Below are positions 1-62,862 of a stretch of DNA of 62,862 nt, in pieces (the stretch's first letter is position 1; each line of letters starts with the position of its first letter). The notes beneath the pieces were generated by a model. The model ran no database searches. It had not been told where the DNA came from and was given only the letters and a program-made list of their open reading frames with translations. The position numbers and the translations under genes are program-made. This DNA comes from an uncultured Prevotella sp. Lineage in GTDB: Bacteria > Bacteroidota > Bacteroidia > Bacteroidales > Bacteroidaceae. The stretch is from NCBI GenBank assembly GCA_945830345.1, contig CALZYS010000001.1, forward strand, positions 1 through 62,862, given 5' to 3'.

Positions 1-2
1 AC

Positions 3-1118
3 CAAGCTGGTAATCATGTGTCTTTCATAAAATTCTTAGGTCTTCTTCGTGGAATATACCTGAATCGTGATGTCGTTCCCACATTCCAGTCCATCATCCT
101 TGCAGGCGTTTACGACATCAAGAACCTCAAACTGAAGATGCGTCCTGAGGATCAGCATCAGTACAATAGCCCTTGGAATATTGCCGTTCCTTTCGATGTC
201 GATATGAGTCTTTCGGCTGACGGTATAGCGGGAATGCTTGCAGAATACAAGGCTGACCATGGATTGGAGTTTGACGAAAAGTCTGTGGCTCAGATGATTC
301 GCGACTATACCTCCGGCTATCCGTTCCTTGTGAGCCGTATCTGTCAGATTATAGATGCAGAGCAGTATTCGTGGGATAAGGAAGGTGTCCTCAAAGCCGT
401 TAATGCAATATTGATGGAGCGAAACACCCTCTTCGACAATATGATGAAGAAGCTGGACGACTATCCTGAACTTAAGCAGATATTAAAGGATATCCTCCTA
501 TCAGGCAAAGACAGTTCTTATAATCCTGACGAGAAGTACGTTCAAATTGCAGCCATGTTTAACTACATTGTCAATAAGAATGGCAGAATAGCCGTGGCAT
601 GCAGAATCATGGAGACTCGTCTTTACAACCTGTTTCTCAAAGAAGAAGAGAACTCCGTCATCTATAGGCAAGGACAAATTGACAAGAACCAGTTCATCAA
701 GGACGGCATCATAGACATGGCTCACCTCTTGGAGCGTTTTGTCGTTCACATGAACCAAACCTACAAGATGAATCATGACACCGAATTCATAGAGAACGAT
801 GCGCGCAAAGTGTTCCTTACATACCTGCGTCCTGTAATCAATGGAATAGGCAGCTACCATATCGAAGAGCAGACACGCGACAACGACCGCATGGACGTAG
901 TGGTTGACTACCTCGGCAAACAGTACGTTGTCGAACTGAAGATATGGCGAGGCAACGCTTACAATGAGCGTGGAGAGGAACAGCTGTGCCGTTATCTTGA
1001 ATACTTCGACCTGCAGCAAGGCTATCTCCTCAGCTTCTGCTTCAACAAGACAAAGAAGTCAGGTCTGCTGCCGCCAGTAGTGCTGAAGGGACGCACGTTG
1101 ATAGAGGCGATTGTCTAA
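3..1118 (+). CDS. AAA-ATPase-like protein with C-terminal PD-(D/E)XK nuclease domain (5'-truncated by window)
   Basis: Frame is open to the window edge (QAGNHVSF...). Contains YTSGYPFLVS and C-terminal RMDVVVDY...VVELKIW...GEEQL..YL, a PD-(D/E)XK-type motif. Confidence 0.75.
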   Translation, partial: QAGNHVSFIKFLGLLRGIYLNRDVVPTFQSIILAGVYDIKNLKLKMRPEDQHQYNSPWNIAVPFDVDMSLSADGIAGMLAEYKADHGLEFDEKSVAQMIRDYTSGYPFLVSRICQIIDAEQYSWDKEGVLKAVNAILMERNTLFDNMMKKLDDYPELKQILKDILLSGKDSSYNPDEKYVQIAAMFNYIVNKNGRIAVACRIMETRLYNLFLKEEENSVIYRQGQIDKNQFIKDGIIDMAHLLERFVVHMNQTYKMNHDTEFIENDARKVFLTYLRPVINGIGSYHIEEQTRDNDRMDVVVDYLGKQYVVELKIWRGNAYNERGEEQLCRYLEYFDLQQGYLLSFCFNKTKKSGLLPPVVLKGRTLIEAIV

Positions 1119-1248
1119 TGGACGATAACCATCAAATCTGACTTCGTGGGCTTATGATTTTGATAAATAAAAAGAAACTTTCGAATCTGGCATTATTATC
1201 AATAATTTTGGTATTAAGCCAATATTTCGTATCTGCCCAATCAAAATA

Positions 1249-1554
1249 ATGAATAGAAAACGTATTAAGGAAGAAAAGACTGTGGTGGAGCAGATGATAC
1301 GTCTGTATTGCAGGAAACATGAAGGGCATACCGAGCTATGCCCAAGTTGTCAGGAACTGTTGGATTATGCCCACAGCCGACTTGACCGCTGCCGTTACGG
1401 CGAAGAAAAAACCACCTGCAAAAAATGCCCAACCCATTGCTATCGACCAGAGATGAAGGAAAAAATCAGGAAGGTCATGCGTTGGTCGGGACCAAGGATG
1501 ATACTCTATCATCCACTTGCGGCTATCAGGCATTTGCTACGAGAGATAGAATGA
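1249..1554 (+). CDS. Nitrous oxide-stimulated promoter (YgbA-like) family protein, copy 1
   Basis: EKxxVxxMIxLYC, CxxC, CKKCPTHCY and MRWSGPRMIL motifs. 95/100 aa identical to copy at 11620. Confidence 0.85.
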   Translation: MNRKRIKEEKTVVEQMIRLYCRKHEGHTELCPSCQELLDYAHSRLDRCRYGEEKTTCKKCPTHCYRPEMKEKIRKVMRWSGPRMILYHPLAAIRHLLREIE

Positions 1555-1566
1555 ATATAAAAATAG

Positions 1567-1595
1567 ATTATGACCGCACCGAATATAGAATCGTG
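1567..1595 (+). pseudogene. 5' fragment of the small Cys-rich gene at 8852
   Basis: attatgaccgcacc is identical to 8849-8862; reads MTAPNIES versus MTAPSIES. Confidence 0.55.
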
Positions 1596-1667
1596 TTCTC
1601 ATCAAATTCTAAGCGTCATTATTGAATAATTAAAATGCCTATAGTAATAAACCCACGAAGCCCGAAC

Positions 1668-1740
1668 GGTACAGAGGATTGTCACCTATTCCACCCAGGG
1701 GGCTGTCACCTATATCACCCTTTACCACATCTCCTGTACC
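1668..1740. repeat. Short element with terminal inverted repeats and an internal direct repeat
   Basis: Ends ggtacag...ctgtacc; internal tgtcacctattccaccc (1680) and tgtcacctatatcaccc (1704). Confidence 0.45.
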
Positions 1741-1746
1741 ACAGTT

Positions 1747-1812
1747 TTGTTAAATACCCATAAATATCAAGCACAATTTATTCATATATTGGGTATTTTA
1801 ATTATCTTTGCC
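1747..1812 (+). promoter_or_regulatory. Bacteroidetes promoter, paralogous to 10531-10596
   Basis: TATCTTTG -7 box at 1803-1810; 51/66 ungapped identity to 10531-10596. Confidence 0.7.
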
Positions 1813-1924
1813 AATCAAAATCATACATAAGAATATGAGAAGATTCATCCGTAAGATAAAAATAGAATGACTAATACTTTATGGACAATATATCCCATTT
1901 CCGTTCGCTCAACGAACTGATGTC

Positions 1925-2010
1925 TCTGTTGGCTTGTAGCCCACCACCACACTTACCATGTCTGCGAGGATTTGGATTATCAGATATTCATAGAGACAGA
2001 TTTCTTAGTA
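1925..2010 (+). pseudogene. Internal fragment of the HD-domain gene
   Basis: 79/86 nt identical to 9356-9441 (CWLVAHHHTYHVCEDLDYQ). Confidence 0.9.
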
Positions 2011-2032
2011 TTAACAGAAAAAAATGTAAATT

Positions 2033-4297
2033 ATGAGAAACTATAAGTATTTTATCACAGGAGCATTGACAGCATTGGCTCCTCTTTTCGTTCATGCACA
2101 AAGCATAAGGCAAAACTTCGATTTGGGCTGGCAATTCTCGGAAAACAAGGGGAACTGGCAGCGAGTTGACCTGCCACACGACTGGGACATCCATCATGCC
2201 CCGAAAGCTGATGCTCCGACAGGCAATGACGGGGGATATTATCCCGCGGGATATGGTTGCTACAAAAAGACGTTCACCGCACCCATATTGAAACAGGGCG
2301 ATGCTTTGAAACTTCATTTTGATGGTGTCTATCAGAATTGTGAGGTATATATCAACGGGCACTTGGCAGGAAGGCATGGCTACGGCTATACACCATTCCA
2401 CATCGACATAACGAAGCTGGTCAAGGATGGACAGAACGAGGTGGAGATAAGGGTTGATAATGTGGGGCAGCCAAGTTGCCGTTGGTATAGTGGTTCGGGC
2501 ATATACCGCCATGTGTGGCTCGAAACCTACAAGGCTAACGCCATTGATGACCCAAAGAAGCTGTTCGTAACAACCCAACAACTCTATAATATATCCGCCG
2601 ACGGCACGCGTGCCGATTCCGCAATACTGAGCATCGAATATGACGGCAAACCACTTGAAACACGCCTCATGAAAGATGTAAGGCTCTGGAGTCCCGAGCA
2701 TCCTGTGCTCTATGACATCAAGGTGGGAGAACTGAACGTAAAGCACGGATTCCGCACCTTCTCCTACGATGCCGAGAATGGGTTTGTGCTCAATGGCATA
2801 CCCACTATTATCAATGGTGCCTGCGTGCATCACGACAACGGCGTGATAGGTGCCATGTCGTTCGATGCCGCCGAGATACGCAAGGTGCGACTGATGAAAG
2901 AGTCGGGATTCAACCTTATCCGCACCTCACACAATCCCCAGTCGGCTGCCTTCTATGCGGCATGCGACAGCCTTGGCATGATGGTCATCGACGAGGCTTT
3001 CGATGGTTGGTACACTCAAAAGACTCCCTACGACTACCACCTGCTGATCGACTCTTGCTATCAGGAGGATATTGCCGCCATGGTGTTGCGCGACCGCAAC
3101 CATCCGAGCATCGTATGCTGGAGTATCGGCAATGAAGTAATCGAGCGCAAGGAACTGCGTGTGGTACAGACAGCCAAGAATCTTAAGAACACCATTCTCA
3201 AGTACGACAAGACCCGCCCTGTCACCGAGGCCCTCTGTGCCTGGGACAGCGACTGGGAAATATTCGACCCCCATGCCGAAGTGCTCGACATCGTGGGCTA
3301 CAACTACATGATGCACAAGGCCGAGAGCGACCATGAGCGCTGCCCGGAGCGTGTGATGTGGCAGACGGAAAGTTATCCACGCGACGCCTTTGCCAACTGG
3401 AAGCATACCATGGAGCGTCCTTACATCATAGGTGATATTGTCTGGACAGGACTCGACTACCTGGGCGAGTCGGGCATCGGACAATTCTACTACGAGGACG
3501 AAACGGCAGGCGAGCATTATTTGCGTCCACACTTCCCGTTCCATGGCGCCTACTGTGGTGATGTAGATATAACAGGCTGGCGAAAGCCTATCTCGCATTA
3601 TCGTGACATGTTGTATAACATTAAGGAAGGCGACACCGGCTATATATACATGGCGGTGAAGGAACATTCCGACTTCCACAAAAAGGGCGGAAAGATTTCC
3701 GAGACGATGTGGTCGGTATGGCCTACATGGGAATCATGGAACTGGCCAGGCATGGAGGGAAAGAACCTTGAAGTGGAGATATACAGCAAGGCGCCAATGG
3801 TGAAACTATATCTCAACGGCAAGTTGCTGTCAAGCGGCAAACCGTCAGTCGGCAACAAATACATTCTCAATGTCTCAGTGCCATACGAGCCAGGCGAACT
3901 GCGTGCTGCAGCATGCGATGCAGACGGACGGGAATATGCCACGACTAAACTCACAACTGCGGGAGAACCTTATGCAATTCGTCTTACACCGGAAAGCTGC
4001 AATCTCAAGGCAGGTGCATCAGACCTTCTATATGTCACTCTTGAGGTAATTGACAAGAACGGCAATGTGTGTCCTAATGCCGCTATCCCCGTGGATATTG
4101 CAGTCTCAGGCTCAGGAACGCTGCTTGCCGCCGCCTCTTCCAACTTCAAGGATTTGGAGCCCAAGACTTCCAACCACGTTACCACATACAAGGGACGCGC
4201 CCTTGTGGTGGTGCGCAGTGGCATGAAGAAAGGAATGGCAAGAATCTCCGCCAAATCAGCCAATATTGACGGAAATCTAAGGATAAAAGTAAAATGA
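2033..4297 (+). CDS. Glycoside hydrolase family 2 (beta-galactosidase-like), secreted
   Basis: Signal peptide; LPHDW, RWYSGSGIYR, IRTSHNP, RDRNHPSI..WSIGNE and WTGLDYLGE motifs. Confidence 0.93.
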   Translation: MRNYKYFITGALTALAPLFVHAQSIRQNFDLGWQFSENKGNWQRVDLPHDWDIHHAPKADAPTGNDGGYYPAGYGCYKKTFTAPILKQGDALKLHFDGVYQNCEVYINGHLAGRHGYGYTPFHIDITKLVKDGQNEVEIRVDNVGQPSCRWYSGSGIYRHVWLETYKANAIDDPKKLFVTTQQLYNISADGTRADSAILSIEYDGKPLETRLMKDVRLWSPEHPVLYDIKVGELNVKHGFRTFSYDAENGFVLNGIPTIINGACVHHDNGVIGAMSFDAAEIRKVRLMKESGFNLIRTSHNPQSAAFYAACDSLGMMVIDEAFDGWYTQKTPYDYHLLIDSCYQEDIAAMVLRDRNHPSIVCWSIGNEVIERKELRVVQTAKNLKNTILKYDKTRPVTEALCAWDSDWEIFDPHAEVLDIVGYNYMMHKAESDHERCPERVMWQTESYPRDAFANWKHTMERPYIIGDIVWTGLDYLGESGIGQFYYEDETAGEHYLRPHFPFHGAYCGDVDITGWRKPISHYRDMLYNIKEGDTGYIYMAVKEHSDFHKKGGKISETMWSVWPTWESWNWPGMEGKNLEVEIYSKAPMVKLYLNGKLLSSGKPSVGNKYILNVSVPYEPGELRAAACDADGREYATTKLTTAGEPYAIRLTPESCNLKAGASDLLYVTLEVIDKNGNVCPNAAIPVDIAVSGSGTLLAAASSNFKDLEPKTSNHVTTYKGRALVVVRSGMKKGMARISAKSANIDGNLRIKVK

Positions 4298-4317
4298 CAT
4301 TAAAAATAGAATTTGCG

Positions 4318-5028
4318 ATGAAACACTATATAATTCCTTTCGCATTGCTGGCATTGATGACGGCATGCGGCGGCAACAACAATGGCAAAAGCCAAGAGAA
4401 CGTAGAACAAAACAACAAGGTTATGACACTGAATATCGACAATTTCAAGTGGACACGACAACCCGAGAGTTGCATCATCAAGGGTGACACCATCGAAGTC
4501 GTGACCAAACCGGGCACCGACCTATGGCAACGTACATACTACCACTTCCGCAACGACAACGCCCCAGTATTCCAGATGGAGACAGAGGAGAAGTTCTTCA
4601 GCTTCGTGGTAAAGACCGACTTCACAGAAAGCCACCATCGCTTCGACCAGTGCGGCATCGTGATGTATCTCGACAGCGAGAACTGGCTGAAAGGCAGTGT
4701 GGAATACGAGAACGAGGAGTTTCAGCACTTGGGTAGCGTGGTGACCAACAACGGATACTCCGACTGGGCAACCACAGCCATTCCCGCCAATGTGAAGACG
4801 ATGTGGTATCGCCTCTCGCGCCGAGAGGATGATTATTGCATAGAGTGCTCGCAGGACGGAGAACACTTCACCCAGATGCGCGTATGCCACATGCACCAAG
4901 GCGCAGGGAAGATACGTTTCGGCATCTACGCCTGCTCTCCCGAGGAGTCATCCTTCAAGGCCATATTCACCGACATGAAGCTGACTGAATGTGCATGGAA
5001 GGCTCACGACGGACAGCAGCCAGACTGA
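4318..5028 (+). CDS. DUF1349 (concanavalin-like) domain lipoprotein
   Basis: Lipobox LMTAC; TDLWQRTYY, FDQCG and SVVTNNGYSDW motifs. Alternative start at 4294 overlaps the GH2 stop. Confidence 0.82.
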   Translation: MKHYIIPFALLALMTACGGNNNGKSQENVEQNNKVMTLNIDNFKWTRQPESCIIKGDTIEVVTKPGTDLWQRTYYHFRNDNAPVFQMETEEKFFSFVVKTDFTESHHRFDQCGIVMYLDSENWLKGSVEYENEEFQHLGSVVTNNGYSDWATTAIPANVKTMWYRLSRREDDYCIECSQDGEHFTQMRVCHMHQGAGKIRFGIYACSPEESSFKAIFTDMKLTECAWKAHDGQQPD

Positions 5029-5057
5029 CATTTGCAACTAAAGAGACTAATGTTTCT

Positions 5058-5798
5058 ATGAGAAACAGACGTAATGTGATTGTTATGGGAGCCACCTCGG
5101 GCATTGGCTATGAGGTGGCAAAGATTCTTGCCAGTCGGGGATGGAGGGTCGGTGTGGCAGGAAGAAGGGAAGACATACTGGCCCAAATGGTAGCCGAGAC
5201 AGATGGCATCGTGGCATACGAGGTGATTGATGTCATCATCCCGGATGCTGTTGACGGTATGCACAATCTCATCGACAAGTTGGGAGGTATGGACCTGTAT
5301 TTCCACAGTTCAGGTATCGGATATCAGAACATAGAACTCGATGCCGACAAGGAATTGAGAACTATCGAGACCAACTGCCTCGGTATGGCAAGACTTGCTG
5401 GTGAGGCATTCCGCTATTTTGAGCAACACCCGGAAATAGAAGGGCATATAGCCGTAATCAGTTCCATAGCACGTACAAAAGGCCTCGGCGCCGCACCGGC
5501 ATATTCCGCATCAAAGCGATTCACCAGTCATTATCTCGAAAGCCTCAGCCAACTGACGGCTATAAGAAACATCCACAATATTCATATCTCCGACATACGT
5601 CCGGGATTCGTCAAGACCCCGATGATAGAGGGCAGTAATTTCCCGATGCAACTTGATGTACGGAAAGTTGCCGTCAACATAGTCAATGGACTTGAAAGGC
5701 GCAAGCCAGTAATCACCGTCAACTGGTTCTACCGCCTGCTTGTCTTCTTCTGGCAGATGACACCAAGGTTCATGTGGATAAGAATGAAAATAAAATAA
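5058..5798 (+). CDS. Short-chain dehydrogenase/reductase
   Basis: GATSGIG Rossmann motif, YSASK catalytic motif, PGFVKT. Confidence 0.9.
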   Translation: MRNRRNVIVMGATSGIGYEVAKILASRGWRVGVAGRREDILAQMVAETDGIVAYEVIDVIIPDAVDGMHNLIDKLGGMDLYFHSSGIGYQNIELDADKELRTIETNCLGMARLAGEAFRYFEQHPEIEGHIAVISSIARTKGLGAAPAYSASKRFTSHYLESLSQLTAIRNIHNIHISDIRPGFVKTPMIEGSNFPMQLDVRKVAVNIVNGLERRKPVITVNWFYRLLVFFWQMTPRFMWIRMKIK

Positions 5799-5815
5799 CA
5801 CATTAATTATTAAAC

Positions 5816-6202
5816 ATGAAAAAGTTATTTATGATTATCTCTGCCGTATTGTGCAACCTTCTGGGATGCACTGCACAGCAACAGAAGTATGAAAGCCTTA
5901 ACACCGAGGCTTTCGAACAAGTAATATCAGATACGTCTGTAGTAAGGCTTGACGTGCGTACGATTGACGAGTATTCAAGTGGACACATCACCAATGCCGT
6001 CAACATCGACGTGACGAAAGACGACTTCGAGGCACGAGCCACATCCCTCCTGCCCAAGGACAAGACCATTGCTGTTTATTGCCGTAGCGGCAGACGAAGC
6101 AAAAAGGCAGCGGGAATACTTGTTGAAAACGGATACAAAGTGATAGAACTCAACAACGGTATTACTGGCTGGATAAATGCCGGCAAGAAAACCGTAAGAT
6201 AA
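5816..6202 (+). CDS. Rhodanese-like domain protein, exported or lipoprotein
   Basis: LDVRTxxEY...GHI..A.NI and YCRSGRRS; N-terminal LLGC. Confidence 0.9.
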   Translation: MKKLFMIISAVLCNLLGCTAQQQKYESLNTEAFEQVISDTSVVRLDVRTIDEYSSGHITNAVNIDVTKDDFEARATSLLPKDKTIAVYCRSGRRSKKAAGILVENGYKVIELNNGITGWINAGKKTVR

Positions 6203-6208
6203 CAGAAT

Positions 6209-6503
6209 ATGTCAAGAAAGAAGACTCTACGATGCCAGTCGTGCGACTATGAGGTTGAACTGTATGAAGGTCGTGGACTGTTTCAGCAGCAGATAATCGC
6301 AATGGAGTGCTGCGACTGCCATACGATACAGAACATTGTGGTCGGGGGAATAATCGGCGAGGTCGCTCCTTCATTCAACAGTGAGGCTGGGCGGTTATGT
6401 CCTCAGTGCAGCAGTATGAACATCCGCAGATGGAATCTCCTCAACCTGCCCAAAGTGCGGTGGTGAGATGACTGCAACGGGCAAAGATGATTTTGGGACA
6501 TAA
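6209..6503 (+). pseudogene. Multi-CxxC zinc-ribbon protein, frameshifted copy
   Basis: Paralog of 12512-12805. One extra base near 6443; the shifted frame continues TCPKCGGEMTATGKDDFGT* to 6503. Confidence 0.8.
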
Positions 6504-6592
6504 TTGTAAAGTTGGCAGAATCGTTTGCCAAAGGAGCATCAATATAATATCAAAAGAAAGTGTAAAAAGTCATAGGCATTATTAAGAAAAAA

Positions 6593-7300
6593 ATGGAATA
6601 TAAAGATAAGATAGCAGTAGTGACAGGCGGTGCGCATGGCATCGGCAAATGTGTCGCAGAGGAGTTCCGCAAGAGAGGGGCTTCGGTTGCGGTCATTGAT
6701 GTGCGAGAGGGCGACCATTTCGTTGGAGACATATCCAAGAAAGAGGTGTTGGAAGCCTTTGCCAGTAGGGTTATCAGCAAGTACGGAAAAGTGGATTATA
6801 TCGTCAACAATGCCCTGCCACTGATGAAGGGCTTGGATGAATGTTCGTGGGAGGAGTTTCAGTATGCTTTGGCTGTCGGAGTGACTGCACCTTTCTATCT
6901 TGTAAAGCTACTCGCTCCGTTTCTTGCCATAGGAGCAGCGATAGTAAACATATCGTCCTCGCGCGACCGTATGAGTCAGCCGCAGACGGAGAGCTACACG
7001 GCTGCCAAGGGAGGCATTGCCGCCCTCACCCATGCGCTCGCTGTTAGTTTGGCTGGGAAGGCAAGGGTCAACTCCATTTCCCCTGGATGGATTGACACTG
7101 ACTATAAGGAATACGAAGGCGCAGATGCCGTGCAGCAGCCGGCAGGACGTGTGGGCAATCCGATGGACATCGCCAACATGGTGCTGTATCTCTGTTCGGA
7201 CAAGGCTGGATTCATCACAGGCGAGAATATCTGCATCGACGGCGGTATGACAAGACAGATGATTTACCATGGTGATTATGGTTGGACGCTGACTTCGTAG
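6593..7300 (+). CDS. Short-chain dehydrogenase/reductase
   Basis: TGGAHGIG, NNA, YTAAK and VNSISPGWI motifs. Confidence 0.92.
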   Translation: MEYKDKIAVVTGGAHGIGKCVAEEFRKRGASVAVIDVREGDHFVGDISKKEVLEAFASRVISKYGKVDYIVNNALPLMKGLDECSWEEFQYALAVGVTAPFYLVKLLAPFLAIGAAIVNISSSRDRMSQPQTESYTAAKGGIAALTHALAVSLAGKARVNSISPGWIDTDYKEYEGADAVQQPAGRVGNPMDIANMVLYLCSDKAGFITGENICIDGGMTRQMIYHGDYGWTLTS

Positions 7301-7389
7301 AAGGCTGACTGCACCTCAGCATTCGGTTTGCACAGCCATTGAATGAACAAAGACAGAAGACAAAAACATGAACAAAAAAGAATATGCAC

Positions 7390-7476
7390 AAGCCAACCGA
7401 AGGAGCAGCGAGAGCAGAAGCCATGCCCGCATGGATTATGCCGAGTCGTGACAGAGGAAGGCGAAGCCAACCGAAG
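7390..7476. repeat. Small palindromic interspersed element flanked by a 13-bp direct repeat
   Basis: aagccaaccgaag at 7390-7402 and 7464-7476; core gcagcgagagcag-hairpin-tatgccgagt. Follows a truncated start MNKKEYAQANR (7368). Confidence 0.7.
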
Positions 7477-7529
7477 ATTATAAGGGAAGATAAAATACAA
7501 GAGTTAATAACAAGATAATAGAAAGAACT

Positions 7530-8099
7530 ATGAAATCATTTGGACAAAAATCGTGGATGCTTCCACAACCAGTGCTGATTATCGGCACATTCGACAAGAA
7601 CGGCAAACCCAATGCTATGAACGCCGCATGGGGCGGTCAATGGGATGCCAAGGAGATAATGATTGCCATGGGCGCACATGCCACTACGGAGAATCTGAAC
7701 AACTGTCCAGATTTTACTGTGGCATTTGCAACCCAAGAAACTATGGTGGCATCTGACTTCGTGGGCATCGTATCAGCCAAGAACAATGCTGACAAAATTG
7801 CGAAGACAGGTTGGAGATACGAGAAGTCAGAAAATGTCAACGCTCCCGTCTTCACCGACTTCCCCATGACTTTGGAGTGTCGTATAAAAGAGAAAATCGA
7901 CGAGTCGGAAGAGGGATATTACATCGTGGCAGAGATAGTGAACATCCTCGTAGATGAAAAGTATCTTACTGAGGATGGCAAACCCGACGTGGAGAAGATG
8001 CAACTCATCACCTACGACCCTGTCCATCACGGTTATATCGCCTTGGGGCAACGTGTGGGCAATGCGTTTGCAGACGGCAAGCAGTTATTTTGCAATTGA
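7530..8099 (+). CDS. Flavin reductase (flavoredoxin) family protein
   Basis: PQPVLIIGT...PNAMNAAWGG, GIVS, VNAP...PMTLEC motifs. Confidence 0.9.
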   Translation: MKSFGQKSWMLPQPVLIIGTFDKNGKPNAMNAAWGGQWDAKEIMIAMGAHATTENLNNCPDFTVAFATQETMVASDFVGIVSAKNNADKIAKTGWRYEKSENVNAPVFTDFPMTLECRIKEKIDESEEGYYIVAEIVNILVDEKYLTEDGKPDVEKMQLITYDPVHHGYIALGQRVGNAFADGKQLFCN

Positions 8100-8130
8100 C
8101 AAAACAAACTGCAGAAGAAATTATTAAAAG

Positions 8131-8811
8131 ATGAAAGAAATAATTGATTTTCTGCGCGACCTTTCGTGCAATAACAACAGGGAGTGGTTTACTGCCAACA
8201 AGCAACGATATCAGGAGGTATTGTCGCGTTGGCATGAGTTCTGCGAGAAACTCATTCAGGAAGTCGGACGATTTGACCCGGACATAGCCTGCCTGACAGT
8301 CAAGGACTGCACTTACCGCATTTATCGCGACACACGTTTTAGTGCAGACAAGAGTCCTTACAAGACTCATTTCGGCGTGTTCCTGTCAAAAGGCGGAAAG
8401 AAATCAATGCACGCCGGCTACTACTTCCATATAGGAACCGGCTCAGGGAATGAATACCCCCATTGCCACATGATTGCATCGGGAAACTATTGCTTCGCCC
8501 CACACGTGGTCAAGATGCTTCGCGAAGACATCAGTTTCGGATGGGAGGAGTTCAAGACGGATGTCCTTGATGTTGCCGACCCTTCGTTCACGGTGGATAT
8601 GGAAGGAGCACTGAAGCGAGTGCCGAAGGATTATCCTGCCGATGCACCATACGCAGACTTCATGCGCCTGAAGAGTTTCTCATTGGTCACTTACCTCGAC
8701 AATGATTTCATTCTCAAGCCTGGTCTTGTGAAACGCGTGTCAGAACTGTTCAAGACCGTAAAGCCTTTCAACGACTATATCAACCGGGCGGTAGATTATA
8801 AAGAAGATTGA
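8131..8811 (+). CDS. DUF2461 (TIGR02453) family protein
   Basis: NNNREWF, RIYRDTRFS.DKSPYKT and GYYFHI motifs. Confidence 0.9.
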   Translation: MKEIIDFLRDLSCNNNREWFTANKQRYQEVLSRWHEFCEKLIQEVGRFDPDIACLTVKDCTYRIYRDTRFSADKSPYKTHFGVFLSKGGKKSMHAGYYFHIGTGSGNEYPHCHMIASGNYCFAPHVVKMLREDISFGWEEFKTDVLDVADPSFTVDMEGALKRVPKDYPADAPYADFMRLKSFSLVTYLDNDFILKPGLVKRVSELFKTVKPFNDYINRAVDYKED

Positions 8812-8851
8812 CGTGGATTTGAAGGAAAATACACATACTGTTTGGACAATT

Positions 8852-9058
8852 ATGACCGCACCTTCAATTGAGTCATCCACACGAGAAGAACGTTTGGATT
8901 ACGTCCTGAATGAATGGAGATGTCTGCACAACTGCGAGTTGTGCGGCAAGTGTCACGTTCTGAAAGGCAGAAATGAAGAGCAACTTTATGCCGACTATAT
9001 TGACGGCAAGCGGTCGTATATGGATATAACCTTGGAAATAAGAAGCAACAGATTATGA
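8852..9058 (+). CDS. Small Cys-rich hypothetical protein (CLHNCELCGKC)
   Basis: ATG at 8852 preferred over GTG at 8813 because the fragment at 1567 begins at the same point. Stop overlaps the HD gene start. Confidence 0.65.
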   Translation: MTAPSIESSTREERLDYVLNEWRCLHNCELCGKCHVLKGRNEEQLYADYIDGKRSYMDITLEIRSNRL

Positions 9059-9555
9059 ACAAGATTGAAGAATTGGCTCTCGCCATGATTGACTATAACA
9101 ATGGCGACCCGAGGCGCATTCAGCATACCACTAAAGTGCATGCCTACGCCTCATTGATAGGCAGACACGAAGGCCTGGACGAGGAAACTCTGTTCATCCT
9201 CGAAAGTGCAGCCCTAGTGCATGACATTGGTATTAGGGCAAGCGAGCAGAAGTATGGGTATCAGAATGGCAAACTACAGGAACAGGAGGGTCCTGCTGTC
9301 GCCCGTGAGTTGCTCGCACAAATAGGAGGATATACCTACCGACAGATTGAACGTATCTGTTGGCTTGTAGCCCACCATCATACTTACCATGTCTGCGAGG
9401 ATTTGGATTACCAAATACTCATCGAGGCAGATTTCTTAGTAAATCTGTATGAGGACAATGAATCAATGAATGCAATAAGTGCAGCGCGCAGGAACATCTT
9501 CCGAACTGAGAGCGGAACAAGGATGCTTGAAACAATGTTCGGTATAAATGAATAA
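9055..9555 (+). CDS. HD-domain phosphohydrolase
   Basis: H..KVH, LVHDIG, AHHH and EADFLVN motifs. Confidence 0.9.
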   Translation: MNKIEELALAMIDYNNGDPRRIQHTTKVHAYASLIGRHEGLDEETLFILESAALVHDIGIRASEQKYGYQNGKLQEQEGPAVARELLAQIGGYTYRQIERICWLVAHHHTYHVCEDLDYQILIEADFLVNLYEDNESMNAISAARRNIFRTESGTRMLETMFGINE

Positions 9556-9556
9556 A

Positions 9557-9596
9557 CATTGCAGCCATCAGGCATCTGATACGAGAGATTAAATAA
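9557..9596 (+). pseudogene. Orphan 3' end of the ygbA-like gene
   Basis: 31/33 nt identical to 11886-11918; reads IAAIRHLIREIK*. Confidence 0.8.
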
Positions 9597-9603
9597 ACAT
9601 TAA

Positions 9604-9667
9604 ATTCACCGACATGAAGCTTACCGAATGTGCATGGAAGGCTCACGACGGGCAGCAGCCTGATTAA
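9604..9667 (+). pseudogene. Orphan 3' end of the DUF1349 gene
   Basis: 58/64 nt identical to 4965-5028, all changes silent (FTDMKLTECAWKAHDGQQPD*). Confidence 0.9.
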
Positions 9668-9718
9668 CTGATCAACGTAACACTTCAAATCAAATGAATT
9701 GATATTCATAACAAACAA

Positions 9719-10486
9719 ATGATAACGATTGAACAACTGACAGATATCGTCCGCGAGGCTTCACGACTGATGGTAAGCGACGGATTTGAGATAGAGCAGA
9801 AGGGAGGATGCGAGAATATCGTGACATCATCGGATGTGGCGGTGCAGAACTTCCTGTGCGAAAGGCTCTTGCAGCTTATGCCAGAGTCGGGATTCCTATG
9901 CGAGGAGAAGGACATCAACGACACCCGACACGAATACACCTGGATTATCGACCCTATCGACGGCACTGCCAACTACAGCCGTGGCATCGACCAGTGTGCC
10001 ATCTGTGTGGGACTTAAGCATGGAGATGAGATGCAGATGGGAGTGGTGTATATCCCCCGCACCGATGAACTGTTCCATGCCGAGAAAGGCAAGGGGGCAT
10101 ACCTCAACGGCAGGAGAATCCACGTCTCTGATCGCCCATTCGGCAATGCTGTATTGTGTACTGCCCTACCCGTTTATCACAAGGAGTATGCCGAGGTGTG
10201 CTCGAGGATTATCGTTGATGCCTTTGGCAAATGTAATGACATCCGCCGATTCGGTGCTTGCGCTCCAGAACTTTGCTATTTGGCAATGGGCAGGTGTGAA
10301 TTGTATTTCGAATATCTGCTTAGTCCGTGGGACTATGCCGCCGCCTCATTGATAGTAACTGAGGCGGGAGGCGTAATCACTTCTGCCGACGGAAGCAGGC
10401 TGCGCCTTACGGAACCGACGGGCGTAATTGCCGCAAATAACAAGTCGAACTATCAACAGTTGCTTGACATAGTGTTGAATAGATAA
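9719..10486 (+). CDS. Inositol monophosphatase family (SuhB-like)
   Basis: CEE, WIIDPIDGTANY, RRFG and PWDYAA motifs. Confidence 0.92.
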   Translation: MITIEQLTDIVREASRLMVSDGFEIEQKGGCENIVTSSDVAVQNFLCERLLQLMPESGFLCEEKDINDTRHEYTWIIDPIDGTANYSRGIDQCAICVGLKHGDEMQMGVVYIPRTDELFHAEKGKGAYLNGRRIHVSDRPFGNAVLCTALPVYHKEYAEVCSRIIVDAFGKCNDIRRFGACAPELCYLAMGRCELYFEYLLSPWDYAAASLIVTEAGGVITSADGSRLRLTEPTGVIAANNKSNYQQLLDIVLNR

Positions 10487-10530
10487 CAATTAATGTTAAT
10501 ACTAAAGTACATGCTGGTATATAGCAAGCA

Positions 10531-10596
10531 TTGTTAAATTCCCATAAACATCACTCAATAATTATCCGTATATAGAATATTTTTATTACCTTTGTC
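10531..10596 (+). promoter_or_regulatory. Promoter of the small winged-helix gene
   Basis: TACCTTTG -7 box at 10587-10594; paralog of 1747-1812. Confidence 0.7.
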
Positions 10597-10665
10597 CCGT
10601 TGAAATCACCATAGTGTCGAACAGACAACAATAATATTATTAACAACAAAAAAAATCAAATCATT

Positions 10666-10845
10666 ATGGACGCAAAAGAAAAAGTATTGGCAACAATGAA
10701 GGAGGCAGGCCAGCCTCTCAACGCAGGTAAGATTGCAGAACTGAGCGGTCTCGACCGCAAGGAAGTGGATGCCGCCATGAAGCAGTTGAAGGCAGAAGGC
10801 GCCATCGTCTCTCCCGTACGCTGCAAGTGGGCACCTGCTGAGTAA
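10666..10845 (+). CDS. 59-aa winged helix-turn-helix protein (absent from the ORF track)
   Basis: [59 protein letters not shown]; own promoter and A-rich leader. Confidence 0.85.
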
Positions 10846-10847
10846 AA

Positions 10848-10916
10848 GTTTCCTTTTGGCGCCTGTTTTTCATCTTCACCCTCATAGCCTCTGTCGTCGG
10901 ATTGAAGATGTTATAG
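10848..10916 (+). pseudogene. Orphan 3' end of an SMR/SugE-type efflux transporter gene
   Basis: Reads VSFWRLFFIFTLIASVVGLKML*, typical of the last SMR helix ending GLK. Confidence 0.65.
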
Positions 10917-10967
10917 TCGCCCATGAGCTACTCGCACAAATAGATGGTTATACCAACCAACAGATTG
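10916..10967 (+). pseudogene. Second internal fragment of the HD-domain gene
   Basis: 44/52 nt identical to 9298-9349. Confidence 0.8.
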
Positions 10968-10981
10968 TTACTATGACTGTC

Positions 10982-11623
10982 ATGGCAAAGAGAATTATTG
11001 TTGCATTTGACTCGTTCAAGGGGTGCATCTCTGCAAAGGAGGCTTGCGAGGCTGCAACGGAGGAAATACGCTCTGTACTTCCTAACGCCAACGTCATCCA
11101 ACTTCCGCTAAGTGACGGAGGCGAGGGACTGGTGGAATGTATAAAAAGATTGCTGCCAACCATTGACGTTTCATTGACTGTACATGGACCTCTGATGGAG
11201 AAGGTCACTTGCTCGTATGCCATATCGCTCGACGGCAAGACGGCCTATATGGAAATGGCTGCGGCAAGCGGACTTACACTCGTGCCGGAAGACAAGCGCA
11301 ATCCCATGGAAGCCACCACATACGGTGTTGGCGAGATGATAAAAGATGCCGACATAGTCATCACGGGCGAGGGCAAGTCTGACACCCAGACCCTGATGGG
11401 CAAGGTGCCGCATGGCGTGCTGAAGCGTTGCCTTAGAGAAGGAGTGGAGGTATGGCTATTGTCGGGCGCAATAGATGACCCGAAGTCTGTTCTGTCCCGA
11501 CATTTCTCAAAGGTAAAGAGCATCAACGAGAATGATTCCCGCCCGCTTGCGCAACTCCTTTTGCCCGAAGTGGCAAAGGAGAATCTAAGGAATACAGTGA
11601 AAAGGACGATAACCAACAAATGA
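10982..11623 (+). pseudogene. glxK: Glycerate kinase with in-frame internal deletion
   Basis: DSFKG, SDGGEG, EMAAASGL and TTYGVGEMI are joined directly to ADIVITGEG..D.QT..GK. The GxGGSATxDGG region is missing; 213 aa versus about 370 typical. Confidence 0.85.
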
Positions 11624-11931
11624 ATAGAAAACGTATCGGGGAAGAGAAAGCGGTGGTAGAGCAGATGATACGTCTGTATTGCAGGAAGCATGAAGGCCAT
11701 ACCGAGCTATGTCCAAGTTGTCAGGAACTGTTGGATTATGCCCACAGCCGACTTGACCGCTGCCGTTACGGCGAAGAAAAAACCACCTGCAAGAAATGCC
11801 CTACTCATTGCTATCGACCAGAGATGAAGGAAGAAATCAGGACGGTCATGCGTTGGTCGGGGCCAAGGATGATACTCTATCATCCCATTGCCGCCATCAG
11901 GCATCTGCTACGAGAGATAATATGGAAATAA
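11620..11931 (+). CDS. YgbA-like family protein, copy 2
   Basis: Paralog of 1249-1554; start overlaps the glxK stop. Confidence 0.85.
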   Translation: MNRKRIGEEKAVVEQMIRLYCRKHEGHTELCPSCQELLDYAHSRLDRCRYGEEKTTCKKCPTHCYRPEMKEEIRTVMRWSGPRMILYHPIAAIRHLLREIIWK

Positions 11932-11957
11932 CACTGGAAATAAGAAACAACAGATAG
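11920..11957 (+). pseudogene. Orphan 3' end of the small Cys-rich gene
   Basis: 32/36 nt identical to 9018-9053 (MEITLEIRNNR versus MDITLEIRSNR). Confidence 0.75.
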
Positions 11958-11972
11958 AATAAGAATGAAATC

Positions 11973-12497
11973 ATGAGAAAGAAAAGCAGAGAGATGGATG
12001 CCGCTTGGGCCCTTGAAGTAATGGACAAGGCACCGTATATTACAGTCAGTATGACTGATATCAACGGAATGCCTTATTCTGTCCCGTTGTCATTGGCTCG
12101 TACAGATGAGCGGACATTTTATTTTCATTGCGCTATAGAAGGGAAGAAACTGGACATTATAAAAGCAAATCCTTGCGTATGCCTAAGCGCTGTAAGCAAA
12201 TGCAAGCCAACAGTTGGTCCAAAGGATGGTAGTTTTACCTTGGAGTTTAAGTCTGCCATAGCATTTGGCAAGGCAGAGATTGTTACCGACGATACTGAAA
12301 AGCGTGACGCACTCCAAGCCATTTGCCAACGTTTCCTTCCGAAACACATGGATGCCTTTGATGCTGCGGTAGAGCGGAGCATGTCGCGCACGGCTATTGT
12401 TCGCATAACCCTCTCTGAACCACCTGTTGGCAAACGCAAGCAATACGATACCAATGGTGATGAGTTGAAATACGGACGCATGGAAACCATAAGATAA
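11973..12497 (+). CDS. Pyridoxamine 5'-phosphate oxidase-like (NimA-related) flavin-binding protein
   Basis: MRKKSRE, PYSVPLS, YFHCA.EGKKLD.I..NP.VC and SAIAFG motifs. Confidence 0.85.
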   Translation: MRKKSREMDAAWALEVMDKAPYITVSMTDINGMPYSVPLSLARTDERTFYFHCAIEGKKLDIIKANPCVCLSAVSKCKPTVGPKDGSFTLEFKSAIAFGKAEIVTDDTEKRDALQAICQRFLPKHMDAFDAAVERSMSRTAIVRITLSEPPVGKRKQYDTNGDELKYGRMETIR

Positions 12498-12511
12498 AAA
12501 CATTAACAGAT

Positions 12512-12805
12512 ATGTCCAGAAAGAAAACTCTGCAATGCCAGTCGTGCGGCTATGAGGTTGACCTGTATGAGGGCCGTGGACTGTTTCAACAGCAGATAAT
12601 ACCCATGGAATGTTGCGACTGCCACACTGTGCAGAACATTGTTGTCGGGGGAATAATCGGCGAGGTGGCCCCTTCGTTCAACAGTGAGGCTGGACGCCTG
12701 TGCCCCCAATGCAGCAGTATGAACATCCGCAGCTGGAATCTCCACAGCTGTCCCAAGTGCGGCGGAGAGATGACACCTACGGGTAAGTATGAATTTTGGA
12801 CATAA
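12512..12805 (+). CDS. Multi-CxxC zinc-ribbon hypothetical protein, intact copy
   Basis: Four CxxC pairs: CQSC, CCDC, CPQC, CPKC. Confidence 0.78.
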   Translation: MSRKKTLQCQSCGYEVDLYEGRGLFQQQIIPMECCDCHTVQNIVVGGIIGEVAPSFNSEAGRLCPQCSSMNIRSWNLHSCPKCGGEMTPTGKYEFWT

Positions 12806-12829
12806 GGCAAATCTCTATCTTGTCTCTGT

Positions 12830-13831
12830 TCATTTGGATCTACGCGAACGTTCGTCATATCTCACATACAACCCCGCGAGAATGGTACCAGAGATGGAGT
12901 GGTAGGCGCAACTGATGGCGCAAGGCACCACGCAGAGAATGGCTTCGGGAGTGCGGGCGAGAATATCGTCGTTGGCGAAGAATGCCGTGGCAAGCACTGT
13001 TGCCATACCTGCGTTCTGCATTCCCACCTCAATGGATATCGTGCGTTTCTTGGCAAGCGAGAAGTGGAAGAGACGGCCCACATTATAGCCGAGAACATAA
13101 CCGAGGGTGTTATGGCAGAATACCACTGCAAGCATGAGCATAAACAATCCCATGCCTTGAATCATCAACTGGGGCTTAACCTGTGATACCACACCACCTA
13201 CTATTAACGCAAGACTCGTGACACTCACTCCCGGCATCATCTGCCGCACGTCGTCATACCAATGGTGGCGACTGGCATAGCGGTTGACCAAGAATCCTAT
13301 CGTCACTGGCAATATCGTAATGAGCAATATGCCTCGGAACATTCCAAGTGTATCCACCTCAATACGAGTATCGGCAAGCCACCATACGAGTAAGGGAGTC
13401 ATAAACGGAGCAAGCAGGGTGGAAGCCGTAGTCATGCCCACAGAGAACGCCACGTCACCACGACACAGAAACGACATGATGTTACTCGAAACTCCGCCAG
13501 GGCAACATCCCACGAGAATGATGCCGATAGAAAGATATGGATTAAGTCCGAACACCACCGTCAGCAGATAGGCTATAAGCGGCATCAGCGTGAACTGTGC
13601 ACAGGCTCCGATAAAAATGTCCCAAGGCCGACTGAACAATATGCGGAAGTCATCCACCGACAGGGTAAGACCCATAGTCAGCATTATCACACCAAGGATG
13701 ACGCTCGACACGTCTCCCCTCACCCACCCGAACACTTCGGGCAGAAGAAAAGCCAATAAGGCAGCGGCTATCACGTATGTAGATGAGTGTGAAGCCATCC
13801 AAGCACTCACCTTTTTTACAGTTTCCTTCAT
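12830..13831 (-). CDS. Bile acid:sodium symporter (BASS/PanS-like) transporter
   Basis: MGLTL, GCCPGG..SN, SV.MT..STL and SIEVGMQN motifs; multiple TM helices. Confidence 0.92.
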   Translation of the reverse strand: MKETVKKVSAWMASHSSTYVIAAALLAFLLPEVFGWVRGDVSSVILGVIMLTMGLTLSVDDFRILFSRPWDIFIGACAQFTLMPLIAYLLTVVFGLNPYLSIGIILVGCCPGGVSSNIMSFLCRGDVAFSVGMTTASTLLAPFMTPLLVWWLADTRIEVDTLGMFRGILLITILPVTIGFLVNRYASRHHWYDDVRQMMPGVSVTSLALIVGGVVSQVKPQLMIQGMGLFMLMLAVVFCHNTLGYVLGYNVGRLFHFSLAKKRTISIEVGMQNAGMATVLATAFFANDDILARTPEAILCVVPCAISCAYHSISGTILAGLYVRYDERSRRSK

Positions 13832-13849
13832 CTTTGATGGAACGTATGT

Positions 13850-14848
13850 TTATTTTTTAAGAAAAGACTGCACAATAGGTATTACCTGAGAGTCGTAATC
13901 TGCCGATGCTCCCATCATGCTGCCCATACTGCCAAGATTGGCGGCATTGAATCCGTGATTGGCACCCTCTATCTTGTTAAGTGTTGCAGAGGGATATAAC
14001 CCTACAGCCTTCTCAGAATTGGAAACAGGGACTATCATGTCATTCGTGCCATGGATGATACACACGGGCCTGGGGAATTTGCCTATATGCGACCACACGT
14101 CAAAGTCCTTGATGCTGTTGATGTATTTCTCGCTCATGGACATCATTCCACCAAAATCGCCGAAGTCACCCCAATTGCCAAGGTCACCCCAATTGCCGAT
14201 ATTTCCCCAATCGCCCATATTTCCCCAGTCGCCAAAGCCACTGAACATCTTCACCATTTCGGGAATATTGAAAGCCGGATAGAACAGAATCATTCCCGCA
14301 AAATCATCGGGACACTCGTCGGCAAGCAAGGCAGAGACAAGTCCTCCCTGACTACTTCCAAGGAGATACACCTCAGAAGGCTCTACATATCCTAACGACT
14401 TCACTGTCTTGACCACTGCCCTAAGGTCTTCCACCTCGGTGAAAACGGTCATATCGTCGGTCGTTCCGTCGCTTTTGCTCTTGTCGCTGCCTCCGCAGAA
14501 GTCAAAGCAATAAGCAGCAAAGCCCATCTTGGCGATGGCATAGGCATAACCTGCCATTGCCTCGTGTGTAAGCGAACTGCTATGGGAGAGTATAACCGCC
14601 GGCTGTTTCTTGGAGGTCACAGGGTTATAATACATCATGCCATAAATCCTGTTGGCATCGCGCTGGCTCCACAGCTCCACACTATCCACAATCCACTCCA
14701 CCTCCGTCTGAGTAGAGTCGGCATCGCCCGGATTCTCAGTATTCTCGGGTGGCGCAGGCACATCATTGTCATCCGAAGAACAGGCGGCAAGTCCCATTGC
14801 CACCGCCATAAACGCACAAAATACAATCTGTCCAAAATTCCTTTTCAT
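13850..14848 (-). CDS. Alpha/beta hydrolase lipoprotein (feruloyl/cinnamoyl esterase-like)
   Basis: Lipobox LAAC; FDFCGG, GSSQGG nucleophile, HGTND and HGF. Confidence 0.85.
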   Translation of the reverse strand: MKRNFGQIVFCAFMAVAMGLAACSSDDNDVPAPPENTENPGDADSTQTEVEWIVDSVELWSQRDANRIYGMMYYNPVTSKKQPAVILSHSSSLTHEAMAGYAYAIAKMGFAAYCFDFCGGSDKSKSDGTTDDMTVFTEVEDLRAVVKTVKSLGYVEPSEVYLLGSSQGGLVSALLADECPDDFAGMILFYPAFNIPEMVKMFSGFGDWGNMGDWGNIGNWGDLGNWGDFGDFGGMMSMSEKYINSIKDFDVWSHIGKFPRPVCIIHGTNDMIVPVSNSEKAVGLYPSATLNKIEGANHGFNAANLGSMGSMMGASADYDSQVIPIVQSFLKK

Positions 14849-14967
14849 ATTTAGTAATGCAATAAATTTACTATTTTGTTTTTAACCGACGGCAAAAGTA
14901 TATATTATTTCTGAAACCACCAAATATTTAGCCTGCTTTTTTATTCCTAAACATATATCATTTACAA

Positions 14968-15052
14968 TGAACGTTCATAAAAATGTTGTTTTTCAATAGT
15001 TGAACGTTCATAAAAATGTTGTTTTTCAATAGTTGAACATTCATAAAAATGT
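14968..15052. repeat. 33-bp tandem repeat (2.6 copies) upstream of the ATPase promoter
   Basis: tgaacgttcataaaaatgttgtttttcaatagt starts at 14968, 15001 and 15034; -7 box TAACTTTG at 15083-15090. Confidence 0.95.
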
Positions 15053-15117
15053 AAAATGCTTGCATATTTGATTTATTTTCAGTAACTTTGCACGCAAAAA
15101 ACAAGAAATTACATAAT

Positions 15118-16455
15118 ATGAGGAGAAAGATATACCAAAAATTGCTCGAATGGAAGAATAGTCCACGACACAAGCCGCTTGTACTTCTTGGTGCAAGACA
15201 GGTGGGCAAGACCTATATCCTTAAGGAATTCGGCAAAAAAGAATTCGACAACTTCGTATATGTCAACTGTCATAACAACCCTTTTGCCACTTCATTGTTT
15301 TCCGACTTCAACATCAATAGAATACTCTATCAGTTGGAGCAGGACAATGAATGTAGCATCATCGAGGGCAAGACTTTGCTGTTCTTTGATGAAATTCAAG
15401 AAGTGAAGAATGGAATACCGGCATTAAAATACTTCTGTGAAGACAAGCGCGAACTGCATGTGGTTGTGGCAGGTTCAATGTTGGGAATCTCATTGCGCGA
15501 GGATGAGAGCTACCCTGTAGGCAAGATTGACAATCTGAGAATGTACCCTATGACATTCGACGAATTCCTGATGGCCAACGGCAGAGAACGGCTGGCAAAA
15601 ACACTGAGAAACCTGAAATGGGACGAACTGTCAATACACCATGAAACACTTGTGGAATACCTCCGCCAATACTATTTCACCGGAGGTATGCCCGAAGCTG
15701 TATCCACATGGATAGAAGGTCATAACGCCCAAAAGACGAGGAGTGTGCAAAGAGCCATTCTCAGTACATATTTTGGAGATATGGGCAAGCATACCAAGAC
15801 TGAAGTGGAAAGAATACGTATGATATGGAACAGCATACCGTCGCAGTTGGCAAAAGAAAACAAGAAATTCATCTTTGGAGCCGTCAAAAAAGGGGCAAGG
15901 GCAGCCGAATATGAGAAGTCTATCCAATGGCTCGCCGATTCCGGTTTGATATATAAGGTTTGCCGCATCTCCAAGCCTGAAGAGCCGTTGAAGTTCTATG
16001 CCGACAATTCCATCTTTAAGGTATTCCTTCATGATGTTGGCCTACTGGCATGTCTTTGCGGAGCACGATCAAGTGAGATGCTTTTAGGCATGGGAGCGTT
16101 TACAGAGTTCAAGGGCGCATTCACAGAGAACTATGTCATGAACCAAATAAAGTCGTTGGAGGATACTGACATCATTGCCGACGAGATATTTTATTATAGT
16201 AAGGACAATTCGCCATTAGAGGTGGATTTCGTTGTTCAGGGCGGCAAACGGGTTATTCCCACTGAGGTAAAGGCAGAAGAGAACGTCCGCTCAAAATCGC
16301 TGTCAACATTTGTCAACTATGAATTTGCGTCTTATCCCCTAAAGGCTCTCCGCTGCTCCATGCTTCCTTATGCCGACCAGCAATGGATGGAGAACATTCC
16401 ATTGTATGCGGTAGAGGCATTCTTCTCAAAAGAGGGAATTGGAATTGAAGTTTGA
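15118..16455 (+). CDS. AAA_14 ATPase with DUF4143 (PD-(D/E)XK-like) domain
   Basis: GARQVGKT, FFDEIQE, GSMLG, YPMTF.EF, GGMPEAV, DVGLL and EVDF...EVK motifs. Confidence 0.92.
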   Translation: MRRKIYQKLLEWKNSPRHKPLVLLGARQVGKTYILKEFGKKEFDNFVYVNCHNNPFATSLFSDFNINRILYQLEQDNECSIIEGKTLLFFDEIQEVKNGIPALKYFCEDKRELHVVVAGSMLGISLREDESYPVGKIDNLRMYPMTFDEFLMANGRERLAKTLRNLKWDELSIHHETLVEYLRQYYFTGGMPEAVSTWIEGHNAQKTRSVQRAILSTYFGDMGKHTKTEVERIRMIWNSIPSQLAKENKKFIFGAVKKGARAAEYEKSIQWLADSGLIYKVCRISKPEEPLKFYADNSIFKVFLHDVGLLACLCGARSSEMLLGMGAFTEFKGAFTENYVMNQIKSLEDTDIIADEIFYYSKDNSPLEVDFVVQGGKRVIPTEVKAEENVRSKSLSTFVNYEFASYPLKALRCSMLPYADQQWMENIPLYAVEAFFSKEGIGIEV

Positions 16456-16564
16456 TGATATTTATGTTATACTTAATGTTCATATTCTCATGCCGCAAAA
16501 TTACAAAATATATTTGTAATGGGCAAATATTTTGAGGGAAAAATGTCATTTGACTATCTGTTAT

Positions 16565-16770
16565 TTATATTTTTTGATACAAAGCCCAAAGATCATCCAT
16601 TAGTCTATATACTGTCGAAGAGGGATTATCATACTCATGGAGTTGTCTCGCCCTGTTTGAAGCCAGTTTTGACAAAGACAACAGCTTGAGTATGGAGTTG
16701 GCAATCTCCCTATCCATCTGACTTGCACGTGAGACGAAAAGATATTACTCAAACGTAGTTCTAATATCAT
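16565..16770 (-). pseudogene. Collapsed RloA/RloB-type (AAA_21 ATPase + RloB) remnant
   Basis: Starts MILELRLSNIFS (AAA_21-like N-terminus); another frame ends LASNRARQLHEYDNPSSTVYRLMDDLW* (RloB-like C-terminus). Confidence 0.6.
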
Positions 16771-16847
16771 TTTAAGTTCAATATTTGTAATTTGTTTGCA
16801 GATTTGAGGGTTAAATTCAAAAAACAACTCAATTAGGAATAATCTTG

Positions 16848-17630
16848 TCACTCCAGTATCTTCACGTCAAAAGGGGTGTGGGTCATTGCTGAGAGAATGC
16901 GGAGGATTTTGTATTTGTCCTTGACGGATGAGGGCACGGTGAGCCATTTGGCTGATGACACTTGTACTTGGTTGTTGTATCTCTTTACTGATGTGGTTAT
17001 TGGATTGCCGCCAATCTTCAAGTTGGTCTTCTCCACCCTCTCCACTCCTATGTGCCTAACTGTCTTCTTGAATGTATCAAGAGGGTTGTCACCACAAATC
17101 ACTATGCCGTCCTGAAGTGTGACTACAAGGCGGGACTTGCGTTTTCGTGTGTCGCCCTTGCGGCTGTTTTCATTAGTCACAATGGATTCAAAGTCGCCAA
17201 GTTCTATTGTGGCATCAACAGATAGGGACGTGATAATCGACTTCAGCTGACGGTATTTCTGGTCGGTGTCGCCCTGAGCCATCAGATACCATCCGTCAGC
17301 CATTTGCTTTGTCCACTCGGCATAATTATCCACAACCTGTCTTGAAACCAACGGGACATGACAGTTTTCCATATTCAATGCAGCTACACGCTCAATGCCA
17401 ATCTTCTCGATTGTCATAATCATAGTAGCTGTTGCACTGATATCGCAGAATGTGGTGCCATCAGCAAATGTCACCCTGATCCTGCGGCGTTTTGCCCTCA
17501 TGCGTATATCAACGGGAGCTTCCGGCTTGGTCAGCACAACAGGAGCCGTGACTTTAACCGGCACTTCCTTCGCCTCCACAGGAGTATCGTCAAAAAGAAG
17601 CTCAAGCTGTATGTATTCCTTCTTGCCCAT
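16848..17630 (-). CDS. Hypothetical protein with two tandem ~95-aa repeats
   Basis: RIRVTFADGTTFC..TIEKIGIERV..KY versus RLVVTLQDGIVIC..TVRHIGVERV..KY; -7 box near 17664-17671. Confidence 0.75.
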   Translation of the reverse strand: MGKKEYIQLELLFDDTPVEAKEVPVKVTAPVVLTKPEAPVDIRMRAKRRRIRVTFADGTTFCDISATATMIMTIEKIGIERVAALNMENCHVPLVSRQVVDNYAEWTKQMADGWYLMAQGDTDQKYRQLKSIITSLSVDATIELGDFESIVTNENSRKGDTRKRKSRLVVTLQDGIVICGDNPLDTFKKTVRHIGVERVEKTNLKIGGNPITTSVKRYNNQVQVSSAKWLTVPSSVKDKYKILRILSAMTHTPFDVKILE

Positions 17631-17740
17631 AAATGATTTTTACTCAAATAAAACTTTCGGCGGCAAAGTTACTGATTTTATTTGGATTAACCAAATGTTT
17701 CTACTACTTTTTATGACAAAACGCGAAATTCCCAAACATG

Positions 17741-17889
17741 AGTTTCCACCACTTCCACCTGTTCCGCAAGGATGGTGTTAGTGGTGGAAAAGAGATTTTA
17801 TGTATGATGAATTGCCTTCATATCCTACTCTTCCACTATTTCCGCAAGGGTTGGTGGAACTGGTGGAACAGGTGGAATAGGTGGAAACT
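17741..17889. repeat. MITE-like element with 25-bp terminal inverted repeats built of 9-bp units
   Basis: Left agtttccaccacttccacctgttcc is 23/25 to the reverse complement of the right end; ggtggaa at 17853, 17862, 17871, 17880. Confidence 0.7.
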
Positions 17890-18027
17890 GATGCTTGTGA
17901 ATATGATTAATTGATAGCTATACTAATGGCAAATGATTGACTGTAATTGTATAAACTGGATAGCTGTTGAGGTTATGACTGTTTGGCTGGCATTATAATA
18001 TAAGAATAGCAGGCGTGCATGCCTTCT

Positions 18028-18108
18028 GCCAGTTAGCAAAAGATTGCCTGCCTGCTATCAAACAATTGTCTGCTAACTGACAAACAATTGTCCGCTCATT
18101 ACCAAAAT
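18028..18108. repeat. Degenerate 22-bp-period repeat
   Basis: caaa starts at 18037, 18059, 18081, 18103; caaacaattgtc occurs twice exactly. Confidence 0.6.
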
Positions 18109-18113
18109 GGTTT

Positions 18114-18617
18114 TCACTCTTTAATGAAGAAGCGGGAGAACTCACTCTCGAAATTCGGAGTGAACACTTCCTTGCCTATGGCAGCACGTATCTCGTCAAT
18201 AGTCCAAAAGCGCCCACCGGCGAGTTCATCTGCTGACGGAGATATTGTGCCGTCATATACCGTGCGGTTGACATACACAAGCTCGCGCTCCTTCTTGCTT
18301 TCGAATACATACTTGCCCATGCTGACGGGAGTAAAGTCCTCAATGCCAAGTTCCTCACGCACTTCGCGTCGGAGTGCGTCGGAGGGATTCTCACCATAAT
18401 CAATATGTCCGCCCACAGCCGTGTCCCACTTGCCAGGTTGTATGTCCTTCCAGTTGGGCCTACGCTGCAGATACACCTCGCCCCGGGAGTTAAACACATG
18501 CAGGTGAACCACCGGATGGAGCAATTTGCTGCCACTATGACACTCGCCACGGGTGGCTGAGCCCACCACCGTGCCCTCTTCATCCACTAAAGGGAATATT
18601 TCTTGCTGATTGTCCAT
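18114..18617 (-). CDS. NUDIX hydrolase (IPP isomerase/YfcD-like)
   Basis: LLHPVVH, PGKWD..VGGH...GE...A..RE..EELG Nudix box. Confidence 0.9.
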   Translation of the reverse strand: MDNQQEIFPLVDEEGTVVGSATRGECHSGSKLLHPVVHLHVFNSRGEVYLQRRPNWKDIQPGKWDTAVGGHIDYGENPSDALRREVREELGIEDFTPVSMGKYVFESKKERELVYVNRTVYDGTISPSADELAGGRFWTIDEIRAAIGKEVFTPNFESEFSRFFIKE

Positions 18618-18715
18618 AATAATTGCTGAATGTTTATGTAATTTGGCGGCAAAGGTACAAAAATAAACAACAAAATGCAACATTTTAGATATTTTTTTGT
18701 ATATTTGCAGCCGTT

Positions 18716-19288
18716 ATGAACAACAATATAGAGACTCACCCGTTTGAGCCGTTTGTCCCCGAAGGGGCCAAGGTTCTTATGTTAGGCACCTTTCCACCTG
18801 CGCCTCATCGTTGGTGCATGCCTTTCTACTACCCCAACTTCCAAAATGACATGTGGCGCATTATGGGCATCATCTTCTTCGGCGACAAGGAGCACTTTAT
18901 CGTCAAAGGAGAAAAGCGGTTTGACCAACCGGGGATTGAGGCGTTCCTCAGGGAAAATGGCATTGCCATGTATGACACTGCCACAAGGATAGTGCGCACC
19001 AAGAACACCGCCTCGGACAAAGACCTCGACATCATCGAGGAAACCGACGTAAAGGCAATGCTCGACCATATGCCCCAATGCAATACCATCATCACCGCGG
19101 GACAACTCGCCACCACAACGCTCTGCCGCCGCTTCAACGTGAAGGAACCAAAGGTGGGCGAATATGCCGAAGTGGAATACAAAGGGCGCAAAATCCGCAT
19201 CTATCGCATGCCGAGCAGTTCGCGGGCCTATCCCATGAAGCCCGAGCGCAAGGCAGAGCAATATGCCAAGGCACTTGCATCACTATAA
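18716..19288 (+). CDS. Uracil-DNA glycosylase superfamily protein
   Basis: HPFEP, LGTFPP, FYYPN..N.MW and MPSSS motifs. Confidence 0.85.
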   Translation: MNNNIETHPFEPFVPEGAKVLMLGTFPPAPHRWCMPFYYPNFQNDMWRIMGIIFFGDKEHFIVKGEKRFDQPGIEAFLRENGIAMYDTATRIVRTKNTASDKDLDIIEETDVKAMLDHMPQCNTIITAGQLATTTLCRRFNVKEPKVGEYAEVEYKGRKIRIYRMPSSSRAYPMKPERKAEQYAKALASL

Positions 19289-19304
19289 CAAGATATAAAC
19301 CTCA

Positions 19305-19644
19305 TCATAAATCAATGCTATAGCCCAAGGTGAACATCAGAGTGGAGTTGTGCGCATTGTCTGTCATGTTCTTATACACATGCGTTAATCCGAGATTATA
19401 CCGGATATCAAAAGAGATGTTGTGGTATTCATAGGAGAGACCTATGGGAATGGAACAATTCCGGTTGAATGCCAATCTTCGCGGAAATGCCGTAAAATGA
19501 CTCTCTGTATATCTTATCACCAGAGAACTTTGAAAGGTTCACTCCTACACGTGGGTACAACGTCAGTGTACCAGGCTCCTTTTGTGCAAATATGTTACAG
19601 CACAACAACATGCCAACCAATACTGCAAACAATCCTTTCTTCAT
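19305..19644 (-). pseudogene. Outer-membrane beta-barrel (PorT-like) gene with internal deletion
   Basis: Signal peptide plus YPRVGVNLSK in one frame; SIPIGLSYEY...DIRYNLGLT...FTLGY in another; middle missing. Confidence 0.7.
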
Positions 19645-19729
19645 ATCTATATAAATGTTTTTCCTATATAAACGCTTGCCCATAGCGATTATTGTACAAA
19701 ACGATTGTTTTTTGTTTCAAGAAAAGCGA

Positions 19730-19749
19730 AGGGGGCAACGAAGCCCCCC
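19730..19749 (-). terminator. Intrinsic terminator after pectinesterase
   Basis: GC stem ggggc/gcccc directly after the stop, followed by a U-rich tract on the minus strand. Confidence 0.6.
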
Positions 19750-19751
19750 AA

Positions 19752-20723
19752 TTAATCTGCTACCTTATACCAGTCAGGCCGGTCGGAATCCGCAAGCACT
19801 TTCTCTATCGTATAGTCTCCGGCGCCAACCTGATGGCTCCACTTCACTCGCTTGCTCACATCCACGTCCTTTCCTTCAAGTGTCCTTGAAGCGGCCTCTG
19901 CATAAAAGGCCGTCTTCTCTTTCTCAACTCCCCAGTTGAACCATCCCGCGGGGTCTATGTGGTCACCCATAGCACATTCCACGAAAACCGTCTTGGCATA
20001 CGGTCTCCAGGGACGTCCGAGCATTACGCGCTCCACACCCGGTTCTGCGGTGAGGCAGCAGCCGCGGAGAACATATCCGTGGTCTCTGCCCTCGGGCGTG
20101 GATGCCGCAGTGAGGTAGCCGCGCCCTAAACTGTGTATCTGGCAGTTGTCGAAGAAAGCGGTTGAGGAACCGAAGATGAAGTCAACGGTGCCTTCGATGT
20201 AGCAGTCCTTATAGTATTGTTTGGACATCTTGCCGTAGGTGTAAAGCGTGTCCTGATAGCCAAGAAAACGGCAACGGACGAACACGGCGCGGTTGCCTGC
20301 CACAAATGCCGCCACAGCCTGCCCCACTGGTCCCGAGGAGTTGGCGAATGTAATGTCGTAAGCGTGGAAGTCAGGGCCGTAGATGTAGAATGACGATGAG
20401 CCAGATGTGCCCTTGTTCTCGCCAAAAATGTTCGGCTTTGAGGCAAAGTCATCATACGTAAGAATTGTCCCCTCAGCACTCTCGCCGATGAGTGTGACGT
20501 TGAGTTTGCATTCAGCCAGCACCAGTTTCTCCTTATACACTCCGTTGCGTATGAAAATGCGAGTCTCCTTTTCCTTGCGGAAGTCGGGCACTGCGTTGAT
20601 TGCTTCCTGCACAGTCTTGTAGTCACCGCTACCGTCCTGTGCCACGATGATGTCATAGTCCTTTGCCTGCATTCCCGACATAACTGTCAGCAACAGGACA
20701 AGAGTCAAGTAGATTTTCTTCAT
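19752..20723 (-). CDS. Pectin methylesterase (CE8)
   Basis: VAQDGSGDY, G.YKE, QAVA, QDTLY, IEGTVDFIFG and LGRPW motifs; signal peptide. Confidence 0.95.
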   Translation of the reverse strand: MKKIYLTLVLLLTVMSGMQAKDYDIIVAQDGSGDYKTVQEAINAVPDFRKEKETRIFIRNGVYKEKLVLAECKLNVTLIGESAEGTILTYDDFASKPNIFGENKGTSGSSSFYIYGPDFHAYDITFANSSGPVGQAVAAFVAGNRAVFVRCRFLGYQDTLYTYGKMSKQYYKDCYIEGTVDFIFGSSTAFFDNCQIHSLGRGYLTAASTPEGRDHGYVLRGCCLTAEPGVERVMLGRPWRPYAKTVFVECAMGDHIDPAGWFNWGVEKEKTAFYAEAASRTLEGKDVDVSKRVKWSHQVGAGDYTIEKVLADSDRPDWYKVAD

Positions 20724-20948
20724 TTTTGTTTGTTTTTAGGTGTAATACCATTATGTTTTTGCAAAGATACGGTATTTATCACATATAATCATCAAAACGA
20801 TCATGGTTTCACCAACATTTATAACAGTTTAACATTTTATCTTATCCAAAGACAACACTTTTTTCTAAAACATAGGCAACTTTAGGCTGTTTTCCTTCTA
20901 AAGCATAGGCACATTGCTATCATTTCGCCTGTTAAATATCGTAAACCT

Positions 20949-21011
20949 ACGGTTTTGGTAATAAAAACCATAATAGGGATGCTTGTAATAAGAAAAAAAG
21001 TTGTAACTTTG
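20949..21011 (+). promoter_or_regulatory. Promoter with conserved upstream GGTAATAA box
   Basis: GGTAATAAAAAC at 20957 and TAACTTTG at 21004; same geometry at 22876/22924 and 24589/24637. Confidence 0.7.
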
Positions 21012-21066
21012 CACAGAAAATTGGCTATACAAGTATTTATGTTGAATTAATATTATGATATAATTT

Positions 21067-22233
21067 ATGAGAAACTTTGATTATCAAACTCCCACGCGGC
21101 TTATATTCGGCAAGGGCGTGGTGGCAGAGAAACTGCAAGGCGTGATGGCCAAGTTCGGCAACAAGGTGCTGATTACTTACGGCGGTGGAAGCATCAAGCG
21201 AAGTGGTCTTTACGACCAGGTGTTACAACTCCTCGAAGGCAAGCAGATATACGAGTTGCCCGGAATAGAGCCTAACCCTAAGTTCAACCCCAGCGTGCTT
21301 GAGGGCGTGCGTATATGCAAGGAGAAAGGCATCGACGTGATACTGTCAGTAGGCGGAGGCAGTGTGCTCGACTGCACCAAGGCAATAGCCGGAGCCGCCT
21401 GCTCGGACGCTGACCCATGGGACATCGTGACGGGCAAGGCTCCCACTCTCAAGGCCATACCCATTGTGGATATCATCACACTGGCAGCCACAGGCTCGGA
21501 GTATGACTCGGGAGGCGTGATCTCGCGCACCGAGACCAACGACAAACTTGCCTATTTCTCGCCGTTGGTATTTCCTGCCGTATCATTCATCGACCCCACA
21601 TATACATTCACACTTCCCGTGAAGCAGACTCTCGCGGGCGTTGCCGACTGCATCAACCATATAATGGAGCAGTATTTCTGCGGTGAGCATATTATGATGA
21701 ACGATGCCTTTATGGAGGGAGCCGTGAAGTCGTTGGTGAAGAACGTGAGGATTGTGCTTGACGAGCCCGACAACTACGACGCCCGCGCCGAGATATTCTA
21801 TGCCACCACACTGGGCTGCAACGGCATCTATGCCCTTGGCAACTCTGAGAGCGGTTGGCCCATGCACGCCATCGAGCACGCACTATCAGGGCACTACGAT
21901 ATCACCCATGGCGAGGGACTTGCCATCGTCACTCCACGCTGGATGCGTCATATCCTCAACACCACAAATGGCGAACTGCATGAACAAGTGGTGGAGCGAA
22001 TCACTTCGTTTGGCAAGAACGTCTTCGGCACTGCCACTCCCGAGGAGAGCATACAGGCTATCCACGATTTCTATGAGAGCATCGGCATCCCTATGACCCT
22101 CGCAGCCGTAGGCATCGACGGCAGCCGCATCGACGAGATGGCACATCACATCGCCGTGAACGAGGGACTCGACCAGGCATGGGTGCCGCTGTATGAGGAA
22201 GACATCGCAGCCATCCTGCGCGACTGTATGTAA
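21067..22233 (+). CDS. Iron-containing alcohol dehydrogenase (butanol dehydrogenase/YqhD-like)
   Basis: YGGGSIK, GIEPNP, GGGSVLD, TLAATGSE and H.IEH..S..YDITHG motifs. Confidence 0.93.
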   Translation: MRNFDYQTPTRLIFGKGVVAEKLQGVMAKFGNKVLITYGGGSIKRSGLYDQVLQLLEGKQIYELPGIEPNPKFNPSVLEGVRICKEKGIDVILSVGGGSVLDCTKAIAGAACSDADPWDIVTGKAPTLKAIPIVDIITLAATGSEYDSGGVISRTETNDKLAYFSPLVFPAVSFIDPTYTFTLPVKQTLAGVADCINHIMEQYFCGEHIMMNDAFMEGAVKSLVKNVRIVLDEPDNYDARAEIFYATTLGCNGIYALGNSESGWPMHAIEHALSGHYDITHGEGLAIVTPRWMRHILNTTNGELHEQVVERITSFGKNVFGTATPEESIQAIHDFYESIGIPMTLAAVGIDGSRIDEMAHHIAVNEGLDQAWVPLYEEDIAAILRDCM

Positions 22234-22297
22234 CAGACATCAAAATGATTATCAATGCTCGACATCAAGAAATCGAGGTTAATAACAATAAATATTT

Positions 22298-22852
22298 ATG
22301 GTAAAAAAAGTATTGGTAATATCTACAAGTTTACGCCCCAGGAGCAATTCCGAGGCGTTGGCAGACGAATTTGTACGTGGAGCTGTTGAGGCTGGTCACG
22401 AAGTGGAGAAACTGTCGTTGCGCGGCAAGGAGATAGCATTCTGCCGTGGATGCATGGCATGTCATAGTCTAAGGACTTGTGCCATAAAGGACGACATGAT
22501 TCCCATCATACAGAAGATGCACGACGCCGACATCATCGCCTTCGCCACTCCTATCTATTATTACGAGATGTGTGGACAGATGAAGACGATGCTCGACCGT
22601 GCAAATGCTCTCTACGACTCCGACTACCATTTCCGCGACATCTATCTGTTTACCGCCGCTGCCGAGGATGAACCCGATGTGCCCCAAAGGGCAATAGAGG
22701 GACTTGGAGGCTGGATTGCCTGTTTCCCCAAGGCTCGCCTTGCCGGCCAAGTATTTGCAGGAGGAGTAAACGACATGGGCGACATAGAAGGCCACCATGC
22801 CCTCGCCAAGGCGTATGAAATGGGTAAAGCATTATCAATGCCCTTTGAATGA
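22298..22852 (+). CDS. Flavodoxin-like / iron-sulfur flavoprotein (FMN reductase family)
   Basis: SLR..SNS, CRGCMAC....C..KDD and TPIYYY motifs. Confidence 0.88.
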   Translation: MVKKVLVISTSLRPRSNSEALADEFVRGAVEAGHEVEKLSLRGKEIAFCRGCMACHSLRTCAIKDDMIPIIQKMHDADIIAFATPIYYYEMCGQMKTMLDRANALYDSDYHFRDIYLFTAAAEDEPDVPQRAIEGLGGWIACFPKARLAGQVFAGGVNDMGDIEGHHALAKAYEMGKALSMPFE

Positions 22853-22878
22853 ACCATACATTTTTCCATAAAAATGGT

Positions 22879-22921
22879 AATAATCCCCGAAATCTGTATA
22901 ACGCAGGTTTCGGGGATTATT
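22879..22921. repeat. 18-bp inverted repeat over the hydrolase promoter
   Basis: aataatccccgaaatctg-N7-caggtttcggggattatt (17/18); abuts TACCTTTG at 22924. Confidence 0.8.
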
Positions 22922-22939
22922 CGTACCTTTGCAGCCGAT

Positions 22940-24427
22940 ATGAAGAAGATTGTTTTATCTATAATTATGTTGGCTATGACAACGACATTTTCAGATGCAC
23001 AGAATGTGCAAGACAAGGCAACGAAGACATGCTCGTTGCAGTTAGTGAGTGAGTGGGACAAGACATTCCCAAAGAGTGACAAGGTAAGGCATGAGAAGGT
23101 GACGTTCCGTAACAGATTCGGCATCATGCTTGCTGCCGACCTCTATGTTCCGAAAGAAGCCGAAGGCAAGATGGCAGCCATTGCCGTCAGCGGACCTTTC
23201 GGTGCAGTGAAAGAACAGGCAAGCGGACTCTATGCCCAACGTATGGCGGAGGAGGGTTTCCTTACCATTGCCTTCGATCCTTCCTTTACGGGCGAAAGCG
23301 GTGGCGAGCCTCGCTATTCCTCCTCGATGGACATCAACACCGAGGACTTCTGTGCTGCGGTGGATTATCTCTCGTGTCGCGACGACGTGGATGCCGGGCG
23401 CATCGGCATACTTGGAATATGCGGATGGGGAGGCATAGCACTCAATGCTGCGGCCCTCGACCCACGCATAAAAGCTACGGTGAGCGTCACCTTATATAAT
23501 ATGACGCGCGTGACGCAACAGGGATATTTCGACTCCATGGACGAGGATGCCCGATTCAAGTTGAAACAACAGTTGGCTGAGCAGCGCACTGAGGAATATC
23601 GCAAGGGAGAGATACTTCCACAAGGCGGACTGCCTGCCGAGGCTCCATCTGACGCATCAGATTTCTTCAAGCAATACATTGCCTACTACAAGTCGGAAGC
23701 ACGTGGTTATCATCCCCGCTCGCTCAACTCCAACATGGGATGGAACATCACATCGCCTCTCATGCGCCTCAACCAGAATCTGTGGATTGCAGCTGACGAG
23801 ATACGCACTCCCGTGCTTATCGTCCACGGCGAGAAGGCTCACAGCCGATACTTCGGCGAGGAGGCTTATCAGAAAATCACAAGCGGCAAATACGCCGACA
23901 ACAAGAGTCTGTTGATAGTGCCCAATGCCACCCACTGCGACCTATACGACGGGGGCGAGGGCAACTATATCCCATGGAACGAGATTGTCAATTTCTACAG
24001 AACAAACTTCTGGTTCAGCGACTGGCCCAAGGGCAATCCCAACACCCGATACGCCCAGTATTTCACAGGCGACAGCCATCTTGCACCCATTGCTCCCAAA
24101 AACCTTTCGGCTGATGAAAAGACTATTCAAGGCTATAGCAATGTGACCTTTGAGCCTGGTTGCCGCAACAACTGGCACATACATCACGGTGCCCACCAAA
24201 TCCTCATCTGCGTCAGCGGCAAGGGATGGTATCAGGAATGGGGCAAGCCCGCCATACCGCTAAAAGCCGGCGATATCATCGACATCCCCGAGGGAGTGAA
24301 GCACTGGCACGGTGCACAAGCCGACTCATGGTTCCAGCACTTGGCTACCCATGCAAAGACAAGCGGGGAAGAGCGTAACGAATGGTTGGAGCCAGTGAGC
24401 GACGAGGAGTATAATAAGTTAAAATAG
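22940..24427 (+). CDS. Secreted YcjY-like alpha/beta hydrolase fused to a C-terminal cupin
   Basis: Signal peptide; GAVKEQ, FDPS..GESGGEPR, GICGWGG, H.DLYD; cupin NVTFEPGCRNNWHIH...KHWHGA. Confidence 0.88.
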   Translation: MKKIVLSIIMLAMTTTFSDAQNVQDKATKTCSLQLVSEWDKTFPKSDKVRHEKVTFRNRFGIMLAADLYVPKEAEGKMAAIAVSGPFGAVKEQASGLYAQRMAEEGFLTIAFDPSFTGESGGEPRYSSSMDINTEDFCAAVDYLSCRDDVDAGRIGILGICGWGGIALNAAALDPRIKATVSVTLYNMTRVTQQGYFDSMDEDARFKLKQQLAEQRTEEYRKGEILPQGGLPAEAPSDASDFFKQYIAYYKSEARGYHPRSLNSNMGWNITSPLMRLNQNLWIAADEIRTPVLIVHGEKAHSRYFGEEAYQKITSGKYADNKSLLIVPNATHCDLYDGGEGNYIPWNEIVNFYRTNFWFSDWPKGNPNTRYAQYFTGDSHLAPIAPKNLSADEKTIQGYSNVTFEPGCRNNWHIHHGAHQILICVSGKGWYQEWGKPAIPLKAGDIIDIPEGVKHWHGAQADSWFQHLATHAKTSGEERNEWLEPVSDEEYNKLK

Positions 24428-24525
24428 CGACAGTGCTCGACGTATATGCCATATCAAGAGACCGTGTAGCCGACTCAAAGGAGAGCATACACAAGTGGCT
24501 GAAGAGAATAGGTATGATGAAATGA
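24427..24525 (+). pseudogene. Orphan 3' end, probably flavodoxin
   Basis: Reads ATVLDVYAISRDRVADSKESIHKWLKRIGMMK*, resembling flavodoxin C-termini. Confidence 0.45.
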
Positions 24526-24680
24526 TTATACCACAGATATCAGGGATTATCAGAGAAGCATAGTATATATTGTATTTTTCACGTTTTGGGTAATAAAAAC
24601 AATAATAGAGGTATATGATATATGCGAAAAAAGTCGTATCTTTGCAGCGGTTTTTTATTTATGACAAACAATAACGCATT

Positions 24681-25577
24681 ATGGAAGAAATAAGATTTGA
24701 CAGCATACAACAGGTGAACGATTACTACGGCATAACAACGTTACATCCGTTGGTGACCGTGGTCCACTTGGAAAGAAGCAACTACACCGCCACTGCAAAG
24801 TCGCAGGTGCACTATGGCGTGTATGCCATCTGGCTGAAGGAAACCAAGGGATGCAACCTCTCATACGGACGCACACCCTACGACTTCGACGAGCAGACGG
24901 TGACGTCGTTTGAGCCAGGACAGACGGTGACGGTGGAGATGACCGACCGCAGCGTTCGTCCCAAGTGCGTGGGACTGTTGTTTCATCCCGATTTTCTGAA
25001 TCGCACCAATCTCTGCAGAAACATACGTAGATATGAGTTCTTCTCATATAGCAGTACCGAAGCACTGCATCTATCACAGAGCGAGGTGGTTGTGTTCAAG
25101 CAGGTGCTCGACATGATTGAGTCGGAACTCAAGCATCCGATAGACAATCACACCCGAGAACTGATAGTATCCAACATCGAGTTGCTGCTCAATTACTGCC
25201 TTCGCTTCTACGACCAGCAGTTCATCACCCGCGAGGAAATCAACCACTCGGTGGTGAAGCAGTTCGACCTCCTGCTGCGTGAGTATATCAAGGACAAGGC
25301 ACAGACGCAAGGACTCCCGACGGTGAATTATTTTGCCGACAAGTGTTGTCTATCCACAGGATATTTCGGACAGTTGGTGAAGACGGAGACAGGTCGCACG
25401 GCAAAGGACTTCATCAACGACCATCTGCTTGCCGCCGCCAAGGAACAGCTCAACGATGAGCATCTATCAATCACCCAAGTAGCCGAAAGCCTCGGATTCG
25501 AATATCCCCAGCACTTCGTCCGCTTCTTCAAGCAGCGCACTGGTATGACCCCGAAGGAGTATCGGAATGCGGGATAA
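24681..25577 (+). CDS. AraC-family transcriptional regulator
   Basis: YGR..YDF, EALHLS and C-terminal SITQVA..LGFEYPQHF.RFFK..TG.TP. Confidence 0.95.
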   Translation: MEEIRFDSIQQVNDYYGITTLHPLVTVVHLERSNYTATAKSQVHYGVYAIWLKETKGCNLSYGRTPYDFDEQTVTSFEPGQTVTVEMTDRSVRPKCVGLLFHPDFLNRTNLCRNIRRYEFFSYSSTEALHLSQSEVVVFKQVLDMIESELKHPIDNHTRELIVSNIELLLNYCLRFYDQQFITREEINHSVVKQFDLLLREYIKDKAQTQGLPTVNYFADKCCLSTGYFGQLVKTETGRTAKDFINDHLLAAAKEQLNDEHLSITQVAESLGFEYPQHFVRFFKQRTGMTPKEYRNAG

Positions 25578-25765
25578 TAAAACAGGATAACACAAAAGAC
25601 TCCTCCTCTCGCCATACATCTCGTCGAAAGAAAAAGGTTTGGCGGTGAACTTCGTGATATAGCAAATGAGAATATTCTTCCTTGGTAAATATATCTAAAA
25701 ATTACCAATAATCGGTAAATAACTTGCTTGGCTACAGATATTTTTGTATCTTTGCATAAAATTTA

Positions 25766-25811
25766 GCTGCACTCGGCAATTGAGAGTAAACTCTCATTGC
25801 GCTCGTTTGCA
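25766..25811. repeat. Small palindromic element at the transcription start of the permease gene
   Basis: gcactcggcaat-tgagagt/actctca-ttgcgctcgtttgca; reverse-orientation relative of the 7403-7450 element. Confidence 0.6.
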
Positions 25812-25824
25812 AAATTTTTGCAGT

Positions 25825-27651
25825 ATGACACTGACGATTATCATACTCATCGTGACCGTGGCGATGTTTATCGCGGGACGGCTCAGGGCTGACATCGTGG
25901 CCTTGTGCTCATTGGTCGTGATGTTACTTTGCGGCATACTCACCCCGACAGAGGCATTGGCGGGATTCTCCAATCCCGTGGTGGTGATGATGGTGGGACT
26001 GTTTGTCGTGGGAGGTGCGATATTACAGACGGGACTTGCCAAAGCTGCCAGTCACAGGATAATGCATCTGGCAAGGGGCAACGACACTCTGCCTTTTCTG
26101 CTCGTGATACTTGTGACGGCTATTATCGGAGCCTTCGTCAGCAACACGGGCACAGTGGCACTGATGATGCCTATCGTGGTGTCCATGGCAGCCGAGTCGC
26201 GCAAGAGCGCATCTACACTGCTCATGCCCCTGGCCTTTGCCAGTAGTATGGGCGGCATGCTCACGCTCATCGGTACTCCGCCCAACCTCGTCATCGACTC
26301 CGCGCTCCGCGAGCATGGTTACGAGGGGTTGTCGTTCTTTTCCTTCCTGCCCGTGGGCATCATCTGTCTTGCAGTGGGCATATTGGTTATGCTGCCGCTC
26401 AGCCGGATATTCCTGAAAAAGAAGGCAACGGACAACGATGGCAACAAGGGCAAGACACTTGACCAACTTGTGGAGGAATACAAACTGGCAGGCGACATGA
26501 CGGCATATAAGGTGGACCCACGCAGTATGATTGTGGGAAAAACTGTGGCACAGCTAAACTTACGAGCCGACTACGGCATCAACGTGATTGAGATACGCAA
26601 GGAAACATCTCGCCACCATGGTCTCATCCGTAACGTCAGCCAGTCGTTGCCCACACAAGACACAACCATCGAAGCCGACGACATCATCTATCTGCAAGGA
26701 CAGGAGGAGGACATCAAGGCTTTCACGGCTAAAGCCAGTCTGCACCATGAACACTCATCAGGCATCAACTTCTACGACATCGGCATAGCCGAGATTGTAG
26801 TCATGCCCGAATCGAGATTAGTGGGACAGAGGCTCAGCGACTCCCGTTTTCGCGAACATTACAACGCCAATGTGCTCGGAGTGAAGCGCAACAGCGACTA
26901 CATCACCGACAACCTTCCCACACTACGTCTGAAGGTAGGCGACACGTTGCTCATACAAGGTACGTGGGAACATATCATGAAGATTGACAAGGAGGAGGAC
27001 GACTGGCTGCTCATCGGTCAGCCGCGCGAGATGGCAGAGAAGGTGACACTCGACTACAAGGCTCCGCTTGCGGCAGTCATCATGCTGGCGATGGTGGTGG
27101 TGATGGCTCTCGATATTATCCCCGTGGCTCCTGTCACTGCGGTGATGACAGCGGGAGTGCTTATGGTGGTGTGCGGTTGTTTCCGCAGTGTCGATGCCGC
27201 CTACAAGACCATCAACTGGGAGAGCATCATTCTCATTGCCGCCATGATGCCGATGGCAACGGCATTGGAGAAGACTGGAGTATCCACGCTCGTCAGTCAC
27301 ACTCTTGTTGCCTCGCTCGGCACAGTGGGTCCCATGGCATTGCTCTGTGGCATCTACTTCACCACATCCCTGCTCACGATGTTCATCAGCAATACAGCCA
27401 CGGCAGTGCTTATGGCTCCGATAGCCATGAGTGCCTCTACGGAATTAGGCATCAGTCCGCTGCCCATGCTCTTTGCCGTCACCCTTGGAGCCAGCATGTG
27501 TTTTGCCTCTCCCTTCTCAACTCCGCCCAATGCGCTCGTGATGCAGGCGGGCAACTATACCTTCAAGGATTATATAAAGGTAGGACTGCCACTACAGATC
27601 ATCATGGGCATAGTGATGACCGTCGTACTGCCGATGATTTTCCCATTCTGA
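25825..27651 (+). CDS. SLC13/CitMHS permease with two TrkA-C domains
   Basis: SNTGTVA, GGMLTLIGTPPN, ISNTATA and G.Y.F.DY.KVG motifs; central soluble repeats. Confidence 0.92.
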   Translation: MTLTIIILIVTVAMFIAGRLRADIVALCSLVVMLLCGILTPTEALAGFSNPVVVMMVGLFVVGGAILQTGLAKAASHRIMHLARGNDTLPFLLVILVTAIIGAFVSNTGTVALMMPIVVSMAAESRKSASTLLMPLAFASSMGGMLTLIGTPPNLVIDSALREHGYEGLSFFSFLPVGIICLAVGILVMLPLSRIFLKKKATDNDGNKGKTLDQLVEEYKLAGDMTAYKVDPRSMIVGKTVAQLNLRADYGINVIEIRKETSRHHGLIRNVSQSLPTQDTTIEADDIIYLQGQEEDIKAFTAKASLHHEHSSGINFYDIGIAEIVVMPESRLVGQRLSDSRFREHYNANVLGVKRNSDYITDNLPTLRLKVGDTLLIQGTWEHIMKIDKEEDDWLLIGQPREMAEKVTLDYKAPLAAVIMLAMVVVMALDIIPVAPVTAVMTAGVLMVVCGCFRSVDAAYKTINWESIILIAAMMPMATALEKTGVSTLVSHTLVASLGTVGPMALLCGIYFTTSLLTMFISNTATAVLMAPIAMSASTELGISPLPMLFAVTLGASMCFASPFSTPPNALVMQAGNYTFKDYIKVGLPLQIIMGIVMTVVLPMIFPF

Positions 27652-27779
27652 TTCAACCTTTCGCCTTACATGTCGTCAAAAGGGGAAAGACAGATAGTGA
27701 ACTTCGTCTTCCTATATCATTGGCATAAGACTATTGAATAATAAAAGATAAATATCACTAATCAAATCAAAACAGAAAA

Positions 27780-29132
27780 ATGAGAAAAATTCTTTCAACA
27801 CTTCTTGCATTGCTGACAATAACAGCAGGTGCAAAGGCAAGTCAAAATCCATTGGACAGCAACAATGCAATGCAACACGGAGAGACAGAACCCGCTCCAG
27901 TGAGCGAACGACCACGCATACTCATCACCACCGACATCGGAGGCACTGACCCCGACGATAACCAGTCGATGATGCACTATCTGTTATATAGCAACGAGTT
28001 TGACTGTGAGGGACTTATATCATCTCCGTCATTCGGCGAAGGAAACAAGAGCGAAATCCTGCGTATGATAGATATCTACGAGATGGACCTGCCAAAACTC
28101 AAACTCCACAACCAAGAGGCAAGAGTACCCCATGCCCTCTATCCCTCACCTGAATATCTACGCTCTATAACCAAGCAAGGACGCCATGGCAGAGTGCCGC
28201 TCGTTGGTTATTCCACACCAACCGAAGGCTCACAGTGGATAGTGAGATGTGCCAACAAGCAGACCTACAGACCATTATACGTCCTTGTATGGGGAGGACT
28301 TGACGACGTGGCACAGGCTCTGCACGACGCTCCAGAGATAGCCAAGAAGATACGTATATACTGGATTGGCGGCCCCAACAAGAAGTGGGGCATAAACGCC
28401 TATGCCTATATCATTGAGAACTTCCCCGACATCTGGATGATTGAAAACAATTCCACCTATCGCGGATTTATTGCCAAATACAAGAATCCCGACCAATGGA
28501 ACGGGGGATTCTATGAATATTACGTCAAGGGCAACGGCTATCTCGGTGCCGACTTCTACAACTATCTGCAGGGCAAACCGAAACTCGGCGACACACCTTC
28601 TCTTTTATATATGATGGACGGCGACCCTGCCAATCCTGAGAGAGAGTCATGGGGCGGCAGTTTCGAGAGATATTCCTATACTCCGCGCCATGTGTTCCAC
28701 CATACCACCACAGCTCAGGACACCGCACAGATTTACTCCATCATCGAATGGCACGTCAAGGGGCCTTCACCCAAGAACCTTAAGGTTGGCGATGAGTGCA
28801 TCACGCTCAGCATCGCCAATCAGAACTGGCAAGGCTACTACCTTGGCAATGGCAACTATGTGGTCAAATACAGCACGTATAAAACAGGCACTCAGCCCTA
28901 TACCATCACGTCAGACATCAAGGGATTCCCCCGCCAGCAAGGTTTTATAACTATCGACAACATCTTCCCCGGCAAGCATCGCGACACCGACTACAAGGTG
29001 GGCAGCCAATGGTGGTCGGACAAGACAGACCGATCGTTGTTCCATGACCGCAACCAAGGTGCCGCCACCATCTTCAAGTTCCGCAAGGCTATAATGGAGG
29101 ATTGGGGAAAGAGATGCTCATGGTTGCACTAA
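27780..29132 (+). CDS. DUF1593 (nucleoside hydrolase-like) secreted protein
   Basis: Signal peptide; TDIGGTDPDD.QS, LVWGG..D.AQAL and GDTPS motifs. Confidence 0.8.
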   Translation: MRKILSTLLALLTITAGAKASQNPLDSNNAMQHGETEPAPVSERPRILITTDIGGTDPDDNQSMMHYLLYSNEFDCEGLISSPSFGEGNKSEILRMIDIYEMDLPKLKLHNQEARVPHALYPSPEYLRSITKQGRHGRVPLVGYSTPTEGSQWIVRCANKQTYRPLYVLVWGGLDDVAQALHDAPEIAKKIRIYWIGGPNKKWGINAYAYIIENFPDIWMIENNSTYRGFIAKYKNPDQWNGGFYEYYVKGNGYLGADFYNYLQGKPKLGDTPSLLYMMDGDPANPERESWGGSFERYSYTPRHVFHHTTTAQDTAQIYSIIEWHVKGPSPKNLKVGDECITLSIANQNWQGYYLGNGNYVVKYSTYKTGTQPYTITSDIKGFPRQQGFITIDNIFPGKHRDTDYKVGSQWWSDKTDRSLFHDRNQGAATIFKFRKAIMEDWGKRCSWLH

Positions 29133-29361
29133 TAAGGGGTTTACCGAGGGCTATGCCATACAGGGAAGGCAGGCAGAAGTGTATTATCTGGCACATTACG
29201 AATCGGGATATGCCATGCCGCGGTGTATAATGCTGCCAAATATGGCAACATGTACCGGCAGACTATGGCCGAGTGGCTGGATCCACACTCCTGATGAAGT
29301 GGGGATATGCCGTCGTCGGCCTTGACGCTTTGGATGAGCGTATCGGTGAGTTTGTCTTTCT

Positions 29362-31839
29362 CTAAATAAACAGATTGACATTGGCACGTTCTGCCCGTTC
29401 CATATAGCTTGCTACACCTCCAATGGTGACATGGTCAAGTAGTTCTTCGCGTTTTATTCCCATCACGTCCATCGACATCTTGCAGGCGATGAATTCCACA
29501 CCGTTGTCGATAGCCTGCTGGCGAAGAGACTCAAGCGAGTCAACCCCCTTGTTGACCATCAGGTGGCGCATCATTTTGGCACCTATCCCCAGCATGTTCA
29601 TTTTTGATAGCGACAGCTTTGTGGAGTCGGATGGCAGCATCCAGGAGAACATGCGTCCCCATATATCCTTTGCAACAGCTGGCTTATGTGCCTTTTTGAT
29701 GGCGTTCAGTCCCCAGAAAGTAAAGAATATGCTCACCTTTTTGCCCGTAGCCGCAGCACCGTTGGCAAGTACAAAAGTGGCGAGGGTCTTGTCGAGGTCG
29801 TCGCTGAAGAGGATGAATGTCTTGCCCTGTTCGCCTGTTGCCTGTGGGGCAGCCTCTACACCGTTGGGAGTAGCCTTTTCTATCTCCACGATGTGTATGC
29901 CGCCTTCTGAGTGCTTGCTGACAAACTTGTTGCCGGTGGTACGGCACCATGCTTCGGCATCGCGAAGAAAACCTGCATCAGTAGCCTTTACCGTCAATCG
30001 TTGTCCCTCAGCAAGGCCATCCATCGCCTGTTTCATTTTCAGGATAGGGCCGGGACATTGTATGCCACAGGCATCGACCATTATCGTGGCTTGGTCATGA
30101 TGCTGTGAAGGAGTGCCATTGCAGGTGTTGTTGTTCAGGCATTTGTCTGCGAATCCCTCAGGTGTAGGTATCTTGGCAGTGGCAGCCTTATAGGTCTTGA
30201 GGCCGCCAATGAGATTACGCACCTCGCTGTATCCATTGCCCTTGAGGATGTTTGAGGCAAGATAGCCGCGCAATCCCACTCCGCAGAACAGCCATACGGG
30301 CCGGTCTGTAGGTATTTCGCCAAGGCGTTGCCTCATGTCGTCCAGCGGTATGTTGACAGCACCAGGAATGGTGCCCAGTGCGTATTCATCGGGAGTGCGC
30401 ACATCCACGAGTGTTATCTCATCTGTATTCGCTTGCTGCATTTCGCGCCAATACACGGGCTGCATCTTTCCGCTGAGGATATTGCAGGCCACATATCCCG
30501 AAATGGCCACAGGATCTTTGGCCGATGAGAATGGTGGGGCATAGGCATGTTCAAGGCGAGTGAGCTGCTCAACTGTTGCCCCTTTCTTGATGGCCAGCGC
30601 AAACTGGTCGATGCGCTTATCTACACCATCGTAGCCCACAATCTGCGCACCGTACAGTCTGCCGTCTGTGGGCGAGAATGTGATTTTGATGTCCATCTGC
30701 AAGCTGCCCGGATAATATCCTGCATGAGAACCATTGTGTATGGTTGCAGAGAGATAGGGAATGTCCATCTGCTTGAGGCGTTTGGCCGGCAGACCTGTGG
30801 TGGCCACTGTGATGTCGAACACTTTAGCGATGGATGTGCCTATCGAGCCTTCATATTTGATGCTGTTGCCAAGCACCATGTTGTCGGCCACGATGCGTGC
30901 CTGGCGGTTGGCAGGTCCTGCAAGGTAGTTGAGCCAAGGCTTGCCTGTGACGGGGTGAGGAAATTCGATGGCATCCCCTACGGCATAGATGTTGTTGTCG
31001 GATGTCTGTAGGTATTCATTCACCCAGATGCCACGCATGTCACCCAGCTTCAGCCCGGCATTCTGTGCCAGTGTTGTTTCCGCTTTCACGCCAATGCTCA
31101 GCAGCACCATGTCGGCTTTCAACCGGATGCCCGACTTGAAATGCACGGCAACTTCATCGCCTTCACGGGAGAAACTCTCTACTGCCTGCTCCAGATAGAG
31201 TTTGACACCTTTTTGCTGCAAATGCTCATGCACAAGTGCAGCCATCGAGTAGTCGATAGGTCCCATCACCTGTGGAGCCATCTCCACGACAGCCACCTCT
31301 GTGCCGGCATGTTGAAGATTTTCGGCCATCTCAAGACCGATGAACCCTCCTCCCACTATAACGGCTCTGTTCACCTTGTGATGGGTGATATATGTCTTGA
31401 TACGGTCAGTGTCGCTGACATTTCTAAGGGTAAATATCCCTTCGCTTTGTATGCCAGGCAGTGGCGGAACGACGGGCGTTGCGCCGGGCGAGAGCAGCAG
31501 CTTGTCATAGCCCTCGGTATAGCTTTTGCCGTCAGGGCTTTTTACTGTCACCTTTTTTGTAGCGGTGTCAATGAATGTCACTTCGCTTCTGGTGCGTATG
31601 TCGATGTTGAATCGTTTGCCAAAAGCCTCGGGTGTCTGCACAAAAAGCTTGTCACGCTCTTCTATCACGCCTCCGATGTAATAGGGAAGTCCACAGTTGG
31701 CATAAGAGATATGTTCTCCTTTTTCAAACAGAACAATCTCTGCATCTTCTGTCAGCCTCCTGATTCGGGCAGCGGCAGTAGCACCGCCGGCAACTCCACC
31801 TACTATCATGTATTTTTGTTTATTCTTGGTTGTGGTCAT
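29362..31839 (-). CDS. CoA-disulfide/persulfide reductase fused to rhodanese, TusA/SirA and DsrE domains
   Basis: GGVAGG, SYANCGLPY, GGGFIGLE, YAPPFS; DVR...CGVGLRG; DACGIQCPGP; FFTFWGL...ACKMSMD. Confidence 0.93.
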   Translation of the reverse strand: MTTTKNKQKYMIVGGVAGGATAAARIRRLTEDAEIVLFEKGEHISYANCGLPYYIGGVIEERDKLFVQTPEAFGKRFNIDIRTRSEVTFIDTATKKVTVKSPDGKSYTEGYDKLLLSPGATPVVPPLPGIQSEGIFTLRNVSDTDRIKTYITHHKVNRAVIVGGGFIGLEMAENLQHAGTEVAVVEMAPQVMGPIDYSMAALVHEHLQQKGVKLYLEQAVESFSREGDEVAVHFKSGIRLKADMVLLSIGVKAETTLAQNAGLKLGDMRGIWVNEYLQTSDNNIYAVGDAIEFPHPVTGKPWLNYLAGPANRQARIVADNMVLGNSIKYEGSIGTSIAKVFDITVATTGLPAKRLKQMDIPYLSATIHNGSHAGYYPGSLQMDIKITFSPTDGRLYGAQIVGYDGVDKRIDQFALAIKKGATVEQLTRLEHAYAPPFSSAKDPVAISGYVACNILSGKMQPVYWREMQQANTDEITLVDVRTPDEYALGTIPGAVNIPLDDMRQRLGEIPTDRPVWLFCGVGLRGYLASNILKGNGYSEVRNLIGGLKTYKAATAKIPTPEGFADKCLNNNTCNGTPSQHHDQATIMVDACGIQCPGPILKMKQAMDGLAEGQRLTVKATDAGFLRDAEAWCRTTGNKFVSKHSEGGIHIVEIEKATPNGVEAAPQATGEQGKTFILFSDDLDKTLATFVLANGAAATGKKVSIFFTFWGLNAIKKAHKPAVAKDIWGRMFSWMLPSDSTKLSLSKMNMLGIGAKMMRHLMVNKGVDSLESLRQQAIDNGVEFIACKMSMDVMGIKREELLDHVTIGGVASYMERAERANVNLFI

Positions 31840-31874
31840 ATCTTGTAGAATTATTTGTTTAACGGTATCTAAAT

Positions 31875-32265
31875 CAATACTACGACAATTTTTATATTTA
31901 AGTCGCTCAAAATCAGCAACTTATATTAAGAAATGCTTATATACTCTTAACTATAAAAAGTTGGCCAAGTCACTGATTTTCAGTAACTTTGCAAAGCACG
32001 ACAAATGCAAGTTGTATGAAAACAGGACTCGACCAATACATATTGGTCGTTTTTGGTCAGGTTGTGCACAGGCAGTAAAACATGGCCTTGAGATTATGGG
32101 AATAGGCCTGATTGACATTGATGCCAATACTTACATAGTAAGGCGAATTTTTAAAGCGTGTGGGTACAACCCTAACCGAACTTTAATTAGTAAGATTTTC
32201 AAAGATCTCTCGTGCTTGCAGCGCAAGACTGCTTAGCTATATATTGAATTTTTAACGAACTATTG
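31875..32265 (+). mobile_element. Miniature, internally deleted IS (DDE transposase, IS4/IS701-like)
   Basis: Imperfect TIRs caatactacg.../...cgaactattg; own -7 box near 31983; pieces MKTGLDQY + HIGRFWSGCAQAVKHGLEIMGIGLIDIDAN + RIFKACGYNPNRTLISKIFKDLSCLQRKTA*. Confidence 0.75.
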
Positions 32266-32457
32266 TTATATAAACCGTCATTTATATTTCTGTGGCAAAG
32301 GTACAAATAATTATTGTTTTCTCCAAATGATTTAATGATTATGCAAGTATTTATTCAAATAATTATCTTTTATTAACCATTTACATTTTTCGCATATCTT
32401 TGCAACTTATTACAATGTTGTTACGTCAAATAGGAAAAAATAACCAAATAATAGTTT

Positions 32458-34830
32458 ATGAAAAGAGTAACAACAACAATTATTATCTTGTTGGCAACAA
32501 TTTGCAAACTGAGTGCACAGAATCTTATTGGATTAGTGACGGATGAGAATGAACAGCCAATGGAGTTTGCCACAGTTTCGCTTCGCTCTCTTCCCGACTC
32601 GGCCATAGTGGCAGTATGCATAACCGACACAAAGGGACAGTTCTGTATCGAAAGAAAGAATGGGGGCGACTTCATACAAATCTCCTCCATAGGATATAGC
32701 ACGAAGAACCTGCCGGTTTCTTCATTCTCAACATCACAGACAATAAAAATGCAGATTGAAGCGGGATTGTTGAATGAAATCGTTGTCAGCAAGACACGTC
32801 CGAAGACAAAGCTCCTTGGCGATGCAGTGGTAACTACCATCGAAGGCTCGATACTCGAGCATGCGGGCAACTCGCTTGAGGTGCTTGCCAAAGTGCCTGG
32901 AATGATTTCCAAGAACGGGAGCCTGGAAGTGATAGGACGTGGCACACCTGTTTATTATATTAACGGAAGAAAGGTGAACGACGACTCCGAGCTCCGCAAC
33001 CTCATGTCGGAAGACATCAAGTCGATAGACGTAGTAAGCAATCCCGGTGCCGAATATGGTGGCGAGGTGAGATGTGTAGTGCGCATACGCACCATAAAGC
33101 GACAGGGCGACGGCTTCAGCTATGCACTTACGAGCCAGGCTCAGCAATACATTTACAACAACCATAGCTTCGACCCCTCGTGGTCGGTTCTCGACCTCAA
33201 CTACCGCACCGGAGGCTTGGATTTCATCGGGAAACTCGTTTACTACAATCAGCACAGCTATCAGGTGAGCGACAACGTAAGCAGTAATACATACATCAAG
33301 ATGCCTGATGGAAGCATCAAGCATAACCGGATGGAAGGTCCTTTCGCTTTTATTAGCCACAATAGCGGAATAAGCGGAGACCTGGGAGTGAACTGGCAGG
33401 TGAACGAGAATCATTCTCTTGGAATGAAGTTGAACTATGGTGCGATGCTGTTTGGCGATCAGAATGTCGTCTTTGAGGACGATGTATATACAAACAACGA
33501 GTTTGTTGACAATGTCCGCTCCGTCTCTAATACTACCACACCATCTTCTCACACCTTTACGGGCAATATCTACTACGACGGAAATATCAATAAGCTGAAC
33601 GTGAACTTCAACGCGGATTTCAGCGACTCAGGCTACAAAAAGGAAACCGGTGTGAATGAGAGCAGCCTCAACGATCCCGCCTCCATTAAGAATATTTCCG
33701 ATGGAGTGGCACGAATGGGTGCAGGAAAACTCGTGCTTTCCTATCCTGTATGGAAAGGACAATTAAAGATGGGAACCGAGGAGACATACGTAACCGCAAA
33801 GCAGGAATATGCCTCCACCAAGACGGAGATACCATCGTCGAAGGCAAAGATTGCGGAGAACACCATCTCTGGTTTTGCCGAATATGCATTACCTTTCAAA
33901 CACGTTCAGTTGGTGGCTGGCATAAGATACGAGCATGTAGATTTCGAATACACCAATGAATGTAGCCCGAAGGACAACATCAACAGGACTCACCACAACT
34001 GGTTTCCTTCGTTCAATGCCTCAACCAAACTCGGTCAGGTAGGTGTCAACCTTGGATATACCACAAAGATCAAGCGTCCACGATATGACCAGCTAAGTAC
34101 AGAGATTCAGTACAATAACCGCTTCATGTATCAGACGGGCGACCCGACGCTTCAGAACGAAATGCAGCACACCCTCTCGCTCAATGCCAACTGGCAATGG
34201 CTCACCCTTACAGGTGCATACGAGACAGTCGATAATGCCATCTATCAGCTCGGTTCTCCTTACGATGACGATTGTACTTCAATGATCAAGTATTCCAACG
34301 CAGAGGAGAAAGTGCACAAACTCAACATCTATCTCAATGCCTCACCAACAATTGGCATTTGGAATCCACGCTATACCGCAGGTATGGAGAAGCAGTACTT
34401 TAAGACAACTGTCATCGACCCACGTGAATCAAGCGGCTCACGCGTTGTAAAGCGCAACAACCCGTTGTTCTTCGTCCAGGCAAACAACGCATTCAAGTTG
34501 AAGCAGGGATGGCTGATAGACCTTGACTATCAATACACTTCACCCTATGACAATGTGATGTACAAGTTTTCCAAGCCTACCCACCGTCTTAACCTTGCAG
34601 TCAGCAAGTCGTTTCTCAAGCACGATGCGCTCAACGTCCGTCTTGCATGGAATGACATCCTGAACAAGAGCAAGGAACGCATAAGCACCGACTATGGCAC
34701 ATTCATCCACAGCCAGAACAATCAATACTATTCTCCATGCGTTCAGCTTCGCCTGTCATATCGTTTCAATACGGCAAACAGCAAGTATAAGGGAACGGGA
34801 GCAGGTCAGGATGCAAAGAACAGAATGTAA
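32458..34830 (+). CDS. TonB-dependent receptor-like outer-membrane beta-barrel protein
   Basis: Signal peptide; carboxypeptidase-regulatory-like N-domain, plug (VPG..YYINGR..NPGAEY), C-terminal LSYRFN...YKGTGAG. Confidence 0.85.
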   Translation: MKRVTTTIIILLATICKLSAQNLIGLVTDENEQPMEFATVSLRSLPDSAIVAVCITDTKGQFCIERKNGGDFIQISSIGYSTKNLPVSSFSTSQTIKMQIEAGLLNEIVVSKTRPKTKLLGDAVVTTIEGSILEHAGNSLEVLAKVPGMISKNGSLEVIGRGTPVYYINGRKVNDDSELRNLMSEDIKSIDVVSNPGAEYGGEVRCVVRIRTIKRQGDGFSYALTSQAQQYIYNNHSFDPSWSVLDLNYRTGGLDFIGKLVYYNQHSYQVSDNVSSNTYIKMPDGSIKHNRMEGPFAFISHNSGISGDLGVNWQVNENHSLGMKLNYGAMLFGDQNVVFEDDVYTNNEFVDNVRSVSNTTTPSSHTFTGNIYYDGNINKLNVNFNADFSDSGYKKETGVNESSLNDPASIKNISDGVARMGAGKLVLSYPVWKGQLKMGTEETYVTAKQEYASTKTEIPSSKAKIAENTISGFAEYALPFKHVQLVAGIRYEHVDFEYTNECSPKDNINRTHHNWFPSFNASTKLGQVGVNLGYTTKIKRPRYDQLSTEIQYNNRFMYQTGDPTLQNEMQHTLSLNANWQWLTLTGAYETVDNAIYQLGSPYDDDCTSMIKYSNAEEKVHKLNIYLNASPTIGIWNPRYTAGMEKQYFKTTVIDPRESSGSRVVKRNNPLFFVQANNAFKLKQGWLIDLDYQYTSPYDNVMYKFSKPTHRLNLAVSKSFLKHDALNVRLAWNDILNKSKERISTDYGTFIHSQNNQYYSPCVQLRLSYRFNTANSKYKGTGAGQDAKNRM

Positions 34831-34899
34831 TCTCCACGTATGGCAAATAATAAAAGTAACTCCCTCATAAAAATGTGACAACTTTTGGTAATATGGTGA

Positions 34900-35223
34900 T
34901 TATTATGTACTTTTGCAGCAATTGTAGCCATGGAAGTGAAATCGGAATGGTCAACGTCCCTCTGTATGCCATTAAAAGCTATTGGGATGGTAAGGAGCAT
35001 AGGACCATAGAGCGTACGGTTGACGAATACCCACTGGCCGCTCTCACACATGGCAAGAGGGTTGTTGTAGATGAGTTCCTTGTTCTTCAGCAGAGTGTTA
35101 TATACGGCTTCCAGGTCAAGCTTTACGAAGTTAGGGGTGGGTGTCTTGAATCTTGATTACCTTGCCTGCCACCATTTGCAGCGAGACAAGCAATGTCAAT
35201 AATGCAGTTGCAATTGTTTTCAT
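34900..35223 (-). pseudogene. Frameshifted, truncated gene for a secreted protein of unknown family
   Basis: MKTIATALLTLLVSLQMVAG signal peptide, early stop, coding-like continuation in another frame. Lower boundary approximate. Confidence 0.4.
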
Positions 35224-35417
35224 TTTTTTATAATACTATTATTTGGTGTTATACGAGGAACGGATTGGCTATTCTTCTTGACCTATTGTCCATATTAATC
35301 TAATTACGCAATTATCGTTACGAACTTTTAGTAATGCAAATATCTGAATAATTATCCGATTATGCAAGCATTGGGCATAAATATTATCTTTAATTAACCT
35401 TTAATATGAATCGCGAT

Positions 35418-35854
35418 GAATTTCGTCGATAACCCTACACCCTACACAAAATGAGCATAACTTACTAATATACAGTAGGTTATCCAAATGTAGGGTTGGC
35501 TCAACCCTACACTACCCTACACTCACCCTACACTAATGGCAATTCCTCTCGTATGTAAAAGCAAGGATAAATATCTCTGATGCCTCTGTCACGAGGATGA
35601 CAGGCGACTGCCATAGGGAGACAGAGCGCCTGTCATCACTTGACAGAGAGCGCAAGCATAGCTTAAGCCCATCTAAAGCATAGCTTTAGTTCAGATAAAG
35701 CATGGCTTTAGATTGTGTAAAGCTATACAGCAATGCATATCTTAAATGAATGTAGGGTTGTGTAGGGTTGAGCGAACCCTACACTAAGCGAACTTATTGA
35801 TTATAAATAAGATACGCCCTAAAAATGTAGGGTGAAGGGTTGACGGCAAAATTC
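35418..35854. mobile_element. Non-coding MITE-like element with ~108-bp imperfect terminal inverted repeats
   Basis: 35418-35525 aligns ungapped to the reverse complement of 35747-35854 (accctacac units); interior has 22-bp-period repeats. Confidence 0.75.
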
Positions 35855-35868
35855 TCCCGCACTCAGGA

Positions 35869-36219
35869 TTATAGATGCCACTGCTCCCTTGTCTTTCTCG
35901 GCAGTTTCTTCACCACAAGGTCATAACTATGGCGGATGAGCTTCTGAATAAGCTCGTCGGGCAAGAGGCCTTCGAGGTCAATTTGGTTCCAGTGCTTTTT
36001 GTTCATGTGCCATGCCCCGGTGATTTCGGGATGGCGGTCGCGCAGTTCGAGGGCATAGTCGGGATCGCACTTCAAGACGAACCACTGCGTGTCCTCGAGG
36101 TCGATCATTGCAAATATCTTGTCAACAACCCTAAAGGCAAGCGTTGTCTCATCAAAGGGAAAATACTCCGTTGCCGCGGGCAGCGACAGACAATAGTCAC
36201 GTATAGATTCTACATTCAT
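35869..36219 (-). CDS. MmcQ/YjbR family DNA-binding protein
   Basis: FPF, KIFA, LKCDP..A..LR, HMNKKHWN and SY.LVV..L motifs. Confidence 0.92.
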   Translation of the reverse strand: MNVESIRDYCLSLPAATEYFPFDETTLAFRVVDKIFAMIDLEDTQWFVLKCDPDYALELRDRHPEITGAWHMNKKHWNQIDLEGLLPDELIQKLIRHSYDLVVKKLPRKTREQWHL

Positions 36220-36355
36220 AATATCATTATTGATTTAATTTGGTGCAAAGGTAATGCAAATCGGAAGAAATACCAAACAACGAATGAATTATCTAACTAA
36301 ATAATTTATTTTTGGGCTAAATCTCAACTTTTTCATAAATATGCTTGAGTGTATC

Positions 36356-37480
36356 TCAATACTTCGTTTTCAGCCAATACGCGAACACTGGGTCCTGAAT
36401 TACAGTTGAGTCAGGAAGGATGTCTATCAAATCCTTGTCCTGAAGAGCTTTCCTCAGGTTCTTGATATTGGCTGAGGTGCCGAGATCGTATCTTGCCAAG
36501 ACTTCGCGCGACGAGAAGTTTTTCTCGCCATTCGCAACTGCCTGAAGAAAACTTATCTGCTTGGCAGTCAGGTTGTCGATGATATTGCTGAACAAGAGGC
36601 TAAGTTGGTTGACGAGCGAATCAAATGCCGACTTTACGATAGCCGTGTCGCAAGTCTCCATGGTGTGAAGCCATGTCAACTGAGCTAGTTGCTGTACGTA
36701 ATAAGGGTGACATTCCACCAGCTGGGCAATGAGCAACGCGTCATCATCAGAGATGTGCTTCCCTGTGTAATCGAATCTTCGTGTGATGTATCTCACCCAT
36801 TCCTCCTGACAGATTTTGTCCAAGAACATCATGTCGCCGAATTTATAGAACGGCATCTCATAGTTGCTGAAGATGTCGAGAAGCATGTGGCGCTTGCTTC
36901 CAAACATACAATACCCCACCCTGTTATGCATCTGCCAATGCGAGCGCAATTTACGTTGGAATCCCAAAGAATCGTCATACGAGTCGACATTCTGGAATTC
37001 ATCAATACAAACAATGAATTTCTTTCCCTTTTCCTCCGCTATCTTTTGCGGCAGGTCGAGAATATCGTCAAACGAATATTGCTTGTCTTTGAAGTCAATA
37101 CCAAACGCCAATTCATATTTCATACTGCTGTCGCTGAGAGATAGTTTAGGTCCGAAAGTGCCAACATATTTCTTTACAGCAATTATAAACTCATCCATCT
37201 TTGTGAAAGATGCTGAAAGTATGGCATTTACGTAGGTCTGATAAAACTGCCCCTCCGTGCGGCAGTTGAATATGTCAACCTTGCATATAAGGTAGTCCCT
37301 GTCGTGCTTGATATCCTCAAGCACATGGCAAACCAATGATGTCTTTCCCCATCTGCGCGGAGAGATTATTATAGTATTGACAAGTCCAAGAAGGTTGTTC
37401 TTCAACTTCTTGGAATCCTCCTCGCGGTCGGTGAAATTCATGCCGTCGGCAATTTTTCCATATACAAAAGGTATATCCAT
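36356..37480 (-). CDS. Archaeal-ATPase-like AAA protein with C-terminal winged helix
   Basis: PFVYG, FTDRE, SPRRWGKTS, IDEFQN, GSKRH, HPYYVQ and DPVF..WL motifs. Confidence 0.88.
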   Translation of the reverse strand: MDIPFVYGKIADGMNFTDREEDSKKLKNNLLGLVNTIIISPRRWGKTSLVCHVLEDIKHDRDYLICKVDIFNCRTEGQFYQTYVNAILSASFTKMDEFIIAVKKYVGTFGPKLSLSDSSMKYELAFGIDFKDKQYSFDDILDLPQKIAEEKGKKFIVCIDEFQNVDSYDDSLGFQRKLRSHWQMHNRVGYCMFGSKRHMLLDIFSNYEMPFYKFGDMMFLDKICQEEWVRYITRRFDYTGKHISDDDALLIAQLVECHPYYVQQLAQLTWLHTMETCDTAIVKSAFDSLVNQLSLLFSNIIDNLTAKQISFLQAVANGEKNFSSREVLARYDLGTSANIKNLRKALQDKDLIDILPDSTVIQDPVFAYWLKTKY

Positions 37481-37530
37481 AATGGTCTTATTTCAAATTA
37501 GACTGCAAATATAATCAAACGGTTTGAAAT

Positions 37531-37556
37531 AAATTCATTTCAAACCATCTTATTAC
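37531..37556. promoter_or_regulatory. Inverted repeat (putative operator) upstream of the AAA gene promoter
   Basis: ggtttgaaat-N6-atttcaaacc, perfect 10-bp arms, upstream of a minus-strand TATATTTG box. Confidence 0.55.
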
Positions 37557-37797
37557 ATCGATTTAAGTGGTTTTAACTGTATTCATATTCTTTCAGAGGA
37601 AAATTAAAAATTATTAAGATTTATATCTCGCTCAGTAGGAATGCCATATACATCGGCAATGTGCCTCAGTTAAAAAAATAGAAATAAATTATTCGCTGTT
37701 AAATATTATAATATAAATGTTATCCTGAAACAATCTTTTTACCTTATCTTTTTTTATACCCAAACCTTAGCAAATCACTATTCGCTATAAAACTATT

Positions 37798-39975
37798 CTA
37801 AATAACAAAAAATTCATATACAGTACTTGTACCTTCTGCATCTGAGAACAACGGTAAACCTATCTTCATCAGATAGTCACCCGAATATCTCCTTGACTCG
37901 GTTTTGGCACCGGGCATCAGGTTAATCTCTTTCACCTCATAAGTGGCTGCAGGATCAAGACCGCGAAGGCATACATTGGCAGAATGCTCCTTGTAGCGAG
38001 GATGAAGATTATATGCGAACACCACGGCATGACGCTTGTCCTTGGATACATAGTTCACAGCTGCATGATTGCCATGGTATGGAGAAACAAGCTTATATTG
38101 GTCGCCATCGAGGATGACTGGCTTCAGACGGCAGTAGTTGGCTACTGCCTCGCGGCAGAACTGCAGTTCGTCGGCGGACAGCGACTTGAGGTCGATGTCG
38201 AAACCTAACTTACACATACTTGCCACATCCACCCTGAACTTCACACTCGCCTTCTTGTTCCAGTTGGTGACATGCGATGCCATTGCCTTTACGGGGAAGA
38301 AATCCGACATGCTCCACTGGATGTAAAGACGCTCATAGGGGTCGGTATCATCCGAGCACCAGAACTCTGTAAAGTATTTCAGTGCCTCATAGTCGCAACG
38401 ACCGCCACCTCCTGCACAGAGCATCATCGGCAGCGAGGGATATTTCTCCGACACACGTCTCATCACGTTATACACACCACGCACGTGGTCGATATACAGA
38501 TTGCACTGCTTCTGCTTGAGATAGGCCGAATGAATGTTGGTTATCGGACTGTTGCAATCCCATTTCAGATAGGCGATGTCGGGATTTTCGGTCATTATAT
38601 CGTCAACGACACTGAACACGAAGTCCTGCACCTTGGGATTGCTGAGGTCGAGCACCAACTGGTTGCGATAGTAATATGTGTCGCGACCGGGAAGGGTAAT
38701 TGCCCAGTCGGGATGCTTCTTGTAAAGCTCACTTTCGGGATTCACCATCTCAGGTTCCACCCAAAGACCGAATTTCACCCCAGCCTTTGTTGCCATACGT
38801 GTGAGCGAGGAAATGCCGTTGGGCAATTTCGTGCGATTGGGTTGCCAGTCGCCAAGTCCGGCATCGTCGTTGTTACGTGGATGAGCATTGCCAAACCATC
38901 CGTCGTCGAGCAGGAACATATCCACACCCAACTGCTTTGCCTCGTCCATGAGATGACCTAACTTCTCCTCGTCGAAGTCGAAAGCGGTATTCTCCCAGTT
39001 ATTCAGAAGAGTGAGACGGTCGCCCATACCATCCTTCAACTGATAGCGACGCGCCCAATCGTGAAGACTCCTCTTTGCCGCCTCAGTGCCGTTGTAGCTG
39101 AGGGTGAACACAAACTCGGGAGTGGTGAACACCTCACCGCTCTTCAACTGATAGTTGGAGGCATAGGGATTGATGGCGGGAATGAGGCGTAGGACACCTA
39201 CGTTATCCACCTCGAAAGTACAGGAGAAATTGCCAGTCCAACCGATGGAACCGAGCATTATCTTGCCTGAGTTGGCAGAAGCCTCTGTGTCAAAGGCCAA
39301 CTGGAAGAAGGGATGGCTCTGCATGGCTGCACGCGAACCGAGCTTGGTGTCAATCACCTTCTTGCCAAACTGTAGCTCCTGTGTGGCGGGATATGCCTCG
39401 CGTGCCCAGTCGCCGTGATAGTTGGTGAGGAAATACCTATCTGCCTGGAGATAGAGCATGGCACTGGCATATCGCCATAGAGAGATGGCACCACGCTCCT
39501 TATGGCAGATTTCGCTCCAGGTCTTTATGACGTTCTCCTTGTCGTATGCCACGTAATGCAATTTCACCTTCACGGGATAGAGTTTGTCGTGGAGAGTAAT
39601 AACAGTCTCCGTGCCGCCTTCCACCCTGTTCACACTGTGCTCCTTATAGTGGAGATAAGTCGTCTGGTTGCCGTCGGCATGAGTGATGGCAAGTGCAGGT
39701 TCGAAGAATTCCTCACCTCCCGAGGCTGCATACGCCTCATGTCCACGCTTGCAGATACTGCCGTCAGAACCGGCATACACTGCCCAGTCGAGCAACTCTG
39801 CATCGGCTGCATTGGCAAGTTTCTCACCGAAATACACCTGATAGAGTCGTCCCTGGGGATTAACCTTGAGGAAGAGATCCGTCTGAGATGTGGATATTCG
39901 GATGGTCTGTGCCTGTGGAGCAATCGTGGCCACAAGTGCCACGACTGCCGTCAGAAATAATCTTACCGTTGACAT
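37798..39975 (-). CDS. Alpha-galactosidase GH36
   Basis: LNNWE, LDDGWFG, LGDW, FGLWVEPEMV, YLKWDCN and WCSDDTD motifs; signal peptide. Confidence 0.95.
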   Translation of the reverse strand: MSTVRLFLTAVVALVATIAPQAQTIRISTSQTDLFLKVNPQGRLYQVYFGEKLANAADAELLDWAVYAGSDGSICKRGHEAYAASGGEEFFEPALAITHADGNQTTYLHYKEHSVNRVEGGTETVITLHDKLYPVKVKLHYVAYDKENVIKTWSEICHKERGAISLWRYASAMLYLQADRYFLTNYHGDWAREAYPATQELQFGKKVIDTKLGSRAAMQSHPFFQLAFDTEASANSGKIMLGSIGWTGNFSCTFEVDNVGVLRLIPAINPYASNYQLKSGEVFTTPEFVFTLSYNGTEAAKRSLHDWARRYQLKDGMGDRLTLLNNWENTAFDFDEEKLGHLMDEAKQLGVDMFLLDDGWFGNAHPRNNDDAGLGDWQPNRTKLPNGISSLTRMATKAGVKFGLWVEPEMVNPESELYKKHPDWAITLPGRDTYYYRNQLVLDLSNPKVQDFVFSVVDDIMTENPDIAYLKWDCNSPITNIHSAYLKQKQCNLYIDHVRGVYNVMRRVSEKYPSLPMMLCAGGGGRCDYEALKYFTEFWCSDDTDPYERLYIQWSMSDFFPVKAMASHVTNWNKKASVKFRVDVASMCKLGFDIDLKSLSADELQFCREAVANYCRLKPVILDGDQYKLVSPYHGNHAAVNYVSKDKRHAVVFAYNLHPRYKEHSANVCLRGLDPAATYEVKEINLMPGAKTESRRYSGDYLMKIGLPLFSDAEGTSTVYEFFVI

Positions 39976-39991
39976 AATACCATATTATTAT

Positions 39992-41863
39992 TTAAAAGAT
40001 ATATGCTTTTGCCCCTTCCACCTTGGCTGTGCCGTCGAGAGTGTAGAAGCGCACACGGTCGTAGGGCTTGGTGGGGAATACGAGGTTGGTCATTGCTATG
40101 CGTCCACCGTCAACGAAGAGTTCCACCGAACTTTTGTCAACGAAGATGTCGAAATGGCGCTTGTTGCCATCGCAGAGATTGAGTGGAGCCCATGTGCCCA
40201 AGGCAAAGTCGTTGACATAGTTGACTGAGTTCTTCTGGCGCATTGTCATAGGGTCGTCCTTGCGCACTGTAAACTCATAGTTGTTCTCGATGTCGTGGGG
40301 AGCGGAACGCTTGCCGAAACCAGTCACACCGCTCTCGGTGCGGTCCATCACCACCCTCTGCTTGTCGAGGTCGAGATAGATTAGTGTGCGCTCGCCCTTG
40401 TCGTTAGCCAGTTCGATACCCACAGTCTTGGCAGTGGCGGCAGTGATGTCGGCTTCTACCTCGAAGGCACCTTCGCCTTCCAACGTCTTCACCTCACCCT
40501 TGCCGTTGAGCTGAAAATCGCCGATTTCAACGATCTGCTTGCGCAAAACCTTCGTTTCCTCCACAGCATTTGCCGAGAGATAGTACTCGCCGTCCTTCTC
40601 ATACATTCGCAACTCGCGAGGCAGGGCATTACAGCTGCGGAACTGCTGTGTAGGAGTGAGGTTGGCATACTGCCAGTTGTTCATCCATGGCACTGCTACG
40701 ATACGGTCGCCGAGATTAGAGAATGTCACAGTCGCATAGTGATCCTTGCCGAAATCGAGGAATTTTGCCACCTCCGGTTTGTTGTCACAAGTGAAGTTCT
40801 TTCCGTCGAAATCGCCCACAAAATACTCTGTGCATGAACCACCGAACAGGCATCCCGGATTGATGTTGACAATCATAACCCACTTCTGCTTGCCGTTGAC
40901 GGTCATTGGGAAGAAATCGGGACACTCAAACTGGTTGGGCTGTGCTCCGTAGCCACGACCGAAGGCGCTCACATACTCCCATTGCTTAAGGTCGGCAGAC
41001 TTGTAGAATCGCATCTCCTTGTCGGCAGAAACAATCATATACCAAGCCTTAGCCGGTTCGTAGCGGAACACCTTCGGGTCGCGGAAATCCCTTAATCCGT
41101 CGAAAGGAGTAAGGATTGGGTTACCCTGATATTTTGTGAATGTGCGGCCATTATCCTTGCTGTAAGCCATGCACTGTATTTGTCCGTTCTTGTCGCTTGC
41201 CGATGTATAGAAGGCAATGATGGCATCCTTGCCGAATCCCGCACTGTTATACTTGTCCACCACGGTGCTTCCCGAGAAGATATGTCCGAGGGTGTCGCGG
41301 GCTATGGCTGGCTTGAGATGCTCCCAATGCACGAGGTCGCGGCTGACGGAGTGTCCCCAGTGCATGTTTCCCCACTTTGAGCCATAGGGATTATACTGGA
41401 AATAGAGATGATACTCACCGTCCTTATACACGAGTCCGTTGGCATCGTTCATCCATCCATACTGTGGTGTGTGGTGATAGATGGGGCGATAGTAGTCAGT
41501 GTTCTTCACATCCCATGTGTTCGAGAGTCGCATCTTCTTTAGTGCGAGTGCATTTCTGTCGATATTTAGCATCTTCACCACTGCTCGCTTGCCTTCGGAA
41601 AGTTCGAATGGCACCTCATAGTCAATCCTGTCGATGGCGAGGCGCACGTCCATCCATGTGTCGTCGGTACGTCCGAGGTCGAGTTTCACCTTTGCCTCGC
41701 CTCTCTCCTCCTCCACCGGAAGGATGAGATATTTAGCGGGGTTGTCAATCACTACCACTGTTGTGTCGCCTTTATGCTCCACGTTGATTGTCTGAGCATT
41801 GGCTGTTGTTGCGGTGAGAGCCGCGATGGCTGCGATAGCAGATGATATAATAGTACGTTTCAT
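39992..41863 (-). CDS. GH32 beta-fructofuranosidase / exo-levanase (DUF4980 N-domain)
   Basis: WMNDANG, FSGS, RDP and ECP motifs; signal peptide from MKRTII. Confidence 0.93.
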   Translation of the reverse strand: MKRTIISSAIAAIAALTATTANAQTINVEHKGDTTVVVIDNPAKYLILPVEEERGEAKVKLDLGRTDDTWMDVRLAIDRIDYEVPFELSEGKRAVVKMLNIDRNALALKKMRLSNTWDVKNTDYYRPIYHHTPQYGWMNDANGLVYKDGEYHLYFQYNPYGSKWGNMHWGHSVSRDLVHWEHLKPAIARDTLGHIFSGSTVVDKYNSAGFGKDAIIAFYTSASDKNGQIQCMAYSKDNGRTFTKYQGNPILTPFDGLRDFRDPKVFRYEPAKAWYMIVSADKEMRFYKSADLKQWEYVSAFGRGYGAQPNQFECPDFFPMTVNGKQKWVMIVNINPGCLFGGSCTEYFVGDFDGKNFTCDNKPEVAKFLDFGKDHYATVTFSNLGDRIVAVPWMNNWQYANLTPTQQFRSCNALPRELRMYEKDGEYYLSANAVEETKVLRKQIVEIGDFQLNGKGEVKTLEGEGAFEVEADITAATAKTVGIELANDKGERTLIYLDLDKQRVVMDRTESGVTGFGKRSAPHDIENNYEFTVRKDDPMTMRQKNSVNYVNDFALGTWAPLNLCDGNKRHFDIFVDKSSVELFVDGGRIAMTNLVFPTKPYDRVRFYTLDGTAKVEGAKAYIF

Positions 41864-41876
41864 GTCTTTATTGTTT

Positions 41877-44174
41877 TCAGAACTTGATATTTGCTGTGAA
41901 TTCAACGGTGAACGGACGGAGATAGCTACCCGTCATGAGGCAGTTCTTGATGTCCTTTGCCTCCTCCTTGGTGATAAGTTCAGCACCTGCGATGCTACCC
42001 TTGGCACCTGTCTGGTTGAGGAAGTTGACAACTGTGCAACCGAGTGAGAGATGCTTGTTCACGTCCCAGTTCACACCGCCGAATGTCTCCCAGTGACCGT
42101 TGAAGTAGTATGCCTCGTTGATGTTGGCGTAGGTCTTGCTGAAGTAGCGGAAACTGGTCCAGAGCTTCAGTTTCGGAGTAATCATGTAGCTTGGGTCAAG
42201 TTCGACAAGCACCTGCGGCACCTCTGCCACGATATTTCCCGTAGCGTTGATTTTGCCCTCATATCCGTCACTAAACCTTACCGATGTCTCATACTTCTTA
42301 TAAGTAGGCTTCTGATATGTGAAGAGAGCGTGCAGCTCAAATCCCTTGAACGGACGCATCACAGCATCCGTTGTCCATCCCCAAGTCTGTATGTCGTAGG
42401 TCAGCGGTGCTGCCATAATCTCCTGACCGTGCTGCAGGTTGAGCGTAGAGTTGTTGTTGGTCTTCGAGATATATGAGATGAGCGAGGTTAGGCTCAGCCA
42501 ATTGTTGTTGTAGTAGATACCGGCGCGACCGAGCGGAACACTGATTTTGTTGGTGTTAGGGAGTGTTGCGGGCGAGAAGTTCTCAAACTTCGGGTGCTGC
42601 ACGATGTAGGTGAAGTCGCCGGTGAAACCGAACTTTTCTGTCATCTTATATGTGAGTGCGGCAGTGAAGTCATAGTTCAGCCAGCTATAGTCGAGGTCGG
42701 CGGGAGTGATCTTCGTGCCATCGGCAGCTTTGGCTCCGAGGTGATAGTTGGCGAATCGTCCCACATAGTCGCCTGCCGAGTTCTTCACTGCGGCATTCTC
42801 GCCCTTGATGGTCTGCCATTCGAAGCGGGCACCGTAATAGACGTTCAGTTTCTTCGAGATGTCCCAGTCGTGTGTGAAGTAAAGGGCGAGCTTGTTCTCC
42901 TTACCCTTGTAGTACTCCGATGCATTCTTATTATAGTCATAGAAATAGTAGTCACGCTTATTGGCGTCGTAGAGGCGCACAGCATAGTTGCCGTCGTTAG
43001 GCACGCTCTGGTCGTACATTGTGGTGTTCGATGTATAGTCGATGTCATAGAGCCACTCGTTTACACCAATGCGCAGTGTGCTTGTAGAGAACTTCTTGAT
43101 AAGCTCTGAGGTGAGGAGGAATTCGTCGATGTCGCCCGAATTGAGGCATGACATTCTCGACTGCACATACTCGCCAGTGTAGTTCTCGTGCTTTCCCTCG
43201 GGAGTAATCAACATATAATTATATGCCGGATTGCCCTTCACATTCATCAACGACATTGGGCTCTGATATACGAGTGCTCCGTGGGCGTGGTCATAGCGTG
43301 CACTGATGTTCCATGTCAGGCCGTTGTCCCAGCGATACTTGTTTGAGATGAAGAACTGGCTTGAGCGGTTTTCCTCGGCATCGTAGAGTGAAGTTTCCTT
43401 GATTTCACCGGTGCGCATGTCCATATATGTCATGTTTGCGTCAACTGGCAGATAGGATGTGGTACCGAGCTTGAACTTGCCGTATTCCTTCACGCTTCCG
43501 TCGCCAACATAGATAAACGGAGCCGACTGTGTGGCGAAGGTGTAGAGCGGGTGGCTGTTGGAATAGTGATACATGGCTGTCAGTTCACCCTTGCCCTTGT
43601 CATAGAGGTGGGTGAGAGCTACCTTATATATCTGAGTGCGGTCCTGATACTGCGAACTGCGAATCTTGAATGTTCCGGGGTCGAAGTCCTGGTACATGTT
43701 GGCACTGTAGAACCAGTTTTCACCGATGGAACCGTTCAAATTCAACGAATATTCCTGCTGACCGAAGTGGTTGGCCTTGTAGTTGAGAGAGCCATGGAAT
43801 CCCTTCTCGCCGAGCTTTGTCCATGAGTTGACGGCATAACCGATGTTACCCGTTGTTATTGCTGTCTCCGAGATTTTCAGCAGTCCCACATGACTATGGC
43901 TTGCATCGGAGCGCCAGTTGGAGTTGACACTGTGAGGATTTGTAGCAAAGGTAACGGGGAGACCGTTTTCCAGTACGTTGACATCGGCAGACGGCAGACC
44001 TATCTGGATCTCGCGAGGTCCGTTGGCACTGGCGGCATTGAGCATCACGTTGCGGTTGCCCTCTTCCTTGCTGTTGTTCTCACTCTCCTGTGCACTCATA
44101 TAAAGAGGTGCACACAAGATTGCGGCTGCAATCATAATCTTTGCCTGAGGCAGATTGAAATGCTTTGTTTTCAT
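41877..44174 (-). CDS. TonB-dependent receptor (non-SusC type)
   Basis: Signal peptide, short plug, amphipathic strands, terminal FTANIKF; no SusC IDG/LKDA motifs. Confidence 0.8.
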   Translation of the reverse strand: MKTKHFNLPQAKIMIAAAILCAPLYMSAQESENNSKEEGNRNVMLNAASANGPREIQIGLPSADVNVLENGLPVTFATNPHSVNSNWRSDASHSHVGLLKISETAITTGNIGYAVNSWTKLGEKGFHGSLNYKANHFGQQEYSLNLNGSIGENWFYSANMYQDFDPGTFKIRSSQYQDRTQIYKVALTHLYDKGKGELTAMYHYSNSHPLYTFATQSAPFIYVGDGSVKEYGKFKLGTTSYLPVDANMTYMDMRTGEIKETSLYDAEENRSSQFFISNKYRWDNGLTWNISARYDHAHGALVYQSPMSLMNVKGNPAYNYMLITPEGKHENYTGEYVQSRMSCLNSGDIDEFLLTSELIKKFSTSTLRIGVNEWLYDIDYTSNTTMYDQSVPNDGNYAVRLYDANKRDYYFYDYNKNASEYYKGKENKLALYFTHDWDISKKLNVYYGARFEWQTIKGENAAVKNSAGDYVGRFANYHLGAKAADGTKITPADLDYSWLNYDFTAALTYKMTEKFGFTGDFTYIVQHPKFENFSPATLPNTNKISVPLGRAGIYYNNNWLSLTSLISYISKTNNNSTLNLQHGQEIMAAPLTYDIQTWGWTTDAVMRPFKGFELHALFTYQKPTYKKYETSVRFSDGYEGKINATGNIVAEVPQVLVELDPSYMITPKLKLWTSFRYFSKTYANINEAYYFNGHWETFGGVNWDVNKHLSLGCTVVNFLNQTGAKGSIAGAELITKEEAKDIKNCLMTGSYLRPFTVEFTANIKF

Positions 44175-44459
44175 AAAGGATAATTTTTTTTGTTATTTCG
44201 ATTTCGTGGTGCAAAATTATATCTATTTTTCTCGCAAAACAAGTCTGCGTAGCGTTTTGGTAAGTGGATAGTATAAGGATTTTCTATCAACTATCTGATT
44301 ATCAACATTATCGTCCTATCCCATCTTACGCCTTTAGTAAATACCCAAGAATACACTTTATCGAAAAAAATGGAGTTTATAGATAAAAAAAACTAATTTT
44401 TCATTGCCAATTAAAAATAAAGACGTATATTTGCAGTCCCAAACCCAAGCATATATATT

Positions 44460-46040
44460 ATGAACTACAAAAAAACAACCATGTTTATCGCTCTTGCCCT
44501 ATTGTTCTCATGCAGTGGGCATAACGACAAACTATATGATGAGTTGGAAACCTGCCTTGCAAAGCGTCAGGAAGTGACTAAGGCCAAGGAGGATAAAATA
44601 GCCGACTTTAAAGCCAAGCTGAACAAATGCAAGGATGAACAAAGACAATTCACACTATGCGACAGTCTCGTCAAGCACTATTACCTGTTCAACTCCGACT
44701 CAGCCTCAAAGTATATCGACCTTGCGATGAAAAAGGCCGTAAGCCTCAATCGTGCCGACTATATAAATAAGGTGAGGATTCTTGATGCATATATCCTCGC
44801 CACCTCAGGTCACTACAATGATGCCGAGACAACCATGCAAAATGTTGATACAGCTGCCCTTGATAAGAAAAACTTACGACTCTACTACGAGACATGGCGA
44901 TGGATATACAACACGTGGGAGGCATACGTCAAGGACGAAGCCCGCGCCGATATCTACGCAAAGAAGGCTGATGCCTATCTTGACACTCTGTGCATGATAG
45001 AACCAGGAAACACTGCCGACGGTCTTTATTTCAAGGCAGAAAAGCAGATGAACTTAGGCAACCTGAAGGAGGCGGAAAAGAATTATCTCGCTTGCATATC
45101 CAAGCTCGACAAGTCGAAGAGGAGATATGCCAGTGCATGCTGCGCCCTTGCCATGGTTTATGAGATGCAGGAACGATACGATGACTATGAGCACTACATG
45201 ATTCTCGCAGCCATCTCCGACCAGTCGATACCACTGAAGGAGAATCTCGCAATGCAGGAACTGGCTGAATACCTGTCGCACCACAAGATGGAATATAATC
45301 AGGCACAACGCTACTTGGTGTATTCGGTGGAGGACGCCATATACTACAACAACCGTCTGCGACTCACCGAGATAGCTCGCAAACTGCCTGACATAGCTTT
45401 AGGCTATCAGAAAGCTGAGGACACTATCGCCAAATACAATCTCACCGTCATTGCCATCATGGGGGCACTCGCCATCGGATTGCTTGTTGTCGTAATGTAT
45501 AGTCTAAAGCAAAACAAAAAACTCATTGCCCAAAGAAAAGACAGGATCATACTCAACGAAAAGCTCAAGGCCACAAATATCAGTCGCGACAAATATGTCA
45601 GTCTATTCATCGACCTTTGCGCCGTGGCAATCGACAAATACAACAACCTCACCAAGACCATCGAGCGCAAGGTGAAGGCTCACCAAGTGGACGACCTGCT
45701 CGTGCTTCTAAACAACAACAGGCTAAAGGACAAGGACGTGAAAGAGGTGCTCTTCACCTTCGACCGTGCTTTCCTCAATCTCTATCCGAAGTTTGTGGAT
45801 GAATTCAACCTTCTGCTGCTGCCCGAACATCGCATCCAGTTGAAGGAAGGCCAACTACTCAACTCCGAACTGCGCATCATGGCGTTCGTGAGAATGGGAA
45901 TGAAGGACACAAACCGCATAGCCACCTTGCTCAACTATTCGGCTCAAACCATCTACAACTATCGCTCAACCCTCAAGAACCACGCCATCGACAAGGACAA
46001 CTTCGAGGATAACGTGGCAAAACTGTGTGAGGTCAACTGA
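44460..46040 (+). CDS. SusR-like (DUF6377) membrane-anchored transcriptional regulator
   Basis: Periplasmic TPR-like region, TM helix, FD..FL.LYP.FV..FN.LL, ELRI.A..R.G and TIYNYR; divergent from the TBDT. Confidence 0.88.
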   Translation: MNYKKTTMFIALALLFSCSGHNDKLYDELETCLAKRQEVTKAKEDKIADFKAKLNKCKDEQRQFTLCDSLVKHYYLFNSDSASKYIDLAMKKAVSLNRADYINKVRILDAYILATSGHYNDAETTMQNVDTAALDKKNLRLYYETWRWIYNTWEAYVKDEARADIYAKKADAYLDTLCMIEPGNTADGLYFKAEKQMNLGNLKEAEKNYLACISKLDKSKRRYASACCALAMVYEMQERYDDYEHYMILAAISDQSIPLKENLAMQELAEYLSHHKMEYNQAQRYLVYSVEDAIYYNNRLRLTEIARKLPDIALGYQKAEDTIAKYNLTVIAIMGALAIGLLVVVMYSLKQNKKLIAQRKDRIILNEKLKATNISRDKYVSLFIDLCAVAIDKYNNLTKTIERKVKAHQVDDLLVLLNNNRLKDKDVKEVLFTFDRAFLNLYPKFVDEFNLLLLPEHRIQLKEGQLLNSELRIMAFVRMGMKDTNRIATLLNYSAQTIYNYRSTLKNHAIDKDNFEDNVAKLCEVN

Positions 46041-46123
46041 GATGCAAGGTTTTATATATCGATTCAGATGTTTTTTTATTGAATTCGTATTCTTTTCTAA
46101 GGAAAATTGAATGTTGTTAAGTT

Positions 46124-47458
46124 TTACACCTCATTCAACAGAAAAGCCATATACAAAGGCAATGTAATAACCCCACCTGAGACTCCCACATTATAATTCC
46201 CGAGCTTAATCGCCTTTGAGACGTGATACTTCTCGGGATGCGCAAGGATGGTCTTCGTGCTCTTCACATTGCCACTTGTCGCCTTCACCTCCACCAGTGT
46301 ACACTCACCTCTATAGCGCATTACAAAATCCACCTCAAGACCGCTATCTTTTCGGTAATAATATAGCTTCCGTCCCATTTTACCGAAAATGTCTGCTATG
46401 AGATTCTCAAAAATTGCTCCCTTATATCCCAAGAGATTACCGTTGAGTATGTCGTGTGCAGTCTCACGCTCCAACATACAGACAAACAATCCTGTATCTG
46501 CCATATAGACCTTGAACTGCTCATATATGGCATTCCCGTCAAGCGGCAATTCGGGAATCTCAAGATTATAACACCTGCGGATTATTCCGGCATCCTCTAT
46601 CCATTGGATACTTCCCTGATAGTCGCGCCCACGACCGTTCGCCCTGACCTGTGCGTATGCAAACTTCTTGTTTTCACGACTTAACTGCTTTGGTATCGAT
46701 TCAAAACATTCCCTAATTCTGGGTTTGTCTAATTGGGAGGCATATTTGAGCATATCCGCCTTGTATCCTTCGATAATTGCCTTTTGTACGCTTACTACCT
46801 CCTGAATGTTATGTGTCTCCATAAAAGCAGTAACCGCACGTGGCATTCCTCCTACAATGACATACTGAAGGAGCAGTTGGGTCATCCGTCGATGAATGAC
46901 TTCGGGAATGGGAACGAGAGAAAACAAACTATCCTCGAGTTTTCTGAAAACAGCCTCTTGAATGCCATTCGCCCACAACCACTCCTCAAAATCCATTGGA
47001 TACATATCCACAATCTTTTCATAACCCACCGGCACTGGTGCAAATTTGTCATCATCCGCATCCTTCGACCTATAACCACTGACGCCGAGCAAGGAACCGG
47101 TACAGATAACATCAAAACGTCCGTCCATTTTGAAGAACTTCAGGGATGTACGGGCTCTCGGACAATCCTGTATCTCGTCAAAGACAAAGCATGTATCACC
47201 AGGAACTATACGTACATTTGGCAGCAGCGTCGATATGTTGACCAATATATTGTCTATCTCAAGAGAATCATCAAATATTGACTTGTATTGAGGATTTAGG
47301 AAAAAGTCCAAATAAACCACATTACCGTAGTTCTTACGTGCAAAGTCGAGCACAGAGAATGTCTTACCGCATTGGCGACATCCTTTGATAACAATTGGCA
47401 TTTTGTCCTTACTTTTCTTCCAGTCCAAAAGCACTTTTTCTATCTTTCTCCTAAACAT
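46124..47458 (-). CDS. AAA_14 ATPase with DUF4143 domain
   Basis: GCRQCGKT, FDEIQD, TGSLLG, YPMDFEE, GGMP, DTGL and EVDF...EVK motifs. Confidence 0.92.
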   Translation of the reverse strand: MFRRKIEKVLLDWKKSKDKMPIVIKGCRQCGKTFSVLDFARKNYGNVVYLDFFLNPQYKSIFDDSLEIDNILVNISTLLPNVRIVPGDTCFVFDEIQDCPRARTSLKFFKMDGRFDVICTGSLLGVSGYRSKDADDDKFAPVPVGYEKIVDMYPMDFEEWLWANGIQEAVFRKLEDSLFSLVPIPEVIHRRMTQLLLQYVIVGGMPRAVTAFMETHNIQEVVSVQKAIIEGYKADMLKYASQLDKPRIRECFESIPKQLSRENKKFAYAQVRANGRGRDYQGSIQWIEDAGIIRRCYNLEIPELPLDGNAIYEQFKVYMADTGLFVCMLERETAHDILNGNLLGYKGAIFENLIADIFGKMGRKLYYYRKDSGLEVDFVMRYRGECTLVEVKATSGNVKSTKTILAHPEKYHVSKAIKLGNYNVGVSGGVITLPLYMAFLLNEV

Positions 47459-47487
47459 CTGACAATAAATTGATTAAATAAAACAAT

Positions 47488-47575
47488 ACACGTTTTTCAA
47501 ACGACTTTATGCGATGATACACACGTTTTTCAAACGACTTTTATCATACCTGCGCCACTTTTTCAAGCGACTTTT
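47488..47575. repeat. Three direct repeats at 33-bp spacing in the ATPase leader
   Basis: tttttcaa(a/g)cgacttt at 47493, 47526, 47559; lies between the -7 box (47581-47588) and the ATG. Confidence 0.92.
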
Positions 47576-47636
47576 GGGCGCAAAGTTAATCTTTTTCCTT
47601 CAACAAACAAAGAAATATAGAGATTTTTTCATTAAC

Positions 47637-49535
47637 TTAAATATTCCTTAACAATCCCCTCAGCAGATAAGTAGCATTCTGATTGCGCGCCACTCCTGAT
47701 GTTATTTTGTAGCTATATGTCACGTTGTCCGTGAGTTCTATCTCAAAGCAGTAGTTATGGAAGCGGTCGGGGTGATCTGCGGACATCTTTGAGAGTTCAA
47801 GGTCGTGGGTGGCAATGATTCCTGTAACGGGAAGTTTTGCTATGGACTCAAGGAACATTCTCGAACCACTCAACTTGTCGGCAGAATTTGTTCCCTTCAG
47901 TATTTCATCGAGGATTATCAGCGTATGGCGGTTTTCCTTACATTCACTAATAAGCTGTTTCAGACGCAACAGTTCTGCATTGAAATAACTAATGCCATGA
48001 GCAAGGTCATCGGTTGTGCGCATACTACTAAACAGAGAGAAGATGCTCACCCTCAACCACTTGGCGAAAATTGGCATACCGCACATGGCGAGAATGTAGT
48101 TGACGCCAATGGCACGGAGGAAAGTGCTTTTGCCTGCCATATTGGCACCAGTCACAATATAATAATGCGAATCGCTGATGCAGAAATCGTTTGGCACAGC
48201 CTTCTCTCCTAAAAAAGGATGATACAGCGCTTCCGCGCTATAAACCACCTTGTCACCCTCATCTATTTCCACATCCTTTGCGTAAGGCTCATTGTAGCGG
48301 AATGTTGCCATTGACACGAGAGCGTCAAATTTGCTTACGGCTTCTATCCACTCACCCATCCTTGCCAAATAGCTGGTTTTCCACTTGGAGAACCGTCTGA
48401 TGAGAAAAAAATCGTTCAGAAAGAACGTATTGCAGAATATGCGATATAGAGGATTGCCGTTGCGGTCGAGACTGTCCATAAGCCTCTTTAGTTCAGTGAA
48501 AGAGCTGAGGGCATTGCCTTCACCGAGAGACAGACGAGAGAGTATATCGACATTGTCCTTGGCGGAGTAATGCCCTTGTGAGATAATCTCCATCAGATAG
48601 ACATACATGCTCATCTGCTTGCTTACCGCCCCAACAGTCTTGTTTATACTTCTTAATGGGCGTGAACACAAGACTATCATAAACAGCAGATGAAGCAATC
48701 CCCATAAAAACGGCACATTCGACGGAACTGCATCCATCAAGGCTGCAACGAAAGAAGAGAGAAATCCTACGACCGAGGCTACAGCAACGACTATCGCCGC
48801 GTAAGAAGACGCAAACAAAGGCAAGGAAATTGACTTTGCCTTTTCAACTACTCCCATTATCTCGTCTGTATTGATGATGTCTCCCCTTAGCTGTCCCACT
48901 GCAATAAACGAGGTTCTTAAACTTACATCATCAGCAAGTTCGTTGATAGCATCCCTTTGGTCTTCTATTTCCCGTCTTGTCCTTGTTGACGCAGAACCAA
49001 GCTGTGCTGCGAGGTAGTCGCTTCCGCCGGATGTTACAGTGCGGTTAATCCGTTGGAAAAGTGACTGTTCTCCAAACACATCCATATCGAAGGAATAAGC
49101 ATGACATGGATTGACATACTGTTTGCCATCGCGGAATGCCTTGAAATCACCATTGAGGTACGCCATTTCGTTCACATACACACTGCGAACTGCCTTTAGC
49201 CTCTTCATCTTGTCTCCATTGGCAACATCCATTCTGCGTAATGTAATATATGCTAAAACAAAGAATATTGCCAAAACAATGACAACAGTCTCACCATAAT
49301 ACATGGCATATATGGCAATACATGATATTGCAAGAATAAAAGCAGCCAACTGACCTATGACAAACCATTTTGCCTTCTTTTCACATCGGCTAATTTCATC
49401 AGTATGGACATTAACGTTATCTTCATATTGCTGATATATAGAATTCTTCAGAGGATGAAGTTCTGCCATTTCAATTTCAGGATTTTGTGATTTCATAATA
49501 ATAGGATAACTATACAAATTCATACTTTTAGTCAT
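47637..49535 (-). CDS. Membrane-anchored MutS-related ATPase (MutS domain V); start uncertain
   Basis: N-terminal TM helices, HPFL, TGANMAGKSTFLR, SYF.AEL, LDEILKGTNS and ATHD; no mismatch-binding domain seen. Confidence 0.88.
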   Translation of the reverse strand: MTKSMNLYSYPIIMKSQNPEIEMAELHPLKNSIYQQYEDNVNVHTDEISRCEKKAKWFVIGQLAAFILAISCIAIYAMYYGETVVIVLAIFFVLAYITLRRMDVANGDKMKRLKAVRSVYVNEMAYLNGDFKAFRDGKQYVNPCHAYSFDMDVFGEQSLFQRINRTVTSGGSDYLAAQLGSASTRTRREIEDQRDAINELADDVSLRTSFIAVGQLRGDIINTDEIMGVVEKAKSISLPLFASSYAAIVVAVASVVGFLSSFVAALMDAVPSNVPFLWGLLHLLFMIVLCSRPLRSINKTVGAVSKQMSMYVYLMEIISQGHYSAKDNVDILSRLSLGEGNALSSFTELKRLMDSLDRNGNPLYRIFCNTFFLNDFFLIRRFSKWKTSYLARMGEWIEAVSKFDALVSMATFRYNEPYAKDVEIDEGDKVVYSAEALYHPFLGEKAVPNDFCISDSHYYIVTGANMAGKSTFLRAIGVNYILAMCGMPIFAKWLRVSIFSLFSSMRTTDDLAHGISYFNAELLRLKQLISECKENRHTLIILDEILKGTNSADKLSGSRMFLESIAKLPVTGIIATHDLELSKMSADHPDRFHNYCFEIELTDNVTYSYKITSGVARNQNATYLLRGLLRNI

Positions 49536-49714
49536 AACAACGACGTCATGTAAATCGGAAGATAGACTATGCCGTTGTCGATTTTCATATCCATGCTATG
49601 GATAATGTATGTATAGCTTTTACCTACTCGTCTGGCTCCCTCAATCAAAAGGGCAACCCTTCCGTTCTCGGTGTTTTTCCACCTCCAAAACGTGTCAATT
49701 ATTTTTCTTCTCAT
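49532..49714 (-). pseudogene. AAA-DUF4143 ATPase collapsed to its N- and C-termini
   Basis: MRRKI...LLIEGARRVGKSY is fused in frame to YIIHS.D...DNGIVYLPIYMTSLL*. Confidence 0.85.
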
Positions 49715-49785
49715 AGCAGCAAATGTGAATTTCGGTGCAAAGTTACTGATTTATATTGGTTTAACCAAACATTTCACCAACTATC

Positions 49786-49866
49786 TGCACCAAAACACGA
49801 TTTTTATTCGTGCGATATTGCACCAAAACACGATTTTTTATGATGGCAACTGCACCCAAACACGAT
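49786..49866. repeat. Three direct repeats at 33/32-bp spacing upstream of the ATPase remnant
   Basis: tgcacc(a/c)aaacacgat at 49786, 49819, 49851; -7 box at 49738-49745. Confidence 0.92.
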
Positions 49867-50024
49867 ATTGCCTACAAGCTTTAATAACAAGAGGTTTCTT
49901 GTCTTTGTTGGCCTTCCAGCCTCTGAGGATATTGTCAATCTTTCTTTGCAGTGCTGCCATTTTTTCAAGGGACTTTTATCATACCTGCGCCACTTTTTCA
50001 AGCGACTTTTATGCCGCAAAGATA
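49862..50024 (-). pseudogene. Second ATPase remnant: promoter, 33-bp repeats and 5' 33 codons
   Basis: MAALQRKIDNILRGWKANKDKKPLVIKACRQ from ATG at 49960; leader 49961-50010 is nearly identical to 47526-47575. Confidence 0.85.
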
Positions 50025-50157
50025 AGAACAATTGTCGGAAAATAAAAATTTTTACAAGAATAATTATTGATATATACCAATAATTAATAGTTTTTTTCGA
50101 GAATATATTACTAAAAACATTAATGTATAGCATATTTCTTGTGATTTCCAATAATAA

Positions 50158-50209
50158 CCAGTGTCGTCAACACCCTGATTGCCATAAAGCAGCTTGTTGA
50201 CGACACTGG
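50158..50209. terminator. 15-bp perfect inverted repeat downstream of fructokinase (possible terminator)
   Basis: ccagtgtcgtcaaca-N22-tgttgacgacactgg. Confidence 0.5.
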
Positions 50210-50266
50210 CATAACGATTAATATGAAACGAGTAAGCAGCGGTGTCAGTTGGAAAGAAGTTTAGTG

Positions 50267-51142
50267 TTACTTCTTCAATTCCTCGGGAATCACTGGCATC
50301 GCACCGTTTTGGGTGCAAACGAAGGCACTCACGTTGACACCTATGAGATGTGCCTCTGCGATGGGTTTGCCTGAGAGGATGGAGGCTACAAACGAACCGG
50401 TGAAGGAGTCGCCGGCACCTACGGTGTCCGCCACTTCCACCTTCGGGGTCTCGAGGTACGACATGGCTCCCTTGGAGAAGACATAGCTGCCGTTGACACC
50501 ACAGGTCAGGACGAGCATGTCGAGATCATACTTGCCGAGGATGAGCCAGCACTTGTTCTCGAAGTCGAGACCGGGATAACCGAACATGCGACCAATAATC
50601 ACCAATTCCTCATCGTTGATCTTAAGTACATTGCAACGTTTCAGAGACTCGCAGATGACTTCCTTGGAATAGAAGTTCTGACGCAGGTTGATGTCGAAGA
50701 TGCGCAGACAGTCCTTCGGCGTGGCATCCAGGAACTTGTAGATGGTGCGGCGCGAAGCCTCATAACGCTGTGCAAGCGAACCGAAGCATACGGCGCGGCA
50801 GTTGCGTGCCATCTCCTCAAGACGTGCGGTAAAGGGGATGTTGTCCCATGCCACGCCCTCCTTGATGTCGTAAGTGGGAATGCCAGACTCATCGAGCGAC
50901 ACCTGCACTGTTCCCGTGGGGAAACTCACCTGCGGCATCTCGTATTTCAGTCCCTTGGCATCGAACTCGGCGAGGGTTTCCGCGCCCAAATCATCGGTAC
51001 CCACGGCACTCACTGCGTATGCGTCATAACCAAACTGTGACACATGATAGGCGAAGTTGGCCGGTGCACCGCCAATCTTCTTGCCTTCGGGGAGGCAATC
51101 CCACAGAGCCTCACCCAGTCCTACGATTATTCTGTTGTCCAT
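50267..51142 (-). CDS. Fructokinase (PfkB family), BT1757-like
   Basis: GEALWD, GGAPANFA, FDINLR, KINDEEL and DTVGAGDSF motifs. Confidence 0.93.
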   Translation of the reverse strand: MDNRIIVGLGEALWDCLPEGKKIGGAPANFAYHVSQFGYDAYAVSAVGTDDLGAETLAEFDAKGLKYEMPQVSFPTGTVQVSLDESGIPTYDIKEGVAWDNIPFTARLEEMARNCRAVCFGSLAQRYEASRRTIYKFLDATPKDCLRIFDINLRQNFYSKEVICESLKRCNVLKINDEELVIIGRMFGYPGLDFENKCWLILGKYDLDMLVLTCGVNGSYVFSKGAMSYLETPKVEVADTVGAGDSFTGSFVASILSGKPIAEAHLIGVNVSAFVCTQNGAMPVIPEELKK

Positions 51143-51151
51143 AATTGTATT

Positions 51152-52315
51152 TTATTTAGAAGTTTTGATTTTCGATATATAAGTAAAGAGATAAAGCACT
51201 CCGACAGCCATCACTGCCACAGCTCCAATCTGACCGAGTGCATCGCTGGCAAAGCCCATGAACAAGGGGAAGACAGTACCACCGAAAAGACCCATAATCA
51301 TCAGTCCGCTAATCTCATTCTGTCTGGATTCATCAGAGAGCAGAGCCTGGGAGAACACAAGCGAGAAGATATTCGAGTTGCCGTAGCCCACAAGCGCAAT
51401 GGCTACATAGAGCACAGCCTTAGACTCGCCAAAGGCAAGACCGAGCATCGACAGAGCCATCATCACGACACTGATGATGAAGAATAGGCGGTTGCTGATC
51501 ACACGGAGGAAGAACGAACCTGTGAGACAGCCGATGGTACGGAAGATGAAATACAAGGATGTGGCAAAGGCAGCATCGTTGAGCGACATCTCATGACGCT
51601 CCATAAACAGTTTGGGAGCTGTGGTATTTGTACCCACGTCGATACCCACATGGCACATGATGCCGAGGAACGACAACAGAACAATGGGGCGAGAGAGCAG
51701 TTTGACACAGTCGAGTATCGACGATGCCTTACCCTCAATCTGCTGTTCCTTGATAGGAGTAGAGGCAAGAAGAAGTGATGCCAAGATGCCGATCACCATA
51801 TACACGGGGAAGAGCACGCGCCATCCCAAGCCAAACGATGGAATAGTGGCCATGGCTCCCCACATTGCTATATAAGGGGCGAGGAACGAGGCGATTGCCT
51901 TGACAAACTGTCCGAAGGTGAGTGTAGAAGCGAGGTTTCCGCCTTGTATTACCGATGAAACCAACGGATTTAGTGATGTTTGCATCAGTGCGTTACCAAT
52001 GCCAAGCAGTGAGAACGACACCAACATCAGCGGGAAATTCTCGCCAAACAACGGCAGAAGAAGCGACACTACAGTCACAACCAACGACAGCAGCACGGTC
52101 TTCTTGCGTCCTATCCTGTTCATCAGCATACCAGTTGGAACTGAGAAAATCAGGAACCAGAAGAACACTAACGACGGTAACACATTGGCGACTGAGTCGC
52201 TCAATTGTAAGTCTTCCTTAACATAATTCGAGGCAATGCCGACCAAATCGACGAAACCCATGGCGAAGAAGCAAAGCATCACGGGTACTATTGCCATCCT
52301 ATTCTTTTTACTCAT
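51152..52315 (-). CDS. MFS sugar (fructose) permease, BT1758-like
   Basis: About 12 TM helices, FFAMGFVD, RIGRK and LMQTSLNP; fructan PUL context. Confidence 0.9.
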   Translation of the reverse strand: MSKKNRMAIVPVMLCFFAMGFVDLVGIASNYVKEDLQLSDSVANVLPSLVFFWFLIFSVPTGMLMNRIGRKKTVLLSLVVTVVSLLLPLFGENFPLMLVSFSLLGIGNALMQTSLNPLVSSVIQGGNLASTLTFGQFVKAIASFLAPYIAMWGAMATIPSFGLGWRVLFPVYMVIGILASLLLASTPIKEQQIEGKASSILDCVKLLSRPIVLLSFLGIMCHVGIDVGTNTTAPKLFMERHEMSLNDAAFATSLYFIFRTIGCLTGSFFLRVISNRLFFIISVVMMALSMLGLAFGESKAVLYVAIALVGYGNSNIFSLVFSQALLSDESRQNEISGLMIMGLFGGTVFPLFMGFASDALGQIGAVAVMAVGVLYLFTYISKIKTSK

Positions 52316-52670
52316 ATCAACTCTGTTATTTATGTTTTTATATTAATATATTGTTTTATAACGTTTTCTCTTTTTTGATATGTTATCCTGAAATACAATC
52401 TGTTTTACCTCTAATAAGACTTCCACCTTTTTACCTTTCACAGGCTTAAACCCAAACTAAATTAATAACTCAAATAAATCTAACCAAAACCTAAATCAAT
52501 AACTAAAAACCTTACTGTGTATAATGCTTATGCAAAAACAATCAATCAAAAACACTCTTGTTTTCTGATTTCCGAGTGCAAAATTAGTAGTATTCTATAG
52601 ATTAGGCTTTAAAATATGTTGCAAAGACGACAATAAATCGAACAATGCAACATATTTTTGTATTATTGTA

Positions 52671-54398
52671 TCATTTTTCCGATTTAATCTTATAAATTGT
52701 AGCCTTTGCCTTGCCTTTTACTATAATTTTGTCATAAGGTTCGGTGGGAAAAACGAGGTTTGTCATCACCATTTTGCCTTCGGAATCGAATGCCTCGATG
52801 CTGCAACGGTCAACGAATATCCTCATTTGGCGAATCTTGCCATAGGTGGGAGAAGATGTTGCCACGGGGAAGGCATCGCTGAATGACACATTGCCACTGC
52901 GGCGACGATCCATGTCGAAGGTCTCCTCTGTGTCGTCGTAGGTCATCACCACCCTCTCACCCTTGGCATTGCGCAAGGTGATCTGTGCGTCGCCCTTGAG
53001 GTCAACGACTATCTCGCATGCCTCTGTGGGAGAGCTTATCTTGGCACCACGTACGGCATCCATTTCCTTGGCTGGCAACACGCTGCAATAGGTCTCTCCC
53101 TTGTATTCAAACAAGCCAAGGTCGCGAACGATGGAGTTGGCCGAGCGGAACTGCTTGGTGGGAACCTGGTTGGCATACTGCCAGTTGCTCATCCACGCAA
53201 TGGCGCAGCGGCGACCGTCGGGAGCGTTGTCGAAGGTGACGGTGGCATAGTGGTCCTTGCCGTAGTCCATCCACTTGGTCTCGCTGGGATCGTCCTCGCA
53301 GGTGAACTTGTGTCCGTCAAACTGTCCGATGAAATACTGTGTGGCTGAACCGCCGAAGGGACCGCCGGGGTTGATGTTGCATATGAGCATCCACTTCTCC
53401 TTGTCAGTTCCCTTCACCTTCATCTTCATCAGGTCGGGACACTCCCACACACCACCGTGATTGCCGTATTCGTGTCCGAAAGAGCTCTCATACTTCCAGT
53501 CCTTCAGATTTGCGGAAGAATAAATCTGCATCTCCTGACCGGCAGCGAGAATCATATTCCAGAATCCAGCCTCAGCATTCCAGAAGACGTGAGGGTCGCG
53601 GAAATCCTTCTTTTCATCGGTCACGACCGGATTGCCAACGTACTTTGTAAAAGTCTTGCCTCCGTCATTGGAATAGGCAATACACTGAGCTTGAACATCA
53701 CCTCCAAAGGGAGTGGGACGGCTTGACGTGTACATGGATATAATAGCATCCTTGCCGAAACCGGCAGAATTATCATGGTCAACTACACACGAGCCACTGA
53801 ACATCGTTCCCCATGCGTCTGGAGCAAGGGCTATAGGCTGCTTCTGCCAGTGAACCAAATCTGTAGAAGTGCTATGTGCCCAATGCATATTACCCCACAT
53901 TGACCCATATGGATTATATTGGTAATATAGATGCCACACACCATCCTTAAAGAAAAGTCCGTTAGGATCATTCATCCACCCTCGTTCGGGAGTGTGGTGG
54001 TATGCCGACCTGTATTTTTCAGGAATAAGCATATACTGTCCGTCGCTATTCTGCTTAATCTGACTGAAACAGACTGAACCTTTGGGCACATTCTGAATAA
54101 CGACCGACAATCCCTTAGCACCGAGCCACGGCTGTATGTCGAGAGCCACATAATAATCCACCTTCTCGCGTGCCAATCGTACATTATTGGCAAGTTTTTC
54201 GACATTATCAACAACAACACAGACACGTCCTTCGGGAGCACTCTCTTGGACAGGTAGCCATAGGTATTGCCCTTTAGTCTTTTCTGGAATTACAATACTT
54301 TGCTCAAGTGCCTGATGAACTATGGTTTGAGCATTGACGACCATACTCATCAGTGCACTTGAGAAGAGTAAAGCAAATAAACGCTTTGATATAGCCAT
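52671..54398 (-). CDS. GH32 exo-fructosidase/levanase, BT1759-like
   Basis: WMNDPNG, FSGS, RDP and WECP motifs; signal peptide. Confidence 0.93.
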   Translation of the reverse strand: MAISKRLFALLFSSALMSMVVNAQTIVHQALEQSIVIPEKTKGQYLWLPVQESAPEGRVCVVVDNVEKLANNVRLAREKVDYYVALDIQPWLGAKGLSVVIQNVPKGSVCFSQIKQNSDGQYMLIPEKYRSAYHHTPERGWMNDPNGLFFKDGVWHLYYQYNPYGSMWGNMHWAHSTSTDLVHWQKQPIALAPDAWGTMFSGSCVVDHDNSAGFGKDAIISMYTSSRPTPFGGDVQAQCIAYSNDGGKTFTKYVGNPVVTDEKKDFRDPHVFWNAEAGFWNMILAAGQEMQIYSSANLKDWKYESSFGHEYGNHGGVWECPDLMKMKVKGTDKEKWMLICNINPGGPFGGSATQYFIGQFDGHKFTCEDDPSETKWMDYGKDHYATVTFDNAPDGRRCAIAWMSNWQYANQVPTKQFRSANSIVRDLGLFEYKGETYCSVLPAKEMDAVRGAKISSPTEACEIVVDLKGDAQITLRNAKGERVVMTYDDTEETFDMDRRRSGNVSFSDAFPVATSSPTYGKIRQMRIFVDRCSIEAFDSEGKMVMTNLVFPTEPYDKIIVKGKAKATIYKIKSEK

Positions 54399-54403
54399 AT
54401 TGC

Positions 54404-55255
54404 CTATTTTATAAATTTGACACCATTCTTTATAACAATTCCCCTCTTATTGCCAAAAACCATTTTACCACTTAGGTCGAAACATGAGTCAGAAGAGGTT
54501 TGAGAATATACAGACGATATACCTGTACCTACCTTGGGAATAAGAAGCACAGCCGTGAAATTAAAAGGATTGCCACTTTCTTTATTGCATTGTATCATCA
54601 GACGGTCAACTTTAGAAAGCCTTGCAGCCATGTCAATATTCTCAATGTTAAGTTCTGCATATTCGTCAGTCATCGTCATTGTAGAAGCATCAGCTATATG
54701 ACCTGCCTCATCCCAAGAAGCCTTAATATTAATTACATAATCAGTACGTCCCGCTTCAGAATAGAATCTTATAGCCTTATAATTACCCCATTCGATATTA
54801 TTAAATGCTGTTTTGGCTATTTCAAGTGTTGACCATTCGTCCATCCAGAAAAAACCAGTCCAAACGGTCTCGGCAGTTACATTATCCTTGCCGTCACCAT
54901 ACCATATCTTGGAAAGAGTGAAACCTTTTCCACACACTTCCATACCAGTATTCTTTAGCTGACTGAGCATTCCCTGCGTAATGAATACTTCTACACTTGT
55001 ATTATCAAAATACAGTTTATGAGCAAATCGTGTTCCTGGCAGCATAACTCCATTGCTGTGAAGCTCTATCACATCTTCCTCTGAGACATTGAATTCAAGG
55101 ACAATCTTCTGTCCGATCTTGGCATCGGAAAATTTGTCTGCCGTAATATTTAGTGTATTGTTCCAATCTACAGCATGTGAACCTTCCCACACATCAGTTG
55201 CAGAAACAAGAACTGTAGCCATTATGCATAATACTGAAATAATAAATCTTTTCAT
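54404..55255 (-). CDS. Secreted hypothetical protein with two CBM-like repeats and a T9SS-type C-terminal tail
   Basis: Signal peptide; VWEG..W..I.A..F and VWTG..W..IA..F repeats; tail TGISSV...FDLSGK...GIVIKNGVKFIK. Confidence 0.7.
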   Translation of the reverse strand: MKRFIISVLCIMATVLVSATDVWEGSHAVDWNNTLNITADKFSDAKIGQKIVLEFNVSEEDVIELHSNGVMLPGTRFAHKLYFDNTSVEVFITQGMLSQLKNTGMEVCGKGFTLSKIWYGDGKDNVTAETVWTGFFWMDEWSTLEIAKTAFNNIEWGNYKAIRFYSEAGRTDYVINIKASWDEAGHIADASTMTMTDEYAELNIENIDMAARLSKVDRLMIQCNKESGNPFNFTAVLLIPKVGTGISSVYSQTSSDSCFDLSGKMVFGNKRGIVIKNGVKFIK

Positions 55256-55274
55256 AATTGTAAATATTTAAAAA

Positions 55275-56837
55275 TTAATATTGTGTTATTTTTATGTCTT
55301 TGATATTTATTGTTCCTCCGTAGCTGTTCACCGACCAGCAGTTTTTCTGCAAGCCGTAGATGCGCTGTGTAGTGCCGTATTCACCATTGATATACATCAC
55401 TACGACAGAGTTGTCGGTGTAGATGTCAACCTTGTATGTATTGTCGGCAGGACGTGGGAAGATGTATCCGTCGGCTCCTACGATGAATCCCTTGCCTTCA
55501 GCGCCTTCCTGCTCGAAGTTTACTTTGCGTCGGCCGTTTTCCCATTCCGGATTGACCACGAGAGAATAGTATTTCGTAGCGTCGGTGCCACGCACAAACG
55601 AAACGCCCCATTTGTCAGCCTCTCCTGCCGTCACCACAAAGGAGATGTGATTATGATAGCCAAGGCGACTGTAAAGCACATATCCGTTGCCGTTGATAGT
55701 GCCAGAAGAATAGTTCTCCGATGCCATTACCTTCGCTTCGGTCTGAACGCCATATTTGTCAGCCATTGCCGGCACCTCACCGACAGAGAGAGTACCGTCG
55801 GCATGTTGTATGAGTTTGTGACACACTAATGCACCCGACCAGTTTGGTTCACTTTCAGCCCCCACTGCTACATTCTTGTCGTGTATGGTTGTGCCGGTGC
55901 GATAAGGAGTCCATCCCCAGATGAAGCGGTCGGTGCCGTTAGAGGCAGTCTTGCCTGCATAGAAGGCGCGAGTGTCGAGCACTCCCTCCTTGTCGTCGGC
56001 AGGCCATTTCGGTCCTTCGTTGAAGCACTTCTTCAGTTCGTCCAACGAGCGCGCCATCATGTATTTTACCTTGCGGCTCCAGTCACTGCGGTATGCCTCG
56101 CTATATACCATATACCACCAGTCGCCCATCTTGAAGATGTCAGGGCACTCAAGCATACGGTCCCAAATCATACACGAGAACTGTCCGTCGTATTTCCAGT
56201 CGCGCAGGTTCTCCGATGTATATTCGGCGAACTTCAGGTTGCTTGCAATGATCATGTGCCACAGTCCGTTGTCATCCTGGAACACCTGCGGGTCGCGGAA
56301 GTCAACGTCGGAATAACCGTTGTCAGAACCGCGCAGTATCCACTCCCTGTCCTTGGTCCATGTCTTGAAGTCGGGCGACGTGGCACGCATAACCACCTCG
56401 CGTGTGGTGTGGCCAGTATAATATATGTAGTACAGTCCGTCACTTTCGTTATACACGGCGCATCCTGTTCCCAAGGCAGCATCCAGTTCGTCCTTCGACT
56501 TTCCTGTAGGGATAACCTCGCCAAGGCCTTGATAGTTGGCACCGTCTGTTGTCGATACACCATAGATGGGATGATAGCACCAGGCATCATTGTTGTCGAA
56601 CTCCTGCAGATAGAGCACCTTGAAGTCGCCCGCCTTCTTGTCGTAGAAAGGCATAGGGTCGCCCACCCTGCCAATGGCAGGCTTCCAGTATGTGTTGTAG
56701 CCGCTTTCCTCTGTTGGAGTGAAGCATTCGGTTGTCGCCGACCAGTCCTTTGCAGGGTCGCCAGCAAAACTGTCATCGCTGCAAGCTGTCATTGTAAGTG
56801 CAGCAATCATTATTGTTGAAAATATCATTGGTTTCAT
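55275..56837 (-). CDS. GH32 endo-levanase lipoprotein, BT1760-like
   Basis: Lipobox MTAC; VGDPMPFYD, RDP, LECPD and YAGKTAS motifs. Confidence 0.88.
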   Translation of the reverse strand: MKPMIFSTIMIAALTMTACSDDSFAGDPAKDWSATTECFTPTEESGYNTYWKPAIGRVGDPMPFYDKKAGDFKVLYLQEFDNNDAWCYHPIYGVSTTDGANYQGLGEVIPTGKSKDELDAALGTGCAVYNESDGLYYIYYTGHTTREVVMRATSPDFKTWTKDREWILRGSDNGYSDVDFRDPQVFQDDNGLWHMIIASNLKFAEYTSENLRDWKYDGQFSCMIWDRMLECPDIFKMGDWWYMVYSEAYRSDWSRKVKYMMARSLDELKKCFNEGPKWPADDKEGVLDTRAFYAGKTASNGTDRFIWGWTPYRTGTTIHDKNVAVGAESEPNWSGALVCHKLIQHADGTLSVGEVPAMADKYGVQTEAKVMASENYSSGTINGNGYVLYSRLGYHNHISFVVTAGEADKWGVSFVRGTDATKYYSLVVNPEWENGRRKVNFEQEGAEGKGFIVGADGYIFPRPADNTYKVDIYTDNSVVVMYINGEYGTTQRIYGLQKNCWSVNSYGGTINIKDIKITQY

Positions 56838-56858
56838 ATATATTAATCGTTTAAGATA

Positions 56859-58265
56859 TTACTTTGTGAGATAGTTGAAAGCATTCTGAGTGATGATAGA
56901 GACATTCTTATGGAATTTCTCAGTATAGCCAGCCTCGAATGTGTAGGAATACCAGTCGTAGCATCCTGAACCGATGCAGACGATGCCGCCCTTTCCGTCG
57001 TGTGCAGGATATTCCCATGCCACAACAGAACCGTCGCCACCGACACCGAGAATCTTGCCGCCTGTGCGTGCCTCCCATGCTGCATGGTTGTCATATCCTC
57101 CCCAGTCGGTGCCGATATGATACTGTGCCGTGGAGTTGGTTATATGGTAGCCTGCATCCGTTGTATATACTGCGTTAGGATCATCACCAGCCACAAGTCC
57201 TTGCCATAGAGGATGTCCTGTCTGTCCGTTGTACATCTTAAAGTCCCAAGGTCCTCCGCAAAGTTCTGCATCAGCCTCGTTCTGTCCCCAACAGTTGTTA
57301 GGAGTAGTCCATTCGTCGTCGCCCGTGACACCGATGAACGACGGGAGATTGGTGGCATAACGTGTAAGGAAGAAAGCGCCTCCGTTTTCATAATACGTGC
57401 GCAACTGGTTCTTGGCGTCGATGGCGTACGGGGCCTTAGTAACAAACTGGTCATGACCGTCAACACCACCATCGTAGTGGAAGTGCCACCATATCACCTT
57501 ACACTCTGAGAGATCCACCGTCTCCATCTGTATGTCGGCGAATGAAGCGTATAGAGACTTCTCTACATTTGCCAACATCCATGAGCAAGCTTCTTTTGCT
57601 TCGGGGTCAAGTTCATTCATAGTCGGCACATTACCTACAAACACTGCTCTTGGCTTGTCGATGGCAAAGACATTTACCGTATATTGTGCCTGAGCTGTTC
57701 CGTTGGTAACGGTATAGACAACTGGATTTGTGAAATCCTGAGCCACACCGCTGAGCGGCTGGCATACTGCTCCTTCACTGAACTCGACGGAAGGAACGAG
57801 AGCTGTTATATCTACACCGCCGGGAACATAAACGGTGATGGTCTTGGCACTCTGGTCGATGATGCCGTTATACACCTCATTTACTATGAACGAGTAGATT
57901 TTGGCCTCATCGCGCTTTGCCACCAGTTTCCAGTCGAGAAACAAGTCGCCGTTTGTCACGTGAATGTTCTGTGCGCCTTCCATGTTCACGGTCTGACCCT
58001 TCTGGACATTAGCGCTTGCACCCTCTGAAAGGCGAAGTTCAGTCACAGTCATTGCCCTTGTGTCGTAAGTTTCAGGCAGGTTCACGGTTACGGTACGTGA
58101 GTCAAAATCTACCTTGCCCTCATAGTCATCGAGAGTCAAAGCCTCAATCGTGCAGTCGCCCGAAAGTTGGAGCCCGCTGACATTGTCATCTGTACAGGCA
58201 GCCATGCACATCATCATCAGGAAGATGAATGATGCAGATATGATATTGTTTATTCTTGTCTTCAT
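56859..58265 (-). CDS. Surface glycan-binding lipoprotein (DUF4960), BT1761-like
   Basis: Lipobox MAAC; Ig-like repeats (DFTNPVVYTVT); lies directly after susD. Confidence 0.8.
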   Translation of the reverse strand: MKTRINNIISASFIFLMMMCMAACTDDNVSGLQLSGDCTIEALTLDDYEGKVDFDSRTVTVNLPETYDTRAMTVTELRLSEGASANVQKGQTVNMEGAQNIHVTNGDLFLDWKLVAKRDEAKIYSFIVNEVYNGIIDQSAKTITVYVPGGVDITALVPSVEFSEGAVCQPLSGVAQDFTNPVVYTVTNGTAQAQYTVNVFAIDKPRAVFVGNVPTMNELDPEAKEACSWMLANVEKSLYASFADIQMETVDLSECKVIWWHFHYDGGVDGHDQFVTKAPYAIDAKNQLRTYYENGGAFFLTRYATNLPSFIGVTGDDEWTTPNNCWGQNEADAELCGGPWDFKMYNGQTGHPLWQGLVAGDDPNAVYTTDAGYHITNSTAQYHIGTDWGGYDNHAAWEARTGGKILGVGGDGSVVAWEYPAHDGKGGIVCIGSGCYDWYSYTFEAGYTEKFHKNVSIITQNAFNYLTK

Positions 58266-58282
58266 AATAATCTTGTTCGTTT

Positions 58283-60016
58283 TTACCAGTTACCAATGTT
58301 CTGAGTGTAATATCCGTTAGAGGCAGCCACCTGTGCAAATGGTATAGGCAGGTATTCGCCCTTGTCGGCGGTGAACTCAGCCTCGCCATAGACGGTGCAT
58401 TTAGTCTTCTCTGCAGCATAGTAGCTATTGAGGGTCTGTGCAGCTTCACCCCATCTCACGAGGTCGAAGAAACGCTCCGACTCCATTGCAAGCTCCAACC
58501 TGCGCTCCATCTTCACAATCTTTATCGTCTGTTCCTTGTCGTAGGAGCCGGTGTAGTTCTTGCAATAGAACTTCACGCCATACTTTGACGGATAGTTGCC
58601 TATCATCTGTGTACTGCTTGCGGCACGAGAGCGTATCTGGTTTACGAGAGCTATTGCTTCCGTAGTCTTTCCAAGCTGTGCGAAAGCCTCAGCGCGCTCA
58701 AGCAGCACGTCGGCATAGCGGAACACGATGCGGTTCATGCTGGTTGCCCAGAAGGAACCTTTGATAAGATACTGGCCTATGAGGGCAGGATCGACGTTCT
58801 GCTTCAGTGTGACATAGTAGCCGTAGAGTCCTCCCGAACGGCTCCAGTTGGAAGTGCGGTTCATGATGTAGTCCTGGTTGAACATATATGGCAAGCCTGG
58901 CATTCCCACTGTGAGGAAAAGGCGCGGGTCGGCATTGTCGGTTGTCATGTCGTAGTCCTTCTGGTTGAAGTTGTCGATAAGAGGCAGACCGCTGTTATCG
59001 GTACGGAAGGCATTGACAAGGTTCTGCGATGGCTTATAGAAGTCGCATCCTCCGTCGGTCACGTCTGCTATATTTGGGCAAATCAGGCCGTTCGACCAGT
59101 TGAGATTGCCGTATGTCGAACCGTCGTTGCGTGAGTATTGTATTGCCCATATCGACTCGCATCCGTTCTCGTACTGCTCCTCTGGGCGAAAGTTATTGTG
59201 TATGTCGGCCTCAAGGGCATATCCTCCGGCAGCGTATATAGCAGGGTCGGTGTATTTGACCACTTTGTCAAGGTCGTCGGTATTTATGCTTGTCACCTTA
59301 TGGCTCGTTGCATCGTCCTGGCGGTAAGCCTTGTAGAGATAAACCTTTGCGAGGAATGCCGCACAGGCAGCCTTTGTGGGGCGTCCCTTCTCAGTCTGCT
59401 TCACCGGCAATACCTCATAAGCCTCCTCCAGTTCCTTGGCAATAATGCCCCAAGCCTCATCGTTGGTGTATTCGGTGTTGGATAGGGTGTTGTATTCCTC
59501 GTATTGGAGGTTTGCGTTCATAATAAACGGAATGTTCTTGAAGAGACGCTTGAGGAGGAAGTGGCTGTAGGCGCGCAGGAACTTCATCTCGGCCATACGC
59601 TGATCCTTGAGGGCATAGCTGTCGTCACACTTCTCAAGCACGTTGATGGCTGAATTGACGCGCGATATGGTTATGTACAGACGGTTCCACATGTCGCTGA
59701 TATTCCAGTTGGTTGTCAGCACTCCCTTCTGCACCTCAAGCTGATGAAACACATCACCATCGTTTACCGAACTGCCACCCTTGTAGGCATCATCCGAGCG
59801 CACGTCGTAGTTCCACATTGAGAACGAGCCGTTGATGTCCTCACTCTGAGTGAATCCGGCGTATGCCGATATTATGGTACTCTCAACGAGCGAAGGGTTC
59901 TTCACCTGGTTCTCGTCAAGTGTGCCCTGTGGCACCTGCTCATCGAGGAAGTCGGAGCAGCTTGCTGCCATCAAGCCAAAAGAGGCAGCCAATATGTAGT
60001 TGAAAATCTTTTTCAT
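58283..60016 (-). CDS. susD: SusD/RagB family lipoprotein, BT1762-like
   Basis: Lipobox ASCSDFLD; FLRA, LAKVYL, RYADVLL..AEA and ERRLELA.E..RFFDLVRWG motifs. Confidence 0.95.
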   Translation of the reverse strand: MKKIFNYILAASFGLMAASCSDFLDEQVPQGTLDENQVKNPSLVESTIISAYAGFTQSEDINGSFSMWNYDVRSDDAYKGGSSVNDGDVFHQLEVQKGVLTTNWNISDMWNRLYITISRVNSAINVLEKCDDSYALKDQRMAEMKFLRAYSHFLLKRLFKNIPFIMNANLQYEEYNTLSNTEYTNDEAWGIIAKELEEAYEVLPVKQTEKGRPTKAACAAFLAKVYLYKAYRQDDATSHKVTSINTDDLDKVVKYTDPAIYAAGGYALEADIHNNFRPEEQYENGCESIWAIQYSRNDGSTYGNLNWSNGLICPNIADVTDGGCDFYKPSQNLVNAFRTDNSGLPLIDNFNQKDYDMTTDNADPRLFLTVGMPGLPYMFNQDYIMNRTSNWSRSGGLYGYYVTLKQNVDPALIGQYLIKGSFWATSMNRIVFRYADVLLERAEAFAQLGKTTEAIALVNQIRSRAASSTQMIGNYPSKYGVKFYCKNYTGSYDKEQTIKIVKMERRLELAMESERFFDLVRWGEAAQTLNSYYAAEKTKCTVYGEAEFTADKGEYLPIPFAQVAASNGYYTQNIGNW

Positions 60017-60022
60017 ATATCT

Positions 60023-62862
60023 TTAGAATGTTACGTTAAGACCGAATGTGATGTTCATCGGGATTGGATATCCGAAGTTTGCGTTCTCAGGATCTACTCC
60101 TGTAAAGCTGCTGCTCTTGATGGTCAGCAGATTCTGTGCAGAGAGATAGAAGCGCAGGCGTTCCATATAAAGTTTGTTGGCAATAGCCTTGGGCACGTTG
60201 TAGCCAATCTGTATGTTGCGCATCTTGAGGAACGAGCCATTCTCAACATAATAACTTGACACGCGGGTCTCGTTGTTGTTGTTGTAGGTTGAAAGCGCGG
60301 GGATATTCGAGTTGGGATTTGTAGGCGACCATGCGTCGAGCAGACGCTGTCCCTTGTTGAGGTTAGCCACATTGACACCTGCCCACAGGTCGGTTTCCTT
60401 TTTCAGGTCGGAGATGACATCAACTCCCTGCACTCCCTGCCAAAACATTGTCAAGTCCCAGTTCTTATATTGCAGATAGATATTGAAACCATAACTGAAG
60501 TCTGGCACTGGAGAGTAAATCCAATCCTGGTCGGCCTCTGTTATCATTCCGTCGCCGTTGAGGTCCTTAAAGCGCATTCTGCCCACTCCTGCACCAGGTT
60601 GAGTGGCATGGTTATCCACCTCTTCTTGACTCTTGAAGATACCATCGAATACGTATCCCACCTGTGCTCCCATCGGGTGTCCTATGACACTCTTCACACC
60701 ATTACCTCCGAAATCGCCATTGGCAGCCACTGTCTCGGGCAGTTTGGTTATCTCATTACGATAGGTTCCGAGGTTGGCGGTTATGTCGTAACTGAAATCG
60801 CCTATGCTGTTGCGGTAGCCAAGGTTTAGCTCTACTCCGTTATTCTTCATCTCACCTGCATTAATCCACATTGAACTACCCTCGCCCATAGCAGCTATTC
60901 CTGCCATATAGAGAAGTATGTCCTTAGTGTTCTTGTGATAGTAGTCGAAGCTACCATAAAGGGTGTTGTTGAAGAACGAGAAATCTACACCGATGTTGGT
61001 CTGTGTTGTCGTTTCCCACTTAATGTCGTCATTGCCAATCTGTACTCGCTTGAATCCCGACTGAAGAATTTGTCCTCCATTGGTGCCTGCGATGTCGTAG
61101 GATGTACCAAAGCTATTGCCACCGAAGTTTGAGTCACCATAGACTGCCTGGTAGAGCGTGTAACGGGCAGTGTTGGATATTTCCTGGTTACCGGTCTGAC
61201 CCCATGAAGCACGGAGTTTAAGGTCGTAGAGCCATGAACTTGTATTCTTCATGAAATTCTCTTGTGTCACACGCCATCCCAGACTGACAGAAGGGAATGT
61301 ACCATATTTGTTGTTCTTACCGAAACGGCTAGAACCGTCACGTCGTATTGTCACCGATGCAAGATATTTGTCAGCGTAGGTGTAGTTTGCCTTTCCAAAG
61401 AAAGAGACAAGCGAGTAACCACTGCCTGAGCCGTATGCTTTCTCGACTCCTGTTCCTGCATCAGGCCACATATAGTCGGTATTGAGTGTCTCGTAGTCAT
61501 AACGCTTGCCTGAAAACCATACGTCATCCTGTCGATTGACCTCCACACCGAGCATATAGTCGGCACGGTGCTTGCCTATTTCCATATTATATGTTGCCAC
61601 AGCGTTCCACATCCATTTCATCCAGTGTTCCTGCTTAGCCTCGACGGCATTCTCAGGATTAGCCACGTTGCCGTTTGATATTGGCATGGTGAATATGCGC
61701 TGCTGCTTCTGCGAATAGTCGATGCCGGCAGTAGTACGGAGATTGAACCCCTTGAAGAGTGCAAGGTTAAGATATACATCGCCGAAGGCACGCCAATAGG
61801 TGTAGCGGTTGTCTTTGTTGCGCTCCAGGCGACCCAGAGGATTCTCACGGTCAGCATATCCACCGGTAAGGTTGGCGTATTCACCCTTTGTGTTATATAC
61901 CGGGAAGGATGGGTTGAACTGCAAGACATTCTCAAGAAATCCTCCTGGCGCACTCACCTCAGAAGTGCGGTTCAGAGTAAAGTGCTCGCCGATGGTCAGT
62001 ACATTACCTATCAACTTGTAATCAGTGTTGAGACGTGCCGAGAGACGTTCAAAGTCAGAGTGCTTGATGATACCAAGGTTCTTGTAATATCCGAGCGAAA
62101 GATAGCTTGAGCCTTTCTCGTTACCATTGCTTACGCTTACATTGTAGTTTTGGATAACACCAGTGCGTGTTGTCTCCTTAACCCAATCGGTGTCGGCGGA
62201 AGGAACAGTGTTTCCGTCATCGAGATATTTCTGCATTGTAACATTGTATAATTGCGGATTGCCCTGTGCGTCATATCCCCAGTCGAAGTGGTAGCCAAGA
62301 TTGTTGTTGTTTGGATTTAGTCCGTCGTTGACGTTGGCTTGCCAATAAGCCTGTCCCCATTGCTCGGCATTTAATACTTCCAACTTGTTGGCGTAGAACG
62401 AGGCCGCTATGCTTGCGTCGAAGTCAACCTTTACCTTGCCGTCCTTGCCCTTCTTGGTGGTGATGATAATAACACCGTTAGCGGCACGCGAACCGTAGAT
62501 GCTTGCTGATGCGGCATCCTTCAATACCTGTATTGACTCGATGTCATTGCCGTTAAGCTCATGCATACCCGACTTTGTCGGCACTCCGTCAATAATATAA
62601 AGAGGGTCGTTGTTGTTAAGAGTACCAATACCACGTATGCGCACAGTGGCAGCACCTGAGGGAGTACCGTCAGCAGAGATATTCATGCCAGGGACACGAC
62701 CTTGAAGAGCCTTGATGGGGTTGTTCTCGTTTTGCTTCTGCAGCTCGTCAACGCTCACCACCGATACGGCACCAGTAAGGTCGGCCTTACGCTGTGTGGT
62801 GTAACCGGTCACCACAACTTCCTGAAGACTCTGGGCATCCTCCTTGAGGATAATCTTCATAC
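60023..62862 (-). CDS. susC: SusC/RagA TonB-dependent transporter, BT1763-like (5'-truncated by window)
   Basis: EVVVTGY, ALQGRVPG, PLYIIDG, LKDAASASIYGSRAANGVIIITTK, RDGSSRFG, KWETT and terminal GLNVTF. Confidence 0.97.
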   Translation of the reverse strand, partial: MKIILKEDAQSLQEVVVTGYTTQRKADLTGAVSVVSVDELQKQNENNPIKALQGRVPGMNISADGTPSGAATVRIRGIGTLNNNDPLYIIDGVPTKSGMHELNGNDIESIQVLKDAASASIYGSRAANGVIIITTKKGKDGKVKVDFDASIAASFYANKLEVLNAEQWGQAYWQANVNDGLNPNNNNLGYHFDWGYDAQGNPQLYNVTMQKYLDDGNTVPSADTDWVKETTRTGVIQNYNVSVSNGNEKGSSYLSLGYYKNLGIIKHSDFERLSARLNTDYKLIGNVLTIGEHFTLNRTSEVSAPGGFLENVLQFNPSFPVYNTKGEYANLTGGYADRENPLGRLERNKDNRYTYWRAFGDVYLNLALFKGFNLRTTAGIDYSQKQQRIFTMPISNGNVANPENAVEAKQEHWMKWMWNAVATYNMEIGKHRADYMLGVEVNRQDDVWFSGKRYDYETLNTDYMWPDAGTGVEKAYGSGSGYSLVSFFGKANYTYADKYLASVTIRRDGSSRFGKNNKYGTFPSVSLGWRVTQENFMKNTSSWLYDLKLRASWGQTGNQEISNTARYTLYQAVYGDSNFGGNSFGTSYDIAGTNGGQILQSGFKRVQIGNDDIKWETTTQTNIGVDFSFFNNTLYGSFDYYHKNTKDILLYMAGIAAMGEGSSMWINAGEMKNNGVELNLGYRNSIGDFSYDITANLGTYRNEITKLPETVAANGDFGGNGVKSVIGHPMGAQVGYVFDGIFKSQEEVDNHATQPGAGVGRMRFKDLNGDGMITEADQDWIYSPVPDFSYGFNIYLQYKNWDLTMFWQGVQGVDVISDLKKETDLWAGVNVANLNKGQRLLDAWSPTNPNSNIPALSTYNNNNETRVSSYYVENGSFLKMRNIQIGYNVPKAIANKLYMERLRFYLSAQNLLTIKSSSFTGVDPENANFGYPIPMNITFGLNVTF

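What the first reader, a model, noticed from the sequence alone, without database searches (positions are those of the whole stretch)
14968..50024. Every AAA-DUF4143-type ATPase start carries direct repeats at ~33-bp spacing, in clade-specific sequences
Seen: four of four starts have promoter-proximal repeats. (a) tgaacgttcataaaaatg at 14968/15001/15034. (b) tttttcaa(a/g)cgacttt at 47493/47526/47559. (c) tgcacc(a/c)aaacacgat at 49786/49819/49851. (d) tttttcaag(g/c)gactttt at 49961/49994. The spacing is conserved while three unrelated sequences are used. The two genes with similar N-termini (IKGCRQ and IKACRQ) share both the repeat sequence and its position downstream of the -7 box. The two GAR(Q/R)VGK genes have their repeats upstream of it. 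Established: 33 bp is about three helical turns, as in phased iteron or operator arrays, and these proteins combine a P-loop ATPase with a PD-(D/E)XK-like domain of unknown function. Inference: each ATPase clade travels with a cognate binding array on which it oligomerises (autoregulation, self-marking, or a mobility/addiction site). I know of no description of such a protein-plus-array module.
Basis: partly seen in the sequence, partly recalled or inferred. Interest (0 to 1): 0.8.

Follow-up and report, generated by a model that had tools for sequence, protein, structure and literature searches.

The report
Self-operator arrays of PDC-S01 ATPase-nucleases
Four evenly spaced DNA repeat sets sit on the promoters of two intact and two broken copies of a very common but uncharacterised ATPase-nuclease gene, relatives in many other genomes carry their own versions, and each protein likely binds its own set through a predicted winged-helix domain to keep its gene switched down.

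Summary
The four repeat sets are at the stated coordinates. Two head intact PDC-S01 (AAA_14+DUF4143) genes; two head deletion relics of 60 and 40 codons. Repeats at 32-34 bp lie upstream of 67 of 121 family genes from related genomes against 10 of 581 control genes. A ~20-bp box and the spacing are kept while spacers drift. Period is clade-specific: 32-33, 23, 40 or none, so 'every' overstates. Box similarity follows the protein tree (r 0.50) and peaks at the predicted winged helix (residues 241-295); that location beats tree simulations (1 of 210), its height alone does not. Arrays flank or contain the -7 promoter box and occur nowhere else in the genome. Best reading: cognate operator arrays for autorepression (binding inferred, untested). 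Corrections: boxes a, b, d are one family; b and d share 40 identical bases and swap alleles at one site; position relative to -7 is not clade-fixed. Ten literature searches found no description. This scan noted the same module before in other genomes.

The parts
14968..15052 (+). Array a: three 19-bp boxes at 33-bp period, ending 31 bp upstream of the -7-like box; units 1 and 2 identical over all 33 bp
   Evidence: same box upstream of close relatives L227, L235-L237, L250-L252
15083..15090 (+). Bacteroidales -7-like promoter box of gene a (consensus recalled, not from a call)
   Evidence: sequence
15118..16455 (+). Gene a: intact 445-aa AAA_14+DUF4143 (PDC-S01) protein, Walker A GARQVGKT
46124..47458 (-). 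Gene b: intact 444-aa AAA_14+DUF4143 (PDC-S01) protein; model shows AAA+ core, helical domain, predicted winged helix (about 245-319), PD-(D/E)XK domain
47488..47575 (-). Array b: three boxes at 33-bp period between the -7-like box and the start codon; the promoter-proximal unit (47536-47575) is identical to d's
47581..47588 (-). -7-like promoter box of gene b
   Evidence: sequence
49532..49714 (-). Relic c: 60-aa in-frame fusion of the N- and C-termini of a GARRVGKS-clade gene; break at 49611/49612, where a contig of run X15 holds 1167 more bases
49738..49745 (-). -7-like promoter box of relic c
   Evidence: sequence
49786..49870 (-). Array c: three boxes, spacing 33 and 32, upstream of the -7-like box
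49838..49960 (-). Relic d: 40-codon frame; first 31 codons are the N-terminus of a GCRQ-clade gene, cut at the distal box of array c
49956..50012 (-). Array d: two boxes 33 bp apart, directly before the start codon (three boxes in the allele of G054)
50017..50024 (-). -7-like promoter box of relic d
   Evidence: sequence

Best explanation
The repeats are ~20-bp boxes held at a clade-specific period on the promoter of each PDC-S01 ATPase-nuclease gene, and they are likely operator sites that the encoded protein binds through its predicted winged-helix domain to repress its own transcription. Shown: the arrays, their family specificity, their restriction to the gene's own promoter, their co-transfer with the gene, and box-protein covariation centred on residues 241-295. 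Predicted: an AAA+/helical/winged-helix/PD-(D/E)XK architecture like SSO1545 and Cdc6/Orc1. Inferred: one protein unit per box, cooperative ATP-dependent assembly across 2-5 boxes on nearly one face of the helix (33 bp is about 3.1 turns; period set by each clade's oligomer geometry), occlusion of RNA polymerase, and so a self-limiting dose of a potentially toxic nuclease in whatever locus the gene lands. As a side effect, similar arrays give homology for allele exchange.
For: Family-specific enrichment: 67 of 121 vs 10 of 581 and 3 of 149 controls; 77 of 87 ATPase genes in loci of b's relatives, 55 of 69 for a's relatives, 10 of 18 on viral contigs. Box columns 0.77-1.00 identical between neighbouring copies (the last seven inflated by the anchor), spacer columns 0.38-0.63; only 17 of 163 pairs are near-perfect 33-bp duplications. 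Spacing 33 in 195 and 32 in 54 of 266 intervals. Period by clade: 22-23 bp in 10 of 10 GPKWC-type rows, 40 bp in 4 of 6 GQRRV rows. Boxes a, b, c occur only at their own promoters in 2.6 Mb. Model pLDDT 88.7 with three helices and two strands at 245-319; residues 1-330 align to 2fna (Z 14.8, rmsd 4.3, 259 aligned), 2qen (Z 14.6) and Cdc6 1fnn (Z 9.8). Partial correlation of box distance with 20-residue windows peaks at 241-295 (0.35 all pairs, 0.25 close pairs), about 750 bp from the array, above the physically linked N-terminus; neutral characters simulated on the tree matched the region-vs-rest contrast in 1 of 210 and 2 of 210 runs; a 5'-UTR control showed no peak. 107 of 121 arrays have a -7-like box within or beside them. 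Nuclease motif E351/D377/E390/K392 kept in 120, 118, 120, 121 of 121. Homology between relatives often starts at the array or -7 box and ends at the stop; 132 neighbours fall into 108 families.
Against: No binding or expression data. The height of the covariation peak is not unusual by itself: some window reached it in 95 of 210 and 81 of 210 simulations, and the 241-295 limits were set from the model's helices after I had seen the scan. 54 of 121 family genes lack a 32-34 array at this threshold, and some clades (GPRQS, GPRRV rows) show no array at any period. 35 of 121 arrays lie wholly upstream of the -7 box, a position equally typical of activators. Arrays c and d persist before dead genes. 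Pfam assigns no HTH family to the region. Kin are not independent, so the Fisher and Mantel values overstate.
Confidence: 0.6

Rival explanations
1. The protein binds its own array, but mainly as a dock that holds the nuclease inactive (a DNA antitoxin or self-mark); loss or degradation of the array, for example during phage infection, would free the nuclease. Repression would be secondary.
For: Same covariation and cis-only distribution as the best explanation; nuclease motif conserved; relics c, d and the G054 relic kept their arrays while losing the gene body; 7 of 142 genes have a second array behind the stop; the one published test cloned coding sequence only and saw no protection (10.1101/2024.09.26.614923, passages).
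Against: Arrays sit on the promoter in most cases, which a pure dock does not need; G054 lacks gene a together with its array; relics are found through their 5' ends, so array retention is partly a detection bias; cloning without the array was evidently tolerated in E. coli in that paper's single case.
Confidence: 0.15
2. The arrays are recombination or mobility sites on which the ATPase-nuclease acts to move or exchange its own gene.
For: Neighbours differ in almost every genome; at the site behind the MutS-like gene the window has allele b with a d-type first unit, G054 has a d-type allele and run X16 shows the same joint; 7 of 142 genes are bracketed by two arrays.
Against: 135 of 142 have no downstream array; the G054 site lacking gene a shows no target duplication or terminal repeats and has also lost the neighbour's promoter; for clades with the array downstream of -7, shared sequence begins at the -7 box, not the array; ordinary homologous recombination between similar arrays explains the swaps.
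Confidence: 0.1
3. The arrays are binding sites for a host factor or a curved-DNA promoter element (phased A-tracts), conserved with the gene but not read by its product.
For: Boxes are A-tract rich with A-runs about 11 bp apart; a Fic/DUF4172 gene and a few other promoters of this genome also show 33-bp repeats.
Against: One genome holds at least five different private boxes, each at one promoter only; the same box type follows the gene into other phyla (L037, L038, L042); covariation is with the protein's predicted winged helix.
Confidence: 0.08
4. The arrays act as RNA (leader repeats bound or cut by the protein) or are neutral slippage products.
For: Arrays b and d lie downstream of the -7-like box and would be transcribed; array a has one perfect 33-bp duplication; this genome is rich in intergenic tandem repeats.
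Against: 35 of 121 arrays are wholly upstream of -7; no Rfam match; spacers diverge while box and spacing persist; genome-wide background peaks are at multiples of 7, not 33.
Confidence: 0.05

Closest known systems
PADLOC phage-defence candidate PDC-S01 (Pfam AAA_14 PF13173 + DUF4143 PF13635; COG1373)
   Same: Genes a and b are members (E 1e-167 and 7e-149). Described as the fourth most common defence entry across prokaryotes, an ATPase fused to a PD-(D/E)XK domain (PMC12988326, passages), and the most frequent single locus in rumen genomes (PMC13356809, passages).
   Different: The passages read mention no upstream repeats, winged helix or autoregulation. Function is untested or negative: one representative, cloned as coding sequence only, was not among those protecting E. 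coli against T4, T5, T7.
Archaeal Orc1/Cdc6 initiators and ORB boxes; SSO1545 (2fna) and PABY2304 (2qen)
   Same: AAA+ plus C-terminal winged-helix fold over residues 1-330. Orc1/Cdc6 read repeated boxes with the winged helix (recalled).
   Different: An extra PD-(D/E)XK domain; arrays sit on a gene's own promoter, many per genome, no sign of an origin.
Plasmid iterons with Rep initiators (recalled)
   Same: About 20-bp direct repeats in helical phase, private to a cognate winged-helix protein that represses its own promoter.
   Different: No Rep family match; chromosomal solitary genes; period 33 with a free 12-13-bp spacer; protein is an ATPase-nuclease.
STAND ATPase transcription regulators such as MalT
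   Same: ATP-dependent oligomers that act at promoters (MalT multimerises and binds mal promoters: PMC5760070, passages); MalT-containing entry 8bob is a weak fold hit.
   Different: These regulate other genes through a LuxR-type HTH and a ligand sensor; here the site is cis-only and the C-terminus is a nuclease fold.

Membership tests
PDC-S01 / AAA_14+DUF4143 | AAA_14 and DUF4143 profile matches above cut-off in one single-gene protein | tested here: met
   Genes a and b
PDC-S01 / AAA_14+DUF4143 | Full-length open frame (relics c and d) | tested here: not met
   60 and 40 codons; c is longer by 1167 bases in another strain
PDC-S01 / AAA_14+DUF4143 | Intact Walker A/B and PD-(D/E)XK residues | tested here: met
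   118-121 of 121 per catalytic position
PDC-S01 / AAA_14+DUF4143 | Anti-phage activity | not testable with these tools
   Published single test negative; 19 of 108 neighbour families match PADLOC at 1e-15, several probably housekeeping cross-hits, no control run
Autoregulatory operator array | Repeats on or beside the gene's own promoter and not elsewhere in the genome | tested here: met
   the -7 consensus is recalled and start sites are not mapped
Autoregulatory operator array | DNA-binding domain in the product that covaries with the site | tested here: inconclusive
   Predicted winged helix; location of covariation significant, height not
Autoregulatory operator array | Direct binding and repression | not testable with these tools
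   needs EMSA and reporter
Iteron-Rep replicon | Helically phased direct repeats | tested here: met
Iteron-Rep replicon | Adjacent Rep-family initiator gene | tested here: not met
   Pfam gives AAA_14+DUF4143 only
Orc1/Cdc6-ORB origin | AAA+ plus winged-helix fold | tested here: met
   (1fnn Z 9.8, rmsd 10.1, 245 aligned; 2qby Z 9.4)
Orc1/Cdc6-ORB origin | Replication origin function | not testable with these tools
   no assay; many copies per genome at unrelated loci argue against
Transposon / IS / integron cassette | Terminal repeats or target duplication at an empty site | tested here: not met
   G054 lacks gene a without either, (one case)
Transposon / IS / integron cassette | Adjacent transposase or integrase | tested here: inconclusive
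   None among 30 window ORFs scanned; neighbours in relatives were scanned only against PADLOC
CRISPR or other structured RNA array | Rfam match, spacers of guide length, cas neighbours | tested here: not met
   0 Rfam matches; spacers 12-13 bp; no cas family among 30 ORFs

The most novel reading that the evidence does not exclude
PDC-S01 is a one-gene toxin system whose antitoxin is its own promoter DNA: the ATPase assembles on the phased array through a clade-specific winged helix, which both silences the gene and keeps the nuclease parked; removal of the array (phage-driven host DNA breakdown, or loss of the locus) releases it. The family would then be a large natural library of orthogonal protein-array pairs with built-in periods of 23, 32-33 and 40 bp, and tests that omit the array would miss its behaviour.
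Probability: 0.15. Interest if true: 0.85.

Novelty: new variant of a known kind. Interest (0 to 1): 0.58.

Why it matters
PDC-S01 is among the most common candidate defence genes and has no known substrate, ligand or regulation. A private DNA box, readable from sequence for each clade, gives a first direct biochemical handle (binding, oligomer geometry, nuclease control), names the residues to swap, and points out that the one published functional test left the array out. It would also explain how a solitary nuclease gene can land at a new locus in nearly every genome and coexist with several paralogues without cross-talk.

Tried and rejected
Folding the 88-residue winged-helix region alone gave pLDDT 48 and was not used. 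Sequence search of the PDB found only weak midasin Walker A hits. Pfam gave no HTH name for the region. Rfam: nothing. A first IQ-TREE run timed out; the tree is FastTree. RNA-library contigs cover gene b in four runs but cannot show transcription, strand or level. DNA contigs of four runs show many joints around the arrays but are too mixed to count. A DUF234 search across the phylum returned 4 of 61 genomes and was not pursued. Literature: searches for DUF4143 (15), AAA_14 with repeats (36), COG1373 (39), PDC-S01 (52), iteron-like autoregulation of defence genes (59), STAND PH-type (72), PADLOC candidates (86), SSO1545 (89), Cdc6 mini-ORB autoregulation (92, no result) and Prevotella 33-bp repeats (97) gave no description of these arrays; I saw listings and term passages only, no supplements, and subscription papers are not held. 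The SSO1545 structure paper was not held, so its winged helix is recalled. No complex prediction was run. Rows dropped before counts: four ATPases of other families and five with under 200 bp upstream (130 to 121); of 195 DUF4143 matches, 45 were not listed and 130 loci or regions were fetched; for covariation 179 of 200 proteins had a callable box and 121 remained below 88% identity, which selects for array-bearing genes.
Full report
Observation. Genes a (15118-16455 +, 445 aa) and b (46124-47458 -, 444 aa) match AAA_14 and DUF4143 and PADLOC PDC-S01. The other two starts are relics. c is a 60-aa in-frame fusion of the N- and C-terminal ends of a family gene; its C-terminal end matches the longer ATPase end before the MutS-like gene in L031, and a contig of run X15 holds 1167 further bases at 49611/49612, so the gene is intact in length in another strain. 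d keeps 31 codons and is cut at the distal box of array c.

Is it more than chance? I took DUF4143 matches from the own genome and 30 related genomes, fetched 130 loci without regard to repeats, and kept 121 genes with 200 bp upstream. A 16-bp window with at least 14 matches at lag 32-34 occurs in 67 of 121, against 10 of 581 other genes of this genome and 3 of 2420 shuffles. Of the ten control hits, two are divergent neighbours of ATPase genes and two share an orphan array of family type on contig C17. Flanking genes in other genomes give 3 of 149, two of which are ATPase arrays on inspection. The lag profile of the family peaks at 33 (49) and 32 (22), with side peaks at 23 (10) and 40 (4); the control peaks at multiples of 7. 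Relatives of b give 77 of 87, of a 55 of 69, viral contigs 10 of 18. Kin are not independent, so p-values overstate, but the pattern spans deep branches of the tree.

Anatomy of the array. Neighbouring copies agree at 0.77-1.00 over about 20 positions and 0.38-0.63 over the remaining spacer; 17 of 163 pairs are near-perfect duplications. Intervals are 33 in 195 and 32 in 54 of 266. Period follows clade: 32-34 in the large GARQ/GARR/GCRQ branch, 22-23 in all 10 GPKWC-type rows, 40 in 4 of 6 GQRRV rows, none seen in the GPRQS and GPRRV rows. Boxes a, b and d belong to one family with a shared A-run/(G)TGT half and a variable 5' half; c resembles the boxes of its own clade (L026, L150, L155). Each window box occurs only at its own promoter in the 2.6-Mb, 80% complete assembly, so there is no sign of a regulon. 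Relative to the Bacteroidales -7 box (consensus recalled), the array contains it in 48, lies upstream in 35, downstream in 24, and no match is found in 14 of 121; both positions occur within the GCRQ clade, so position is not clade-fixed.

The protein. The AlphaFold model of b (pLDDT 88.7) shows an AAA+ core, a helical domain, three helices and two strands at 245-319, and a restriction-endonuclease-like C-terminus. Foldseek ranks 2qen, 2fna, CED-4 and Orc1/Cdc6 entries first; VIA-align aligns residues 1-330 to 2fna (Z 14.8) and 2qen (Z 14.6), Cdc6 at Z 9.8. That these solved proteins end in a winged helix is recalled; the isolated domain did not fold. Catalytic E351, D377, E390, K392 are kept in 118-121 of 121. 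DUF4143 is listed as a PD-(D/E)XK family of unknown function (PMC3424549, table passage).

Covariation. Among 121 non-redundant array-bearing proteins, box distance correlates with protein distance (r 0.50, 0 of 500 permutations). After removing the rest of the protein, 20-residue windows at 241-295 correlate best (0.35; 0.25 among closer pairs), although they lie about 750 bp from the array while the linked N-terminus reaches 0.17. Neutral characters simulated on the tree matched the region-versus-rest contrast in 1 of 210 and 2 of 210 runs, and the last 30 bases before the start codon showed no peak. Against this, some window reached the observed height in 95 and 81 of 210 simulations, and I fixed the region after seeing the scan. 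The turn and start of the predicted recognition helix (270-283) are variable within a conserved frame and sort with box types in the GCRQ clade, with exceptions. This is suggestive, not proof.

Mobility. Array and gene travel together: shared sequence between relatives often begins at the -7 box or first box and ends at the stop, and 132 neighbours of b's relatives form 108 families. 19 of 108 match PADLOC models, four of them other PDC-S01; no control was run. The close relative G054 lacks gene a with its array and the neighbour's promoter, without target duplication. Behind the MutS-like gene, G054 carries a d-type relic where the window has b; the window's first b unit is identical to d over 40 bases including the spacer, and run X16 shows the same joint. 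Arrays therefore act as exchange points, which also means b and d are not independent evidence. 7 of 142 genes have a second array behind the stop. Ordinary homologous recombination suffices; nothing shows a site-specific mechanism.

Mechanism. Most likely (0.6) each protein binds its boxes through the winged helix, assembles cooperatively over 2-5 boxes nearly in helical phase and lowers its own transcription, limiting a potentially toxic nuclease wherever the gene lands. Arrays, specificity of occurrence and co-transfer are shown; the fold is predicted; binding, oligomerisation and repression are inferred. Rivals: a dock that keeps the nuclease inactive (0.15), a mobility site (0.1), a host-factor or curvature element (0.08), RNA or neutral repeats (0.05).

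What is known. PDC systems were named by embedding in other defence loci and left untested (10.1101/2024.01.29.577857, passages). [quoted passage not shown] One representative cloned as coding sequence did not appear among the protective ones (10.1101/2024.09.26.614923, passages). Ten searches of the held library found no description of upstream arrays; supplements were not read and subscription papers are missing. It works like an iteron or ORB array with a cognate winged-helix protein (recalled) but is not a replicon. Earlier notes of this scan report the same module in other genomes (17 findings; for PDC-S27); they gave me the PDC-S01 name as a lead, which I confirmed, and are not independent evidence.

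Verdict. Real, family-wide, apparently undescribed in print; a new variant of autoregulatory operator arrays attached to a very common orphan family. Interest 0.58.

Noticed in passing
G000 contigs C176, C18, C34, C53 (L318), upstream of ~480-aa GRRRVGKT ATPases: A second ATPase-nuclease family (C53 gene is PDC-S27) has promoter repeats at 52-54 bp, with alternating box orientation at C53, in 4 of 8 such genes viewed.
   Followed up: partly
G000:C17:13603-13680 (L352): Orphan array of PDC-S01 type (32-33 bp, -7-like box inside) now before a 158-aa tRNA_SAD-domain gene, with no ATPase; looks like a captured promoter.
   Followed up: partly
G000:C119 near 4170 (L351): A DUF4172+Fic gene has a 33-bp-spaced repeat upstream; the layout may extend to another solitary defence-type family.
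   Followed up: partly
window 20858-20910: Two copies of a 15-bp repeat 33 bp apart between the pectinesterase and Fe-ADH genes, no ATPase nearby.
   Followed up: no
window 36356-37480 -: A fifth, more distant P-loop ATPase (weak AAA_14/ATPase_2) without an upstream array.
   Followed up: partly
L081, L082, L090 (about 2255-2384 and 3835-3961): The ATPase cassette is bracketed by a ~127-bp duplicate of the 5' end of the downstream gene, as expected from integration of a circle or a long target duplication.
   Followed up: partly
window 47637-49535 - and G000:C220: The MutS-like gene between relics c/d and gene b has a 77% identical second copy in the genome.
   Followed up: no
G000 intergenic regions genome-wide: Many intergenic tracts of 7-base repeats, often as inverted arrays, dominate the background at lags 14, 21, 28, 35, 42.
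   Followed up: no
window 50158-50209: 23-bp inverted repeat with 6-base loop behind the pfkB gene, terminator-like.
   Followed up: no
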